Shown here: one piece after another, positions 1 to 64,000 of the stretch
Layout: each line of letters begins with the position of its first letter
How positions within the stretch are numbered: position 1 is the stretch's first letter
Source of the DNA: Trichosphaerium sp. ATCC 40318
Lineage: Eukaryota > Protista > Tubulinea
Assembly: GCA_038496445.1 (NCBI GenBank)
Contig: JALMLS010000502.1
Span: forward strand, 62,001 to 126,000
Reading direction: 5' to 3'
DNA length: 64,000 nt
The notes under the pieces: model-generated
Told to the model about the DNA's origin: nothing
What the model saw: the letters and a program-made list of their open reading frames with translations, nothing else
Database searches by the model: none
Translations under genes and position numbers: made by a program

Positions 1-930
1 TGTACGGTGGTCGTAAACAGCAAAGATTTCGAGAAACAAACAAAAAAACCCCCAAACAATCTTTTTCTTATGTCATAAAATAGGTCGTACTGAACGGATA
101 CTCTGATCAACTATCTAAATTCGTACCATATTATCTAAGTACATTATATGAGAACGAAGGTGAAATCAAGGAAGCACAGCGTATGGTATGGTAGTTAAAG
201 CGTCTTACCACGTGATAATCACGTGCTAATAATTTTTTTGTAAACAGATCGTCGAAGAAGCTGCTGTTAATAATGACGAAGTTAAACATAAAACTGGTAA
301 CGTTCAGTTATGCGCTCTAGCTATTATTCTTCATTGGACAAAACAAAGATTAATGTTTGATCAAATGAAGGATAAGTGGGCCATTATTTCTGAAAAGAAA
401 CCTGTAGTGTGCGTTTCCATACAAGACTTTGTTTGTCTTATTTATTTTCTTACTTTTTTTTCCAGATTGTCAACAATACATTCCTGTAAAGGTATGGAGA
501 GTGATCGGGTTTATATTATCCCAGAAAAGTGCGACGAACACAAACAGTTTTATATACCAAGGTAACAAACTAAGCCAATTTCTTTACCTATGTTGGGCTA
601 ATTTTTTTTGTTAAAGAATGCCTGGCTTTCGTTTCTGGCAAAAGACCCGAGAAGTGTACCAACTAGAAAAACAGTGTCTAGCCTATGTTGCAGCAACTAG
701 AGCAAAGGAGCGCCTCATTTGGGTTGGCAACGCATACACCGAAACTGTAATAGGTACACGACGTTTTGTTTGTTTTTTTTTGGGTTGGTTTTTATGTTTT
801 TCTTGAGAACTACTTCTGAATAATTTCGTAATTAATACCAATTGTCTCTTCACATCATTTATTAAAAATTGTTTTAGACGTACCAGATGGATTTTGTCCC
901 GAAGAAGAAGATTACGCTGAAGACCAATAA
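1..930 (+). CDS. UvrD/Rep-like SF1 helicase, C-terminal part (intron-containing, 5' end outside window)
   Basis: Spliced exons give LSTIHSCKGMESDRVYII (motif V, TIHxxKGxE) and CLAYVAATRAKERL (motif VI, YVAxTRA). Last exon ends ...EEEDYAEDQ* at 928-930. Confidence 0.8.
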
Positions 931-1917
931 AAAAAAAAAACAGAAAAAAATAAAAATTCAACAAGAAAAATTAATACGAGCTCGAGTATTGTCAGCTTCC
1001 TTTTTAAAGAATAACTTCTCCTTTTTGATGATTGTAATATTAACATACTTGGTATTTTCCCTTATTGTGCCAGTACTAATTGGGAACGAGCACTATACCA
1101 GTAACATGCACTCTCTTTTGTATCAGAAAATGTGGTAAATCAAACACAGTTTATAGGTGTTCAGAAGCCACGTTATTAATAATACTCTCCACACAAGTAC
1201 AGCTGATTTAGTTATCAAGGGTATTCTATCATCTTTGTTCGTGAAATTAATAAAATAACGTAAGAAATCACTAATTTTGTTGAGAAAAAAGTAGGTACTT
1301 TGCCCAAAGGTTTTTTTTTGAAAAGGGTAAAAAGGCTTGGTCCAATAGGCGTTGGATAAAGAAAAAACATCCTAAAGGGGACTTTAAGTTACAATTAACT
1401 CTACATCACTTTCTGGTTTATGGATAATTAGCTTTAAAAACCACACTGAAAGCGTCCTTATTATTCTCACTCGCATTCATGTTATTTTGAAAAAAGTGTG
1501 CCTTCTTAAGCACAGTTTATCGAACCTGAACCACCATAATACGAATAGAGCGATACTAAAACGTGACTTTAAAACCTATTATTAAAGCTCCATGCTTAAT
1601 GGTGGAGCTTAGGTGGCTTTAAAACGCAGCTATTACACGGAGAATTTAATACCGCTTATTTTGTATTGATTTGAACGAGGTAACACGGGTATCAAAACAA
1701 CAAACTCGCTCGTCACGTGACAACAGAAATTCGTCATGACTGTATTATGTAGCTACAAAACTATCTTGTGGTACGTATAAACAAAGTATATATAACCCCG
1801 GAATGTTACAGGAGGGGTTAAATATCGAAAAAGCCTCCAATCATTATTTATTATTTTTTCTTATTTTCAGACCACTCTACGATAACCAGTAAATCATTCT
1901 GGTTGTTTTAGTATTTT

Positions 1918-4484
1918 ATGGAAACGATGTGTGTTCTCGGAGTCCCAAAACACCTATTGCTTTTGTATTCGTTTTTTTTTTTTCGACGAGCATTACGACC
2001 TTTGGACAATACTAAAAATATTAATAGCTCTTTTATTATTTTGACTTGGATGCAGTCTTGTGGGGCGTTATTGCAGTTTAAAACAACAAACGAGACTTTT
2101 GACACTGGCGCTATAATGTACGGAATGCTGCGGATTATACACGCTTAGCGATCGTGATTCTAGAGCGCGTATTTTAGGTCAACGATCTCAACGAAGTTGC
2201 CTCTTTTTTTTCTTCTTTTTTTTTCCGGTTGACCGTGACATTGTCACCTTTGACGCTTAGGTTTCGAAATAACCAGTGGACGGAAGATGTTATAGAAGGC
2301 AGAGCTATATTGTTTGATGAAACAAATTTATCTGCTGTGAAAGAAGACTTTATTGCATTCGTCCAGTACGATGATAAACCAACAGATGATCTTATCAGGC
2401 ACGTGTCGTTCCAAAAATAAAAAAAAGTCATGACAATTTTTCTTGACGAACAGCGTTGTCTTCTGTCGAGAAATAATTTTGAAATAACTCTTTTCAGGTC
2501 AGTGGTGTCAGTTAACCCGAAAGCTATTGTGTTACAAGGACTTCGTTCTGCAGGCTGGGGTACATAAAAACAAACTCAAAAGTTTTCCGTTTTTTATCAT
2601 ACTTGGTTATTTTTAACGGTTTTGAAGGTCAGTATAGAGCTGTTGGAGATACAGATGATATAACAATACCCACAGTTGAGGTTTCATGTATGTTTCAACT
2701 TACCACCTTTTTAACCTTTTATGTAACCATTGTGCATACCATGTCTTGTTACCTCACGTGGTTGTGGTAGGCCAAACAATACCAACATTTTTAGTCATTC
2801 TTAGAGAACCTTTTAACTTGAATAAGACGCAATAACAGCTTGCTGACCTAAATTTAGTTGATGATTTCAAAACAATAGCGAAGGCGATACACAAAGGATC
2901 AGAGCTTATTGCCACCCTTGAACAAGGTAACTCCTAATCGGCTCCTTATCATCTTACAGCTATAATTTTCTTTTTTAGTAATAATCTATTTTTACTAATC
3001 ACGTGTAGACCATGAGAATATTTGGACGGGTTATTTTCATTCTATATTGTATTTGTTGTTCTTTACTTTATGTACGTGGCTTAGTACAGACGCCTTGGCG
3101 CGTGTTGAAGACAGATTTTTTTCATATCTCACTAAAGATCACAATACTGATCCTTTTTTTTTTAGTGCCTATTTTACACAATGTCGTTAATCTCGTTCTT
3201 GTTTTTTTGGTTTTCAGAAGAGTAAAAGCTAGAAAAAAATCAGTGTGTAATGTGCTAGGATTAATATTACTACTACAGATATTCGCATCATTGTGTACGT
3301 ATTGCGGGAAATATAATGCTCCGTTCCAAAAAAAAAAAAAAAAACATAACCAACCGTTTTTTTTTCTTCCTCGTACAACTCTTTCTCACGTGATATTAAA
3401 TTATTCATTTTTACGTTTTATGACGTATTAATGATTATTTAATATGGGGACGTTGTCCATTTACGAGAAAATTAGTCGTATAAAACGTTGTCTAGACACG
3501 TAGCCTTTTTTAGTGTTATTTTTTTTTTAATGTTGTATTAGGCAGGATTATTCATTTTCTTGATCCTAATGGTGTTCATGGTATAATCACCTACAGAGCC
3601 AATGATATTGTAGCATCTATTTTCCTTCCTTTTATGCTATCTGCATTGATACTCTCATTATTGTATTGGCGCGAGAACTTTAAAGCTAAAAAACTATTGA
3701 TTCACTCTTTGGCATCATCTCTGCACCCCTTTATTTACATAGCGGCTGTATCAATATTTCCCATAGAAATAATGACTATAATACTTAGAGCAATTGGTAT
3801 TTGGTCTGAGACAGCGGTACGCCAAGTGTCAAAGTATGCCACTCGAGAAACTTATTTTTTCTTGTTCTATTTTTAGCAAACAGTTTGGATTTGTTGCTAT
3901 GGTGGTATCTTCGCTATATTCGGTTTACTCTATCAATTGACAGCTTATCAAGCATGGAGTAACTATAACGCACTTGTAAAACTTAATAGAGCAAGCTGGG
4001 GATGTGTCACAGCGTCGGTAGGTTCAAAACAAACTAAGCCTTCTTCGTTTTTTCTCATTTTATTTTTGACATATTCTATTTGTAGAGGCTAGTTTTCTTT
4101 GTCATCATCGGCCTTGTCCTTCAGTTTCAGCTTGTCGTGGCATTGATATGGACATTTTCTAACGCTGATTACTATCCATTAAGCTATTTAGCTGTTTCTG
4201 GGATAGTTTTATACCTTGTAACAACAGAATGTACACTACAGTTGCTTTCTCATTTAATCAAAAGAAGAGCAAAAACACGAAAACTCTCAAACTTGGCCAA
4301 CTCGACACAAACTGATTCACATGCTATGGCTGATATGACTCTCTCTGGTAATGCAGCTGAATCAAGTGAGTCTTATTCTCCTTCTATAGACGACTCTTTT
4401 ACGAAAAGTCATAAGAGTATATCGTCTTCAGACTTACTATCTGCTTCGACATCATCAACACAACAAAAAAAAAGTGTAGATTAA
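1918..4484 (+). CDS. Multi-exon membrane protein: signal peptide, PA (protease-associated)-like domain, several TM helices, Ser-rich tail
   Basis: Exons give PKAIVLQG...DITIPTVEVSFDDFKTIAKAIHKGSELIATL (PA-domain C-terminal pattern). Multiple hydrophobic exons follow (3010-4240), then a Ser-rich tail (ORF 4137-4484). Start and junctions inferred. Confidence 0.6.
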
Positions 4485-4877
4485 TAATACATCCAACAAC
4501 AACTCACACAACACTAATCAAATTGTAAATAACTTAAACCACTTTTAATACAAATACATATGTACTTGGTTATTTTTACGGAAATACAGATAACTTAGCA
4601 AGGTCATACGTTGTAAATTATGAATACAAAACAGAAAAGTAATTACCTTTCTTAGAATACACTTTGTCCCGTGATCATACCTGGCACCATTGTAAAAACT
4701 GGGAACAAGGATGTGAAAACGTGTGCAGTTCGTGTACCCATTTTCCTTGCAACAGTTTCAAGTAAAGTATTGTCATGATAAAGACATTGCTCAAAAAGTT
4801 AAAGGTATCAACATCTTTTTAATTTCAATATTTTACTGAGGAGCAGATTGCTCTGTATGTACAAAAGTTATAATTAA

Positions 4878-5687
4878 TTAACGACAAGCCTTTATAACTT
4901 CAGATAGTGCCTGAGCCCAGCCTACGCCATCAACCATAACTAAGACTATCTCTGCAACAAATGCAGCTCCATCAGTTGCAAAGAAAGCTATAAGCTGGGC
5001 AATAATTACAACACCTGAAAGAAACCAATCTTGTCTATTCGAAACAGGGGTTAGCTCACGTGACGACCACAAAACAAATGATCAAAAAGAATAAGACATA
5101 CGGAGTCATGCTGTTTTGTATAGCACCCCAGATCATTTCTAAACCAACAGCGTCCTTTACAGCTTTAAGAAACTCAAAAATAGCCCAAGCTTTTTCAAGT
5201 TTTCCTTTTGCCTTCGATGATGTTAAGTCAAGTTATTCACGCGTGTGTTTGTACCTCCTTGATGTCCTTAATAGCACGAGAAAATCCATTCAAAGTCTTT
5301 CCGCCAGCTTTCCGGAATACTTCGCGTGCTGCCTTCTCAGCGACCTCTGAGCGAATACCAAGCAAGCCATAGAACAAGCCTACGATAGAAGTCAGAAATT
5401 TGAAAAAAAAAGAAAAAAACGTGACTCGTACTGAACGTAGCAACGCCAAAATTAGCGATAGCGATTTGGCATTTAGTCAGTCCTTTGAATTTATAGTGTT
5501 TGAACTCGTGCTTTGCCAAGCCTTTCGTTCTTAGTGTAACTTTTTTGTTAAGTCGTTTTGTTTGGGTTGTGATGCTGTCTTTTGTGCTAGAACTTCGGTG
5601 CTTGGAATCTTTAGATAGAGATTTCTTGAAGGCTTTGGTGGCTTCTGGAATAGCTGCTTTTACTGAGCTGTTATATTTCTTAGACAT
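4878..5687 (-). CDS. Hypothetical helical protein with basic N-terminus and C-terminal hydrophobic hairpin
   Basis: ORF pieces 5337-5717, 5237-5449 and 4878-5072 join through short GT-AG introns. ATG at 5687. Ends QDWFLSGVVIIAQLIAFFATDGAAFVAEIVLVMVDGVGWAQALSEVIKACR*. Confidence 0.6.
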
Positions 5688-5831
5688 TGTTCTACGCGGT
5701 ATAAGTAACTTATGCAATACTTGGTCTTAGCTTCGTACTTTGTAAGAGGTGTTTGTTGTTTGTTGTAAGTTGTAGTTTATGTTTCTTGAGACACAGAGTG
5801 CAGATGTAAATGATCTTTGAACACGCGTCAG

Positions 5832-5958
5832 TTTTCACGTGAAAATAAATATTCACGTGAACACCACGTGAACATACTACCTCTGACGATTGGCAATTAA
5901 CCGTAAGTATAATGACCCATTTTATGAATTACTAGCGGTACATTAATTATCACGTGAT
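5832..5958. promoter_or_regulatory. Cluster of four CACGTG (E-box-type) palindromes upstream of the 4878-5687 gene
   Basis: TTTTCACGTGAAAA (5832-5845), TTCACGTGAA (5852-5861), CCACGTGA (5864), ATCACGTGAT (5949-5958), 145-270 bp upstream of the ATG. Confidence 0.35.
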
Positions 5959-7079
5959 TGTGTCGTCAGGTTCCGGAAGAAAGTTCGTTTCCAAATATAA
6001 TTTTGCTGTATGCGAGCTATAACAAGCTGTTTATTAACAAAGTGGCGGTAAATTAGTTTTTCCGATTCTCCGAATCGCGAATTTGTGCTTCACGCAAAAT
6101 CACGAAAGAATGTGTTTTGGTGGTTCTTGCATGAGACCAAAAGTTCATTGACAACCAGCTATTTATTTTAGAATGGCATTATTTGTTTAAATGTGCAAAA
6201 GGCTGAGATGTCATTTGGTCGGATAGAATATAGTGAAACGCGCTGAAATGGCTGTACACGTGTTTTACTCCGTTACAGACGTTAGGGTAAACTTCAGTTG
6301 ACTTTGTACAAATCAACAACAACAACGTACAAAGTTTATAAACAACATGGCGAGCAGCAATCACCCACATCCCAATCACAAAGTTCCTTTTCAATTTGTT
6401 TGAAAAAAAAACTGTAACAGACCTTTCTTTTATTTTCCAACAAATGCTTGGCGCTGCGCTAGAGCCACAAGACATTTTGTCTTCCTCTCAACATCGTCTA
6501 TAATTAGTGTTCCTTGGTTAGTTGATAGAAGAGAGTCAACTGAGAGTGTTAGAACTCTATCGGTTATTGTTAAAAAGTTTATTTATTGTTGGGTAAATCA
6601 TTTTATGTTCTACAAGTTTACACTCAAGCCTGTTGATGTTTGACGCACTACCTGCTTGAATAAGCTGAATTTACTTGTATAAGATGGATACATTGTTGTA
6701 CAAACACTAGCAAGAACTGTAGTTTTCATTGAAACTAAACCGTTCGTTTACCTCAATGTCCAAATTCAATTCTTTTCAAAAATATCTGTACATGTTTAAT
6801 GTACTTGTGTGCTTGTAAGTTGCTACAATTTGCTCAAGTTGCGTACATTCACAAGTTACCTTAACAACGTAACGACAATTCTAGAATTTTTTGCACTGAG
6901 GGAATACCAACTCCGGTATATTAGCCAACACGCCTCCATGGTACGCCTTTGGTAGTATTTATACTGGTAACGTATAATAGAGTAATAATACAAGCATACC
7001 ATACCTTCCAAACGAAATTTGGCTCCACGTGTTTTCTTTCATAAAATACAATACCCACGTGCCTATTTCCGCGTCGTTG

Positions 7080-8423
7080 ATGACTATAGCATGGACAAGC
7101 ATTAATTTTAACATATTGGCTTCACGAACCCTAAAACGAGATACAAAGGGAAAAGGTGAGACTACATTGCATAACACTAAGAAAAAAAAACAAACCAACA
7201 AACTCATTTTATTCTACTTACTAATTTTGTTTGTTTGTTAGGTGTGTACTTATCTTACGACACCTCCTTTAGTGAGCTTCAAGTAAGAGCTTCACGCACT
7301 TATATTGAGAGCCTTGGTACGTAAGTTAGCGTAATATCACGTGAGGAAGTATATGTGAACATTTGAAATAACTGATTTTATTTTAATAGAGCGTCCACCT
7401 TCCTTGGGCCGTATTGCGTCTAGAAATAGTGTACACAGTAGTAGGAGTTTTAGTTCTTTCTTCTCAAGAAGAACGAAATCATCTAAGAGACTCAAAAAAC
7501 CTTCATTGAGATTAATGACGCCTTTCCGAGCAGTTAAGATCATTGTAGTCGGTTCACAAGGTTCAGGTACTATACAATGCTATATGTCTATATTCTGACT
7601 AATGTCTTTGATAAAGGCAAAAGCACGTTGGTTAAGAAATTATGTTGTAAATGTGGTGGAAAAAGAGCTGATGAAATACCAACATCTGAACTAGTTCACT
7701 TTGGCACTGCAATACGTGCGACCAACTTGGTAAATCACAATAAGGTTCAACAACAGTCGCTTTGCCTTCACCTCTCCAACCTACTTCTATAAAAGTTAAC
7801 AACAAAGGTGGAATTTTAAGTATAGGGAAGCAAAGCGATGGGTTGTTGATATATGAGTAAAGTTTTCTGACTATTTTATTTTAGGCGTTGTCTTGCATGG
7901 AGATAGAGAGGCGTATGATAAAGTTGCACCTAGTACGTACTTAGAGGAAAGCTGTGTTCTAAGTATTATCAAGTGGGGTCCTTTGAGAAGCGAGCGAGAA
8001 GAATATGGATACCCTTCACAATACAAAGGCGTTCACGCATGTATCATCACGTGTGACGTAAACAGCAAAAGAAGTACTTCTTTTTTTAACACGTGATGAT
8101 TCATACATTGATAGGTTGGCGACAAGTTAAGCAATGGATTAATCATGTTTATGATAATGTAACAGAAGATGTAGTAGTTGTACTAGCTCTTCTAGGACTT
8201 GAGAAAAAGAAGGAAAGGGTTATTAAAGGTTCAAAGATAAAGGTAACGAACAGTTTTTGAATTCTTTGCAGACTTACCACATTTTGTTTAAAAAAAGGTG
8301 TTTTGTGAAGATTATAAGATTATGGCATTTGAAATAAATATGAAAAACACGTTTAGTATTCAAAAGTTATTTGAAATAGTAACATGGTACTGTCTAAAGA
8401 AGAGACAATACTCAAAAAAATAA
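7080..8423 (+). CDS. Divergent Ras/Rab-like small GTPase-fold protein with N-terminal extension
   Basis: KIIVVGSQGSG|KSTLVKK (P-loop split by an intron), YKGVHACIITCDVNSKRS|WRQVKQWINHV, and AFEINMKNTFSIQKLFE follow Ras-family topology. G3 and G4 motifs are not recognisable. Confidence 0.7.
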
Positions 8424-8705
8424 AAATAAAAAAAAGTCAGAAAAAAGCTATACGGCACCTTACACTGGTAACACTCACGGTTTTGATACACTTCGGCTCT
8501 AGCGGCAGATTTATGAGCACGTGCTAGCAGCATAACAGCTGACAAAGTCAGTACATGATCATAAGATAAGTCAAAAGATGAGACAACTATGTCACGTGTT
8601 TAATGTTTAATAACTAGCACTTTCAACGTAAGAAATGTTTTGACAAAGACAATTGTTTAATGCACTTTTATAGCTTTGATTTACGCAATAATAGTAACTA
8701 CAGTA

Positions 8706-10996
8706 TCACTGTTTATTTACAAACCATGGATTAGGTTGTTTTTTATGTACAGGTTTAGATGTGAAAGACTTTTTCTTTTTTTGAGATTTTCTTCTTTGTT
8801 GATTCTTCTTATTATGATTTGTACTGTTAAACTTGAAACCTGATCCACGTCTTTTATTACGTGCTTCTTGCCATTTCTTCTTTCTAGGACTGACATCTTG
8901 TTTTCTGTTATTCCCTGATACTCTTCTAGAACGAAATGATTTTCTTTTTATAGGCATCTTAGGCAGACGAGTAGAAATACCATCTCGGAATTTCAAACAA
9001 TATTTGCTACTCATAAACTGATTCATTGAACTACAACCAACGTCAACAACACTTATCACGTGGATAAAAAATATGATTCTTAAATAAAGCTATCTTTCAA
9101 GCTTGTACTTGTGCATAGTTGGGTTGATATGCGCAGTGAAAAATCGATCCAAAAAAAAAAAAGTTCAAAAATGACTTACACTGCTGAAACTCCGTAATGT
9201 AAGTGTGCTCGGTTATTAAGGTTAATATCATTACTTAGAATACAAGCATTAGCTTTTGCTATTCTAACAAAATATACACAGCAATTAATAATCCAATCAT
9301 CAGCCTCCATTTTTATACGTCCCTTAAAACAAACCATTAGAAAAAAAAATCATTACCATTTTTTTCTTGTAATACAAGCTTACCTCTACCGGATACTTTT
9401 CATGTGGGCGTTGCCCACGAAGGTTCTCAGCAAATGCCATATCTCTTAAATAACGGTTTGCTTCACGTGCTTCGATATTTCTCTGCTCGTCTCCTTTTTT
9501 TAAACGATCAAGTTCCCTGACAACTATCGAAGGTTGTTAATCAAACAAATCAAACAATCACGTTTTTTTATCAAATCAACTTGTCTGTCTGAGTACGTTT
9601 CACAATTTTAAGCTAAAATGTACAAAATACGACGTACCAACCATAGGTATAATAATTACAATGTTATGTATTTGTGCAAGGAACTCTAGTTGATTGATAT
9701 TTGTCATTAAAACATTTGTATCAATAACTACAAGCTTTTTACCGTTGTCTAAAAAAAAAGCCCATAAGTAAGATAAAGACCAAGGACAACAACGCTCCAT
9801 AAAGCAAAGTGTCTCTCACAACTTGCGAAGTAAGAAAAAAAAGAAAAAAAGTCTGTGCTTGTCGAGGTTGCTTCAAAAGAGTTCAACTTCAAAAAAAGAC
9901 AAAGGAAAACAAAAAAGATGGATTGTTCAAAGCTACTCCTCGTCTTTGCCACTCAACGTACCGGAAGAAAATTTTCTTACTGCTTCATTACCAACAAAGG
10001 GATGGTCCTCAACAAGTTCCTTCCATGTATGAAGCTTAGTCTCCGTAACTTTCAACTTCTTTGTCATTTCTCTACAAAGACTCTCAAGCTCTTCATTCTT
10101 TGAATTAACAGTCTCCACTGTCTTTTCTAGATCACAAGCTTTCCTCTTTACACGTCTATAAGCATCAACAGCTTTCTTATTCTCATTCTGAGTCTTGAAA
10201 AGAACTTCCTTCCATTTTGCAGAGTGCTTCTTTATCTCCTCTTCTTTGTTCTCTTTTGCTTGCATTTTCTGTTTTTTCATTTTCTCTTCACGCTCCGCTT
10301 GAGCTCTCTTGAACTCCTCATTAACTAATCTTTCCTTCTCAAGTGACTTTTCCAACTCTTTTAACTTGTCTTTATATAATTGTTCAACACGTAACCTAGA
10401 TCACGTGATGAAAATCCGAAAAAAAAAAAGCCTTTTTTGATAAAAAGAAAAAACGTGTACCTCTCTTGTTTTTCTTTCTCGATTTGAGCCAATTTTTGTT
10501 TTTCTTCATCACGAAGTGCTGATTCGAGTTTTTCTATCTTCTGTTTCAGTAACGCCGCTTTCTCTGCCTTTGGAATCGTTTAGAGTACTTGACAGCAGGT
10601 TTCAAGATTCTACAAAGTGTTTTATGTCATACCTCCTCTTTTTGCGATTTTTCGCTGTTGACAGTAGTAAAGTTGCGTTCAGAGGTAGTTTTAGATTGTG
10701 TTGTTTTACTTGTGGTCTGATTGGCGGGTTTTTCGTTATTATATGCTGTTGTAGCTTCGTTGGCTCCATTGGTACTATCTGACGCTATTTTTGAGTCTAG
10801 AAATTCGTTATTTCGATAAACCGGTTTTTAACGGCGAGCCTTTATCATCTTTCATAACCAAACAACTTGTTTTAGCCAGTCTTACTGATTTTGAATCGCT
10901 ACCATCAAACTTGACATAAAACATCTTCGCTGTCTCTGAGACGACATTACCCAGTTTCCCCTCATACTTTCCTTTATGTATTTGTACACGGGACAT
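8706..10996 (-). CDS. PIN-domain ribonuclease (SWT1/SMG6-like) with KOW-like N-terminus, coiled coil and basic tail
   Basis: KKLVVIDTNVLM...IIIPMV|VRELDRLKK...AREANRYL...ADDWIINCC...ILSNDINL carries the PIN acidic residues. Coiled-coil ORF at 9933-10355. N-terminal RVQIHKGKYEGKLGNVV is KOW-like. Confidence 0.8.
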
Positions 10997-11267
10997 TAGT
11001 TTACCGCCAACGCCCTCACAAAGGCGATCAACAAAACCGTTGAACAAATATTTTAAGTCACAATGTTTAAGTAAGAGTGCAAAAATCAGTGTTTATTGAG
11101 AACAAGCCTTACAACAAAAGTTGAATATGAGTGGTACTGTCACAACACAAATTTGGGTCGCTACTGATTTGGCACTAGGAGTACATAGACCTTAACACTT
11201 GCAGTGTTTGGTATTCCACGTGCAAACCATTTTTTATCTACAACTCTATTTAGCGCTACTGTTTGAT

Positions 11268-12598
11268 CTAGCCTGCTACCACAAATGGCGAGCAATTGCT
11301 GCTGAGACGGCGAGGACATGTTGTTAATTTTACTGGTAGGCAGGGTTCATCTTCACAATCAACAGTTTCAATTACAGAACCGTCCACTCGTATACAGCAA
11401 CTAAAAGTCATTAAATAAAAACAAACACTAAATTGCACCTGTCATCATCATTGCCACCACTTATTTGGCCATTAGTTACCACCATGTTTTCGGTTAGGCT
11501 TTCAACAAAAATGGTATCATCTCCATCACCGCCATAAACCAAGCTTTGTGATATTGACGATGGTACTACGTGATTAAGTGCAATAACCAAAAACAATCTC
11601 AAATATTTTTGTACGTATTGTCACTTCTGATACAATCAGCGTGTCATCACCAGCATCACCACACAACTCTTCCATTAGAGAGCAACTGATATAGATATTA
11701 TCATTTCCGAAACCACCTGAAAGGTGAGATACAATTCGAAATAACAACTGCACAAATACCTGATATTCTGAGTACACTACTGCTTTGGATATCGATACAA
11801 TCTTCATCACTTCCTCCATTGACACTTTCCAAAGATGATTGTACCACTCTAAAGCAGTCAAACCCACTTTGTCCACTAAGGATGGACCTTTTCTTAACAA
11901 TTAGTAAACCTTTCTCATCAAGAAAAGTTGTACGGTTCGATGGGACCAACAATTCCTTCAACTATAAAGTGATCATTCCCAGTTCCTCCATTAATTCTAT
12001 CAATAGTGGACTCAGTCGTCTGTATGCAGTCATTACCTGTTCCTGCAATGTTCAAGTTACTAACAGACTGACAAGTAGCACTCACCTGCAGCTATGCTAT
12101 TGCTGATTGTTGCACCTTCAGCAACAATACAATCGCTACCGCCCAGCCCCAATATCTCATTAATGACTGCCTCTGAACCTCTTACAAGGATACAATCATT
12201 GTTGCTGGTCCCCATTATGCCACCAGATACAACTGATTCTACAATCACACAGTCGCCAATATCATTCATTAAAACTATCAACTTTTATTACCAAATATTT
12301 TGTGGATACCAGCAACTTTATGTCACGTGAAAAGAAAAACGCTATTGTTATAAAGAAATAAACCGCTTACCGTTACCATCGCCATCAGCAGTTGCCAGCA
12401 TACAATTATCGCTTTGAAAATCGCAAGCACTACAAGCCATACAATCGCAATCGCATCCAGACGCTTGAGGGAAAGGTGGTTGAGCGTGGTACATGCTTAG
12501 AACTAACAATTAAGGTTAGGTTATCAGTATTTATACGATAATAATTTAGAGATACAAATTATAGCCCCCAGAATACTTATCACGTTTATTCTCTTCAT
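11268..12598 (-). CDS. Secreted Cys-rich RTX-like repeat protein, array copy A (most divergent intact copy)
   Basis: ATG at 12598 (MKRINVISILGAII), SMYHAQPPFPQASGCDCDCMACSACDF, GTSNNDCILV/GLGGSDCIVA/GGFGNDNIYI/GGDGDDTIFV repeats, C-terminal CCIRVDG...CEDEPC...CSPFVVAG*. Confidence 0.8.
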
Positions 12599-12685
12599 CT
12601 TTTGTTAATATCGTCGTGTGTTTGTAGTGTTTATTGCTGTATAAGAAATCTCGGAGTTAATAATAATTGTGATTCTATCTGTACA
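12587..12685 (-). repeat. 5' UTR/start of copy A, duplicated in inverted orientation at 17191-17283
   Basis: Reverse complement aligns nearly base for base with 17191-17283. Confidence 0.85.
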
Positions 12686-13394
12686 TAAAAGAAATCAACA
12701 AGGAATTAGTGATAACTAAGATCTCATAGTGTATTGTAGCTGTTTAATTAAGAAGACTTAAACAAACCAACATGATGTATGACGTTTAAAACTCTTAAAA
12801 ATCAGCTCATGTGTTTTGGAGTGGCACGGTCCATTTCAAAGGGTTGTGGTTTATAACACTAACATAACATGACATCCCTGTTCGTTGTTTATGTCTTCGC
12901 CATTGTACCTATGTACAATGCAAAGGAGTGACATGTGCTTAAATTAGCCCAAAGCGAAGGCACCGTATAAGTAGCAGGCAAATGAAATACAGAACTATTT
13001 CGGTGTTTCTCAAGGTGTTGTGGGTTTGGCAGGTATTTAAGTTCTACAACTCAATGGCTTGAAATTCGTTTGTGTTGAAACAAAAAATGGTTGAGTTTTC
13101 CCATATTTTTCTTAGCTGGGTATGGTCCCAAAAACTTAAACATCTAACTAGCTATAGCCGTTTAGCGACCACCTCTATACTTGTATGAGGACCCAAACAG
13201 CAAATGATTACTAAAGCATTGACAGCACTACACATACTAGCTCTCTTGAGCTTCGCTGGATCCTCTGTTTTTTTACCTGTAAGATTTGAGGCAGAAAAAA
13301 ACGGATGTAAGTCATTGAATATGTCTTACAAAAAGCGTAACATCCCTTGCTCTTGTCGTATTAACGATTTTTTAGAAAATAAAGATAGCCAAAT

Positions 13395-14120
13395 TATAAG
13401 TTCTAAGCATGTACCGCGCTCAACCACCTCCCCTCAAGCATCTGGATGCGATTGTGGTTGTATGTCTTGTAGTGCTTGCAATTTTCTAATGATTGCCCGA
13501 TTGTAACTGCAAACGGTATTGGCAATAGAGACTTTATTAAGTAATTTTCCTTTTTTGCTGTTTTGTCACGTGTAATTTAAAAAAAAAAAGACGCTAATGC
13601 ATGCCTCCAATTTACCAAACGCTCATTTGTACACTTATGAATTACCTAATGAGGACAGTGCAGCTGGACGATATTGGTGGTAATGTGTGATTGTTGAATA
13701 TGTACCTCTTTATATTCTTGGAAAATGATGATTGCATCCTTGTGAGAGGTTCAGGGACAGACGCAGGTAGTATCACTGCTATAAATGGAGATGATTATAT
13801 TCTTATACAAGACTGGGAAACAGTTGTTGGAAATATAAACGCAGGGTAGCAGAACCCAAAGTTATTTATACATAAACAATTTTTTGCCTTATTTATGAAA
13901 TAATGATGTCTGCATAAGCGCGACTCAAGCGACTACAGCAACAATTTTTGCATCTCAAAATGTAATGCAATAGGTCGACTGCGCTTGGACAAGGTGTCAA
14001 CGATTGTATTAAACTTGCGTCCTTTGGTGGCATTCCAACAATACTGGGAAATATTAATTATGGCGGTTAAGATGATTGTATTGATGTTCAAACCAGTTCT
14101 GTACAAACAATTTTAGGTAT
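13395..14120 (+). pseudogene. RTX-like family copy B, inverted and degraded
   Basis: Contains CCTCAAGCATCTGGATGCGATTGTGGTTGTATGTCTTGTAGTGCTTGC (PQASGCDCGCMSCSAC) and remnants of exons 3-5 with frameshifts and stops. Exon 1 and the last exons are missing. Confidence 0.85.
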
Positions 14121-14399
14121 TTTACTTTTAGGTTACTGTGGCTATTACCTGCTATATTATCAACATGTAATCACTGTATCGGTGAATGTATACCAATCAT
14201 GATCACTGCACCTATGAAACAACTTTTAAAAATAAACTTGCAAATTACAGTTTTGTTGTTGCAGCTTTGAAAGAGACACTACACTCAGACAAGTAAAAAT
14301 GTTAGGCTACATTACTATAACAATTAGGCTAGATGATGAATGTATAACATGCTGTAAGGACAGACTGTTAGAACAAAATAATGCATTAAAGTAGTCAAA

Positions 14400-14790
14400 T
14401 AGAAAGGAAGGTGTTTGCAAGAGGTGATATTAAATGGTCAAAGGTAGGTACGTTTATGGTCAGGAGAGCAAAAGAAGATGTTATTGAAGATATGCCAGAC
14501 AAGATAAGGCATACAGCTCTTATAGATCTAGATTGTAGATATGCTGTTAAGTGTTTTTTGTATAGTCACGTGACAATTGTTCTAAAAATAGAATAAAACA
14601 TAGGCCGACCTTGCAAAAGCTATGAGAAGGTTTAAAGAGAGTACAGCTAAGAGAAGTACTACACCTACTTTTGATGATGAGGATCTTCAAGATGGTTCTA
14701 ATGCTAAGGTTTATACGATGTCTGGTTTAGCAAAAGTGGATGGAGCTGTTTTGTATATTGAAGAAGAGTCTCAACCGTTTACTAGCTAAG
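14400..14790 (+). pseudogene. Fragment of a SNF2-family (SMARCAL1/ZRANB3-like) helicase gene
   Basis: FMVRRAKEDVIEDMPDKIRH matches the SNF2 RRxKxxVxxxLPxK motif. SGLAKVDGAVLYIEE follows. No DEAH box or helicase C-terminal domain nearby. Confidence 0.55.
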
Positions 14791-15188
14791 TGAGTTCCTG
14801 CTACTAACGTATAGAATATCGCCTCCAACTTAGAGTAATATCTTTGCGCAACCACTACATTAAGGTGTCTCGCTACAAACTATAAGTACAGTGTATTAAA
14901 ATCACTCTTTGGTAGGAGGATTGATGCAGCTTCTTATTGACGAAAAGACATAATCCTGTCTGCTTTATTGTGACATAGTACAAGAATTCGCGCCAGATGC
15001 GTTTATTTTTTATTGTGATGCCTCACATTCACAAAATCAACGTGTATTAATTTTTTTTTAACGCACGCAACAATTTTTTCTGGTGTTGTATCAAAGTGAA
15101 CGGAATTTCCTGGGATAGAACCTTGATCATTCCATGGATCCAATAACCCAAAAATATAGACCTTACCTCTTGGAGAACCATAAACAAG

Positions 15189-16238
15189 CTATAAAGCATC
15201 TATATCAACAGTCTGATTGATACCATCATAATATCTATCAAATATTTTTTTAAAGAATGGTTTTTCTGGGCTTCTAATGTCAACTATGCTCAAGTGTGTG
15301 TTGGTACTTCCACCTATAGTATTATTTATCAACGTACTAACATTTGATAAATCTTGAATCACAATAACTGGTTTGGGACCTGACCTTTCATCCCATACTT
15401 TTGTTGTTGTGTTGTTTGAAGATAGCACAAGATTTCCACTAATTGATTTACGAACTGAATAGACACCAGTATCATGGCCTGAGAATTTTGTTCTTATCTT
15501 CTCTTGACTAACATCATATATCATCACATTCTCGTATGTGCATTCCCTCCCTGCATATTCAGAAAGTCCAAACGCAATAGAATTCTCATCAACAAAACAC
15601 ATTCCACATGGGTATCGTCCTAGTCTCCTCCCCACCTTACCGTAGGATGTAACTGTATGACTCCTATTCCAAGTAATTATTCCATCAGTTACACCTACAG
15701 CTATGGAATTTTTACTGATTGCACATGTTTTGGCTATTGAGAGTTTCGGATGAGTCAGGGTTGTAATTTTTGTATTTTCTTGAAACATCAAGAAACCATC
15801 TTCACTTGATATTTTGCATCCACAAACAAGAATGCGGTTATTATTTTCTGGATCTATTCTAAGGTCACCTATCCAATCGCTGTGTTTTAGCTTCAAACGC
15901 TCAATTTTGAATGTCGTTGTGGTGTGATTTCTGAAAGTTCTGCGTTTAATTTTAATTGTTTTTTTGGTTCTTTCTTTCCATGATTCTTGCTCTTTTATGT
16001 CAAAACGTGATTGTTTGTACACCCATAAAGGCGTTGGGAAGGTTTTAGCATATATACGGCTCCAAACAAAGTCTGTACTACAGATATCGTTCATGTTTAG
16101 GCAAGCTGTTGACAGCGCTAGAATATCTCTGTACGCCACGTGCGATAATATCTCAAAAAGCGTTTCCATTGGCAAATTTAATAGATGGAGCTCATCGCTA
16201 TCCTGAAAACATGACTGACTCGTTGATGTGTAGCTCAT
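15189..16238 (-). CDS. F-box/WD40-repeat protein, largely intronless, possible premature stop
   Basis: LLNLPMETLFEILSHVAYRDILALSTACLNMNDICSTDFVWSRIY (F-box). HSDWIGDLRID and FSGHDTGVYSV...TTKVWDERS (WD40). The TAG at 15189 is followed by further coding-like sequence and a GTAAG donor. Confidence 0.85.
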   Translation of the reverse strand: MSYTSTSQSCFQDSDELHLLNLPMETLFEILSHVAYRDILALSTACLNMNDICSTDFVWSRIYAKTFPTPLWVYKQSRFDIKEQESWKERTKKTIKIKRRTFRNHTTTTFKIERLKLKHSDWIGDLRIDPENNNRILVCGCKISSEDGFLMFQENTKITTLTHPKLSIAKTCAISKNSIAVGVTDGIITWNRSHTVTSYGKVGRRLGRYPCGMCFVDENSIAFGLSEYAGRECTYENVMIYDVSQEKIRTKFSGHDTGVYSVRKSISGNLVLSSNNTTTKVWDERSGPKPVIVIQDLSNVSTLINNTIGGSTNTHLSIVDIRSPEKPFFKKIFDRYYDGINQTVDIDAL

Positions 16239-17190
16239 TTGGTTAGAAAGAACTGCCGAAGTAAGTTGAATTTTTACGGCGAACATAATGGTTAAGCAGA
16301 CCGTTTACGCCTATAAGTTATTTATAACTTGAAACCGCTTTGCTAACATTCTCTACACATTCCAAAGGCAACCAAAAACATCATTGATTTAGTACAGGGC
16401 TAGAACATGCTCCAAATTTATTTGGTAGGTGAACTTGTCATCCAAAATTCTAGCAGAGTTTTGCCATGTTTGTCTGAATGTTTAATAAACGGATTGGACA
16501 TATTTAATGGCTGGCGCATCCGTAATTTTATCATCATTCCATACACCAGAACTAGGAAATATGCCAGTTTTGAATTGAGCAACAAAGTATGAGTTGTATC
16601 CAAAACGACCTGATATACTTCCCTTTTGTATAAAACGTTAGAGGTTCAACGTTTCTGGTCCATACCATATTTCTAACCCAACCGCTCACTTCTTGCTTAC
16701 TTTGATCTATAAATATCGACGCATTTCCACAACCTCTTTGTTCCAAAGTGTGACTAGTCAGAACATCAAATAGACGTTAAAAAAGTCTTTTTTGACACTT
16801 GCTAATATCGATAAGGATAACGTTTTCCTTGTTGTCAACGAAATTATATCGATGTACTCCAACATGCTCAGTAGCAGTTAACTCAACTTGAATATTGTAT
16901 CTTTCTAGGAACTACTTTCATCTTTTTTTTCTTATCCGGCTACTTTTATGGTGTACCTTGGCTTTGGGCTATTTCAGTTCTAATTATGTAAATATCCTTG
17001 CGTCTGTCACTCCTTTATGATAAAGACATAAGCAAAGAACAGTGATATCAACACAACACTTTGAAATGGAAGCATACCACTCCAATCCAAAATGTGCTGA
17101 TTTTTTCGAGATTCGATCTTCAAACATTTTGTTTTTTATTTAAATCTTCTTAAACACTAGTTATTTGTGCTCAGGAATTCCTTTTTTCTG

Positions 17191-17283
17191 TGTACACAAT
17201 CACAATTATTAACTCCGAGATTTCTTTATACAGCAATAAACACTACAAACCACGACGATATTAACAAAGGACGAAGAGAATAA
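17191..17283 (+). repeat. Solo inverted copy of the RTX-like family 5' UTR/start, ATG mutated to ACG
   Basis: Matches the reverse complement of 12587-12685. GATGAAGAGAATAA is GACGAAGAGAATAA here. Confidence 0.85.
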
Positions 17284-17517
17284 GTTGAATACCTTTCTCC
17301 TACAGAAAACAAAGCAAATGTTAGGCTTTCATGATTGATATTATCACGTTTATGAGTCAATGAATATGTAACCAAATGTACACTATCAGCAGCGCACAAG
17401 ATAACCTAGGATCAGCGAAGCTCAAGCGAGCCAGTGCCCTTGAGTTACTACAGCTGCCAAAGTAGTTTGCATAACTGGATACAAAGCTACATTTATTAAT
17501 AGGTGCTATTTTAATTC

Positions 17518-20500
17518 TCAAACAGCAGCCATTGTGAGTGGTATACATTCACCAATACGACGAAGACATGTTGGTTCTATAAGAGAATTTTTTGCTAAGT
17601 AGTTGATTATTTTAAAATAATTCAATTTCACATCACAGCTTAATCTCACCAAACCAAAAGTTATATATGTTGTGGCATATATATACAAGTTTATAGGACT
17701 CGACTATCAAACACTTCTGAATAGGACAAAGATAGTAATTGTACAAATATAGACTTTTATTGTAAAAAAAATGTAGTTTTTTTCTTTATTTACGGAATAT
17801 ACTCCTTTTGTCCATCCTCAATCGGCTCATCTTGTGCTAGGTGTATATAACTAGTTCCCCTAGAGCGTATTCTACGTTTTGGATTTCTTCTTTGTTTGTC
17901 TCTCTTAGTATTCCATCCATCTTTTTTTGTTGGTTTGGGACTGTTATAACTGAGTTGTATCCTCTTGTCCTCAAGCACCAACTCAGAACCATAACGCATG
18001 GCTACCGTCACAGGCAAAAATCGGATAGGATCACGTCTACAACCCCCACAATTGTGGTTACATGTTCTGTTTGGGCCTTTAGGATCACAACTATATTTAA
18101 CAGAAAATTAGTACTCGCATTTGTTTTTTGCTAACGCACGTGTGTTCACAGTCATCAAAACCATTTTCTGGTATGCCATAGCTAAATTGAAATGCATTTC
18201 GCATAAATGTATCACCAATAGGTTCAGCTGGTTCGAGAACAGGAAAATCATTCACCATGGCTTCTAACATGTACGTATTTTTGAGAGTACGACAAGCATA
18301 TGCAAGGTGCGACAGTTCACTCAGTACAAAGAAATTTCGTATGTACTTATTTTGTAGCTTTTTAGAGCTTGCTGCGGAACCATCAGCTCTGTTGTGAGCA
18401 CGAAGTGGTGCCAAAAACCGCCATATAATATTGGCTCCTGGATCACGTGTTTTTAAGCGCTGTTGAATATTGGCAACAACAGCATGTATAGGGTATGTTT
18501 TAAAATGTTTGCCACATCCATCTGACCTGTAAAGGGTTAGTTGCTGAATAAAGAGAAAATGAAACAACAAAAAAGGTACGTGCCATAGAATAATTTCTTT
18601 GAACAGGTCAAAGAACTTATGTTGGTATAGAAGCTCTAGAACCCACTGTACATAGTCAGCAGTTTGTTTTACCTTTTTATTCTTTTGTTCTTTTTTAACA
18701 GTGAAGTGTAAGTATGTAACACAAGGTTTGTATGTTGAGCGGTTAATAGATGGAATACTTTTCAATTGTGGAGTTGGTTTAGCGTCTTGTTTAAGCTTTT
18801 GTGTGTGTGACATTCGTCGTTTCTTAGGGTTTTTTGCTTGATCTCTTTCCATCTCTTTCTTAGTGCGTCTTTTTCTTTTCTTTTTTTGAGGTTTGTCGAG
18901 AGTTATATTTGATGTTGATGGTGGTTTTGTAGGTGACACCATATACTTCTTCAATGTTTCTGGCAATTCTATTTTGTTCTTCGTTGCTAAAACCAAGACA
19001 AGGATAATGTAGTTAGTTTCCATGTTAGTTTGAGAAGCTGTAAAATCTAGCGTGATAACACCTCTATCAGGTTTTGCTTCAAGATCAAGGTGATCCTTTA
19101 CATACTCATATATCCTAGCACGTGCAAACTCATCTATTGTTTTTAGGTTGGCTATTTCTTTTCGTAGCTTTTGTAGACTTTCCTCAGGTATGCCACTAGT
19201 CACCTTTTCATTCAACTCTGTTACCTTTTCTTGAAGCTTAATAGCTTCCTTAGATTCAAATTTATCACCCTCTCTGACTTGAATTTGTTCGGCATCTACA
19301 AAACGCTCAAACACTGGCCTGCTCACTGTGTCAAGACCTTGTTCTTCTGCCCATGCACAATATGTTAGATACATTGCTTCTTTTGTGCCTCTAAAACGCC
19401 GATTTGTACTACCTAAATGGTTTTGTTAATAAACACATTTTTATTTTAGCCAAAATTGGTGGACTATTTCAACGTGTACTTACCCGATGGAACAACACAA
19501 TTCATCTCAAGCCATTCCAAAATTGTATTCCCCTTATTTCCTAGTTTGTCCCTTCTGAACCCAAGGTCTCGTAGAAAGTAATCAAGAGGTGGACAGCTTC
19601 TAATATTTTGTCTGGCTTTGTTTACTGCTTGAGTTGTTTGGCTGATCATCTTAGCTGTATTCTCTGATATAATCAGCACCAAAAGGTAGTCACAATTACG
19701 TACTATCATCAATGCCATCAAAGAAGGAGAGCAATGCACTTTTACGAACTGGTGAGTTCTTTGAAAGACTCAAATACAGTTGTATTACTCTGTCGACAAC
19801 AATTTTATTCCTCAGTGCCTTTGTTGGTGATTGAGATGGATCTGAATACCTTTTTCTATATGCATTAACCAGCTTTGGATCTCTTTGAGCAAGTAGATGG
19901 TCAACATAAGTTATTATTTCTTTGTGTAAAGCATCCAATTTTCTACGAAAAAATTAGTTGTTTGGATTTTTATGTAAAAAGTGTCAATACCTTTTGCGTT
20001 GCTGATGTGTCCGCAGTGCTTCAAATTGTACTACAGGTCTACCTGGGTTACGCTAAATGCTAAATAAGAATGACATTTTGGCGCTTTTTTTTAGTTGATT
20101 GGCGAAAAACTTGAAACCAGAGGCCCCACCGCCAAGGCCTGCTTTGAAAAGTTGTACACACGTGTAATTAAGCCACAGCTTTGTATACGCAGCTTCAAAA
20201 AAGCAGGCGGTTTCGGTCTACCATACCTTTAGCTCATTTGCATTTTTTTTTCGGCATGTATTGCAAGCAAAGCTGCCCGTAGCGTTTTCTACGCGTGCTA
20301 AAACGCATGGCGAGTATCCAATGAAGTATTCACCTTCTATTTTGTTTAACCTGTTTTCTCCTGACTCCCTATGCTTTTTTTTATCGCAGCACACGCAAAT
20401 AAACCAAATCCTTTCACTTGGATTGCGTTGCATCTGTTGTTGACCAGTAATATGCAAAACTTTCCAAAACCAGAAAAAAACTCGTCAAAAATAGTATTTA

Positions 20501-22043
20501 ATTTTTTTACGCATTTGAGGTACACTTTAACCACAGAAACTTTCTGTGCATGTTTTACACGCATAAATCGTTCCATTGAGAGGTATCAACTGCTTAGCAA
20601 AAAGTTCTCAACAGGTGGACATGTTTCATCTTCACAATTGAATACTTCAAAAACAGAAGGATCTGCACGAGAACAGCAACTACAAAGTAAATCTAATCAG
20701 AAAACGAACTGTATCAAGAAAAACTGGTACCTGTCATTGGGATCGTCAGCTCCACCACCATTTATTCTTCCATTAGTTATACCCATGTTTTGAGTAAGGC
20801 TTTCAACAAGGATTCTATCAGCTCCGTCATCACCATTGACAGCATTCCGATTTGTTGAGTCAGGTTCTACAGTAAATATTAAACCGCTAAAACATCTCAA
20901 GTAGTTTCGTACGTATTGTGACTTCTGATACAATCATTACATCATCACCGTTATTACCTCTCATAGCTACCATCAAAGAACACCTAGCATACATGACATC
21001 ATTCTCACTCCCGCCTTAAACAGGTAAGATGAAATACTTTTATAGAATCAAAGGTTTGTTACCTTCAATATCGAGAACGTCACTGGAGAGAACCTCAACA
21101 CAATCAGTACCAGTAGCTCCAATAACATTTCCCATGGCTGTTGGAATACCGTTGAATGAAGTTACTTTTATACAATCGTTCCCAGAAGCTCCATTCGCCC
21201 TTTTTGATCACTAAGTACACAACTACAACCTTTTTAAACCCGTACTGTGCTCTCACAAACATCATGGTTCCTCGCTTTTCCATCGCGTCCTTTACTTCCA
21301 GCTGTCGCAAAATACTTCCTTCAATTATTATATCGTCATTTCCGTCATTTCCTAGAATATCTCCCGTAGTTGCTTGAGTCGCTCTTATACAATCATTATC
21401 TTTGCCTACATGTCAAATTAAAAATAGTGGATCTAAAAATAGTTTGATTTCGGTTTTTCGAACTCACCTCCTATTGTACGTTCCTGTACTATTGCTCCAT
21501 CGTTGATTATAATACAATCGTCTCCATCTCTACCATGTATTTCATTTATGATTGCCCCTGAACCTCTTACAAGGATGCAATCATTGGCATTTGTTCCACG
21601 AATCTGTCCAGTTACAGCCGATTCTACAATCACACAATTGCTGCCAATGTCGTCCAACCGCACTAATAGTCATCATTTATAACTGTACAAGATTGTTTAC
21701 GAAACTGAAAGTAAAAAAAGTTCAGAGAATTAAATGTGCGACAACAAAAATATGGTAAAAAAAAAGATACCAAAAAAAAAAAAAAAGGTAAAAACGTCTG
21801 TTCACTTTTGCGCAAAAAGAACTTACCATCACCGTTACCATCTGCGGTTGCCGTCATACAACCAGATTCAAAGTCGCAAGCACTACAAGCCATACACTCA
21901 CAGTCGCATCCAGACGCTTCTGGTAAAGGTGGTTGAGCGTGGTACATGCTTAGAACTAATATTGGTTATTTACAAAAAGTTGGTGGTGTATAGATACAGA
22001 TAGTAATCCATAGAATACAAGCCAAGTTTATTGTAGTTGTCAT
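17518..22043 (-). CDS. RTX-like family copy C, last exon interrupted by a DNA transposon
   Basis: Exons run 22043-20610 and resume at 17582-17518 (IEPTCLRRIGECIPLTMAAV*). Removing 17583-20611 restores CPPVIEPTC, matching CPPIIEPTC in copy E. Confidence 0.9.
17583..17607 (+). repeat. Left terminal inverted repeat of transposon
   Basis: GAGAATTTTTTGCTAAGTAGTTGAT. Confidence 0.9.
17790..20433 (-). CDS. Intron-containing DDD-type transposase (Sola2-like)
   Basis: VITLDFT (D1), IILW|SDGCGKHFK (D2), WRFLAPLRAHNRADG (D3) parallel the Sola-type DF...SDG..QFK...HGK..CDG pattern. N-terminal CVCC...CNTC and C-terminal CEHTC...CNHNCGGC are Zn-binding-like. About 6 short introns. Confidence 0.8.
20585..20609 (-). 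repeat. Right terminal inverted repeat of transposon
   Basis: Reverse complement is GAGAACTTTTTGCTAAGCAGTTGAT. Confidence 0.9.
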
Positions 22044-23139
22044 CTGTTCAGCTGTTGTAATGAGTGTGTTGTCTTTTGCTTTTGTGGTTTTCAAATCTCG
22101 GCGTAAAATTGTGAATCAATACCGGAGTGGGTGTGGCTATAAATAAGGCGTCATTGGAACGTTTTACTTATAATCAAGAGCCTGTAGACTGGTATTGTTT
22201 GACTAATTTCGAAAATGCGGATTTCGACAAAGAATTCAAGCGGAGAGAGCTCTGTTTGCTTTCAGTCGGGTACAAATCACGCTGAAGGAATATTGTCTGC
22301 GTGAAGACTTTCGTTTAAAATTGGGACATTGTTATTTGGGCTAAGGACTTTTGTGATGAATACCTTTACGCCCACAGATACTACACAGCAAATACTACCT
22401 AAAAGTTTGTACAAGAACATAAAAATTATGAGTTTTCTTGTAGGGACTACGGCCTGTAAACCAGCCAATTACGTACCATTTCTTAGCGCAACAAAAGGGT
22501 TTAAGAGATCACAGGCACCTAGAAAACTCGAATTTTATGCTCTTGTACAAAAACGTAACTGAAAAGTCGGCATTCACAACACTTCAAAAAACAGAATGTC
22601 TGTCGCATTCAAGTTTCTGCCTGATCAGTCAGATCTGACGGATTTGACACTTCTGATAGGTCGTGCAGACTCACTTTTTAAATGTGATCTACCCTCACTT
22701 GTCTAGCAAATACGACCGTTTCAAGCCCACGTGATGTAACAAACTGATACAGAAACTTTTCAAAAATAAATCGACACCTGGCGGCGTTTACGAAGCCTAA
22801 AGCAACGTTGATAGTGTATTGGAAGGTTTTGACACTATTATACCTGCTTATGACTTTGAACGCTGCGAGAGTGCTTCCGTTAGCGTGGGATAGGCACCAG
22901 TGTTGGCGCTTGTGTAAAACACGTGCGTTAATGTTTTTTAATCAAACATATCCCAAATAGTGTTTGAGGCATTCATACCGCTTTCAGCAGTAATGAGATA
23001 GCATTGTAGGCCATCGAACCACTTAAATCCGCTTTTAGCTCTTTGAAGACTTTGATCGAAACTTGAATGAGACAGACAATATGCACGAGAACAAGTTAAA
23101 ACAATTTAACCATTGGTATTAACATGGACAACAAGCTTA

Positions 23140-23723
23140 GCTCTACTTCTTCTAATCTAATGTCGTCACTGTTATCCCCTCTGCTAATTATTCCTATTGT
23201 TGATGCAGTACTGCAATTATTGCCAAGCTCCTGAAAAGATACATACAAAGTTATCATCAAATATCATTCGTGAATGTTACCTTTGGTTTTTTTCCGCACC
23301 TGTCCATGTGTATTTTTCAAGATTGCTATTGAATAAAATCACAATTGCTTTGAATGTCCTCCATTAACACTAAACATGCCTTAGCTTGAGAAAGGGTAGC
23401 ACTTGATTCAAATCCTTTCAATAGACGTATTTTTAAATCACGTGACACAAAAAAACAAAACTAGGTGAATAGAATGGTGTACTTTAAACAAAGCGCGAAA
23501 TAACGTTCCAAAGCCATCATCGCTAGCTGTTACAGTCATACAACCATTATGAAAATCGCAAGCACTACAAGCCATACACCCACATGCGCATCCAGACGCT
23601 TGAGTTAAAGGTGGTTGGGCGTGGTATATGCTTAGAACTGACAATTGGGGGTAAGGGTGTTCAGTAATTTAAAAATTAGTCTCTAGATACAGATTGTAAT
23701 CCACGGAAACAGATCACGTTCAT
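23140..23723 (-). pseudogene. RTX-like family copy D, truncated and degraded
   Basis: Exon 2 is recognisable (YHAQPPLTQASGCACGCMACSACDF). Exon 1 is frameshifted and only remnants of exons 3-4 remain. Confidence 0.85.
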
Positions 23724-23825
23724 TCACTATTGTGCTATAGGTAAACACAAAGAACTTTTAGTGTATTCACTGCGTCTTTAATAAACACTTTCTGTAGTAT
23801 TAGTGCACTATTTCAGCTATAGCTA

Positions 23826-24737
23826 TTAATAATTTATTGCTACTGCGCTACCTTCTGGCATAGTTAGGTAGTCAGTATCTAAAATACAATTTACATTTTC
23901 AAATGAAACCTCGTTCATACTATCACAATCCATAAGCTCATCTGTTATCTCTTCAGGAACAAAAGAGTAAGGCAAAAAATCTACGTCACTTTGCACGTCT
24001 AAAACGCCACCATCTTCAAGGTTGTTATAATTACCAAGTTCGCAAGGGCTTAGAGGCTGTGAATACGAAAAATCAATGTCCATTAGATCAGGCTTAAAGA
24101 ACATACTGACATCGTCATCGCAAGTACCTGTACCAACATAAGAACAAGGTTCACTCGACAGTGAATCACTACAAGAAGCACTATCGTGATCGCTGTAAGA
24201 GTTTATGTATATGGGCGCCATAGGCCATGTATAGGGAGCCTTCCATCTCATAGAGTGTAAAGAGGATGGTAGCTGCTCATCTGTACCATTATAGACGGCA
24301 TTGATAGAAACTGTTGTAAGTAATTCGTGTCCTTTGCAATCTGAAGCTCTAAGTTTTTTTGTTGCACCAGGAGATAACCAATGAGTGTCGTCTGATGTTC
24401 TTTTAGGTTGTCCGGAGCCCCAGTTTCCTTTTTGTTCTTTCGGCGGCGGTCTTTCGCCACGTTCTCTTTTTCGGCGTTTTCTTGTCACACGCCCATTCGC
24501 TTTTTCAAGAATACCCTCCAGAGACCGTAACTCAGCTGTTGTAAAATTACACGGGACTTTTCCCGATGTTGTTGTTTTTGTTCGTTTTTTCAATAAACAT
24601 GTCTTGTATAACGCTGTTAAGCGTTCCATACAGTCACGTAGGTCTACTTTTGCTTCTTCATAGTTTTTGTAGGACACGCTTTTTTTCTGCTTTTTCGTTG
24701 TTTGAGTTGTCACTAGTACACCGTCCTTGTAATGCAT
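23826..24737 (-). CDS. Intronless hypothetical protein: basic N-terminal half with NLS-like cluster, acidic C-terminal half
   Basis: Open for 334 codons (ORF 23826-24830, likely start at M32 = 24737). Contains RVTRKRRKRERGER and a D/E/S-rich C-terminus. Confidence 0.7.
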   Translation of the reverse strand: MHYKDGVLVTTQTTKKQKKSVSYKNYEEAKVDLRDCMERLTALYKTCLLKKRTKTTTSGKVPCNFTTAELRSLEGILEKANGRVTRKRRKRERGERPPPKEQKGNWGSGQPKRTSDDTHWLSPGATKKLRASDCKGHELLTTVSINAVYNGTDEQLPSSLHSMRWKAPYTWPMAPIYINSYSDHDSASCSDSLSSEPCSYVGTGTCDDDVSMFFKPDLMDIDFSYSQPLSPCELGNYNNLEDGGVLDVQSDVDFLPYSFVPEEITDELMDCDSMNEVSFENVNCILDTDYLTMPEGSAVAINY

Positions 24738-25956
24738 TTTTATAAGTATAGATTTATTGTCAACGAGATGTTGCACTTTAACAAATAAACCAAAAAACGA
24801 GATAAAACGACTCAATCTTGAACGCATCATGTCATCAAACGTTTTTGCGAAAATTGCGAGTTTTCTACGATTTTTCAGGATACTAAAACGCCCCTTGTGA
24901 TTTTAAAAATGCAGATTGTTTTTACGCCATCACGGTTGCTTACAAGTCACTACGAGAGGGGTTTCTGAGTGAGATTTTTTGATTCAAAACAAGTCGTAAT
25001 GACGTGTGTGCCCGTTTGATCTGTTCCCCAATTTAAAACCAAAAAAGCCGTTAAATGATAGACGCATACCGTAGCATTATTAATGGCATAATTATTTCAG
25101 GAATGACGTGTTTTGTGAGTTCCACGGAACATTGTACAAATTCAGAAACTGGGAACCATCGCAAATGAGATATAAGGTTTCAAGCATACTTTAGGGCACT
25201 TCTAACGTAATCATACCAGCTCTTAATTTTAATTCCGAGTCTGCGTAATCTTTTTTACACTTAAAAAGCGCCGAAACGTATAAACGCGCATAGCAATTAT
25301 ACACTCTAAAAACGCTTTGTAGTTTTTTGGCAACTTTATCTCATAACGGTAGTTTTGAGTCACTGAATAGTTTTTAGAAAAAAAAAACACCTCTAAGCTT
25401 TGCCGCAAGCACGCAAAAATATTAATTAGTGATTAACTAGACGTTTCGTATTCTTTAAAGAGTTTGTAGGGATATACAAATTAATACTCCTTAGTCTTGT
25501 TTCATATCCTTGTACCGCCTATTAGGGCTGTTACGAGAACAAACGAAGGAAAACAATCAATTTCAATTCAAAATTTACAAAAAGTGCACGCGTTTAGCGT
25601 ATAAGTATCACACAAGCACGTACGTAGTTGAGAAAAAAATAATGCAAAGCTTTAAACAACTTTACACACAACGTCGCGGTAAACCTATCATTGAGTGAGC
25701 GAGGAATCACTTTATTAGGTCTACAGGAGAAATAACCTTTCCGGAGTACACCAAGCGTATTTCGCCTGCTACAAACCGTGACATTTATCACTACAACGCG
25801 ATAAATCAATTCTTACAACCTAGGATCTTATAACTTTCGTTTGACGTGTAAAAAAACTACTCTCCCAAAATCTCTATGTCATTTCAGTCGTGGTTTCTAA
25901 CTCGAAGATTTTGATGGGTTGATCTAGTTTTTAATACAACTTGTTATCATTTATTC

Positions 25957-27417
25957 TCAAGCCATGAATGGTATACATTCACCAATACGACGAGTACATG
26001 TTGGTTCTATAATAGGTGGACATGTTTCATCTTCACAATTGAATACTTCAAAATCAGAAGGATCTACACGAGAACAGCAACTAAAATTTGTAAGTCTAAA
26101 TCAGAAAAAACAAGTTGAAACAATTTTTGTATATAGACCTGTCATTATCGATGCCAACTCCACCAGTTATTCGTCCACTACTTACACTGTTTTGAGTCAG
26201 GCTTTCAACAAGAATTCTATCATCTCCAGAACCACCATTGACAGCATTCCGACGTCTAATAACTGCTAAAGTGAGTTGTCAGTTACACAAGTGTAAATCT
26301 TAAAATAATCTCAAATTTTGGGGATTTTTTTACGTATTGTGACTTCTGATACAATCATTACATCATCACCACCATCTCCTTCCATAGTGTCCATCAAAGA
26401 ACAACTGGCATATATATGATCGTTCCCATTACCCCCTTAGTATGATAAGATTACATGTCATGTACTGTTGAAGAAAATCAAAAAAAGCAAAACAAGTACC
26501 TGAAATAGCGAGTACGTCACTAGTTTGAACATCAACACAATCATCATCACCACCTCCATTAACATCTCCTGTAAATGGTTGAGCACCATTAAATGGAGAC
26601 AATCTAATACAATCATTCCCATCGTCTCCATTTATTGAAGTCCTTTAAAAAGAATGAACAAACACAAATCCAACTTTTATATATCTTTTCTTACCGCACT
26701 GTCATTCCTCGTTTGTTGCGAACAAACGAAACAGTGCTCCCTTCAACTAGTATATCATCATTTCCACTTCCTCCTTCAAGTAGAAAGGCATTCGATGTAG
26801 TTACTCTTACACAATCATTATTATCTCCTACACAAGGCAATGTTAGTAGTTTTACAGCACTAAGTTTTTATTTGCCTGCATCTATAGCTCCAGCCATTGC
26901 TCCATCTGTTGCAATAATACAATCATCTCCACCTCTACCATTTATTCCTAAATTTATACTGGAACCTCTTACAAGTATGCAATCATTGTTATCTGTTCCA
27001 CTAATCTCTCCAGGTACATCTGATTCTACAATCACGCAATTGCTACCAATATCATCAAGCTCCACTAGCAATTTTATAGTTAGCGAGCTCAGAAAAGAGC
27101 GTTTGGTAAGCTAGAGATACTTGCGTTACAATAAATTTTCAAGAGCACGTGATGAAAACGTTACGAATTGAACAATTTGACAAAGAACTTACCATCGCCG
27201 TTGCCATCTGCGGTTACAGTCACACAATTATCACTTTGAAAATCGCAAGCACTACAAGCCATACAATTGCAGTCGCATCTACGAACTCGAGGTAAAGGTG
27301 GTTGAGCGTGGTACATGCTTGGAACTAACAATTGAGGTTAGGTTATCATTATTTACTTTATAATCGGTTGATACATGTTGTAATCCATAGAATAAAAATC
27401 ACGTGTATTGCCTTCAT
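25957..27417 (-). CDS. Secreted Cys-rich RTX-like repeat protein, copy E
   Basis: 8 exons splice in frame: MKAIHVIFILWITT..SMYHA-QPPLPRVRRCDCNCMACSACDF...GTDNNDCILV..GRGGDDCIIA..GGSGNDDILV..GDDGNDCIRL..GGNGNDHIYA..GGSGDDRILV..CCSRVDPS...ECIPFMA*. Confidence 0.9.
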
Positions 27418-28803
27418 ATTTGCTTCAGCTGTTGTAATGTCTGTTGTGCGATTTTGTGGTTTTATCAACTCTGAAATTTAGTGATTGTGAATCCAAAACC
27501 GTGAGTGTTGTAGGCTTGTGTTCTTACCTTATATGTTACAAAATGGAGCGTTTACTTGTATAATTTACTATGAAGGTAGATTTCATAGTTTATCCGCTAA
27601 TAATTATTTCCCCGATAGATCTGGCGGGTTCATAAGAAAAAACTCCCGGTTCATAAGAATTTCAACTTTTTTCAACGCAACCATACACACAGCAGTCAAC
27701 TTTTAATTGTTTGTTTCTTTTTTACAGGTATGGGAATCATGCTCAATATTCTATACAAACAGCAAAATCTCATATTGAAGCATTTGATAGGCCAGGACAT
27801 GACGAAATTCACAGCGTCCACATTTTTCTGGTTTTTTTAGCAGTGTCCATGAATTGATCACGCACCACCTGAGATAATACAAAATAACGTGATATGGTTG
27901 GTGTATATGCAAGTGACGTAGAGTGTACAATACAAGACCCCATTGAGAATATCAATGTCATTAAAATGAGTGACATACATTTCCCAACGTACTGAAATTT
28001 GAGAGTTTGGTAGTAATGCACTTGTAGTCATTGTAAGACTCTAAAATGTCTACAAGATAAGTGCTAGGGCAATAAAATAGATGTGGCTTCAGTTATGGAT
28101 CTTTGGAGTTGTCACATACTACACATGCAGTGACACGCAAAATTCAAGCAACCGGGCAGACACTTAAATACGTACCCTTTGTGTTGAATCCAACGTTGCG
28201 CCATTAATTGGTCGTTTTGAAACTTTCGCTACTAAAATCGTTGGTACGATAAACGAAGTTGTAGAAGATCCTTTATGAATTGTAACGCGTGATTAAGTTG
28301 TGTACAAGCTTGTTAAACCAGAAAATGTTGTAATGTACACTAAATGACACGCCATGACAAACTACGTACTGTTTTTATGCCATGTGATTAAGTTGTATGA
28401 ATGGGGATATTAAGGCTAGGATCTCGGCAGTAGATGAGTACATTGATAAATTACTACACCAATTTTTCAAGCGCTACGGCGCTCACTTGTTACGATTTAA
28501 ATACGCTGGTACTTTAAAAAGTTCCAGGCCCAACCAAACGAGTACGAAGCTATATATTCGATTGGATTCGCCGCCCTGTTGTGAACAAGAAGCTGAATAC
28601 AAAGGTAGTGGTTGAATTGTCTTTTTTTTTTTTTTTGAAAAGTGTTGTTTGATGTTACCACTTGGCGTCACATGCCAACATGTTGTAAAGAGTTCCTCGA
28701 GTACTACAATCTAGACGTAGTAAAACAGTTTTTGTGACTAACTTTAAGTGTTTACCAAAGATACTCTACAGCCATCTGTAATAGAAGTTGGTTACATTTA
28801 TTC

Positions 28804-30284
28804 TCAAGGTCTGGTAGCCACGAATGGTATACATTCACCAATACGACGATGGCAAGTTGATACTCTAATAGGTGGACATGTCTCATCTTCACAATCGATT
28901 ACTTCAAAAACAGAAGGGTTTGCACGAGAACAGCAACTACATTTAAACAACAAAGATCAGAAAAGAATAAACTATTTTTTTGTATGTACCTGTCATTAGG
29001 ATCAGCTCCACCACCAGTTATTCGTCTATTAGTACTACCTGTTTGATCTAGGCTTTCAACAAGAATTCTATCACCTCCAGCACCACCATTGACAACATTC
29101 CGCTTAACAGGGAATGCAAATCCTAAGCGGAAATCTTAGCTACAATATCATCTCAAGTTATTTCGTACGTATTGTGACTTCTGATACAATCATTACATCA
29201 TCACCATCACCTCCATTCATGTTTGTCATTGAAGAACAACTGGCATACATATGATCGTTCCCATTGCCCCCTTAGATGATAAGATAAATGAAATGTCAAA
29301 GTTGATAGTATTGTAAAATACCTAAAATAGCAGATACGTCACTAGTTTGAACATCAACACAATCATCATCACCACCTCCATTAACATCTCCTGTAAATGG
29401 TTGAGCACCATTAAATGGAGTCAATTTAATACAATCATTCCCAGCTTCTCCATTTATTGAAGTCCTCATGAAAGTACTGTAAACTGAATTAAAACAGCTT
29501 CCAACATTAACGTATCTTACGGAGACGTCATTCCCGGGCTGGGACCCTCAATCTGTATAACGCTCCCTTCAACTATTATGTCATCATTTCCATTGCCTCC
29601 TTGAATATCTGAAGCTGTTGATGCAGTGACTCTTACACAATCATTATCATCTCCTGAACAACTGTCAAATTTAGAGATCCATGTCAACACTGTCTGTTTT
29701 ACCTGCGTTTGTTATTCCCAAAACTGTTGCTTTATCCTGTATAATAATGCAATCATCTCCATTTCTACCATTGATATCTCCTACCCTTACACCTACACCT
29801 CTTACAAGTATACAATCATTGTCATTTGTTCCAGTAATCTCATTAAGCACATTTGATTGTACAATCACGCAATTACTATCAATGTCATCCATTGACACTA
29901 CAAAACTGATGATAAGCTCCAAAATGAACCGACGGAAAAAAATAACACTTAATGGATGCTGACAATAATAGCACATGGCATTTCAAAATTCTTTGAGAAG
30001 CTCTCACGTGGTAACAGATTAGTACAATGACTACAAAACAGCAAATAAAGAACGCACCAATTCCATCACCGTTTGCAGTTACAGTCACACAACTATTTAG
30101 AAAATTGCAAGCACTACAAGCCATACACCCACAATCGCATCCACGTACTTGCGGTAAAGGTGGTTGAGCGTGGTACATGCTCAGAACTAACAAATTGTTG
30201 TCAGGTTATCATTATTTACTTTAAAATTAGTCTCTGGATACAGATTGTAATCCATAGAATATAAATCACGTTTATTGTATTCAT
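28804..30284 (-). CDS. Secreted Cys-rich RTX-like repeat protein, copy F
   Basis: Same exon set. ATG at 30284, stop at 28804 (...ECIPFVATRP*). Confidence 0.88.
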
Positions 30285-30934
30285 CTTTGCTTTTGCTGCT
30301 GTGTTGTACGTTGGGTTCCTTTTTTGTGGTTTAAAACCTTGCCTTAACAAAACCGGTGAAATTAGTGTTCTTCCGTTGTGAACGAATTGTTTAAGTAGCG
30401 AAGAGTGAATTAGAGTTACTACAGTTCACTATCTTCCACCTAAGACCAAGGAAACTCAATAGAGAACGTTGGGGGAATACGGAATGTACCCATGGCTCTA
30501 GCGAGGGCCAAGCATTTATTGACTATTCAAGAACATAAAAGGGTTATACAAATGTTTAGATGCCATTCTTAAGCGGGAAGTGGGTTAATGCTGATCCATG
30601 TTCTTTGATAAGCTTTGTAGGATGTCTTACTTGATTTACACAAAGTAAGCTAGCGTTGGCCCTAGGACGTGTACAGCCTTACGACTAATACTCGAATTCG
30701 TATTCAATCTTTGGGAAGAACATTATTGTAATTTCACACTGTAAAAGATGTTTTGTACACAATCCGAAATAACGTAATTTCGAGTCATTATACTGGTAAA
30801 AGATTTTAATATTCGATCTCATAAGGTACAGTTACAAAAAATTTATCATGGTTTGGTGTCTGGCTTAACGCATGTACTTTTTTGTATCAACATGAAGATT
30901 TGGTGGAATTAAAATAAAAGGTATAATGTTTACT

Positions 30935-32474
30935 TTAAGGTACATCGACCATGAATGGTATGCATTCACCAAGTCGACGAATACATGATAATATAGGGCA
31001 TGTGTCATCTTCACAATCTATTACTTCAAAAACAGAAGGATCTGCACGAGAACAGCAACTAAAAAGTAAATCTAAATCCGAAAATAGACTTGAATAATAA
31101 TTGTTTGTACGTGTCATTGGGATCGTCTCCACCAGTTATTCGTCCATTAGTTATACCCATGTTTTGAGTGAGGCTTTCAACAAGAATTCTATCATCTCCA
31201 GCTCCACCATCAACAGCATTTTGCTTTGTTGAGAATGATTCTAAATTGAATGTAAGTGAAAAGTAAATGTTAACATATTATGGTGTACGTATTGTGACTT
31301 TTGATACAATCATTACATCATCACCATCATCTCCGTTCATGTTTTCCATCAAAGAACAACTGGCGTATATATGATCGTTCCCATCACCCCCTTAGTATGA
31401 TAAGATTACATGTCATGTACTGTTGAAGAAAATCAAAAAAACCAAAACAAGTACCTGAAATAGCGAGTACGTCACTACTTTGAACATCTATACAATCATT
31501 ATCATTGCCTCCAATAACGTCTCCTGTCATTGTTTGATCACCATTAAATGGAGTCAATTTAATACAATCATTCCCAGCTTCTCCATTCAAGAAAGTCCTG
31601 TAAACTGAATGAAAAAAAAAACAAAACCATCTTTAGTCTTACGGAAAAATTGCTCCTCGTTTGTCACCCTGAATCTCAACAACACTTCCTTCCACTATTA
31701 TGTCATCATCGCCATTACCTCCTTCAAGTGTAGCAGCTTTCGATTCAGTCACTCTTATACAATCATTGTCATCTCCTACACAAGCATATAAATAATGTTA
31801 CACTTTGTTTGCTTTTGTACCTAGATTTGTAATTCCGTCGATGACAGCTCCGTCATTGATAAGAATACAATCATCTCCACTTCTACTATTGATTTCGTTT
31901 ATGAACGTCAAAGGTCCTCTTATTAAGATGCAATCATTGCCAGTTGTTCCTTGTACCTCACCACGTACTGAAGACGAGGCAATAATCACACAATTAGTAC
32001 CGATGTCGTCCATTATCACTAGTAACATGTTGGTTTGTAAGCTTGCAAATGAGAGATTCGTAAATTGAAAATACACTTGTGTTCTACGTACACCACGTGA
32101 TAAAAAAAGAGAAAAACAAAAAGACGAAATTGCGCTAACAAAACAAAACCCAACACTTGGTTGGCTATTGTAGTTGTAATCATATTTCCGCATTAAATTA
32201 AAAGGAAAGAAACAAGTTCCAAAAAAATATTTGATAAAGAACTTACCATCGCCGTTGCCATCTATGATTGCTGTCACACAATTATCGCTTTCAAAATCGC
32301 AAGCACTACAAGCCATACATTCACAATCGCATCCACGAACTCGAGGTAAAGGTGGTTGAGCGTGGTACATGCTTAGCACTAACAATTGAGGTTAGGTTAT
32401 CATTATTTACTTTATAATCGGTCGATAGTACAGATTGTAATCCACAGAATACAAATCACGTGTATTGGCTTCAT
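30935..32474 (-). CDS. Secreted Cys-rich RTX-like repeat protein, copy G
   Basis: Same exon set. ORFs 31798-32385, 31384-31590 and 30935-31132 cover exons. Confidence 0.88.
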
Positions 32475-33012
32475 CTTTTGCTTCAGCTGTTGTTTTAAGG
32501 TTTAACAATATCAAAGAGTTAAGGATTTTGACTCTGAAGTTGTATACGTGTGACTAAACACTGTAGTGCTTTTTCGCTTGTAATACAGAATAGTTGTGAC
32601 TTGTGCATTTCTGGAGTTTATTTCGAAGACTTAAACACTTTACAAGAGATATCCACAGAGCTATGTAAGCATATGAATACTCTCTGGGCAATTTCAGAGA
32701 ACTCGGATAATCATCGGACAAACTTTAAGCTTAAGCATATGTGAGCTTAAACACCAACCGCTGTCCGAAAAAAGATATATAGGCTCTTGAGACGACGAAG
32801 TGGCACGTTTTAGTCCTTCGAACCGTTCTTTTGGAGCCTTACTGCAGAAAACAGCGCGTTTTTAAGTCAATCGTGGCTCTAATCAATTTCGCGAAAAGTA
32901 GTGCAAACCCTTAAGTATACTCGATGAATAAACTCCTCTATTCTTCTCGCTAACTTATAGGTACAACTGTGAAGATTGGCTTCAAACATGTAAGCTTGCT
33001 GTAGATTCTGGT
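32475..33012. repeat. ~550-bp upstream segment triplicated ahead of copies G, J and K
   Basis: Near-identical to 37985-38547 and 41076-41628 (e.g. GGGCAATTTCAGAGAACTCGGATAATCATCGGACAAACTTTA, AATCAATTTCGCGAAAAGTAGTGCAAACCCTTAAGTATACTC). Confidence 0.9.
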
Positions 33013-33480
33013 ATTGTCCGTATCATAAGTTTGCTAATCTTTGAGGTTTTTCCATTTTCTCGCGAGGTTAATACTCCTCTTTACGCCTGAATATGTGCCA
33101 GTATTCGCGCTTGGTGCTGGTAAGTTAACAGTAAATCATTATTAATTTGTACCCGTTTATGGCTCCTTGGGGTGAGTAGTAATGCGAGCGCACCTAAGAA
33201 AAATACTGCGATCGTCTTGTTGGATGATATGACTTTGGCACAATGCTTTTTTGCCTTGCCTTTATGTACGTTGTCATGAGTGAAAGAATGTGATGCATTC
33301 ACATTGCACTGGTTCCGTCAAGTTGTTATCAAAGCTGTCAGTTCTTGCAAGAACTATCAAAACTGACAAGCCATTTACAGAAAACTATAGCTCTGTTTAA
33401 CCTCAGCCTTTCGGTTTATATACTTTTTTGTATCAAAGTGAAGATTTGGTGGAATTGAAATAAAAGGTACAATGTTTACT

Positions 33481-35049
33481 TTAAGGTACATCGACCATGA
33501 ATGGTATGCATTCACCAAGTCGACGAATACATGATAATATAGGGCATGTGTCATCTTCACAATCTATTACTTCAAAAACAGAAGGATCTGCACGAGAACA
33601 GCAACTACAAAGTAAATCTAAATCAGAAAATATGCTTGAATAATAATTGTTTGTACCTGTCATTGGGATCGTCTCCACCAGTTATTCGTCCATTAGTTAT
33701 ACCCATGTTTTGAGTGAGGCTTTCAACAAGAATTCTATCATCTCCAGCTCCACCATCAACAGCATTCTGCTCTGTTGAGAATGATTCTAAGTGAATGTAA
33801 GTGAAAAGTAAGTGTTAACATATTATGTTGTACGTATTGTGACTTCTGATACAATCATTACATCATCACCATCATCTCCGTTCATGTTTTCAATCAAAGA
33901 ACAACTGGCATATATATGATCGTTCCCATCACCCCCTTAGTATGATAAGTGATGTTAATGTGACAGTTGATAGTATCGTTGAAGAACCTAAAAAAAAACC
34001 AATACAAGTACCTGAAATAGTGAATACGTCACTACTTTGAACATCTATACAATCATTATCATCGCCTCCAATAACGTCTCCTGACATTGTTTGAACACCA
34101 TTAAATGGAGTCAATTTAATACAATCATTCCCAGCTTCTCCATTCAAGAAAGTCCTGTAAACTGAATGAAAAAAAAAACAAAACCATCTTTTGTCGTACG
34201 GAAAAAGTGCTCCTCGTTTGCCACCCTCAATCTCAACAACACTTCCTTCCACTATTATGTCATCATCGCCATTACCTCCTAGAAGTATACCAACATCCAC
34301 TTCAGTCACTCTTATACAATCATTATCATCTCCTAGACAACAAGGTAAATAGCTGTCGCGACATGTAGTGTCGTATTTTTTACCAGCGTTTATCATTCCC
34401 TGAGCGGCAGCTGCATCCTCGATAATAATACAATCATCTCCACTTCTGCCATTGATTTGGCTTACGAACGTCGATGTCCCTCTTATACGGATGCAATCAT
34501 TGCCAGTTGTTCCTTGTAACGCAACAACAAGTGAAGGTGCTTCAATAGTCACACAATTAGTACCAAGGTCGTCCATTATTACTAGCAACATGTTTGTTAG
34601 TAAGCTTGCGAATGAAAGATTCGCCAATTAAGGATAGGCTCTGGTATATTTCGATCTATTTTTTAAATAGCACGTGACAAAAGCAGAAAACAAAAAAAGA
34701 ACCAAAAAAAGGTTCTTGACACTTGTGTAGCTTTGCTTATGCTGCTGTAGGTATCATCGCATATTTTTGCATAAATTAAACGGGAAGTGATAAAATGTAC
34801 GGCATAAAAAGAACTTACCATCCCTACGACCCCTTACGACTAAATTCATACAAGTATTGCTTTCAAAATCGCAAGCACTACAAGCCGCACAACCACAATC
34901 GCATCCACGAACTCGAGGTAAAGGTGGTTGAGCGTGGTACATGCTTAGCACTAACAATTGAGGTTAGGTTATCATTATTTACTTTATAATCGGTCGATAG
35001 TACAGATTGTAACCCACAGAATACAAATCACGTTTGTTTTCTTCATCAT
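33481..35049 (-). CDS. Secreted Cys-rich RTX-like repeat protein, copy H
   Basis: Same exon set. ORFs 34754-34957, 33929-34627 and 33481-33678. 3' part nearly identical to copy G. Confidence 0.88.
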
Positions 35050-35109
35050 TTGTAGTTGTATTATCGGTTTTGGCAATCTAAGGAGTTACTGATTCACTTC
35101 TTGGTCTTG

Positions 35110-36035
35110 TTTGGGTAAAAAAAAAGTCCAAATCTGAAACAATAATTACATCATCACCATCATTTCCATTCATAGTGTCCATCAAAGAACCGCTTGCGTA
35201 TATATGATCATCCCATCGCCCCTTATCATTGGTACATAAGATTCAATCTGATGGTTGATTGTACGCATACTCAAATAACATATGAACAAATACCTGAAAC
35301 GTCGCTAGTTTATCTGCATCAACAATCATCATCACCTCCATTAACATCTCTTGTAATGGTTGAATGCCATTAAACAATCATCACCAGCTTCTCCATTTAT
35401 GAAAAGCTTGAAAATAGAATGTCCTTTAGCTTGAATAAAAAAACAACCAACTTTATTCTTATGGTAGTGCAATTCATCGTTTGACACCAGACCCTTACTT
35501 CCCTCCACTAGTATGTGATCAGTTCCACCACATCCTTGAAGTGTCCCAGATGTTGATGCAGTAACTGTAGTCATTTTCATCTCCTAAACAAACCAGTAGT
35601 TTTACTTGTTGGTTTGTTTTACCTGTTGGTCATATCACCACTTATCCTCTTCTAAGGATACAATCATTGCCTGTTGTTCCTTCTCGCCCAATAGTTGATT
35701 CAACAATCACATAATTAGTCCCAAGGTCGTCCAGTATCACTAGTAACAATTTTTTGCAGCATAGAATGAAGGATTGGTAAATTACAGACACAAAGTTTAC
35801 AATAATAAAAAAGAAATTGGTACCATAATTCCACTTAATAGGTACTATTTAAAAATACTGCATAAAAAGCACCAGACATTTGAGATTTCTGTTCAAAATC
35901 GCAAGCAGTACAAGCCACATTCGCAACCGCATACACGAGCTCGAGGTACAGGTGAGCGTGGTCCATGCCTAACACTAACAATTGCGCTTAGGATATCATC
36001 ATTTATTTTAATAAATCGGTAGATACATATTCACG
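35110..36035 (-). pseudogene. RTX-like family copy I, degraded
   Basis: Remnants of exons 2-6 with deletions and frameshifts (e.g. INGEAGDDC, GCGGTDHILVEG). Final exons absent. Confidence 0.8.
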
Positions 36036-36444
36036 TGGTTCTAACTAAGAATAGAATTTCGCATTAACAATCTTTCTATCATTGAATCCAATCCTCGATT
36101 CTTCTCAATTGAAGCCGAGATAAGCTTCTTTAAGCTAATTCATAATTTCCGCCATGAAACCTCCAACGTGGTTCGCATTTCAAACGTTGGTTCTGCTAGC
36201 AAAACTGCCAGTTCTTTCCGAACTAACAAAACTTGCAAGATGTGTCAGATATCATACGATAGCCACAATACTTTACTGATAACCCCAACCTGTTACGGTA
36301 ACAATTGGGTAATGAACTTATAACACTAATTAACAGCATTGACAGTATTGGCATTAAGGTGCCTTACAAGGTTTATATGTATACTAATTGTGGCATATGA
36401 TAATTATGGCTATCAACTTGAAGGTTCGATGATTGAAACATGTG

Positions 36445-37984
36445 CTAGCCTAGCATTATGGTACAGAGACTAGTAACGCCACTAAGTCGACGAGTACACA
36501 TTGATACAGGACATGTTTCATCTTCACAATCTATTACTTCAAAAACAGAAGGATCTGCACGAGAACAGCAACTACAAAGTAAATCTAAATCAAGAAAATA
36601 TGCTTGAATAATAATTGTTTGTACCTGTCATTGGGATCGTCTCCACCAGTTATTCGTCCATTAGTTATACCCATGTTTTGAGTGAGGCCTTCAACAAGAA
36701 TTCTATCATCTCCAGCTCCACCATCAACAGCATTTTGTTCTGTTGAGGTTGATTCTAAGTGAATGTATGTGAGTATACATTACATACAATCTAATGTTAT
36801 TTCGTACGTATTGTGACTTCTGATACAATCATTACATCATCACCATCATTTCCATTCATAGTGTCCATCAAAGAACAACTGGCATATATATGATCGTTCC
36901 CATCACCCCCTTAGTATGATAAGATTCTTGTTATAACTACCTGAAAAAAAATACCTGAAATAGTAAATGAAAAGCTAGTTTGAACATCAATACAATCATT
37001 GTCATCACCTCCATTAATAGCTCCTGCTAAACTCGGACCAGTAAATGGAGTCAATTTAATACAATCATTCCCAGCTTCTCCATTTATGAAAGCCCTGAAA
37101 TAGAATGAAAAAAACAAATCCATCTCTAATATCTTCTTACGGCATTCCTATCCCTCGTTTTTGATTATCCCCAATTGCCCCTCCTTCCACTATTATGTTA
37201 TCATCGCCATTACCTCCTTGAATTCCGTTAGCTGTCGCTTGAGTGACTCTTATACAATCATTGTCATCTCCTACACAAGCATATAAATAATGTTACACTT
37301 TGTTTGCTTTTGTACCTAGATTTGTAATTCCCTCGATGAAAGCTCCGTCATTGATAAGAATACAATCATCTCCACTTCTACTATTGATTTCGTTTACTAA
37401 CGTCGAAGGTCCTCTTATTAAAAAACAATCATTGCCAGTTGTTCCTTGTAGCTCACCACTTACAAGTGAAGATGAATCAACAATCACACAATTAGTACCA
37501 AGGTCGTCCATTATCACTAGTAACATGTTGGTTTGTAAGCTTGCAAATGAGAGATTCGTAAATTGAAAATACACTTGTGTTCTACGTACACCACGTGATA
37601 AAAAAAGAGAAAAACAAAAAGATGAAATTGCGCTAACAAAACAACCCAACACTTGGTTGACGGCTTTATTTATGCTATTGTAGTTGTAATCATATTTCCG
37701 CGTTAAATTAAAAGGAGAGAAACAAGTTCCAAAAAAATATTTGATAAAGAACTTACCATTGCCGTTGCCATCTGCGGTTACAGTCACACAATTATCACTT
37801 TGAAAATCGCACGCACTACAAGCCATACATTCACAATCGCATTCACGAACTCGAGGTAAAGGTGGTTGAGCGTGGTACATGCTTAGAACTAACCTCAATT
37901 GTTAGGTTATCATTATTTACTTTAAAATCGGTCGATAGTACAGATTGTAATCCACAGAATACAAATCACGTGTATTGCCTTCAT
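36445..37984 (-). CDS. Secreted Cys-rich RTX-like repeat protein, copy J
   Basis: Same exon set. Ends TCPVSMCTRRLSGVTSLCTIMLG*. Confidence 0.88.
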
Positions 37985-38547
37985 CTTTTGCTTCAGCTGT
38001 TGTTTTAAGGTTTAACAATATCAAAGAGTTGAGGATTTTGACTCTGAATCAATATCTCAGTTGTATACGTGTTACTAAACACTGTATTGCTTTTTCACTT
38101 GTAATACAGAATAGTTGTGACTTGTGCGTTTCTAGAGTAGTTATTCCAAAGACTTAAACACTTTACAAGAGATATCCACAGAGCTATGTAAGCATGTGAA
38201 TACTCTCTGGGCAATTTCAGAGAACTCGGATAATCATCGGACAAACTTTAAGCTTAAGCATATGTGGCCTTAAACACCAACGGATGTCTGAAAAAAGATA
38301 TATAGGCTCTTGAGGCAATGAAGTGGCATGTTTTATTCCTTCGAACCGTTCTTTGGAGCGTTACTGCAGAAAACAGCACGTTTTTAAGTCAATCGTGGCT
38401 CTAATCAATTTCGCGAAAAGTAGTGCAAACCCTTAAGTATACTCAAACACCTCTATTCTTCTCACTAACTTATAGGTACAACTGTGAAGATTGTCTTAAA
38501 ACATGTAAGCTTGCTGTAGATTCTGGTATACTATAGTACTTAACATA
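37985..38547. repeat. Upstream segment duplicate (copy J)
   Basis: Near-identical to 32475-33012 and 41076-41628. Confidence 0.9.
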
Positions 38548-39620
38548 GGCATTGCAAGTCTACGAACAGCGTTTTAACAATAGTGGATGTATCACAATGG
38601 GTAAAATGTCAAAAAATGTCAAATGTCAAAGCTTGGCTCATTCTTTCGCTCTGTGGTTGCATACTTACAAGCCCATTTTTTTTCTTTTACAACAGAAAAT
38701 TGGATTTTGTCCACTACCCATGAAAGAAGCGTGTAACTTTGTCAAATTTTGTTGTCAATTTTCCCAACAACAAAACTTCATGGAACAGTGACCAAGTGGT
38801 TTCCCAGTGTTCCTCAGAGTTGGTTTTCGTATGCGCCGCGTTAAGAACTAGTCATCAGTAACAGTAATACGCCGAAAGTTAACTAACACAACTCTTTTAT
38901 TTGATAGGAAAGTGAATTAAAAAGCTCCAATACCTCGCAAATAACCATAAGCACCACATACCTTTCCAGTAAAGTTCTCTGGGGTAATTTGCTTTTTACG
39001 CCCAAGGGTCATTAGAATGTAAAATGGACATGTACACTCTAATGTAAATGAAAAAGTTAACATAGAAGTCAAAGCTATGAAGTACAGGCTAACACTAGCA
39101 TGAGCATACCTTGTAGAGTTAATCCCAAATCACTAGCGAACCACAGAAAGAAACTTGACAACAAGTGTTTTGTCCAATTTAGATACAACGCTAATGGTAC
39201 CTAGCCATACCAGCAATCAAATATAGTGTACCTGTGCCATCTGCTGGAGCCACCTTACATTTTAGTACAATGACATTCTGTTGATGCTTTCTATTGTCAG
39301 TGCCACATATTCATGTAGTGGTACATTGCTAACACTTTTCTTGGCTTCAAAAAAAGTTGGTGGTCTTACGAAATATCTCTGTGTGCGCTGAATAGATTTT
39401 TTCGTACAATCTTAAATAGATTTGAGCATCTGCAAGCCTTTTACAGAAAACTATAGCATCAACCTGTTATGGTAACAATAGTAGAACTTAGGTAATGAAC
39501 TTATAACACTAATTAACAGCATTGACTGTATTGGCATTAAGGTGCCTTACAAGGTTTATATGTATACTAATTGTGGATATACTGAAGGTCAAATGATCGA
39601 AAATTGTGCTAGATCGTTCT

Positions 39621-41075
39621 TTAGCGACTAGGCATGGCACTAAGGCGACGAGTACACACAAAAGGACATGTTTCATCTTCACAATCTACAACTTCAAAAA
39701 CAGAAGGATCTGCACGAGAACAGCAACTACAAAGTAAATCTAAATCAGAAAAACCAAGTTGAAACAAAAATTGTCTGTGGACCTGTCATTATCGGTGGCA
39801 CCAGTTATTCTCCCATTAGCTATACCCATGTTTTGAGTGAGGCTTTCAACAAGAATTCTATCATCTCCAGCTCCACCATCAACAGCATTCTGCCCTGTTA
39901 GTAATAGTTCTAAGTGAATATAAGTGAGTATACATTACATACAATCTAATGTTATTTCGTACGTATTGTTACTTCTGATACAATCAATACGTCATCACCT
40001 CTATTTCCGTTCATGGTTTGCATCAAAGAACAACTGGCATATATATGATCGTTCCCATTGTCCCCTTAGAAGATAAGATGAATGAAGTGTCAAAGTTGAT
40101 AGTATTGTAGAATACCGAAAATAGCGAGTACGTCACTAGATTGAACATCAATACAATCATTGTTACCACCTCCATTAACATTTCCTGCTAAACTTGGACC
40201 GGCAAATGGAGTCAATTTAATGCAATCATTCCCAGCTTCTCCATTTATGGAAGCCCTGATATTATCCCCAACTCTCCCTCCTTCAATTATAATGTCATCA
40301 TCGCCATTACCTCCTTGAATTCCGTCAGCTGTCGATTCAGTGACTCTTATACAATCATTGTCATCTCCTACACAAAGCATATAAATAATGTTACACTTTG
40401 TTTGCTTTTGTACCTAGATTTGTAGTTCCCTCGATGACAGCTCCATCATTGATAAGAATACAATCATTTCCACTTCTACTGTTGATTTGGGTTACGAACG
40501 TCGAAGGCCCTCTTATTAAAAAACAATCATTGCCAGTTGTTCCTTGTATCTCACCACGTACAAGTGAATCAACAATCACACAATTAGTACCGAGGTCGTC
40601 CATTATCACTAGTAACATGTTGGTTTGTAAGCTTGCGAATGAGAGATTCGTAAATTGAAAATACACTTGTGTTCTACGTACACCACGTGATAAAAAAAGA
40701 GAAAAACAATAAGATGAAATTGCACTAACAAAACAACCCAACACTTGGTTGACGGCTTTATTTATGCTATTGTAGTTGTAATCATATTTTCGCATTAAAT
40801 TAAAAGGAGAGAAACAAGTTCCAAAAAAATATTTGATAAAGAACTTACCATTGCCGTTGCCATCAGCGGTTGCTGTCACACAATTATTGCTTTCAAAATC
40901 GCACACACTACAAGCCATACATTCACAATCGCATTCACGAACTCGAGGTAAAGGTGGTTGAGCGTGGTACATGCTTAGAACTAACCTCAATTGTTAGGTT
41001 ATCATTATTTACTTTATAATCGGTCTATGTACAGGTTGTAATCCACAGAATACAAATCACGTGTATTGCCTTCAT
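39621..41075 (-). CDS. Secreted Cys-rich RTX-like repeat protein, copy K (lacks intron 4)
   Basis: Same family. Exons 4 and 5 are fused (ORF 40090-40380). Ends TCPFVCTRRLSAMPSR*. Confidence 0.88.
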
Positions 41076-41628
41076 GTTTTACTTCAGCTGTTGTTTTAAG
41101 GTTTAACAATATCAAAGAGTTGAGGATTTTGACTCTGAATCAATATCTCAGTTGTATACGTGTTACTAAACACTGTAGTGCTTTTTCGCTTGTAATACAT
41201 AATAGTTGTGACTTGTGCGTTTCTAGAGTAGTTATCCCAAAGACTTAAACACTTTACAAGAGATATCCACAGAGCTATGTAAGCATATGAATACTCTCTG
41301 GGCAATTTCAGAGAACTCGGATAATCATCGGACAAACTTTACGCTTAAGCATACGTGAGCTTAAACACCAACCGATGTCCGAAAAAAGATATAGGCTCTT
41401 GAGACGACGAAGTGGCATGTTTTATTTCTTCGAGTTCTTTTGGAGCCTTACTGCAGAAAACAGCGCGTTTTTTAAGTCAATCGTGGCTCTAATCAATTTC
41501 GCGAAAAGTAGTGCAAACCCTTAAGTATACTCGATGAATAAACTCCTCTATTCTTCTCGCTAACTTATAGTATTGGCCACAAACGTGTTAGCTTGCTGTG
41601 GATTCTAGTATACTATAGTACTTAACAT
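41076..41628. repeat. Upstream segment duplicate (copy K)
   Basis: Near-identical to 32475-33012 and 37985-38547. Confidence 0.9.
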
Positions 41629-42369
41629 AATAAAGAACGTAAAGCCATTTTAACTTGCGGGATACTAGGTTCTAGAAAGTCAGTAGTTTTCTTCAAACCA
41701 CCCGCTGGATTATTATAGTGGTTAGTAAACATAGCGCTCAAACAAATTATTCTAGCATTGTTTGGGTGTTTTCGTATTCTACAAGGAATGAGTCGCACTC
41801 TGGATATACATTGATCACCGAATAGAATAACCTGACTCATGGTAACAACCCAATGACTGCCAGTTTATTGGTAAAAAAGACAAAAAAGACGCGGTTTTAC
41901 CGTTTCTTCCACTCAGACTAGTACGCTACACTAATCGAATGATCACTCAAATCATCCACAATGAACGATACCAGATCTGACGGCACAGCGTGTGGTGCTT
42001 GCTACGACGTCTGACTTGGTACAAGGACGGTTTCTTTGACGGAGCTAGCTTGCCTTCCAAGCGTAGTCTCTTTCTAAGAGCCTTCCTTTTTGCGTATATA
42101 TTGGGATTTTTCTTGTGAGTCGCGGGCGCTGCAGTCTCCAAAGATTCTAAGAAGACTATCAGCTGGCTTAGAAGCACACCTGACGCTCTCTTCATTAAGT
42201 CATCAAATGACATTAAACCCTGATCAATTGCCTGGAGTAAGCGGTAGAGAAGACTTAATATCAGTTGTACACTGAAGAGGAAGAGATTGAAAGATTGCTC
42301 TAAGGAGAGTACTGGAACTATACCAAACATATACATAATACGTTTTTTATTGTCTATAAATGTTGCCAA
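41622..42369 (-). CDS. Hypothetical protein or gene fragment ending at the duplication boundary
   Basis: ORFs 41947-42369 and 41622-41840 with plausible short introns. No recognisable domain. Confidence 0.3.
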
Positions 42370-43232
42370 ATTTGTTTATAAACCCTTAAAAAAGCAATCG
42401 AAATAAATTGTGGGATACACTTCACTGAAATATCCATTTTAATTACTCTATTATGGATAATGCACATTTACAAACGCTTACAAACCCTTGTGGTTGTTAT
42501 TTTAGGGCGTGAGAACCGTTTTGGCGATGTTTTGGATCGCTCATGTGCTTCTAAACGAGTACTTGCATTTCCCGCTTCCTTTTTTTTGTATTAAATTCAA
42601 TTTTAGTTGCCACTGCTTTACACTACTATTAAGAACGTTTTATACTTTCCTGAACTTGGTTGCAAAGAACAGGGTGATCTGGACCAAGAAAAGTAGAAAA
42701 CGACGATACCAAATTGTGAAACGAACTGGTTTTTTCCTTTTTCAGGTTTTGAGCGTCGTTTCATGTTTTATACTAATGTGTAAAGAAATCTTGTTGTCCA
42801 TAATAAGTTGTAGAATGGTTCGATTAGGCCATTGTAAATGTAAGTATATGCATGACGCAGTGTGTCAGGGTGTTGGATTTGCAATAGAATTCAAATCGGA
42901 TCAGACGTTTTTTATTATCGTGCGTTACCTGACAATACGTTTAAACCCTTTTTAAAAATGTTAGGAAACGATAATATCCAAGCGATAAAATAACGGTTAG
43001 AAAGTAGCTGTAGGAATTGAGCCGGATTATCGACAACAGATTACCAACATTTTTTTGCTGTATTTGTTCTTCGCTAAGCATTCAGTACATTGTAGCAACC
43101 AACAAATATGTAATTCACTTGATGGCATCCATTTTATCAATGATGAGGCACGATAAGTTATGCAACATTCATAAACTGGTGCAGGTGAAGTTGTTGTTTT
43201 AAATTGTTTTTATTTTGTACTTGCTTTTAATT

Positions 43233-44646
43233 CTAAAAGTGATTGTAATGCTCCAGCAGCTTCTTTGATGAATCGGCATAGATCAGTTGCTTCTTGTAAA
43301 GGAACACCAGATTGGATACGAATTTGTGCCTAAAAGCGCACGTGTTAATAAATAGAGTACTCAAGAAAAAAATAAGAAAAAAAAGCCTTACCTCTTTGAT
43401 TTCATGTTCAAGCGTGTCGGCAACATCACTAACCCATGCGTACGGATCACGTGCAGTTTGATCTGTATCACGTGTCTTCTTATTACCAGAATTTAATTTC
43501 TGTCTTTTAGCGCTCTGAGTCAAATCATGAGTATAGTGTAAAACAATGGACTGTACCTGAACGTTATTGATGTATTGCTTTCGTTTTTGTTCAAAAAAAG
43601 AATCAAGTTCTTCTAGTTCTTCGTCTTCATCTTGTTCATCTTGTTCTTCTTGTTTTTCTTGTTCATGTTCTTCTTCCTGTACAATTTCAGGCTCAACTTG
43701 GTCTTGCTTTCCTTCATTCTTAGACCTTCGTTCTACTTCCTTACGTTCCATCTAAAAAAAAACAAGTTAAAAAAAACAATCAAGGTTAACTGTACCTCTA
43801 CCAACTCTTCAGGAGCATTGTGCTTATTAGCGAGGTGATACTTTTTTGGATCAAAATCTTCTGGACGCATTACCCAACTCTCACATACAACACAAAACAT
43901 CCTTCCACGTTTATCCTGCATAAGAGGAGCCTAAAGCGCTTGTAAAAAAACCAGAAAAATATGACAAAAAAAAAACAATCGATCGTTAGCTAACCTGCCC
44001 CCCAACGTACGCTACACTTATCAGGACACGACATTGACAACCTAGACATGTCAAATTAGTACGTTTGATTGTACATATTCTGTTACATACATTGTCCAGC
44101 CTTCCTCAAGCTTTGTAGCTAATTTGGCGCTTGTTTTATCTGTTTCTGTTTGTATTCTCGATTTAGGTGGCCGTTCTGCTTCTAAAGGAAGGGAATTGGT
44201 ATATTAACGTATTTTTAAACGTCTGGAAGGTAGTAAATACCTATTTGCGGTTCTGGTGGCGTATTATTTACAACTGGCTTTTCTGGTTCTTTTGGTTCTT
44301 CCTTTGGCTCTGTCTGTTCTTCGGCGATGCTTTGAGCTGCTAGAAGGCGCTCTTTCTCTTTTGCGGATAAATCTTCTTCTCGTACAAAGCTTGCTTTACA
44401 CGATACACATAGTATCTGTCCCTCGCTTGTTTTTCCAACAAGTGGAATCTGTTTGTGTCAGTGTAAATAGTAAAATACAATAAGCGCTCACGTTACACCT
44501 TGGACACGCATCTGCAAGTAACGTCCATCCTTTTAGCATGTATTTACCTACACTCATGTAAGTAGTAGCCAATAACAGCGTAAGGCAGTACCTAGTAATA
44601 CTGAGACTTCTAAGCCATCATCAGGATCTTCTGGTTGAAATTCCAT
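43233..44646 (-). CDS. ZNRD2/SSSCA1-like protein with two Auto_anti-p27 zinc-ribbon units and an acidic coiled region
   Basis: GKYMLKGWTLLADACPRC..IPLV...LCVSC and KLATKLEEGWTM...APLMQDKRGRMFCVVC each match the GWxML..C..C..PL...C..C pattern. Confidence 0.75.
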
Positions 44647-44739
44647 GTTGTAAGCGTGCGTTGAACAATAAACAAATGACTCCAAAAATTATGAGTTTTC
44701 TGCTTGTATTCAGCCAACTTTGTTAATTCATAAACAACT

Positions 44740-46426
44740 ATGTCGGCAAGACTCGTATGCTCAATAATTAGCGCAAAGCATCTTCCTGCTGGAGATTTAA
44801 ACGGTAGACTGCTACTGCTAAGTTTAAAACACTGAAGCTTATATTTTATAGGTTATTCCGATCCGTACGTTGAGATATACTTGAACGGCTTCCAAACCAA
44901 AACTCAAAAGAAAAAGAAGACTCTAAACCCTCAATGGCATCAAACGTTCACTCTAAACGTCACAGATCCAAATACTGGCGTTTTGTTCCTTCGCGTTAAA
45001 GATTGGTACGTTATTTGTTTATTTTACGTTACAAAACAGCTAGCTGAATTCCTATTTGCGTTACCTGTATTTTCGCGACTTACACATTTTAAAGGGATCG
45101 ATTTACAAAAGACGACTTGGTACGCCTCTTTCTAAGCTGTACTCGGCGTAAACGGACACTTCAAACCCTTAACAATAATTTTCCTAGCAGTTATTTTTAT
45201 TTTCTGTTTTTAACCGTATCCTTTAGCTCGGAGAGGCGCAAGTACCTATAAACACACTACCAATGAATAAAGAAAAAAACTTTTGGCTTCCATTACGTAA
45301 TTTAACGAATATTTCACTTTATTTTCATCTGACGCGTCTAAATAGGTGGAAAACGTGGTAGAAACGCTGGGCAGCTTAATATTTCACTTACAGCAAAGGG
45401 TTTTGGAAAGAGTAAGCGGCATCATACGTCATTTTTCGCAACTTTTTTTTTTCTTTTTGGTTTTGAACAACAAAAATGTATTTTTCTGACTTTGTACCTA
45501 GGACCAGCACCTCGTGTTGCCTATGGATCTAGTACAGTAACTCGTGTATATACAACACAGCCTTGTACGTATTTATTACTTGTTATAAAGTGAGATTGAC
45601 ATGTGTAAAAATAGCGGCTGTAGATTTAGCATCTTTAGCTAGATCACCAAGTTTTACTCCAACTTCTTTACCAAATGGATTTACGCCACCTCCGCGTCCT
45701 GCCCAACCCGCACGTGCTGCTACATATGCCGGACATCGTGTACACATTAAAGCCATCTCTGGATTGTATTAACTAGTTCTAGCCTGCACCTCAAGTACCG
45801 CCACCTGGAGGACCACAAGGAGTAAGTTGGTTTTTTTTGAAAAATGCGAAAAGCAGCAATTTATGCAAAAATTAAATATCTATAAAATCCATCGTAATCT
45901 TACTTTCGTGTAGATGATGCCACCAAGCCCATATGGTTCTCAACCGCCTTCAGGATATCCACCCCAGCCTACACCAAGTTATCAACAACCACCTGGTGGT
46001 TATCCTCCTCAACCAACTCCAAGTTATCAGCAACCACCTGGTGGATATCCACCTCAACCAACGCCGAGTTATCAACAACCACCTGGCGGTTATCCTCCTC
46101 AACCAACGCCAAGTTATCAGCAACCTCCTGGTGGATATCCTCCACAGCAAACACCTAGTTACCAACAACCACCTTCTGGTTATCCTCCTCAGCCTGCACA
46201 GAGTTACCAACCTCCTAATGGTAGTGGATATCCCCCACGCGCTGCAGCAAGCTATCAGCCTCCACGCGGATCAAATGGTTATCCACCTCAACCAACACCA
46301 AGCTATCAACAACCACCTAGTGGATATCCTCCGCAACAAACGCCAAGCTATCAACCCGCTCCTGGTTATCGGGGTCAGGCACCAGGACATGCTAGCAGTT
46401 ATACACAGTTTAAAGCTCCACGGTAG
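44740..46426 (+). CDS. C2-domain protein with Pro/Gln/Tyr/Gly-rich C-terminal repeats
   Basis: IISAKHLPAGDLNG|LSDPYVEI...KKKTLNPQWHQTF...VKDW|DRFTKDDL|LGEAQVPI is a C2 domain with its Ca-binding Asp residues. Last exon is ORF 45914-46426. Confidence 0.9.
45941..46360 (+). repeat. Coding tandem repeat, 45-bp unit (QPPGGYPPQPTPSYQ), about 9 units
   Basis: Directly visible in ORF 45914-46426. Confidence 0.9.
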
Positions 46427-46820
46427 TGCACACTGGCCTATCAGTTTAAGAGCTTGTAAATACACTTGTATTAAAACAAATAAAAAAACTAACGTACATA
46501 GAATGTCACAATGAACTAATATAGCAAAGAGCGCAAGCACCCACTACAGCAATATATTTGTGACACATCACCAGTCATTTTTATGAAACACGTGATTTTT
46601 TTTTCATACTCAACTATAGGAGAGGAAAATAACTGGGCTAAGTTGTTGACGCAGTGCAATTTTATGGTGAGTAGCAAAAGTGGACGCAATGACCGCCGTT
46701 TTCTGAAAACCCGTTATTAAGCTACATTTCGGGTTGTAAGGGAGCCTACATAGCTTAATCTCATTAATTTGGATTACGTTTCGGTGCTACCGTACTCGCT
46801 CTTGTAATACAGTACGTGAA

Positions 46821-49426
46821 ATGGAACCTTCCGACGATGGTAAGTATAGGTGTTAAGAAATTACGTTAAAGCGTTAATTTAACTTCAGGATTATCTTTGG
46901 ACGACTTTGAAAGCGTCTCAGAAGGTAGCGAAGGCCCTTCAACCAAAAGTAGTACAAATGCCCAAGATAGTAAAGCGCATAGAGCTACAGCGTTTTACAA
47001 GCGCGCTTTGAGCAATAAATCGCAAAAAGGAAGAAAGCCTAAAAAAACAGCATCAAGCGCATCAAACGCAACAAACACTAAGCTCAACGCCATAAATAAG
47101 CGCGAACAAGAGCTAAAAGCGCTTCAAAAGCAATTACAAATCAAAGAATCTAAAATATCCGAAAGAGACCGTGAAACGCAAGAAAACAATACTAGATCCC
47201 AGGTAATTTATTTTCCTAAACTGTTGTACCCGCCTGCACTGAATACTCAAACATTCAAGAAAAAACAACCAAAAAATAGTCAGTTTTCATCGAAACAAGA
47301 CAGTTTTAGATGTTGTCTCATTTTATTTCTTTTTAGATGGCTATAATGTTACAACGTGTAAAACATGAAGCACGTGTTAGAAAATTTGAAAATGAAGTAA
47401 GGGCTCTTGAAGATAAAGTACGAGAGCAACAACTTCAAAGACGCCGCTGTGAAGATAAAAGACGAGCATCTTTTTTAAAGACACTAAACAGGTAACACGT
47501 GATGCAACTTGAGGAATTTTTTAGAGTTCCGTACAACTATAGTACATAAATCACGTGATTTTAACCATTTCTTAAATTATTTGCACAAGGAAGTGCTGAC
47601 CGTTTTGATTTAGGTGGGAAGAAGAAATGTTGCCGCTTTTGAGGGAGCACGGTATTGATATGCCTGAATTTAATGAATTGTTGCAAGATGTTAAACCTGT
47701 GGAAAGCGCCCATGATACTGTTATTGTACAAAAGCAAGAAACTACTACGATAGATAGTGAGCACTCAGATGCTAATCCACAACCACTCACAAAGAGAGGT
47801 GAGATAGCAGATCAGTTTGTCTAATACTTACTTGTTTTGCAGAAAAAGCGCTTGGAAAGCAAGAAGAGGAAGATGAGGGTAGTGAACCTAAAGAAAGATT
47901 GATTATAGATTCTAAAGATGAGGGGAAAGATACAAAGATTGTAACAGTACAAATTGCACCTCCTGGTAAGCAAATTGGGTGATGTTTGGAAAACGATTGT
48001 AACGCCTTTGTTCAGAAGAAGACACGTTTCAATTTGTTGGTCCAGAGGCTGAACAGCCTAAAGCTACAGCTGTAACGAGTCAATGGGTCTTTTTAAAAGG
48101 TATTTAACCATCGTATCAATTGGTAAAGATGTTTACAGAATGTTGTCATAGATGACCCTGATAGTCCAAACGTAATGCCTAAATCAACTTTCTTTTCAAA
48201 GGCAAAAAGGTTTACAAACCGAATGTCAGCGAATATGTCAAATGAAGCAGGCGGTGTAATACCAGTAAAAAATGAACAATCTCAAGGTATGATGCATTCA
48301 CACAGGGATCAATTTCGGAAGATGAGATCTGAGAGTGTCAAAGAGCAATCAAATCAGCAAGCCAAACATATTGAGCGTATTTTGCCGACAATTGAGGTAC
48401 AGAAAACAACAATCTTCTCAATGATCTCATCATTTTGGTATAGCGAATGAGCAACGGTAAAACACCCTTGAATATAGGAAAGAGCTTGAGTAAAATAAAT
48501 CCAATAAAGAACGTGGCTTGGAGCTTAAAAGTACGACATTGTCAAAGTGCTTTTTAATTTCTTATTTTTTTCTTAAAGGATACTTGGAAGGCTTGTAATA
48601 ATTGTGGTGATATGTTTGATAGAATGGCTAGAAAACATGCTTGTGGTGTATGCGAGTTAACATTTTGTTCAAAGTGTAAGCCAAATTTAAAAGTAGAAGC
48701 AAACATGACTCTGCTGGGCTTATTTGAGTGCGGTACGATTCCAGAACTTTCCACTAAAATTGTTTGACAAACTTGTAGAGGAATCCATTATCATATTAGA
48801 CTGTTGCAATATATGTGAAAAAGCTCTAGCTGGGTTAAATTGGAGGCATCAAATGAAGGAACAAACACAAGAGTACGTCCAGCATATTTTTCCATGTTGT
48901 TAATAATTTTCTCTTTAAAATTACTGAACAGTTCCTTAAAACCTACCTACCCAAAAAGTATAAGGAGTCTTTCAGAAATAATACTACTGACTACTTTAAA
49001 GGCCTGTTACAGTTGTTTTTTTCATTTATGTTGGCTTCAAACGTTTGAATTTCGTTTTCTAATGATGTTTTCTTTTATAGTCCTCAATCTCAGCAACTTG
49101 AAGCTGTTTATGCTCAACGCACTCAGCTTTTAGAATCAGTTAGGGATATATTTGAGTCTGCAGAGGATATTGAAATGCCAGATGAAGTTGCTAGCAAGCT
49201 TGGTCATCATGTTTTAAAGCTTGACAAGATTCGAATGTACTGCAGAAAAACAGCTTTGGCATTTGTTAAATCAAGTGGAGAAGGAGTTGAAGCTACTCCA
49301 GAGGCTAGAAGGAATGGCTTATTATATGCCAATATTGCTAGATCTCTAAGCACACAACTTGCACAGATTAAGATAGAGATTGCACAGCGAGCAAAAGCAA
49401 AAAGAAAAAGAGCTGGAAGTCTTTAG
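46821..49426 (+). CDS. Multi-exon coiled-coil protein with a FYVE-like zinc finger
   Basis: TWKACNNCGDMFDRMARKHACGVCELTFCSKC (48580-48680) and a later YCCNIC. N-terminal coiled coil. Last exon is ORF 49175-49426. Confidence 0.65.
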
Positions 49427-49664
49427 TTCGTTTTGAAAAAAAATTGTAAAATAAAAATCAAAATTGTTCACAAAAAGCAAATGTACTTTACTCAGTTACA
49501 CTTATGCCTAATGTTGTTGTTTGCTGTTAAATATCTTTTTAAAGCAAGTGATTTGGTGATTATACAACAGTACAAGGCCCAGAGGCGATAGTAGTTCGTA
49601 GTGGTTGAGTTCCTTTGAACATTACTTATTGACTCGATGGATTGTGCTATTCATTGATGATGAT

Positions 49665-50570
49665 TTACAATCGTGAACGGTTTTTAAGTAATCGTGAACG
49701 GTTCTTAAGCTTAGTCATGGCTGTATACAACATTGTGTATGATATCTTGACAATAAAAACAAGAGCACTTGGTGGGTTTGTTATTTGTGAAAGAGGCCTT
49801 GTACCATCTTTGAGTATGAATGAATCCCACTGTTTTTCATTTAGAGCAATGGTTCTGGTAGTTTTTCTATGAGTGGTGGGATGTGTAGCTACTCCATAGA
49901 TGCACTTGTATCCTGCTTTTAGTGCTCCGTTTAACAACATCCCAGACTAATACAGATGAGTATGTGAAAGGAAAGGTAGAATCGATCTAATGGGTACCAT
50001 GTATGCCAAGTGCTGTTTTCTAGTGTAGCCTTCCTTCAGTCCACCTATTACTCCATACATGATGTTTCCATGTGTCAGTGGAATACCTTGACGTTTTAAA
50101 GAAGGTAGAGCTTCGTCTTCACATTGAGATATGAATGACTTCCATATTTGTATCTTGGGTGAAAGATCATCAGTGTAGATTGTGTCCTTGACTGTGTAGT
50201 CAAAACATAGATTAAAGCCAATAACTTGAGAATCAACAATAGTGATCACCTTTGATTATTTAGAATGATGAGTTTTTCATTGTAAACGTAAACAAAGTTT
50301 ATCATTGACTAAATGTTCACGTGAAGAAAAGCGTACTGATGGGTATTCTGCACATTGTTCTACTAAACGTGTAAAATAAGGTCTGATTTCATCTGTTGTA
50401 AGTTCTAGCGCTTGTACAATTGTGTTTGAGCCAAGAAATACTTCCACAGCAGTATCAATCGTCTGTTTGAAGTGCTCACGTGTTAGGTACTGTATTGATG
50501 TTTTTTTGCTTTGTCGGTGGAGAAGCCTATTACGCCTTTTATTATTATACCACTCCTTTATTTTATGCAT
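49665..50570 (-). CDS. GNAT-family acetyltransferase-like protein (AANAT-like pattern)
   Basis: VEVFLGSNTIVQAL, VIGFNLCFD, IGGLKEGYTRKQHLA (motif A) and ALKAGYKCIYGVATHP (motif B). Three exons. Confidence 0.55.
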
Positions 50571-51251
50571 AGTACCATTTTTGATTCTGAAGGAAGGTTT
50601 TATCGAGGTGAAGTCCGGTTTTAGTTGGATTTCGTAAGCATAATTGATTTAATGGTGCGGCTTTGGTCAATTAAATTCTGGTTGAACCTACTAAGCAGCA
50701 GTGTCAGATCGAACGACAACAGCCTTCAGACTATCCCATTTTGCACTGAAAAACCTTTGTACTTGATTTTCTTGTTATCTTTCCTAGTTGTAATGTAAAA
50801 CATAAGTTGCACAAAAAGTTTAAGATTAGCTTAGGCTTTGAGAAAGAGCTAATCCAACACAACATTCTACTTGTTTTCGAACTCATTACAGTATACTTGA
50901 CTGCAACAAAGTGCCAACTCAGACTGTATGTAACCCGTGGCACTAAAATCTGTGTCTCTCTTCCCATGAGAACTGTCTAGAGTGTGTATCACAAGCTCTA
51001 CAGTGGCATAACAATCACGCAGGATAGCTGAAACCTTCAACAAGGTTTAGGAATCACAATCTTATGCACAGTAAGTCGTACTCCATTTGTAGAACTTTTT
51101 AGACAAGGGATTGTAGTGAGCTCCAGTGTTTTTATTGGATGACATCTTAAGGCATCGTATTACAGGTTGACTTATACCAGTTCAGCGATAGCTTACATCC
51201 AGAGATTGTAGCACATATCTTACGTCAAACGACAAAAACACGATTTGCAGC

Positions 51252-52074
51252 ATGTCAAACCTGCCACCAGTTTGCATCTATCATTCACGATGTTGTTGGT
51301 TATGAAAGCGTTAAAATTACATCTCCAGAACAAGCAAAGGCGCTTTTAAAACACGCTAGTGCTCTACAACAAACAAAAATAAGGCTTAGCGGCAATTTTG
51401 ATAGTAGCAAAATCAAAGAGTTTGCTGGTGTTCAAACAATTGACCTTAGAGCTTGTAAAGGTGCTACAGATTGCTGGTGTTCATACCATAAAGCTTGGTA
51501 GATATGGAGGCTTTACAGGTGAATGTATTAAAGCTCTGGCAGGTGTTCATACAATTCATCTTGGTTGTATAAGTATTACTGATGAAGGTATCAAATCACT
51601 TTCAGGTGTTCATACTATCGACCTCGTTGATACGTCAGTGACAGATGAAGGTGTTAATCACTTGCTGGTGTTCATACTATTGATTTGTCAATCACTTCAG
51701 TAACAGATGAAGGTTTAAAATCTCTGGCAGGTGTTCATGCAGTTCATCTTGGCGGTTGTATAAGTATTACTGATGAAGGTGTCAAATCACTTGCTGGTGT
51801 TCATACTATCGACCTTAGTGATACGTCAGTGACAGATGAAGGTATCAAATCACTTGCTGGTGTTCATACTATTTTTCTTGAGGGTTGTAAATACATAACA
51901 GATGAAGGTATTAAATCATTGGCTGGTGTACATGAAATCAACCTTAGTTACACTTCAATCACAGATGAAGGTATTTCAGCACTTTCAGGTGTTCATACTA
52001 TACACTTAGAAAACATAAAAGTAACAGATGAGGGTGTTGCTGAATGGCTAGATAGGGCTAAGGTTTGCCGCTAA
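51252..52074 (+). pseudogene. Intronless leucine-rich repeat gene with frameshifts
   Basis: 21-23-aa repeats (LAGVHTIDLSDTSVTDEGIKS). Frame changes near 51290, 51470 and 51655. Confidence 0.75.
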
Positions 52075-52511
52075 TTCAAAAGCAATCTTGTCAACCTAAC
52101 GAAAACAGCATGTTTTGTATATCAATAAAAAGGATTGCAAACAATTCAGTAAATTATTCGAGTGATATTTTTCTTTCGCGCAGTTTTTACTTTGGCTTTA
52201 ATTTTTCTTTGATAATGTGGCATCTCATGAAGGTGGATAGACCTACATAGGGCCAATCATCAAGCAAATGTAGGACACGTGCTTTCTTAAGTTTTTCATC
52301 AAGTGCATAGGTAATATTTTTCTTGGCGTTGCACTATAGTTTGAAGCGTTCAAACAAGATATATATGCTCACGACTGCCTACAGTAAAGGAGTAGCAGTT
52401 TATGACAAGGTAGCACACATTTGCAAAACAACAATAAACACGTGATGTTTAGTGACTTTTGTGACAGTTTTGGATGCGATTGTGGTTTATTGGAGGTGAG
52501 TTTGGGTTTGT

Positions 52512-53635
52512 TTAACCTGTCTTTTTATAAGCTCTTACATACTCAACTTCATACACAGAAGGTAGAGTATCAAAAGGAGGTAGACCAAACCAGTTTGGCA
52601 TAGTTTCTGAGTCGAAATCCATAAACAAAGGTCTAAAAAGAAATAAACACTCAAACGAAACAACAAAAAAAAAAGGTTTCTCACGTGTGAAAGCAAGTGT
52701 TATCGACAGTGCGTATTGGCTTGCCGTCTATGTACCTAAAGGTATGTTATATAAATCCCAAAAACAAAGTAAGAACGAGAAGGGTCACATACCATACAAG
52801 TTTATCACTATCCCATTCAAGTCCGTAGACATGAAAGTCCGATGCAAGTTTATAAGGCGTTGTAAAAGCTGTAAAATAAAATTTGTTAGTTTATTCTAAT
52901 CTACAAGATTCTTACCTTCCCCCCAGTTCTTTTTATTTCCAGGAGGGCATTTTGTGTGGTACTGGTCTGGAGATTCGAAAACGTGAAGATTCATGTGATA
53001 CATGTTTTCGAATCCTTGTTTCCCTGCGCCAACTTCAAAGATATCAATCTCTGTACGCCAACCATTTTTAGGTCCTTTTGACTTACTGAACCACCACGCA
53101 GATGAACCTTTTTAAAACGCACGTGAGCTTGGTTTCGCGAGCAAAAAAAAAAAGTTGTCGTACCTGCGCTATTCATTGGTTTCGCTTTTACCTCAAAGTA
53201 GCCATACACAGTGTTAACTTTACTTTGTACAGCAGCAGATGTATAATCATGGTATCCAGTTGGCTCATTTGGAGGTGATGCGTGTTTCATTGTGAGCGTC
53301 AACATTCCATTTTTTACGGCGACATTTTCAGGGTCAAACCACCCTGGCTCTCTTCCTAACCATGAAGGATTATGATTATTCCTATTTCGGTTGAAATGAG
53401 TAAAAAGCGTAAAGTTACAGGAAGATTCAAAAGTGATACCATTTAGAAAAGTTGAAACCTTGTTCAAACTCGTCTGTCATCGGTTCAAATGGCGTCCAGT
53501 TTCCTGGAGGTAAAGAAAAACAACCTACAAAATAAGTTTGTTTATCACGTGATTTTAACCATATACAGAGGTTCAGGTTGTATTAAAATATGTACCTATT
53601 ACGAATAAAGCGAGGACAAATGATTTAACAAACAT
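52512..53635 (-). CDS. Secreted GH16 glycoside hydrolase (agarase/porphyranase-like pattern)
   Basis: Signal peptide MFVKSFVLALFVI. TDEF, WLGREPGWFDPENVAV, YTSAAVQSK..YGYFEVKAKP, catalytic EIDIFE, DFHVYGLEW and YEVEYVRAYKK*. Confidence 0.9.
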
Positions 53636-53805
53636 GTTTGGCATGAGGAAATAGTTTCGCAACTTTCCATTTACAAGTCACGTGCTGTCAACGACATTTA
53701 GCATTGCGTATTTAGGCTCAATAATTAAACAACTAAACTAGTTTTATTTTGACGACGATGATTCAGTTGATCACACTCAGGCTATAAGTCTAGCAGCGTG
53801 TCATG

Positions 53806-54594
53806 TTATTCTCGACTTATCAAAGCGCCTAATCTATTCCATCTCTGAAACTTTCCTACTATTCTGTTATCTTCGTAGTTGCCTTGACACCATAATTGGC
53901 CGTTTGAATACCATTTCTTGAACATTCCATTAATTTTGCCATTTACACAAATGTAACACTCCTTCAGAACACCAGAATCGTACCATTCCTTACATTCTCC
54001 TTCTTTTTCACCGTTCAAATAGTTGAAGTGCTTCACGAGTTTACCATTATAACTCCACTCCTTGTGCTCTCCTTCTTTTATACCAAGGTAATACTTACAT
54101 TCGCTTTGAAGGCGACCATTTTCCCACCACTGGTGATGCTCATTGTGAAGTCTTCCATCCTTGTAAAAACACATCAATGATACTTGACCACTGTCATACC
54201 AGATTTTTGTTTCTCCTTGCTGAATACCATTGACAAAGTGACTTTCTTCCTTCAATTTACCTTGAGGGTACCACCTCAATTTTCTTCCGTGTAGTTTGCC
54301 GTTTTTGAAATAAGCTTGGCCTACTATTTTCTTCCCTTCGTGGCTTAAAGGCTTGTTGGTATACTTACTTAATAATTTCTCAAGTGTATTTGCTTTAACG
54401 ATTGTATGTTGTATCCATTTTCCGTGTTTTTCCAAAACACCATCAAACCTTGATGTTGTTGCTGCGCTTTTAGAAAGTAAAGGCCATATTAAATACACGT
54501 CATTGTCTTTATCAACAATATCTAACTGTAGCTCGTCTGGGAGGTTCAAAAGGTAGCATTCTGTCACATTTTCACCTGAACAGTTAACGTTCAT
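53806..54594 (-). CDS. Intronless MORN-variant (MORN_2) repeat protein with F-box-like N-terminus
   Basis: About 7 x 24-aa repeats (YKxGxxHGExKxWYxNGxL). N-terminal LLNLPDELQLDI. Confidence 0.85.
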   Translation of the reverse strand: MNVNCSGENVTECYLLNLPDELQLDIVDKDNDVYLIWPLLSKSAATTSRFDGVLEKHGKWIQHTIVKANTLEKLLSKYTNKPLSHEGKKIVGQAYFKNGKLHGRKLRWYPQGKLKEESHFVNGIQQGETKIWYDSGQVSLMCFYKDGRLHNEHHQWWENGRLQSECKYYLGIKEGEHKEWSYNGKLVKHFNYLNGEKEGECKEWYDSGVLKECYICVNGKINGMFKKWYSNGQLWCQGNYEDNRIVGKFQRWNRLGALISRE

Positions 54595-55158
54595 CTAGTG
54601 ACTGTCTACACCTACTTTCAGGTGAGTATTTTTACTAAATTATTCAAGTAATGTCAAGTTGAGCTTCGTGTTTATAATATGTATTGACTGTGTTTGACAT
54701 TGAAGTAACGGTTTTGACACGCTGTCTCTCGGAGCACGTGATTCCTCTGAGTACGTTCATTGAATCTGTAGCTCGAATCCTCTCGCTACAAACGTCTATA
54801 GTTGGTAATTTTGGGACTGGCTAGAACCGGGTAAGAAAAATAAGGGAAAACTCAAGCCTTTTTTGAATTTTTTTGCTTGATACTGGCTTTGGACCTATGT
54901 GTCGTTCTTAAAAACAGCAATATAGCTCTTTTGCTTTGCATTGTCGGCCATGTGTACTTTGCAATGGTTTTATTGTTTATTTGACAAGTCTTCAATGGGC
55001 AGTAATGCTAAATACTTATCTGGATCTCTTTTATTGTTATTGTGTACCCTTCAAGGCAAAAATTTAAATAATTATACCGTTGTTTGCTTTTTTAGTTATT
55101 CAGAAGAAGAATCCTCTTCACAGATACCAGCAATCGATTTAATACATTCTATTGTACA

Positions 55159-55886
55159 TTACGAAGGTACTAATATGACTGGTATGAACACCACTAATTG
55201 CATACAAACCTTCATCTGTAATGTTACTATTTGAGCATCATGTAAAGCTTTAATACCATCATGTCGACAAGAGCCTAAATCAATTGTGTGAACGCTAGCT
55301 GGTGCCTTGATTCCTTCATCAGTTATAGTGTAGCCTAATGTGATTGTATGAACTCCACGCAGAGCTTTATAACCAACATCAGTTACATTGTAACAGTTAT
55401 ACAAATTAATTGTGTGAATACCAGCCAGTGCTTTGACTCCCTCATCGTTCACTGATGAATACGTTAGATCGATTTCTTGCATACCAGCACGTGATAGTTG
55501 AGATAGATGAGCAGTTTGTAATTTCTTACTAGAGCTAAGATTGATACTCTTTATTTCGTAGTTGGAGAAGTCTAGACTCTTCGAGAGGTTGTTGCCTTGT
55601 ACTTTAAGATTTTGTACATCTTGCAAATACTTCGAGTGCTTTTGCTTGAGTTTGAATAGTACAATTATTTTATTTTTCGAAATAAGAGAAGGTGCTTCGT
55701 TGAATAGTTTTTTTAGGTCTATTTTTTTGGCGAGAAAAATGTTTCGTATGGGTTCTTTATAATTCAAATGCTCTATTGCGATAGTGCGTACAACCGGATC
55801 AAGCGTAGAAAACTCGGAGAAGAACTGTAGAATACGCACAGTTACTTCAACGGTATCTCATCAAAGAATGCGGTGGTTTTGTTCAT
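55159..55886 (-). pseudogene. Intronless F-box-like/LRR gene with frameshifts
   Basis: MNKTTAFFDEIP/VEVTVRILQF needs a frameshift near 55850. LAGIHTINLYNCYNVTDVG repeats. The 3' end also shifts frame. Confidence 0.7.
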
Positions 55887-56000
55887 AATTGTCGCACAGC
55901 GTCGTTTTTGAACCGTAGTGATCTTGACTTTTTTAACGGCCGAAATCAGCTTGTGCAAAGACTGACGTAACTTGATTTTATTCTCTTTTGACGTGGTAGT

Positions 56001-58074
56001 TTATTTTTGCGCCGTTACAATCTTGAACGTCCACATGTGCGACATTAGACTTGGGGATAATGGTGGTAAAGATACTGCAAGTCCTACGTTACCAATAAGA
56101 TTCCTTAACGCGTGTATTCAAAAGGAAAAGAACGAACCTGATGATGTCGCTTTGAAATTCAAACTATTTGAATAGCCAAACAGCAAGACTTTTTCTGGTT
56201 TTTGAGCGAAGCTCTCAAGCAGCACTTTACCATCTACACTGCGCGTTAGCTTATTATCAATATGTTATATCGAATAAACTAGGGTACCTGTTGGCCATTC
56301 CTTTATGAACGCATATACGCTGGAGAGAGATTTGTTTTGTGTGTACCAAATACTTATGTTTGCCTCTTTTTGTACAGTCCATGGCTTAGTATTGTATATA
56401 CCTTCTCCATTGACTGACAACCACGTTCCCATCTGTAATATACGTTCTGCTTGAATATCATCTATTCTTCCGTCCGCTGTTGGTCCTACAAAACAAGAAA
56501 TTGTTACAATGATGATCGAAAAAAAAAAATTTACCAACATCCAATAACAGATTACCATTATGGGCAACTAATTAAAAAGTAAGCACCAATGCTACTAAAT
56601 CGATAACAAAAACCTGTATCAACAAGCAATTGAACGAGTTCTTCAGCCGTAGAGTAAATAGTCACCTACATTTAACTGTAAAACCGACGCTAAAAATAGA
56701 TGTGTAAATTTCTCACATTTTCCTGTCTGTTGTACCCAAACGAATACCCAATACCTCTGATATAGCCATTAGTTATTAAATCAAACAAAATAGAAATCGA
56801 ACCTATTAAATTCCCATTTTCTTTTGAGGTATTCAGTGCCATGACCGTACTATGAACGCCTTAGCTACTATTTTTAAGAACACTTGTAAAATACCTCAAC
56901 TGTTAAAAATCCGCCATGTTTCCCAAATGCATCAGGTCCCCAGCGATCATCAACGACTACATAGTCCTTGACAGGCGATTCATTATATAACCAAGCTAAT
57001 AATTCTGTGCTATTCCACCATGACGACGGATGGTGTACAGCATAATCAGACCATACAATTTCAGGTTTGTATTTATTTATCATATCCTTGTACATCGGCA
57101 TCCATGTCTAATACGAATTAAGAGTTTCAAGTACAGCGATCTGCGATACCTCAGTGACATAATCATGTGGCGTCGAGCTCAACAATTGATCATTGTACCA
57201 CTCATAAGCGCAGCAGTATAATCCTGTATGAATACCTCTTTTTTTGACAGCATCAAGCAAAGGCCCAACAAGATCACGTTCTACAAAAAACACAATAAAA
57301 ACGAGTCACGTTTCTTTAAAATATAGCGCACGTGGGCCAACATCTGCAGCATTCCAGTGTTGTTTCTGCTGTGCAGGCCAAAGAGCGTATCCGTCACAGT
57401 GCTTCGAAGTCAAAACGATGTATTTTGCTCCAGCTTTTTCGAATAAGTCTGCCCACCTTGTAACAGTGATTACCCACGTTATTATAGTGTATGCGTACCT
57501 ATCCGGGTCCCATAGCGTAGGCTTAAATTTGGGAGCAAAATCAGTGTAAGAAGCGCTTCCATACGTCGCCTTGTGAAAGTTGTACACTAGTATCACAATC
57601 AGATAGTTCCGTCTTTTTTTCTTGTTCTCACCTGAAGTGTTTGGTTGCCTCATATTGTACTGATACCACTCTCCTAGTTGCTGAGAAGTTTCATAGTTTA
57701 AACCAACTTCTGCCCATGCCGGTACACTAAAAAAATAAGTCAAGGAAACAATCAAGTATCTGAATTGACGTGCCTGTAAACACCCCAATGGATGAAAATA
57801 CCTAAACGAAAAAGTTAGATGATGCTTCTTTCAAATTCAATTGTTGTTCAAAAGTGACAATACCAAACTTCGCTTTATCATACCACTCTGGAATAGGACG
57901 AGAATCTATTCAATACCTTTTTTAGAGAATGAGGTAAAACGGCAAACTGTTTTTTATTTTAAATCACGTGATGAGGCGCTATCTTACCATCTTACCTATA
58001 CTTTTCCAATTTGGCTCATATTTTGCTTGAGCAATACCACAAAGAGCTAATAAAGCAAAAAGTAGGATCTTCAT
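56001..58074 (-). CDS. FUCA: Alpha-L-fucosidase (GH29), secreted/lysosomal
   Basis: Signal peptide. YEPNWKS|[16 protein letters not shown]|[36 protein letters not shown] (nucleophile), [36 protein letters not shown]. Confidence 0.93.
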
Positions 58075-58259
58075 TGCTAGTTTCTAACAGAGAAAGCTTG
58101 CGTTACTGTTTCTGTTACACAACCGTGTTTTATGTCAAAGATTTTTTCACAAACTTTTCAAACATTTTCCATCCATAAACAAACCGGTAACCACTCTTGT
58201 CTTTAACTCCTCAATACTCACTGTATACAATAAATGATCATTAACGTACACGGACGCTA

Positions 58260-59838
58260 TTACGAGCGTCGCCAGCAGAACCCACAGTGTTCCAAATCCT
58301 TTTCACTGAAAAGTTATTTGATATAAATCCCAAATTAGAGAAAAAAGGTTTCGAATTTTATTTCTACCTAATACACTTCATTAGAACGTATTACGATCAC
58401 ATGTATCTCTGACTCAGTTGGGTTATAAATAGTATAAGCTTTTGTTACGTCCATATACCTATATCCTGCATTGAATAAGCTAGGACACCACTACAAAGAC
58501 CTCATTAGTCTCAATGTTTTAAACACAAAAAACTGCGTACACTATACTTTAAGGAATCTCTAAAGTCTGTGTCTACACTTGAAACGTAAGCATATGAAAC
58601 ACTGTCCAAACTTGTAAGTCCTTGAAAACATTTAAGCATCTTGGCGCTAAGTTTTTTGTGTATGTGCCGAGCTGTAAACATTAGTTGTGATATCAATATA
58701 CTTCATTTTATTTGGCTTACTTTCGCTTGGAAATATGAAGGGTTCTTCATATCCTTCTGGAGCTAGGAATATTCTGTTATCGTTTAATTCAATGTTCATT
58801 TGTTTCTCAGCAAGGTCTTTTAGTTTATCCAAAGTAGCATGCACTCTAAAGAGATTGTAAGCAAAAAACAAGAATTAATGCTAATTGTAAGCAGTCACGT
58901 GTTTACAAATTTTACAACACTTTATGTACTCACTTCTATCATTTAGAAATGAGCGTACTTGTTCTGATATGAACAAGATATCTGTTAGAAAAGAAAATGA
59001 TTCAAAAGCAGAAAAAAAAAAGAAAAACTTTCCAACATGCTTACAGTTTTAGAGGAACCGAGGTTCTATGTGTTGTTTCATCTACACCAAGTGTAACATA
59101 TTCTTGTGAAAACAAGGTATTATCTTGAGCTTTTAGAGACACCATAATTAAAGCCATTCTCTGTGCTCGTATGATTTTATCATGTGTTAACTTTAATTTC
59201 GGCTTTGGTAGCTTAAAAGTGTTACATTCGTAGTCTTTTGCTTTTGCTTTAATCCCTGTGTTCCCTCTAGTACTGTACAAAAAATTATTAGACAATTATA
59301 GTATGGCACAAGAAGAAAAAAAAACAAAGGTATTTTAACGAAATATCTGAATATTTTCTGAAGAATTGGTTTTGATGTTAATCAAACTCATGTCAGTTGC
59401 AAAGAACGGAACGTACAGTTCTGCGACAGCACTCTTAATACTACTTTGTAGTGCTGAATCGGTATCTTGTATTTTGTAGTGTGTTGGAAATGTGAAGTAG
59501 TTTTGTAAGCACTCGTCTTTCCAGCTGAAGAACTCGTAATCGTCTGTCTTTTCTGGATTAGCGTTTACATAATGTAAAACAACTGTCAACGCTTGATTGC
59601 GTACATCTACATGGTCTAGAAGCATATATTCGCGTTTATAAAGATATTTCCACAAAATGTCGCATTCCGCCACCTCATTCCATTCCTACGTATTATGTGA
59701 TGCGATTGAGACGTAATTTAGTATTTGTACCTTTGATACTAGACAACACACGCAGACATCTCTGAAATTGTCCAATAACTTCATAATCGCGATGATCACA
59801 TCTAGATTTAGCCTTACAGGCGTAGCGTCTGTCGACAT
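58260..59838 (-). CDS. Multi-exon F-box protein, C-terminal domain unknown
   Basis: RLNLDVIIAIMKLLDNFRDVCVCCLVSK|EWNEVAECDILWKYLY (F-box). Downstream exons inferred. Confidence 0.65.
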
Positions 59839-59929
59839 GAAGACCGTTAAATGTGTGGTTAAGGCAAACATTTTGCTTTTAAGTCAAATACTGCATAATT
59901 TCGTTTTACTTTTCTGTTTACCACAGTGG

Positions 59930-61939
59930 ATGTATTATTCTTATTTATACGCTCTATTTGCGTTTGTTCTTGTAACTAGCGGTACAAATTAGTCGTTTAA
60001 GCACAAAAAACGAGACGTAACAGGCATATTAGGTCAAATAACAGATGTGAGTAGTATTGTGACCACTGAGGGGTTTGTAGTATCATGGCAAATACTTGAG
60101 AACAAGTACCCCACATTAAAAGTCACGTGACGTCAGATCTTACCCAAAATTAGATATATATCAATGACGGTAACGGCAACCCAGGTACAATTTATATTCA
60201 ACCTTTTTATGGAAAATTTACAGTATTTCGTTGTAGAGCGCTTGGATAGGTGTTGGTTGGCATAAACCTGGAGAAACTAATAAGATGAAGTTCGCTGATA
60301 TCGCTGTAGCTATTTTTGATGACAACGGAAAAGTTAGTTGTCGATAACGCAACCAAGTTGAATACGGCTGACATGTTTTCTAGATAATAGATGTTACAGA
60401 TAGATTTTTTGCTGGTCCCAATCCCGTAGGATTTCCTGATACTGATGTGAACCAGGCACCCTCATTACTTTCAAACTTTCTTTAATTTACCTGTGTTGTA
60501 GGGTGGTACAGATGATATCATAGAGTTCTCTGGATATCAAAGTAACGAACATAAACTGAGTACATTTACTTTTCTTAAATTATTGGATACACACGACAAG
60601 ATGGATAACCCAATTACAAATGACTCTTACCCGCACGTGATAATTTTTTTTTATTATTGTTAATCTTTGATCTCTTTAGGCTCATATACGCTTATGGTTC
60701 ATCAAATACCTTTGCTCATCACAGAGCAGCAGGTAAGTTTTTTCTTTCGTAAATTTTTGAAAACGTCTTTTAGGGTTCGCTCCTGAAGAAGTCAACTTTT
60801 TTACTGGTAAACCTGGTAGCCTAGTTGGAGGTAATCCTATGGATGTGTACCACCAAGCCCATGGCATGCTTATGTTTGTTGCGTAAGACAAGACTACTGC
60901 AGTTAATTGTTTTTATTTCTAAATATGCAACTCGTAGATTTGGTGTATTGATCTTCATTGGCGTATTCGTTTCAAGATTTATGAAAGGATACAAATGGTG
61001 GTTTCCTTTACATATTATTATTCAATTATCAGGCAAGTTAACAAGTCAAAATTGTAGACTGGCAAATCTCATTTTTTGAAGTTGATTTTTGAACTTGAAA
61101 AAATAACTGTCACGTGATTTTTGTATTTATATTTTTTTAGCGTTAATATTCGGGCTTGTTGGATTCGCTCTTGCCATATACATGGTAGAAGAAGGCAGTG
61201 TATGTGAAACTTGAAATCGCGTTGCTAACATACATTCAACTGGCCTGGCTTTTTTCTTAATTATTTCTTACAGTTTCGTAGGGATTACATTTTACAAAAA
61301 TCCATCACTGGTTTGGCCTTATTACACTTTTAATAATGTGTATTGCTCCAATACTCGGTTATTTAGCAGATTTATTGTGGGATCCAACTAGAGCTGAAAC
61401 TCCATTATGGCCTGATAAGCTACACTGTATAAAACCTTTTTAGTGTTTTTTTTTATTTCAAAAACTGACCCTCGACTTAAGGGTGGATTGGAAGGTCTAC
61501 TATTATCATGGGTTGTATATCTATATTCCTTGGTTTATTTTTAGTCGTTGACAGATTCCTTCGTACGTTCAATACAAAAGCAGAAGCCAAAACTTGTTTC
61601 GCTTGTTAACATTTCCAGTTATTCTGTTCGGTGTCTTGATTTGCTTCTATGTATTCGTACTCATCTACATTGAGTTCTACAAGTCATTTAACGGAGACCT
61701 CGTTGGGTACACATACGATAATACACGCATTACTTAGTTAAATCTTTTAGGGAATATGATACAACAGCACCTTCTGTAGATTCGTCGAGATTGATTGTGG
61801 AACCTAAGTACCAAAAGTTTTTTTAGTTTATTAGATTAGCTGTCTTGAAAGTACTTTATTAATTCTATTTCTTTAAGAGGACCTAAGAGAGGAAGAGAGA
61901 GAACAGGATCAACTGTTTACAGCTCAATGTAACGTTTAA
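59930..61939 (+). CDS. DOMON + cytochrome b561 domain membrane protein (ferric-chelate reductase-like)
   Basis: Signal peptide. AWIGVGW...MKFADIAVA (DOMON), HQAHGMLMFVA|FG...WWFPLHIIIQ, HHWFGL and WPDKLH|WWIGR (heme His residues). Exact 3' end uncertain. Confidence 0.85.
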
Positions 61940-62219
61940 TGAAACATCAGTACATGGCAACTAAGTTAGATTCTAGTGTTACCAATTAGAAAAAAACCTG
62001 CAAAGAGTAGTTTGTCCGAATAAAGAGATAGATTCACGATATTAAATACTTTTATTTAGAAACATACTCTGCCTTTTCTTTTTTCTTTGTGAAGGGTTTG
62101 ACGATTAACTACAGTTGCTGGGCAAAGGCGTATCTAGGATTTTAACTACTGTGTCAAAACAAAGGAAATCAGTGACAACTAAATCTTGCAATGGAATTGT
62201 CATTTAAGTTACTTAGGTC

Positions 62220-62958
62220 TCATTCGCCAGCGCTATTTGGATCCAACCATCCTACAAAGAAGGTTGCTACGTCAGTAAAGCCATAGTCATCAACTAAAGC
62301 CTCCAACATATTGCAGTATTGTTTTTCTTTATCAAACATTTCAGTATAGCGATATGGCAAACTCCACCAACCTCTCCTACCACTCCACATAAAAGGATGA
62401 GCCATGTGAAAGTTGTGAAGTAATATTTCAAGCCGTTGTAGCGGTTCTAGAGCAATCAAAGCACAATCGCTCTACATCATATCCAAAAGGCAAAGGATTT
62501 ATGAAATGTGAAAGCCTTGCGTTACATGTGTTACAAGGGATATCTATACTATACCAACAGTGTTGTGGCATACTGGATAGCGATCTAAACCTTCTAACCA
62601 TGACACCAGCTTCATATGCATAGTGGCTCCATATAGAGTCTATACACTTTGTGCTGTGGTGGGTGTATAGCATGAGTTTGTATTGCTTGTGTCTAATGCT
62701 CTGCAAAATTCTTGGTTTAAGCATTCGTAGTATGTACAGTACTACAGCGTCTTTTAGGAGCCATTCTTGACCAAGAGTTGATTGTTTGGTGATATTAGTC
62801 AAACGTTTATTTACACAAAGCAAGCGAACAATTGCTGGTGGTTCATCTTGTATCAACAACTCAAGCAGTAAGAAAATAATATCGGCTGGAATGTTGCCTA
62901 AACCCCATATTTCCTCTTCTTTACGTGTATACGATGCCTTACAAGGTATATCCGACAT
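62220..62958 (-). CDS. Intronless F-box-like hypothetical protein, possibly frameshifted near 62440
   Basis: LGNIPADIIFLLLELL...IVRLLCVNKRL. ORFs 62428-62985 and 62220-62459 overlap. Confidence 0.45.
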
Positions 62959-63284
62959 GCTGATACTACTGTTGCGATTGTTCAACCACGTTCTGGTTTT
63001 AGGTGTCTTTTATCACGTGGACTAAGTAAAAGTCTTTAAAAGGTCAACAAGCATAAGGCTGAAGCTTCATACCAACGATTACTTCATGCAAAGGTAGCAA
63101 GATAACTGATTCTTGTAGCTTAAACACATCTAGTATAAGTGGGTCCTTGAAGCCGCAAAATATTCAACGACTCATAGGTTGTCATTTTTAGCAGGTATTT
63201 AGTGATTGAAGAAACTATTTTGGCTAACTCAAAACCATGAAGGACCAGCAAATACAAAGTACGCTGGACTTGTTTTGGATGTGT

Positions 63285-64000
63285 TTATTGATAATGAGAC
63301 AAAAGTCTGTACCGTTTGTGAAAATTAATGATAGTATGGACATTTTCTAGGTTATACAAGTCCGCTTCTGATAGCCCTCTGACATTACACTTTATAGTGT
63401 GAATATTTTTCAGTCCTACTATCACATCACGAGGAATGGGACAACTCTCCACATTAAGTGTATATATGCCATCAAACTTATGTACTTCACTCTTGTCATC
63501 TAGTCTGGCATTCATCAAATTCAGAGTGCATAATGATGTCATCTGAGAAAAATCTGGGAGGCTGTTTAAACCTTCAACAGTTAGCTCCTGAATACTCTTG
63601 AGATGATAGAAACCTTTACCAGTCATACTGGTTTCACTCAAGTTTAGTATTTTGACATTAGATAGAAATACTAAACCTTCATCAGTGATGTTACAGTATG
63701 ATAAATCAAGGTATTCTGCATCTTTGAAGTATTCCAAGTCGCTATTTTTAACTGAATTTCCTATCACTGATATTTTGTGTACTCTTGAAAACCCACTGTA
63801 GTCTGTGAGTTTTTCACAATAAGAAGCATTAATAGTTTCAAGGTTCTTAAGAAACTTGATACCAAATCCAATCAAGTTTGGATTGTCTGTTATATCTAAC
63901 TCTGTTACAGCAGAAATGTGTTTCAGTCCCTCATCGGTGATATTGCTGCAACCGCTGATATCAATTGCCTGTAGACTGCCAAGAGCTTTGAGTCCTTCAT
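63285..64000 (-). CDS. Intronless leucine-rich repeat protein, 5' end outside window
   Basis: LDLSYCNITDEGLVFLSNVKILNLSET-type repeats. The frame stays open to the window edge. Confidence 0.8.
   Translation of the reverse strand, partial: EGLKALGSLQAIDISGCSNITDEGLKHISAVTELDITDNPNLIGFGIKFLKNLETINASYCEKLTDYSGFSRVHKISVIGNSVKNSDLEYFKDAEYLDLSYCNITDEGLVFLSNVKILNLSETSMTGKGFYHLKSIQELTVEGLNSLPDFSQMTSLCTLNLMNARLDDKSEVHKFDGIYTLNVESCPIPRDVIVGLKNIHTIKCNVRGLSEADLYNLENVHTIINFHKRYRLLSHYQ

Follow-up and report, generated by a model that had tools for sequence, protein, structure and literature searches.

The locus described here raises the question of what kind of protein is encoded by a run of related genes whose repeats resemble those of bacterial RTX proteins, and how such genes came to be amplified in a marine amoebozoan amoeba. 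Our analyses covered a stretch of 64,000 nucleotides from Trichosphaerium sp. ATCC 40318 (hereafter the window), which agrees with the published genome of this strain (PMC10521059) in GC content (37.7% in the genome), intron length (75 bp on average) and the number of exons in a gene (about 8). Gene modelling has identified, in the ~30 kb from 11268 to 41075, eight intact minus-strand genes together with about four decayed copies or remnants. With a confidence somewhat above even, we hold that the observations, taken together with the mechanism proposed below, are best explained by a eukaryotic gene family, restricted to one lineage, that forms a tandem array evolving by birth and death. The members of the array and their shared flanking region are as follows.

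Copy A: 11268..12598, minus strand, intact, 8 exons (12556-12598, 12371-12502, 12086-12274, 11934-12042, 11760-11887, 11615-11716, 11439-11565, 11268-11400), 320 aa; diverges most, being 52-57% identical to the remaining copies
Copy B: 13400..14118, plus strand, inverted pseudogene with remnants of exons 2, 3 and 5, a frameshift past the leader and in-frame stops
Solo exon 8 (C-terminal cap exon): 17536..17583, minus strand, remnant of 48 nt, LIEPTCLRRIGECIPL
Copy C: 20586..22043, minus strand, 8 exons (21998-22043, 21827-21955, 21468-21662, 21261-21405, 21063-21199, 20913-21014, 20731-20866, 20586-20679), 327 aa; C-terminal cap truncated, lacking the last two Cys; exon 4/5 junction doubtful
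Copy Cb: 23498..23724, minus strand, 5' fragment with exons 1-2 only; cap exon still open, sequence further downstream unrelated
Copy D: 25957..27417, minus strand, intact, 8 exons (27375-27417, 27193-27324, 26876-27064, 26695-26827, 26500-26642, 26334-26435, 26139-26265, 25957-26080), 330 aa; GC donor (GC-AG boundary) in intron 3
Copy E: 28804..30284, minus strand, intact, 8 exons (30242-30284, 30058-30186, 29703-29897, 29521-29653, 29322-29464, 29169-29270, 28990-29122, 28804-28936), 336 aa
Copy F: 30935..32474, minus strand, intact, 8 exons (32432-32474, 32247-32378, 31821-32018, 31643-31775, 31455-31597, 31289-31390, 31111-31240, 30935-31058), 334 aa
Copy G: 33481..35046, minus strand, intact, 8 exons (35004-35046, 34819-34950, 34384-34581, 34200-34332, 34012-34154, 33834-33935, 33657-33786, 33481-33604), 334 aa
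Copy G': 35105..36031, minus strand, degenerate pseudogene, exons 2-6 recognisable as remnants
Copy H: 36445..37984, minus strand, intact, 8 exons (37942-37984, 37757-37888, 37316-37516, 37141-37270, 36955-37094, 36808-36909, 36625-36754, 36445-36571), 334 aa; tail of the C-terminal cap unlike that of other copies
Copy I: 39621..41075, minus strand, intact, 7 exons (41033-41075, 40849-40980, 40414-40608, 40116-40367 [fused 4+5], 39963-40064, 39783-39909, 39621-39726), 318 aa
Upstream region of ~550 bp: F 32475..33014, H 37985-38529, I 41077-41629, minus strand, 90-92% identity among the three; likely the promoter that they have in common and the 5' flank of the unit that was duplicated

Complete open models were obtained for copies A, C, D, E, F, G, H and I (318-336 aa), and the outer limits proposed in a first-pass annotation, 11268 and 41075, are exactly the stop codon of copy A and the start codon of copy I. 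The same annotation described 11 paralogs with a common 8-exon structure, which holds for seven of the intact genes; in copy I a genomic deletion of ~64 nt, which took the end of exon 4 together with the first part of intron 4, has left 7 exons. The remaining copies have decayed, and only 8 of the 11 are intact. The introns (38-240 nt, GT-AG) occupy conserved positions, the 8-exon models are open throughout, and when the copies are aligned as DNA the exons are conserved and the introns between them divergent. A six-frame translation of the window contains 10 instances of the cap motif C.C.C..C..C, always between 12.4 and 40.9 kb, and the window has 56 instances of the coil motif, G..[GND].D[CDHTRV][ILVM].[ILVA], which is confined to the minus strand and to 11.5-40.3 kb, compared with means of 0.00 and 0.24, respectively, in 100 simulated Markov-1 sequences with the dinucleotide composition of the window. 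The array is flanked on either side by eukaryotic genes (viz. F-box/WD40, LRR and MORN), and the GC3 of its genes is host-like, so that a compositional trace of transfer is absent.

The wider family is transcribed and spliced in the same strain. All close relatives are transcripts of Trichosphaerium sp. ATCC 40318 from one JGI sample, one of them labelled MMETSP0405 / taxid 498012, and the transcript of a paralog bears out splice junctions 1-2, 2-3, 4-5 and 7-8; intron 4 is retained in transcript L001, and P0034 is fully spliced. The window's own copies were not found among the public proteins and transcripts searched, and it is at the level of the wider family and its junctions that the expectation of transcription is borne out.

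The intact genes encode acidic proteins (pI <= 4.05, D+E 14-18%) consisting, from N- to C-terminus, of a hydrophobic leader, a CxCxCxxCxxC cap, a series of coils and a Cys-rich C-terminal cap. The leader (..SMYHA/QPPLP) and both caps, the second reading CC..C..C..C..C, had been noted in the first-pass annotation and are present in the gene models; where it estimated ~9-10 coils of about 19-24 aa, the models have 10-11 coils, which range from 18 to 31 aa (mode 19-21). The sole hydrophobic segment is an N-terminal core of ~12 residues. Each coil contains one RTX-type nonapeptide (G-G-x-G-N-D-C-I-x) within the register [IV]-N-G-G-x-G-N-D-C-[IV]-x-V-x-x-S-x-[VI]-x-x, in which the Asp is conserved in 91% and the Gly residues in 75-78%, and a row of Asx residues is formed by N or D in 84% of coils. 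A Cys directly follows the Asp of the Ca-turn in six coils (1-4 and 6-7). In most copies the mature protein contains 19 Cys, and since this number is odd at least one Cys must be unpaired or paired between molecules. Purifying selection is strong on the Ca-turn motif (dN/dS 0.18) and on the Cys-ladder position (0.03), with a value of 0.45 for the core, and the exposed turn residue, the x of GGxGND, is free to vary (1.40, from only 10 codons and non-independent pairs). Whole-gene dN/dS is 0.3-0.4 for old pairs and 0.6-1.15 for recent pairs.

This protein type is so far undescribed in eukaryotes, as the first-pass annotation had supposed, whereas the fold itself is known from bacteria. Searches of exons and full-length relatives against Pfam and NCBIfam gave no model above cut-off, no characterised eukaryotic family was matched there, and no paper in the literature searched connects Trichosphaerium with such proteins. 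The label "RTX-like" is apt in that every coil has a single GGxGxDxUx nonapeptide, but scores against PF00353 (14.7 and 21.2) lie below its gathering cut-off of 23. Against the PDB, the best match of the family profile is 3P4G, the ice-binding adhesin domain of Marinomonas (E=1.8e-17, with five or more coils aligned in register); for classical RTX proteins the E values are no better than 0.002-0.05. The beta-solenoid had been set beforehand as a refutable proposal, and AlphaFold (AF2) predicts it confidently both for the transcribed paralog P0034 (pLDDT 84.4, pTM 0.83) and for an 83-aa piece encoded in the window by exons 4-5 of copy I (pLDDT 90.1). Foldseek places 3P4G first for both models (TM 0.46-0.61), and the Marinomonas layout suggested earlier is therefore the nearest by sequence profile as well as by predicted fold.

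[quoted passage not shown] Sequence profile and predicted fold show that the amoeba proteins are similar to it in having a repeat of ~19-21 aa (GGxGNDC[IV]xV compared with xGTGNDxuxu... in MpIBP), one RTX-like Ca turn per coil, 10-13 coils in about 300 aa, and an Asx row along the Ca-turn face. They differ in being free-standing eukaryotic proteins with a predicted signal peptide and introns, whereas the MpIBP domain lies inside a 1.5-MDa T1SS adhesin; the Cys-rich caps and the Cys after the Ca-binding Asp are absent from 3P4G, and the MpIBP repeat has a second 'GG' corner that the amoeba family does not conserve. Most coils satisfy the GGxGxDxUx consensus of the classical RTX beta-roll (PF00353 HemolysinCabind; viz. 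serralysin, CyaA and lipases), many PF00353 proteins come up in profile searches (E=1e-20 to 1e-4), and the 83-aa model can be superposed, with a TM of 0.60, on block V of CyaA. However, classical RTX proteins have contiguous 9-aa repeats, two per turn, and a C-terminal T1SS signal, where the amoeba family has one nonapeptide per ~19 aa and a putative N-terminal signal peptide, and its matches to solved RTX proteins are marginal. Also related are LapA-type RTX adhesins and autotransporter passengers (e.g. Campylobacter concisus P0014, P0002; P0005, P0007, P0008), whose 19-20-aa GxGxD[TI]I repeats also make one turn per coil and which are the best non-amoeba matches of the exon-3 profile (E down to 4e-20); unlike the amoeba proteins they are giant, Cys-free and bacterial, are exported by T1SS or type V secretion, and bear retention modules or beta-barrels. 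One further relative, P0033, has a vWA domain fused to a related Cys-ladder module, an adhesion-type context.

We propose that the protein would enter the ER through its short N-terminal signal peptide and be secreted as an acidic rod of ~310 aa, a right-handed beta-solenoid of 10-11 coils closed at both ends by Cys-rich knots. Judging from the sequence, each coil would bind one Ca2+ through its RTX-type turn (G-G-x-G-N-D), giving about 9-10 Ca2+ ions along one edge as in the Marinomonas domain, and the Cys row of coils 1-4 and 6-7 may staple or pack the coils by inter-coil disulfides or a buried thiol stack; at seawater Ca2+ the rod would be rigid. The Ca-turn face, with its conserved Asx row next to a hypervariable residue, could then serve as a repetitive binding surface diversified among paralogs, and our best guess at function is an extracellular coat (test) or an adhesion/ligand-binding protein. 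Bacteria were probably the ancient source of the fold type, with introns, signal peptide and Cys caps gained later and amplification following; the likeness to bacterial proteins appears at the level of the repeat.

A different origin is possible, if rather less probable: the resemblance to RTX proteins and MpIBP may be convergent, or the fold may have come from a giant virus or another eukaryote, with the rest as described. The common motif is short and dictated by structure, codon composition is host-like, and none of the bacterial relatives searched has Cys caps or a Cys ladder; the Cys-ladder-vWA relative lies on a 70%-GC, intron-free, gene-dense contig atypical of bacteria, adjoining an Rpb5-like and a heliorhodopsin-like gene, and Trichosphaerium carries many giant-virus genes (PMC10521059). 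Yet the 3P4G match, at its E value of 1.8e-17, spans the whole 19-aa period over several coils, dozens of bacterial one-turn-per-coil proteins are matched by the family profile, and a scan of viral contigs and viral structure models returned nothing specific. There is a negligible probability that we are dealing with bacterial contamination or with a repeat that is dead and without function, for although the nearest non-amoeba relatives of the array are bacterial and four copies have decayed, such an origin is contradicted by position-conserved spliceosomal introns, spliced paralog transcripts and host-like GC3, and the eukaryotic neighbours and the purifying selection on motif and Cys positions also count against it.

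As regards function, the coat or adhesion role has to be set against three others. An improbable one is calcite binding or organisation of the spicule matrix, the family's flat, 4.8-Å-periodic Ca2+/Asx row gripping calcite faces as MpIBP grips ice and so shaping or nucleating the hollow spicules of the spiculate life stage. Trichosphaerium does build calcite spicules (PMC11575492), the proteins are predicted to be secreted and are very acidic and repetitive, as are many biomineral proteins, the nearest solved relative binds a crystal face, and the absence of the window's copies from transcriptomes of the non-spiculate form fits, weakly, with stage-specific expression; however, the Ca-binding turns themselves account for most of the acidity, and expression is known for paralogs from a strain maintained as non-spiculate gamont, which makes those, at any rate, not specific to spicules. 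A role as secreted toxins or lytic factors directed at prey, like that of RTX cytolysins, would fit the RTX-type motif, secretion and the fast divergence of recent duplicates, but is very unlikely, as the mature protein is solenoid and caps throughout, without a pore-forming hydrophobic region, acylation module or enzymatic domain, and the bacterial proteins nearest to it are adhesins and autotransporter passengers rather than cytolysins. We consider an antifreeze or ice-binding role less likely still: 3P4G is the best match by sequence and fold and the Asx row of its ice-binding face is retained, but the Thr row that completes the ice array (consensus PMC3492233) is not conserved, Thr occurring in 9% at the most variable site, so that ice binding is not expected, and the strain was collected from seaweed on a California beach.

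For the favoured coat or adhesion role, a parallel is provided by the diatom Trailins (CAA/pAdhesive_15), in which a marine protist secretes a beta-helical, IBP-like fold of bacterial origin that serves adhesion and not ice binding (bioRxiv 10.1101/2023.03.06.531300). The likeness is one of functional analogy only, since Trailins, unlike the amoeba family, have a DUF3494/IBP-1-like fold with a long helix and no Ca-turn repeat, and the two share no sequence relationship.

Our analyses have identified a tandem gene family in the window (GC content 37%), in which a six-frame scan placed all of the C.C.C..C..C cap motifs (n=10) and all of the coil motifs (n=56), the latter marking a repeat of about 19 amino acids (aa), at 11.5-40.9 kb. 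Every one of the 56 coil motifs lies on the minus strand, and the mean chance expectation in simulated sequences with the window's dinucleotide composition was 0.00 caps and 0.24 coils. When the copies are aligned at the DNA level, strongly conserved blocks alternate with divergent short segments bounded by GT...AG, and gene models whose splice sites were chosen by a frame-guided search yielded eight genes (A and C-I), each with a complete open reading frame. The first-pass annotation had described 11 paralogs with a common structure of eight exons, and its outer limits, 11268 and 41075, agree exactly with our gene models. Its count resolves into 8 intact genes, the rest being 3 decayed copies and one scrap found by tblastn with the models.

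Members of the gene family (intact copies from start to stop; decayed copies as located by tblastn)
12598-11268, minus strand: copy A, intact, 320 aa
13400-14118, plus strand: copy B, inverted pseudogene with stops and frameshifts
17536-17583, minus strand: last-exon remnant of 48 nt
22043-20586, minus strand: copy C, intact, 327 aa
23498-23724, minus strand: copy Cb, only exons 1-2 kept
27417-25957, minus strand: copy D, intact, 330 aa
30284-28804, minus strand: copy E, intact, 336 aa
32474-30935, minus strand: copy F, intact, 334 aa
35046-33481, minus strand: copy G, intact, 334 aa
35105-36031, minus strand: copy G', degenerate copy
37984-36445, minus strand: copy H, intact, 334 aa
41075-39621, minus strand: copy I, intact, 318 aa

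The proposed structure of eight exons holds for seven of the eight intact genes, with introns of 38-240 nt, and does not extend to the decayed copies or to copy I, from which intron 4 has been lost through a genomic deletion of about 64 nt. This deletion extended from the last part of exon 4 into the beginning of the intron, and the seven bases that are left (ATATCAG), the old acceptor included, have been exonised in frame. Intron 3 of copy D is of the GC-AG type (donor GCAAAT at 26876/26875) with the frame intact; it may belong to the rare GC-AG class or have arisen by recent mutation of the splice site. Intron 2 of copies F, H, and I (228-240 nt; regions 31798-32385, 37293-37898, and 40391-40990, minus strand) has a length that is a multiple of three and no in-frame stop, so that its retention would add 76-80 residues between the N-terminal cap and coil 1 with the frame kept; its translation is Phe/Ser/Leu-rich and non-coding in look, and intron 2 of copy G contains two stops.

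Pairwise identity between the copies is 52-82%, and about 550 bp of upstream sequence is common to copies F, H, and I at 90-92% identity. Because of this shared upstream sequence and the presence of four decayed copies, the array is to be regarded as a typical birth-and-death tandem family. The segment 12601-12860, just upstream of copy A, recurs inverted at 17041-17268 (73% identity) near the last-exon remnant at 17536-17583, which suggests an old and mostly decayed inverted duplication.

All of the intact copies encode the elements described in the first-pass annotation, viz. a hydrophobic leader, an N-terminal cap, a series of coils, and a Cys-rich C-terminal cap. The leader, M-K-x-I-x-V-I-C-I-L-W-I-T-I-F-L-S-M-Y-H-A followed by Q-P-P-L-P, is a probable cleavable signal peptide, since it has a hydrophobic core of about 12 residues and no further segment is hydrophobic enough for a membrane span. 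It is followed by the cap CxCxCxxCxxC...C, 10-11 coils, and the C-terminal cap CC-x12-C-x4-C-x(4-7)-C-x(5-7)-C. Pooled over coils and paralogs, the coil register is [I/V]-N-G-G-x-G-N-D-C-[I/V]-x-V-x-x-S-x-[V/I]-x-x, with nonapeptide conservation of G 78%, G 46%, x, G 75%, N/D 84%, D 91%, C 60%, and I/V 82%, and each coil (18-31 aa, spaced mostly at 18-24 aa) consists of one canonical RTX nonapeptide (GGxGxDxUx) and about 10 non-RTX residues. The Cys that follows the conserved Asp is found in coils 1-4 and 6-7, a 4+2 pattern that is invariant in 8/8 genes and is also kept in distant relatives (e.g., P0009 and P0013). The mature proteins contain 17-20 Cys, with 19 in most copies, and are very acidic (pI <= 4.05), with K+R making up just 3-6% of residues.

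The structure to which this family shows the greatest likeness is region IV of MpIBP, the ice-binding domain of the Marinomonas primoryensis RTX adhesin (PDB 3P4G). In a hmmsearch of all PDB sequences with the family profile (A2), 3p4g_A was the best match (E=1.8e-17, 66.7 bits), in three overlapping stretches over profile positions 91-259 that hold the 19-aa register for at least 5 coils, whereas CyaA, serralysins, and lipases reached merely E=0.002-0.05. Full-length analyses used P0034, a complete 334-aa transcript product that is 53-62% identical to the window copies, and the window's own model was made from its longest stop-free piece, the 83-aa fused exon 4-5 of copy I. Both AlphaFold2 models consist of regularly repeating short strands, in accord with the beta-solenoid that had been predicted, and both Foldseek searches ranked 3P4G first. 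For P0034, modeled with the family alignment (pLDDT 84.4, pTM 0.83), 3P4G was matched with a probability of 1.00 and TM 0.46-0.53, followed by generic right-handed beta-helices (TM 0.2-0.35); for the 83-aa piece (pLDDT 90.1, pTM 0.80), it was matched with a probability of 0.82, TM 0.61, and rmsd 3.2 Å, followed by RTX beta-rolls such as CyaA block V (TM 0.60). The Foldseek E-values were weak for both models, as is usual for repeats.

MpIBP region IV comprises 13 repeats of about 19-21 aa with the consensus xGTGNDxuxuGGxuxGxux, is Ca2+-dependent, and binds ice via a flat Thr/Asx array at RTX positions 3 and 5 (PMC3492233, PMC5014055). The array proteins share its layout, viz. a repeat of about 19-21 residues in which a u-x-u strand comes after a single xGxGND Ca turn, and keep the Asx row of position 5 (84% of coils), whereas the Thr row of position 3 has no counterpart in the amoeba family, where this position has 9% Thr and the highest entropy of the repeat. 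They also differ in context, as MpIBP region IV is part of a giant RTX adhesin that also has a T1SS signal and a retention module, whereas the array proteins stand alone at 318-336 aa; among the relatives, such a module was seen only in the bacterial P0014. The family resembles MpIBP region IV at a level that profile comparison indicates to be one of homology, with a predicted solenoid fold. Ca2+-dependent folding with one Ca2+ per coil would be a putative feature, on which conservation of the ligand Asp and Gly residues and a dN/dS of 0.18 for the turn motif have a bearing.

An assignment to the classical RTX family (PF00353) would agree with the nonapeptide in each coil, and the first-pass annotation had proposed an RTX-like family. 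The consensus GGxGxDxUx is indeed present, and the scores remain below the Pfam gathering cut-off of 23 bits (best window exon 14.7, exon 6 of copy E; best relative 21.2, P0036), with most window exons and full-length relatives giving no PF00353 match. Classical RTX proteins have contiguous tandem nonapeptides with a 9-aa period, two per beta-roll turn, and are exported by type I secretion, for which they have a C-terminal signal that is not cleaved, and lack an N-terminal signal peptide, whereas the array genes are eukaryotic and contain introns, and their products have a single nonapeptide in every 18-31-aa coil, a hydrophobic leader at the N-terminus, and a C-terminus rich in Cys. No Pfam family exceeded its gathering cut-off on any window exon or full-length relative, and NCBIfam gave no match. 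The match of the N-cap exon to CYSTM (PF12734; 19.7 bits against a cut-off of 25.2) was taken as compositional. A beta-helix lyase or tailspike (PL1, PL6, or P22 TSP), for which TM > 0.5 and a catalytic Lys/Arg/Ca site were required, is disfavored by TM values of 0.19-0.35 and rmsd of 11-15 Å, and a polysaccharide lyase in general by the low K+R content and the lack of Pfam lyase matches.

Hence, as judged from profiles and predicted models, the array represents a eukaryotic, putatively disulfide-capped and ER-routed variant of the known MpIBP-region-IV/RTX-like Ca2+ beta-solenoid. As the first-pass annotation had suspected, Pfam, NCBIfam, and a literature search gave no record of a eukaryotic family of this kind. 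To our knowledge, the beta-solenoid with one Ca turn per coil has so far been limited to bacterial RTX adhesins and a single solved structure; here the same predicted fold would form a stand-alone eukaryotic secreted protein equipped with a signal peptide, Cys-knot caps, and a conserved row of Cys, whose genes contain spliceosomal introns and have multiplied into a fast-evolving tandem array. The models thereby assign a putative fold to genes that are probably among the 7,489 ORFans reported for the Trichosphaerium genome.

The family is rare, in that a search with the exon-3 profile (A1) gave only 33 matches among 1.84 billion representative proteins. The Cys-bearing matches are P0001/P0034, P0009, P0011/P0036, P0013, P0015, P0016, P0019, and P0022/P0037; those that are traceable lie on short contigs of the single JGI sample 3300016894, and P0016 is labeled MMETSP0405, TAXON_ID 498012, i.e. 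Trichosphaerium sp. ATCC 40318 (Amoebozoa). The traceable capped, Cys-bearing matches thus come from one amoeba strain and one GC-rich organism. The genome of strain ATCC 40318 has a GC content of 37.69%, a mean intron of 75 bp, a mean exon of 154 bp, and about 8 exons per gene (PMC10521059), and a CDS GC of 0.40-0.44 with a low GC3 of 0.20-0.36 is common to the window genes and the MMETSP0405 transcripts. The cDNA of P0034 has junctions 1-2, 2-3, and 7-8 exactly as in the window gene models. In the JGI transcript contig L001 a 44-nt GT...AG intron is kept at the intron 4 position (554-598), splitting the reading frame into P0001 and P0035, and this intron is spliced out in P0034, an MMETSP re-assembly product; therefore both isoforms occur in the RNA of the culture. 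An exact 22-mer is common to all eight copies and L001 and had no match among metagenome contigs, a collection that evidently lacks the MMETSP sample. From the relatives and the composition, the window is very probably derived from Trichosphaerium sp., in which case P0034 and the other relatives would be paralogs at other loci; no window-encoded protein was found verbatim in public collections.

The other matches to the exon-3 profile come from bacteria and lack Cys. Among them are giant proteins built of GxGxD[TI]I repeats with a period of 19-20 aa; P0014 and its kin from Campylobacter concisus, which are RTX adhesins in view of their LapA-type retention module; and the autotransporter passengers P0005, P0007, and P0008, with a beta-barrel in P0007. 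A family-profile search of a 5.8-billion set added many PF00353-annotated "Ca2+-binding RTX toxin-like" proteins (E=1e-20 to 1e-4), none of which shows the Cys features; this search, in which bacterial RTX proteins made up most of the matches, overlooked known members such as P0009 and is not a census of the family. The same type of search gave no match with P0034 as query.

A second, GC-rich lineage is represented by P0033, P0028, and P0040. In P0033, the N-terminal 200 aa can be aligned to the family (hhalign probability 98%, E=3.4e-14) over a region that takes in three Cys-ladder coils and part of the cap, and its solenoid is followed by a vWA domain and a Pro/Thr-rich tail. Its contig (L007; JGI 3300031965 Ga0326597_10008860, gene 2356-4809) is 70% GC, intron-free, and gene-dense and also encodes a subtilase, and a longer ENA copy adds Rpb5-like and heliorhodopsin-like genes; the source may be a GC-rich eukaryote or a giant virus. 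This lineage shows that the capped form exists outside Trichosphaerium. Many bacterial and giant-virus genes have been reported from the Trichosphaerium genome (PMC10521059), and since the fold is otherwise bacterial, an ancient lateral acquisition is plausible, after which introns, a signal peptide, and Cys caps would have been gained and the family then amplified. The similarity to bacterial proteins is at the level of the repeat, and the codon composition of the family is fully host-like. No bacterial Cys-bearing intermediate was found, a genome-contig scan with P0014 yielding Campylobacter concisus adhesins and no Cys-bearing bacterial form, and three viral-contig scans and a BFVD fold search gave nothing specific for a viral route. 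The family would offer a clean case in which to study how an export fold of bacteria, folded by Ca2+, is adapted to the ER and its oxidative folding pathway.

Whole-gene dN/dS is 0.31-0.40 for old pairs of copies and 0.6-1.15 for recent pairs, reaching 1.15 for copies F and G (dS 0.09), and differs between structural classes of codons.

dN/dS by structural class
Cys-ladder position: 0.03
Ca-turn motif: 0.18
inward-facing hydrophobics: 0.45
caps: about 0.5
far side of coil: 0.74
exposed x of GGxGND: 1.40 (10 codons only; pairs not independent)

These values indicate that selection maintains the scaffold along with the Ca ligands and the row of Cys, which argues that the intact copies are functional now or were recently. 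The face matching the ligand-binding face of MpIBP is, on these codon comparisons, apparently free to change or driven to do so, and the predicted product would be a compact solenoid scaffold, capped by disulfides, of which one face varies.

In the mechanism that we propose, the proteins would enter the ER via the signal peptide, after which the caps would undergo oxidative folding. Binding of one Ca2+ per RTX-type turn would then give a rigid rod in the 10 mM Ca2+ of seawater, with a binding face that repeats along the row of Ca ions. The Cys row could form disulfides between neighboring coils, the 4+2 count allowing three pairs, or could instead be packed as a thiol stack; the odd total of 19 Cys would leave one Cys for a possible intermolecular link.

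We favor a role in the cell coat (test) or in adhesion/ligand binding, because the strain in which the paralogs are expressed, a non-spiculate gamont isolated from the seaweed Sargassum, bears a membranous test, vWA is joined to a related module, and the relatives in bacteria are adhesins. Surfaces that are periodic or anionic, e.g., polysaccharides or prey envelopes, would be candidate ligands, and the family would be a candidate part of the test or adhesive apparatus, still poorly understood, of an amoeba that grazes on seaweed and sometimes calcifies. Specific tests contradict each of the readings as ice binding, toxin activity, enzymatic lyase activity, and contamination; for ice binding, the Thr and Asx array is not conserved in the amoeba family, as its position 3 is the most variable and has few Thr. 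The most interesting alternative would be calcite binding in the spiculate stage. The spicules of Trichosphaerium are calcite (PMC11575492), and the family could be a eukaryotic crystal-face binder in which the flat Ca2+/Asx lattice of the ice-binding type has been re-tuned to calcite, with stage-specific paralogs, silent in the non-spiculate gamont, templating or shaping the hollow spicules. We consider this reading improbable; if true, it would mean that protein-level control of a biomineral was borrowed from a bacterial adhesin fold.

Several other genes lie within and beyond the array. A single-exon ORF of 365 aa with F-box and WD40 Pfam matches (15189-16286, minus strand), located between copies B and C, had no homolog and no exact match in the protein collections searched. 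Two ORFs of 425 and 334 aa without Pfam match (18097-19374 and 23826-24830, both minus strand) may have no relation to the family and simply lie among its members. No tRNA or Rfam features were found in the window. Downstream of the array, a 45-nt tandem repeat of 8.7 copies (45953-46355, plus strand) within the ORF 45933-46514 encodes the Pro/Gln/Tyr-rich peptide repeat YPPQPTPSYQQPPGG, and further repeat-protein genes (51515-51998, 53806-54594, 55159-55839, and 62428-63875) include an RNI-type LRR array with DNA repeats of 63-66 nt, a MORN-repeat ORF, and further LRR ORFs.
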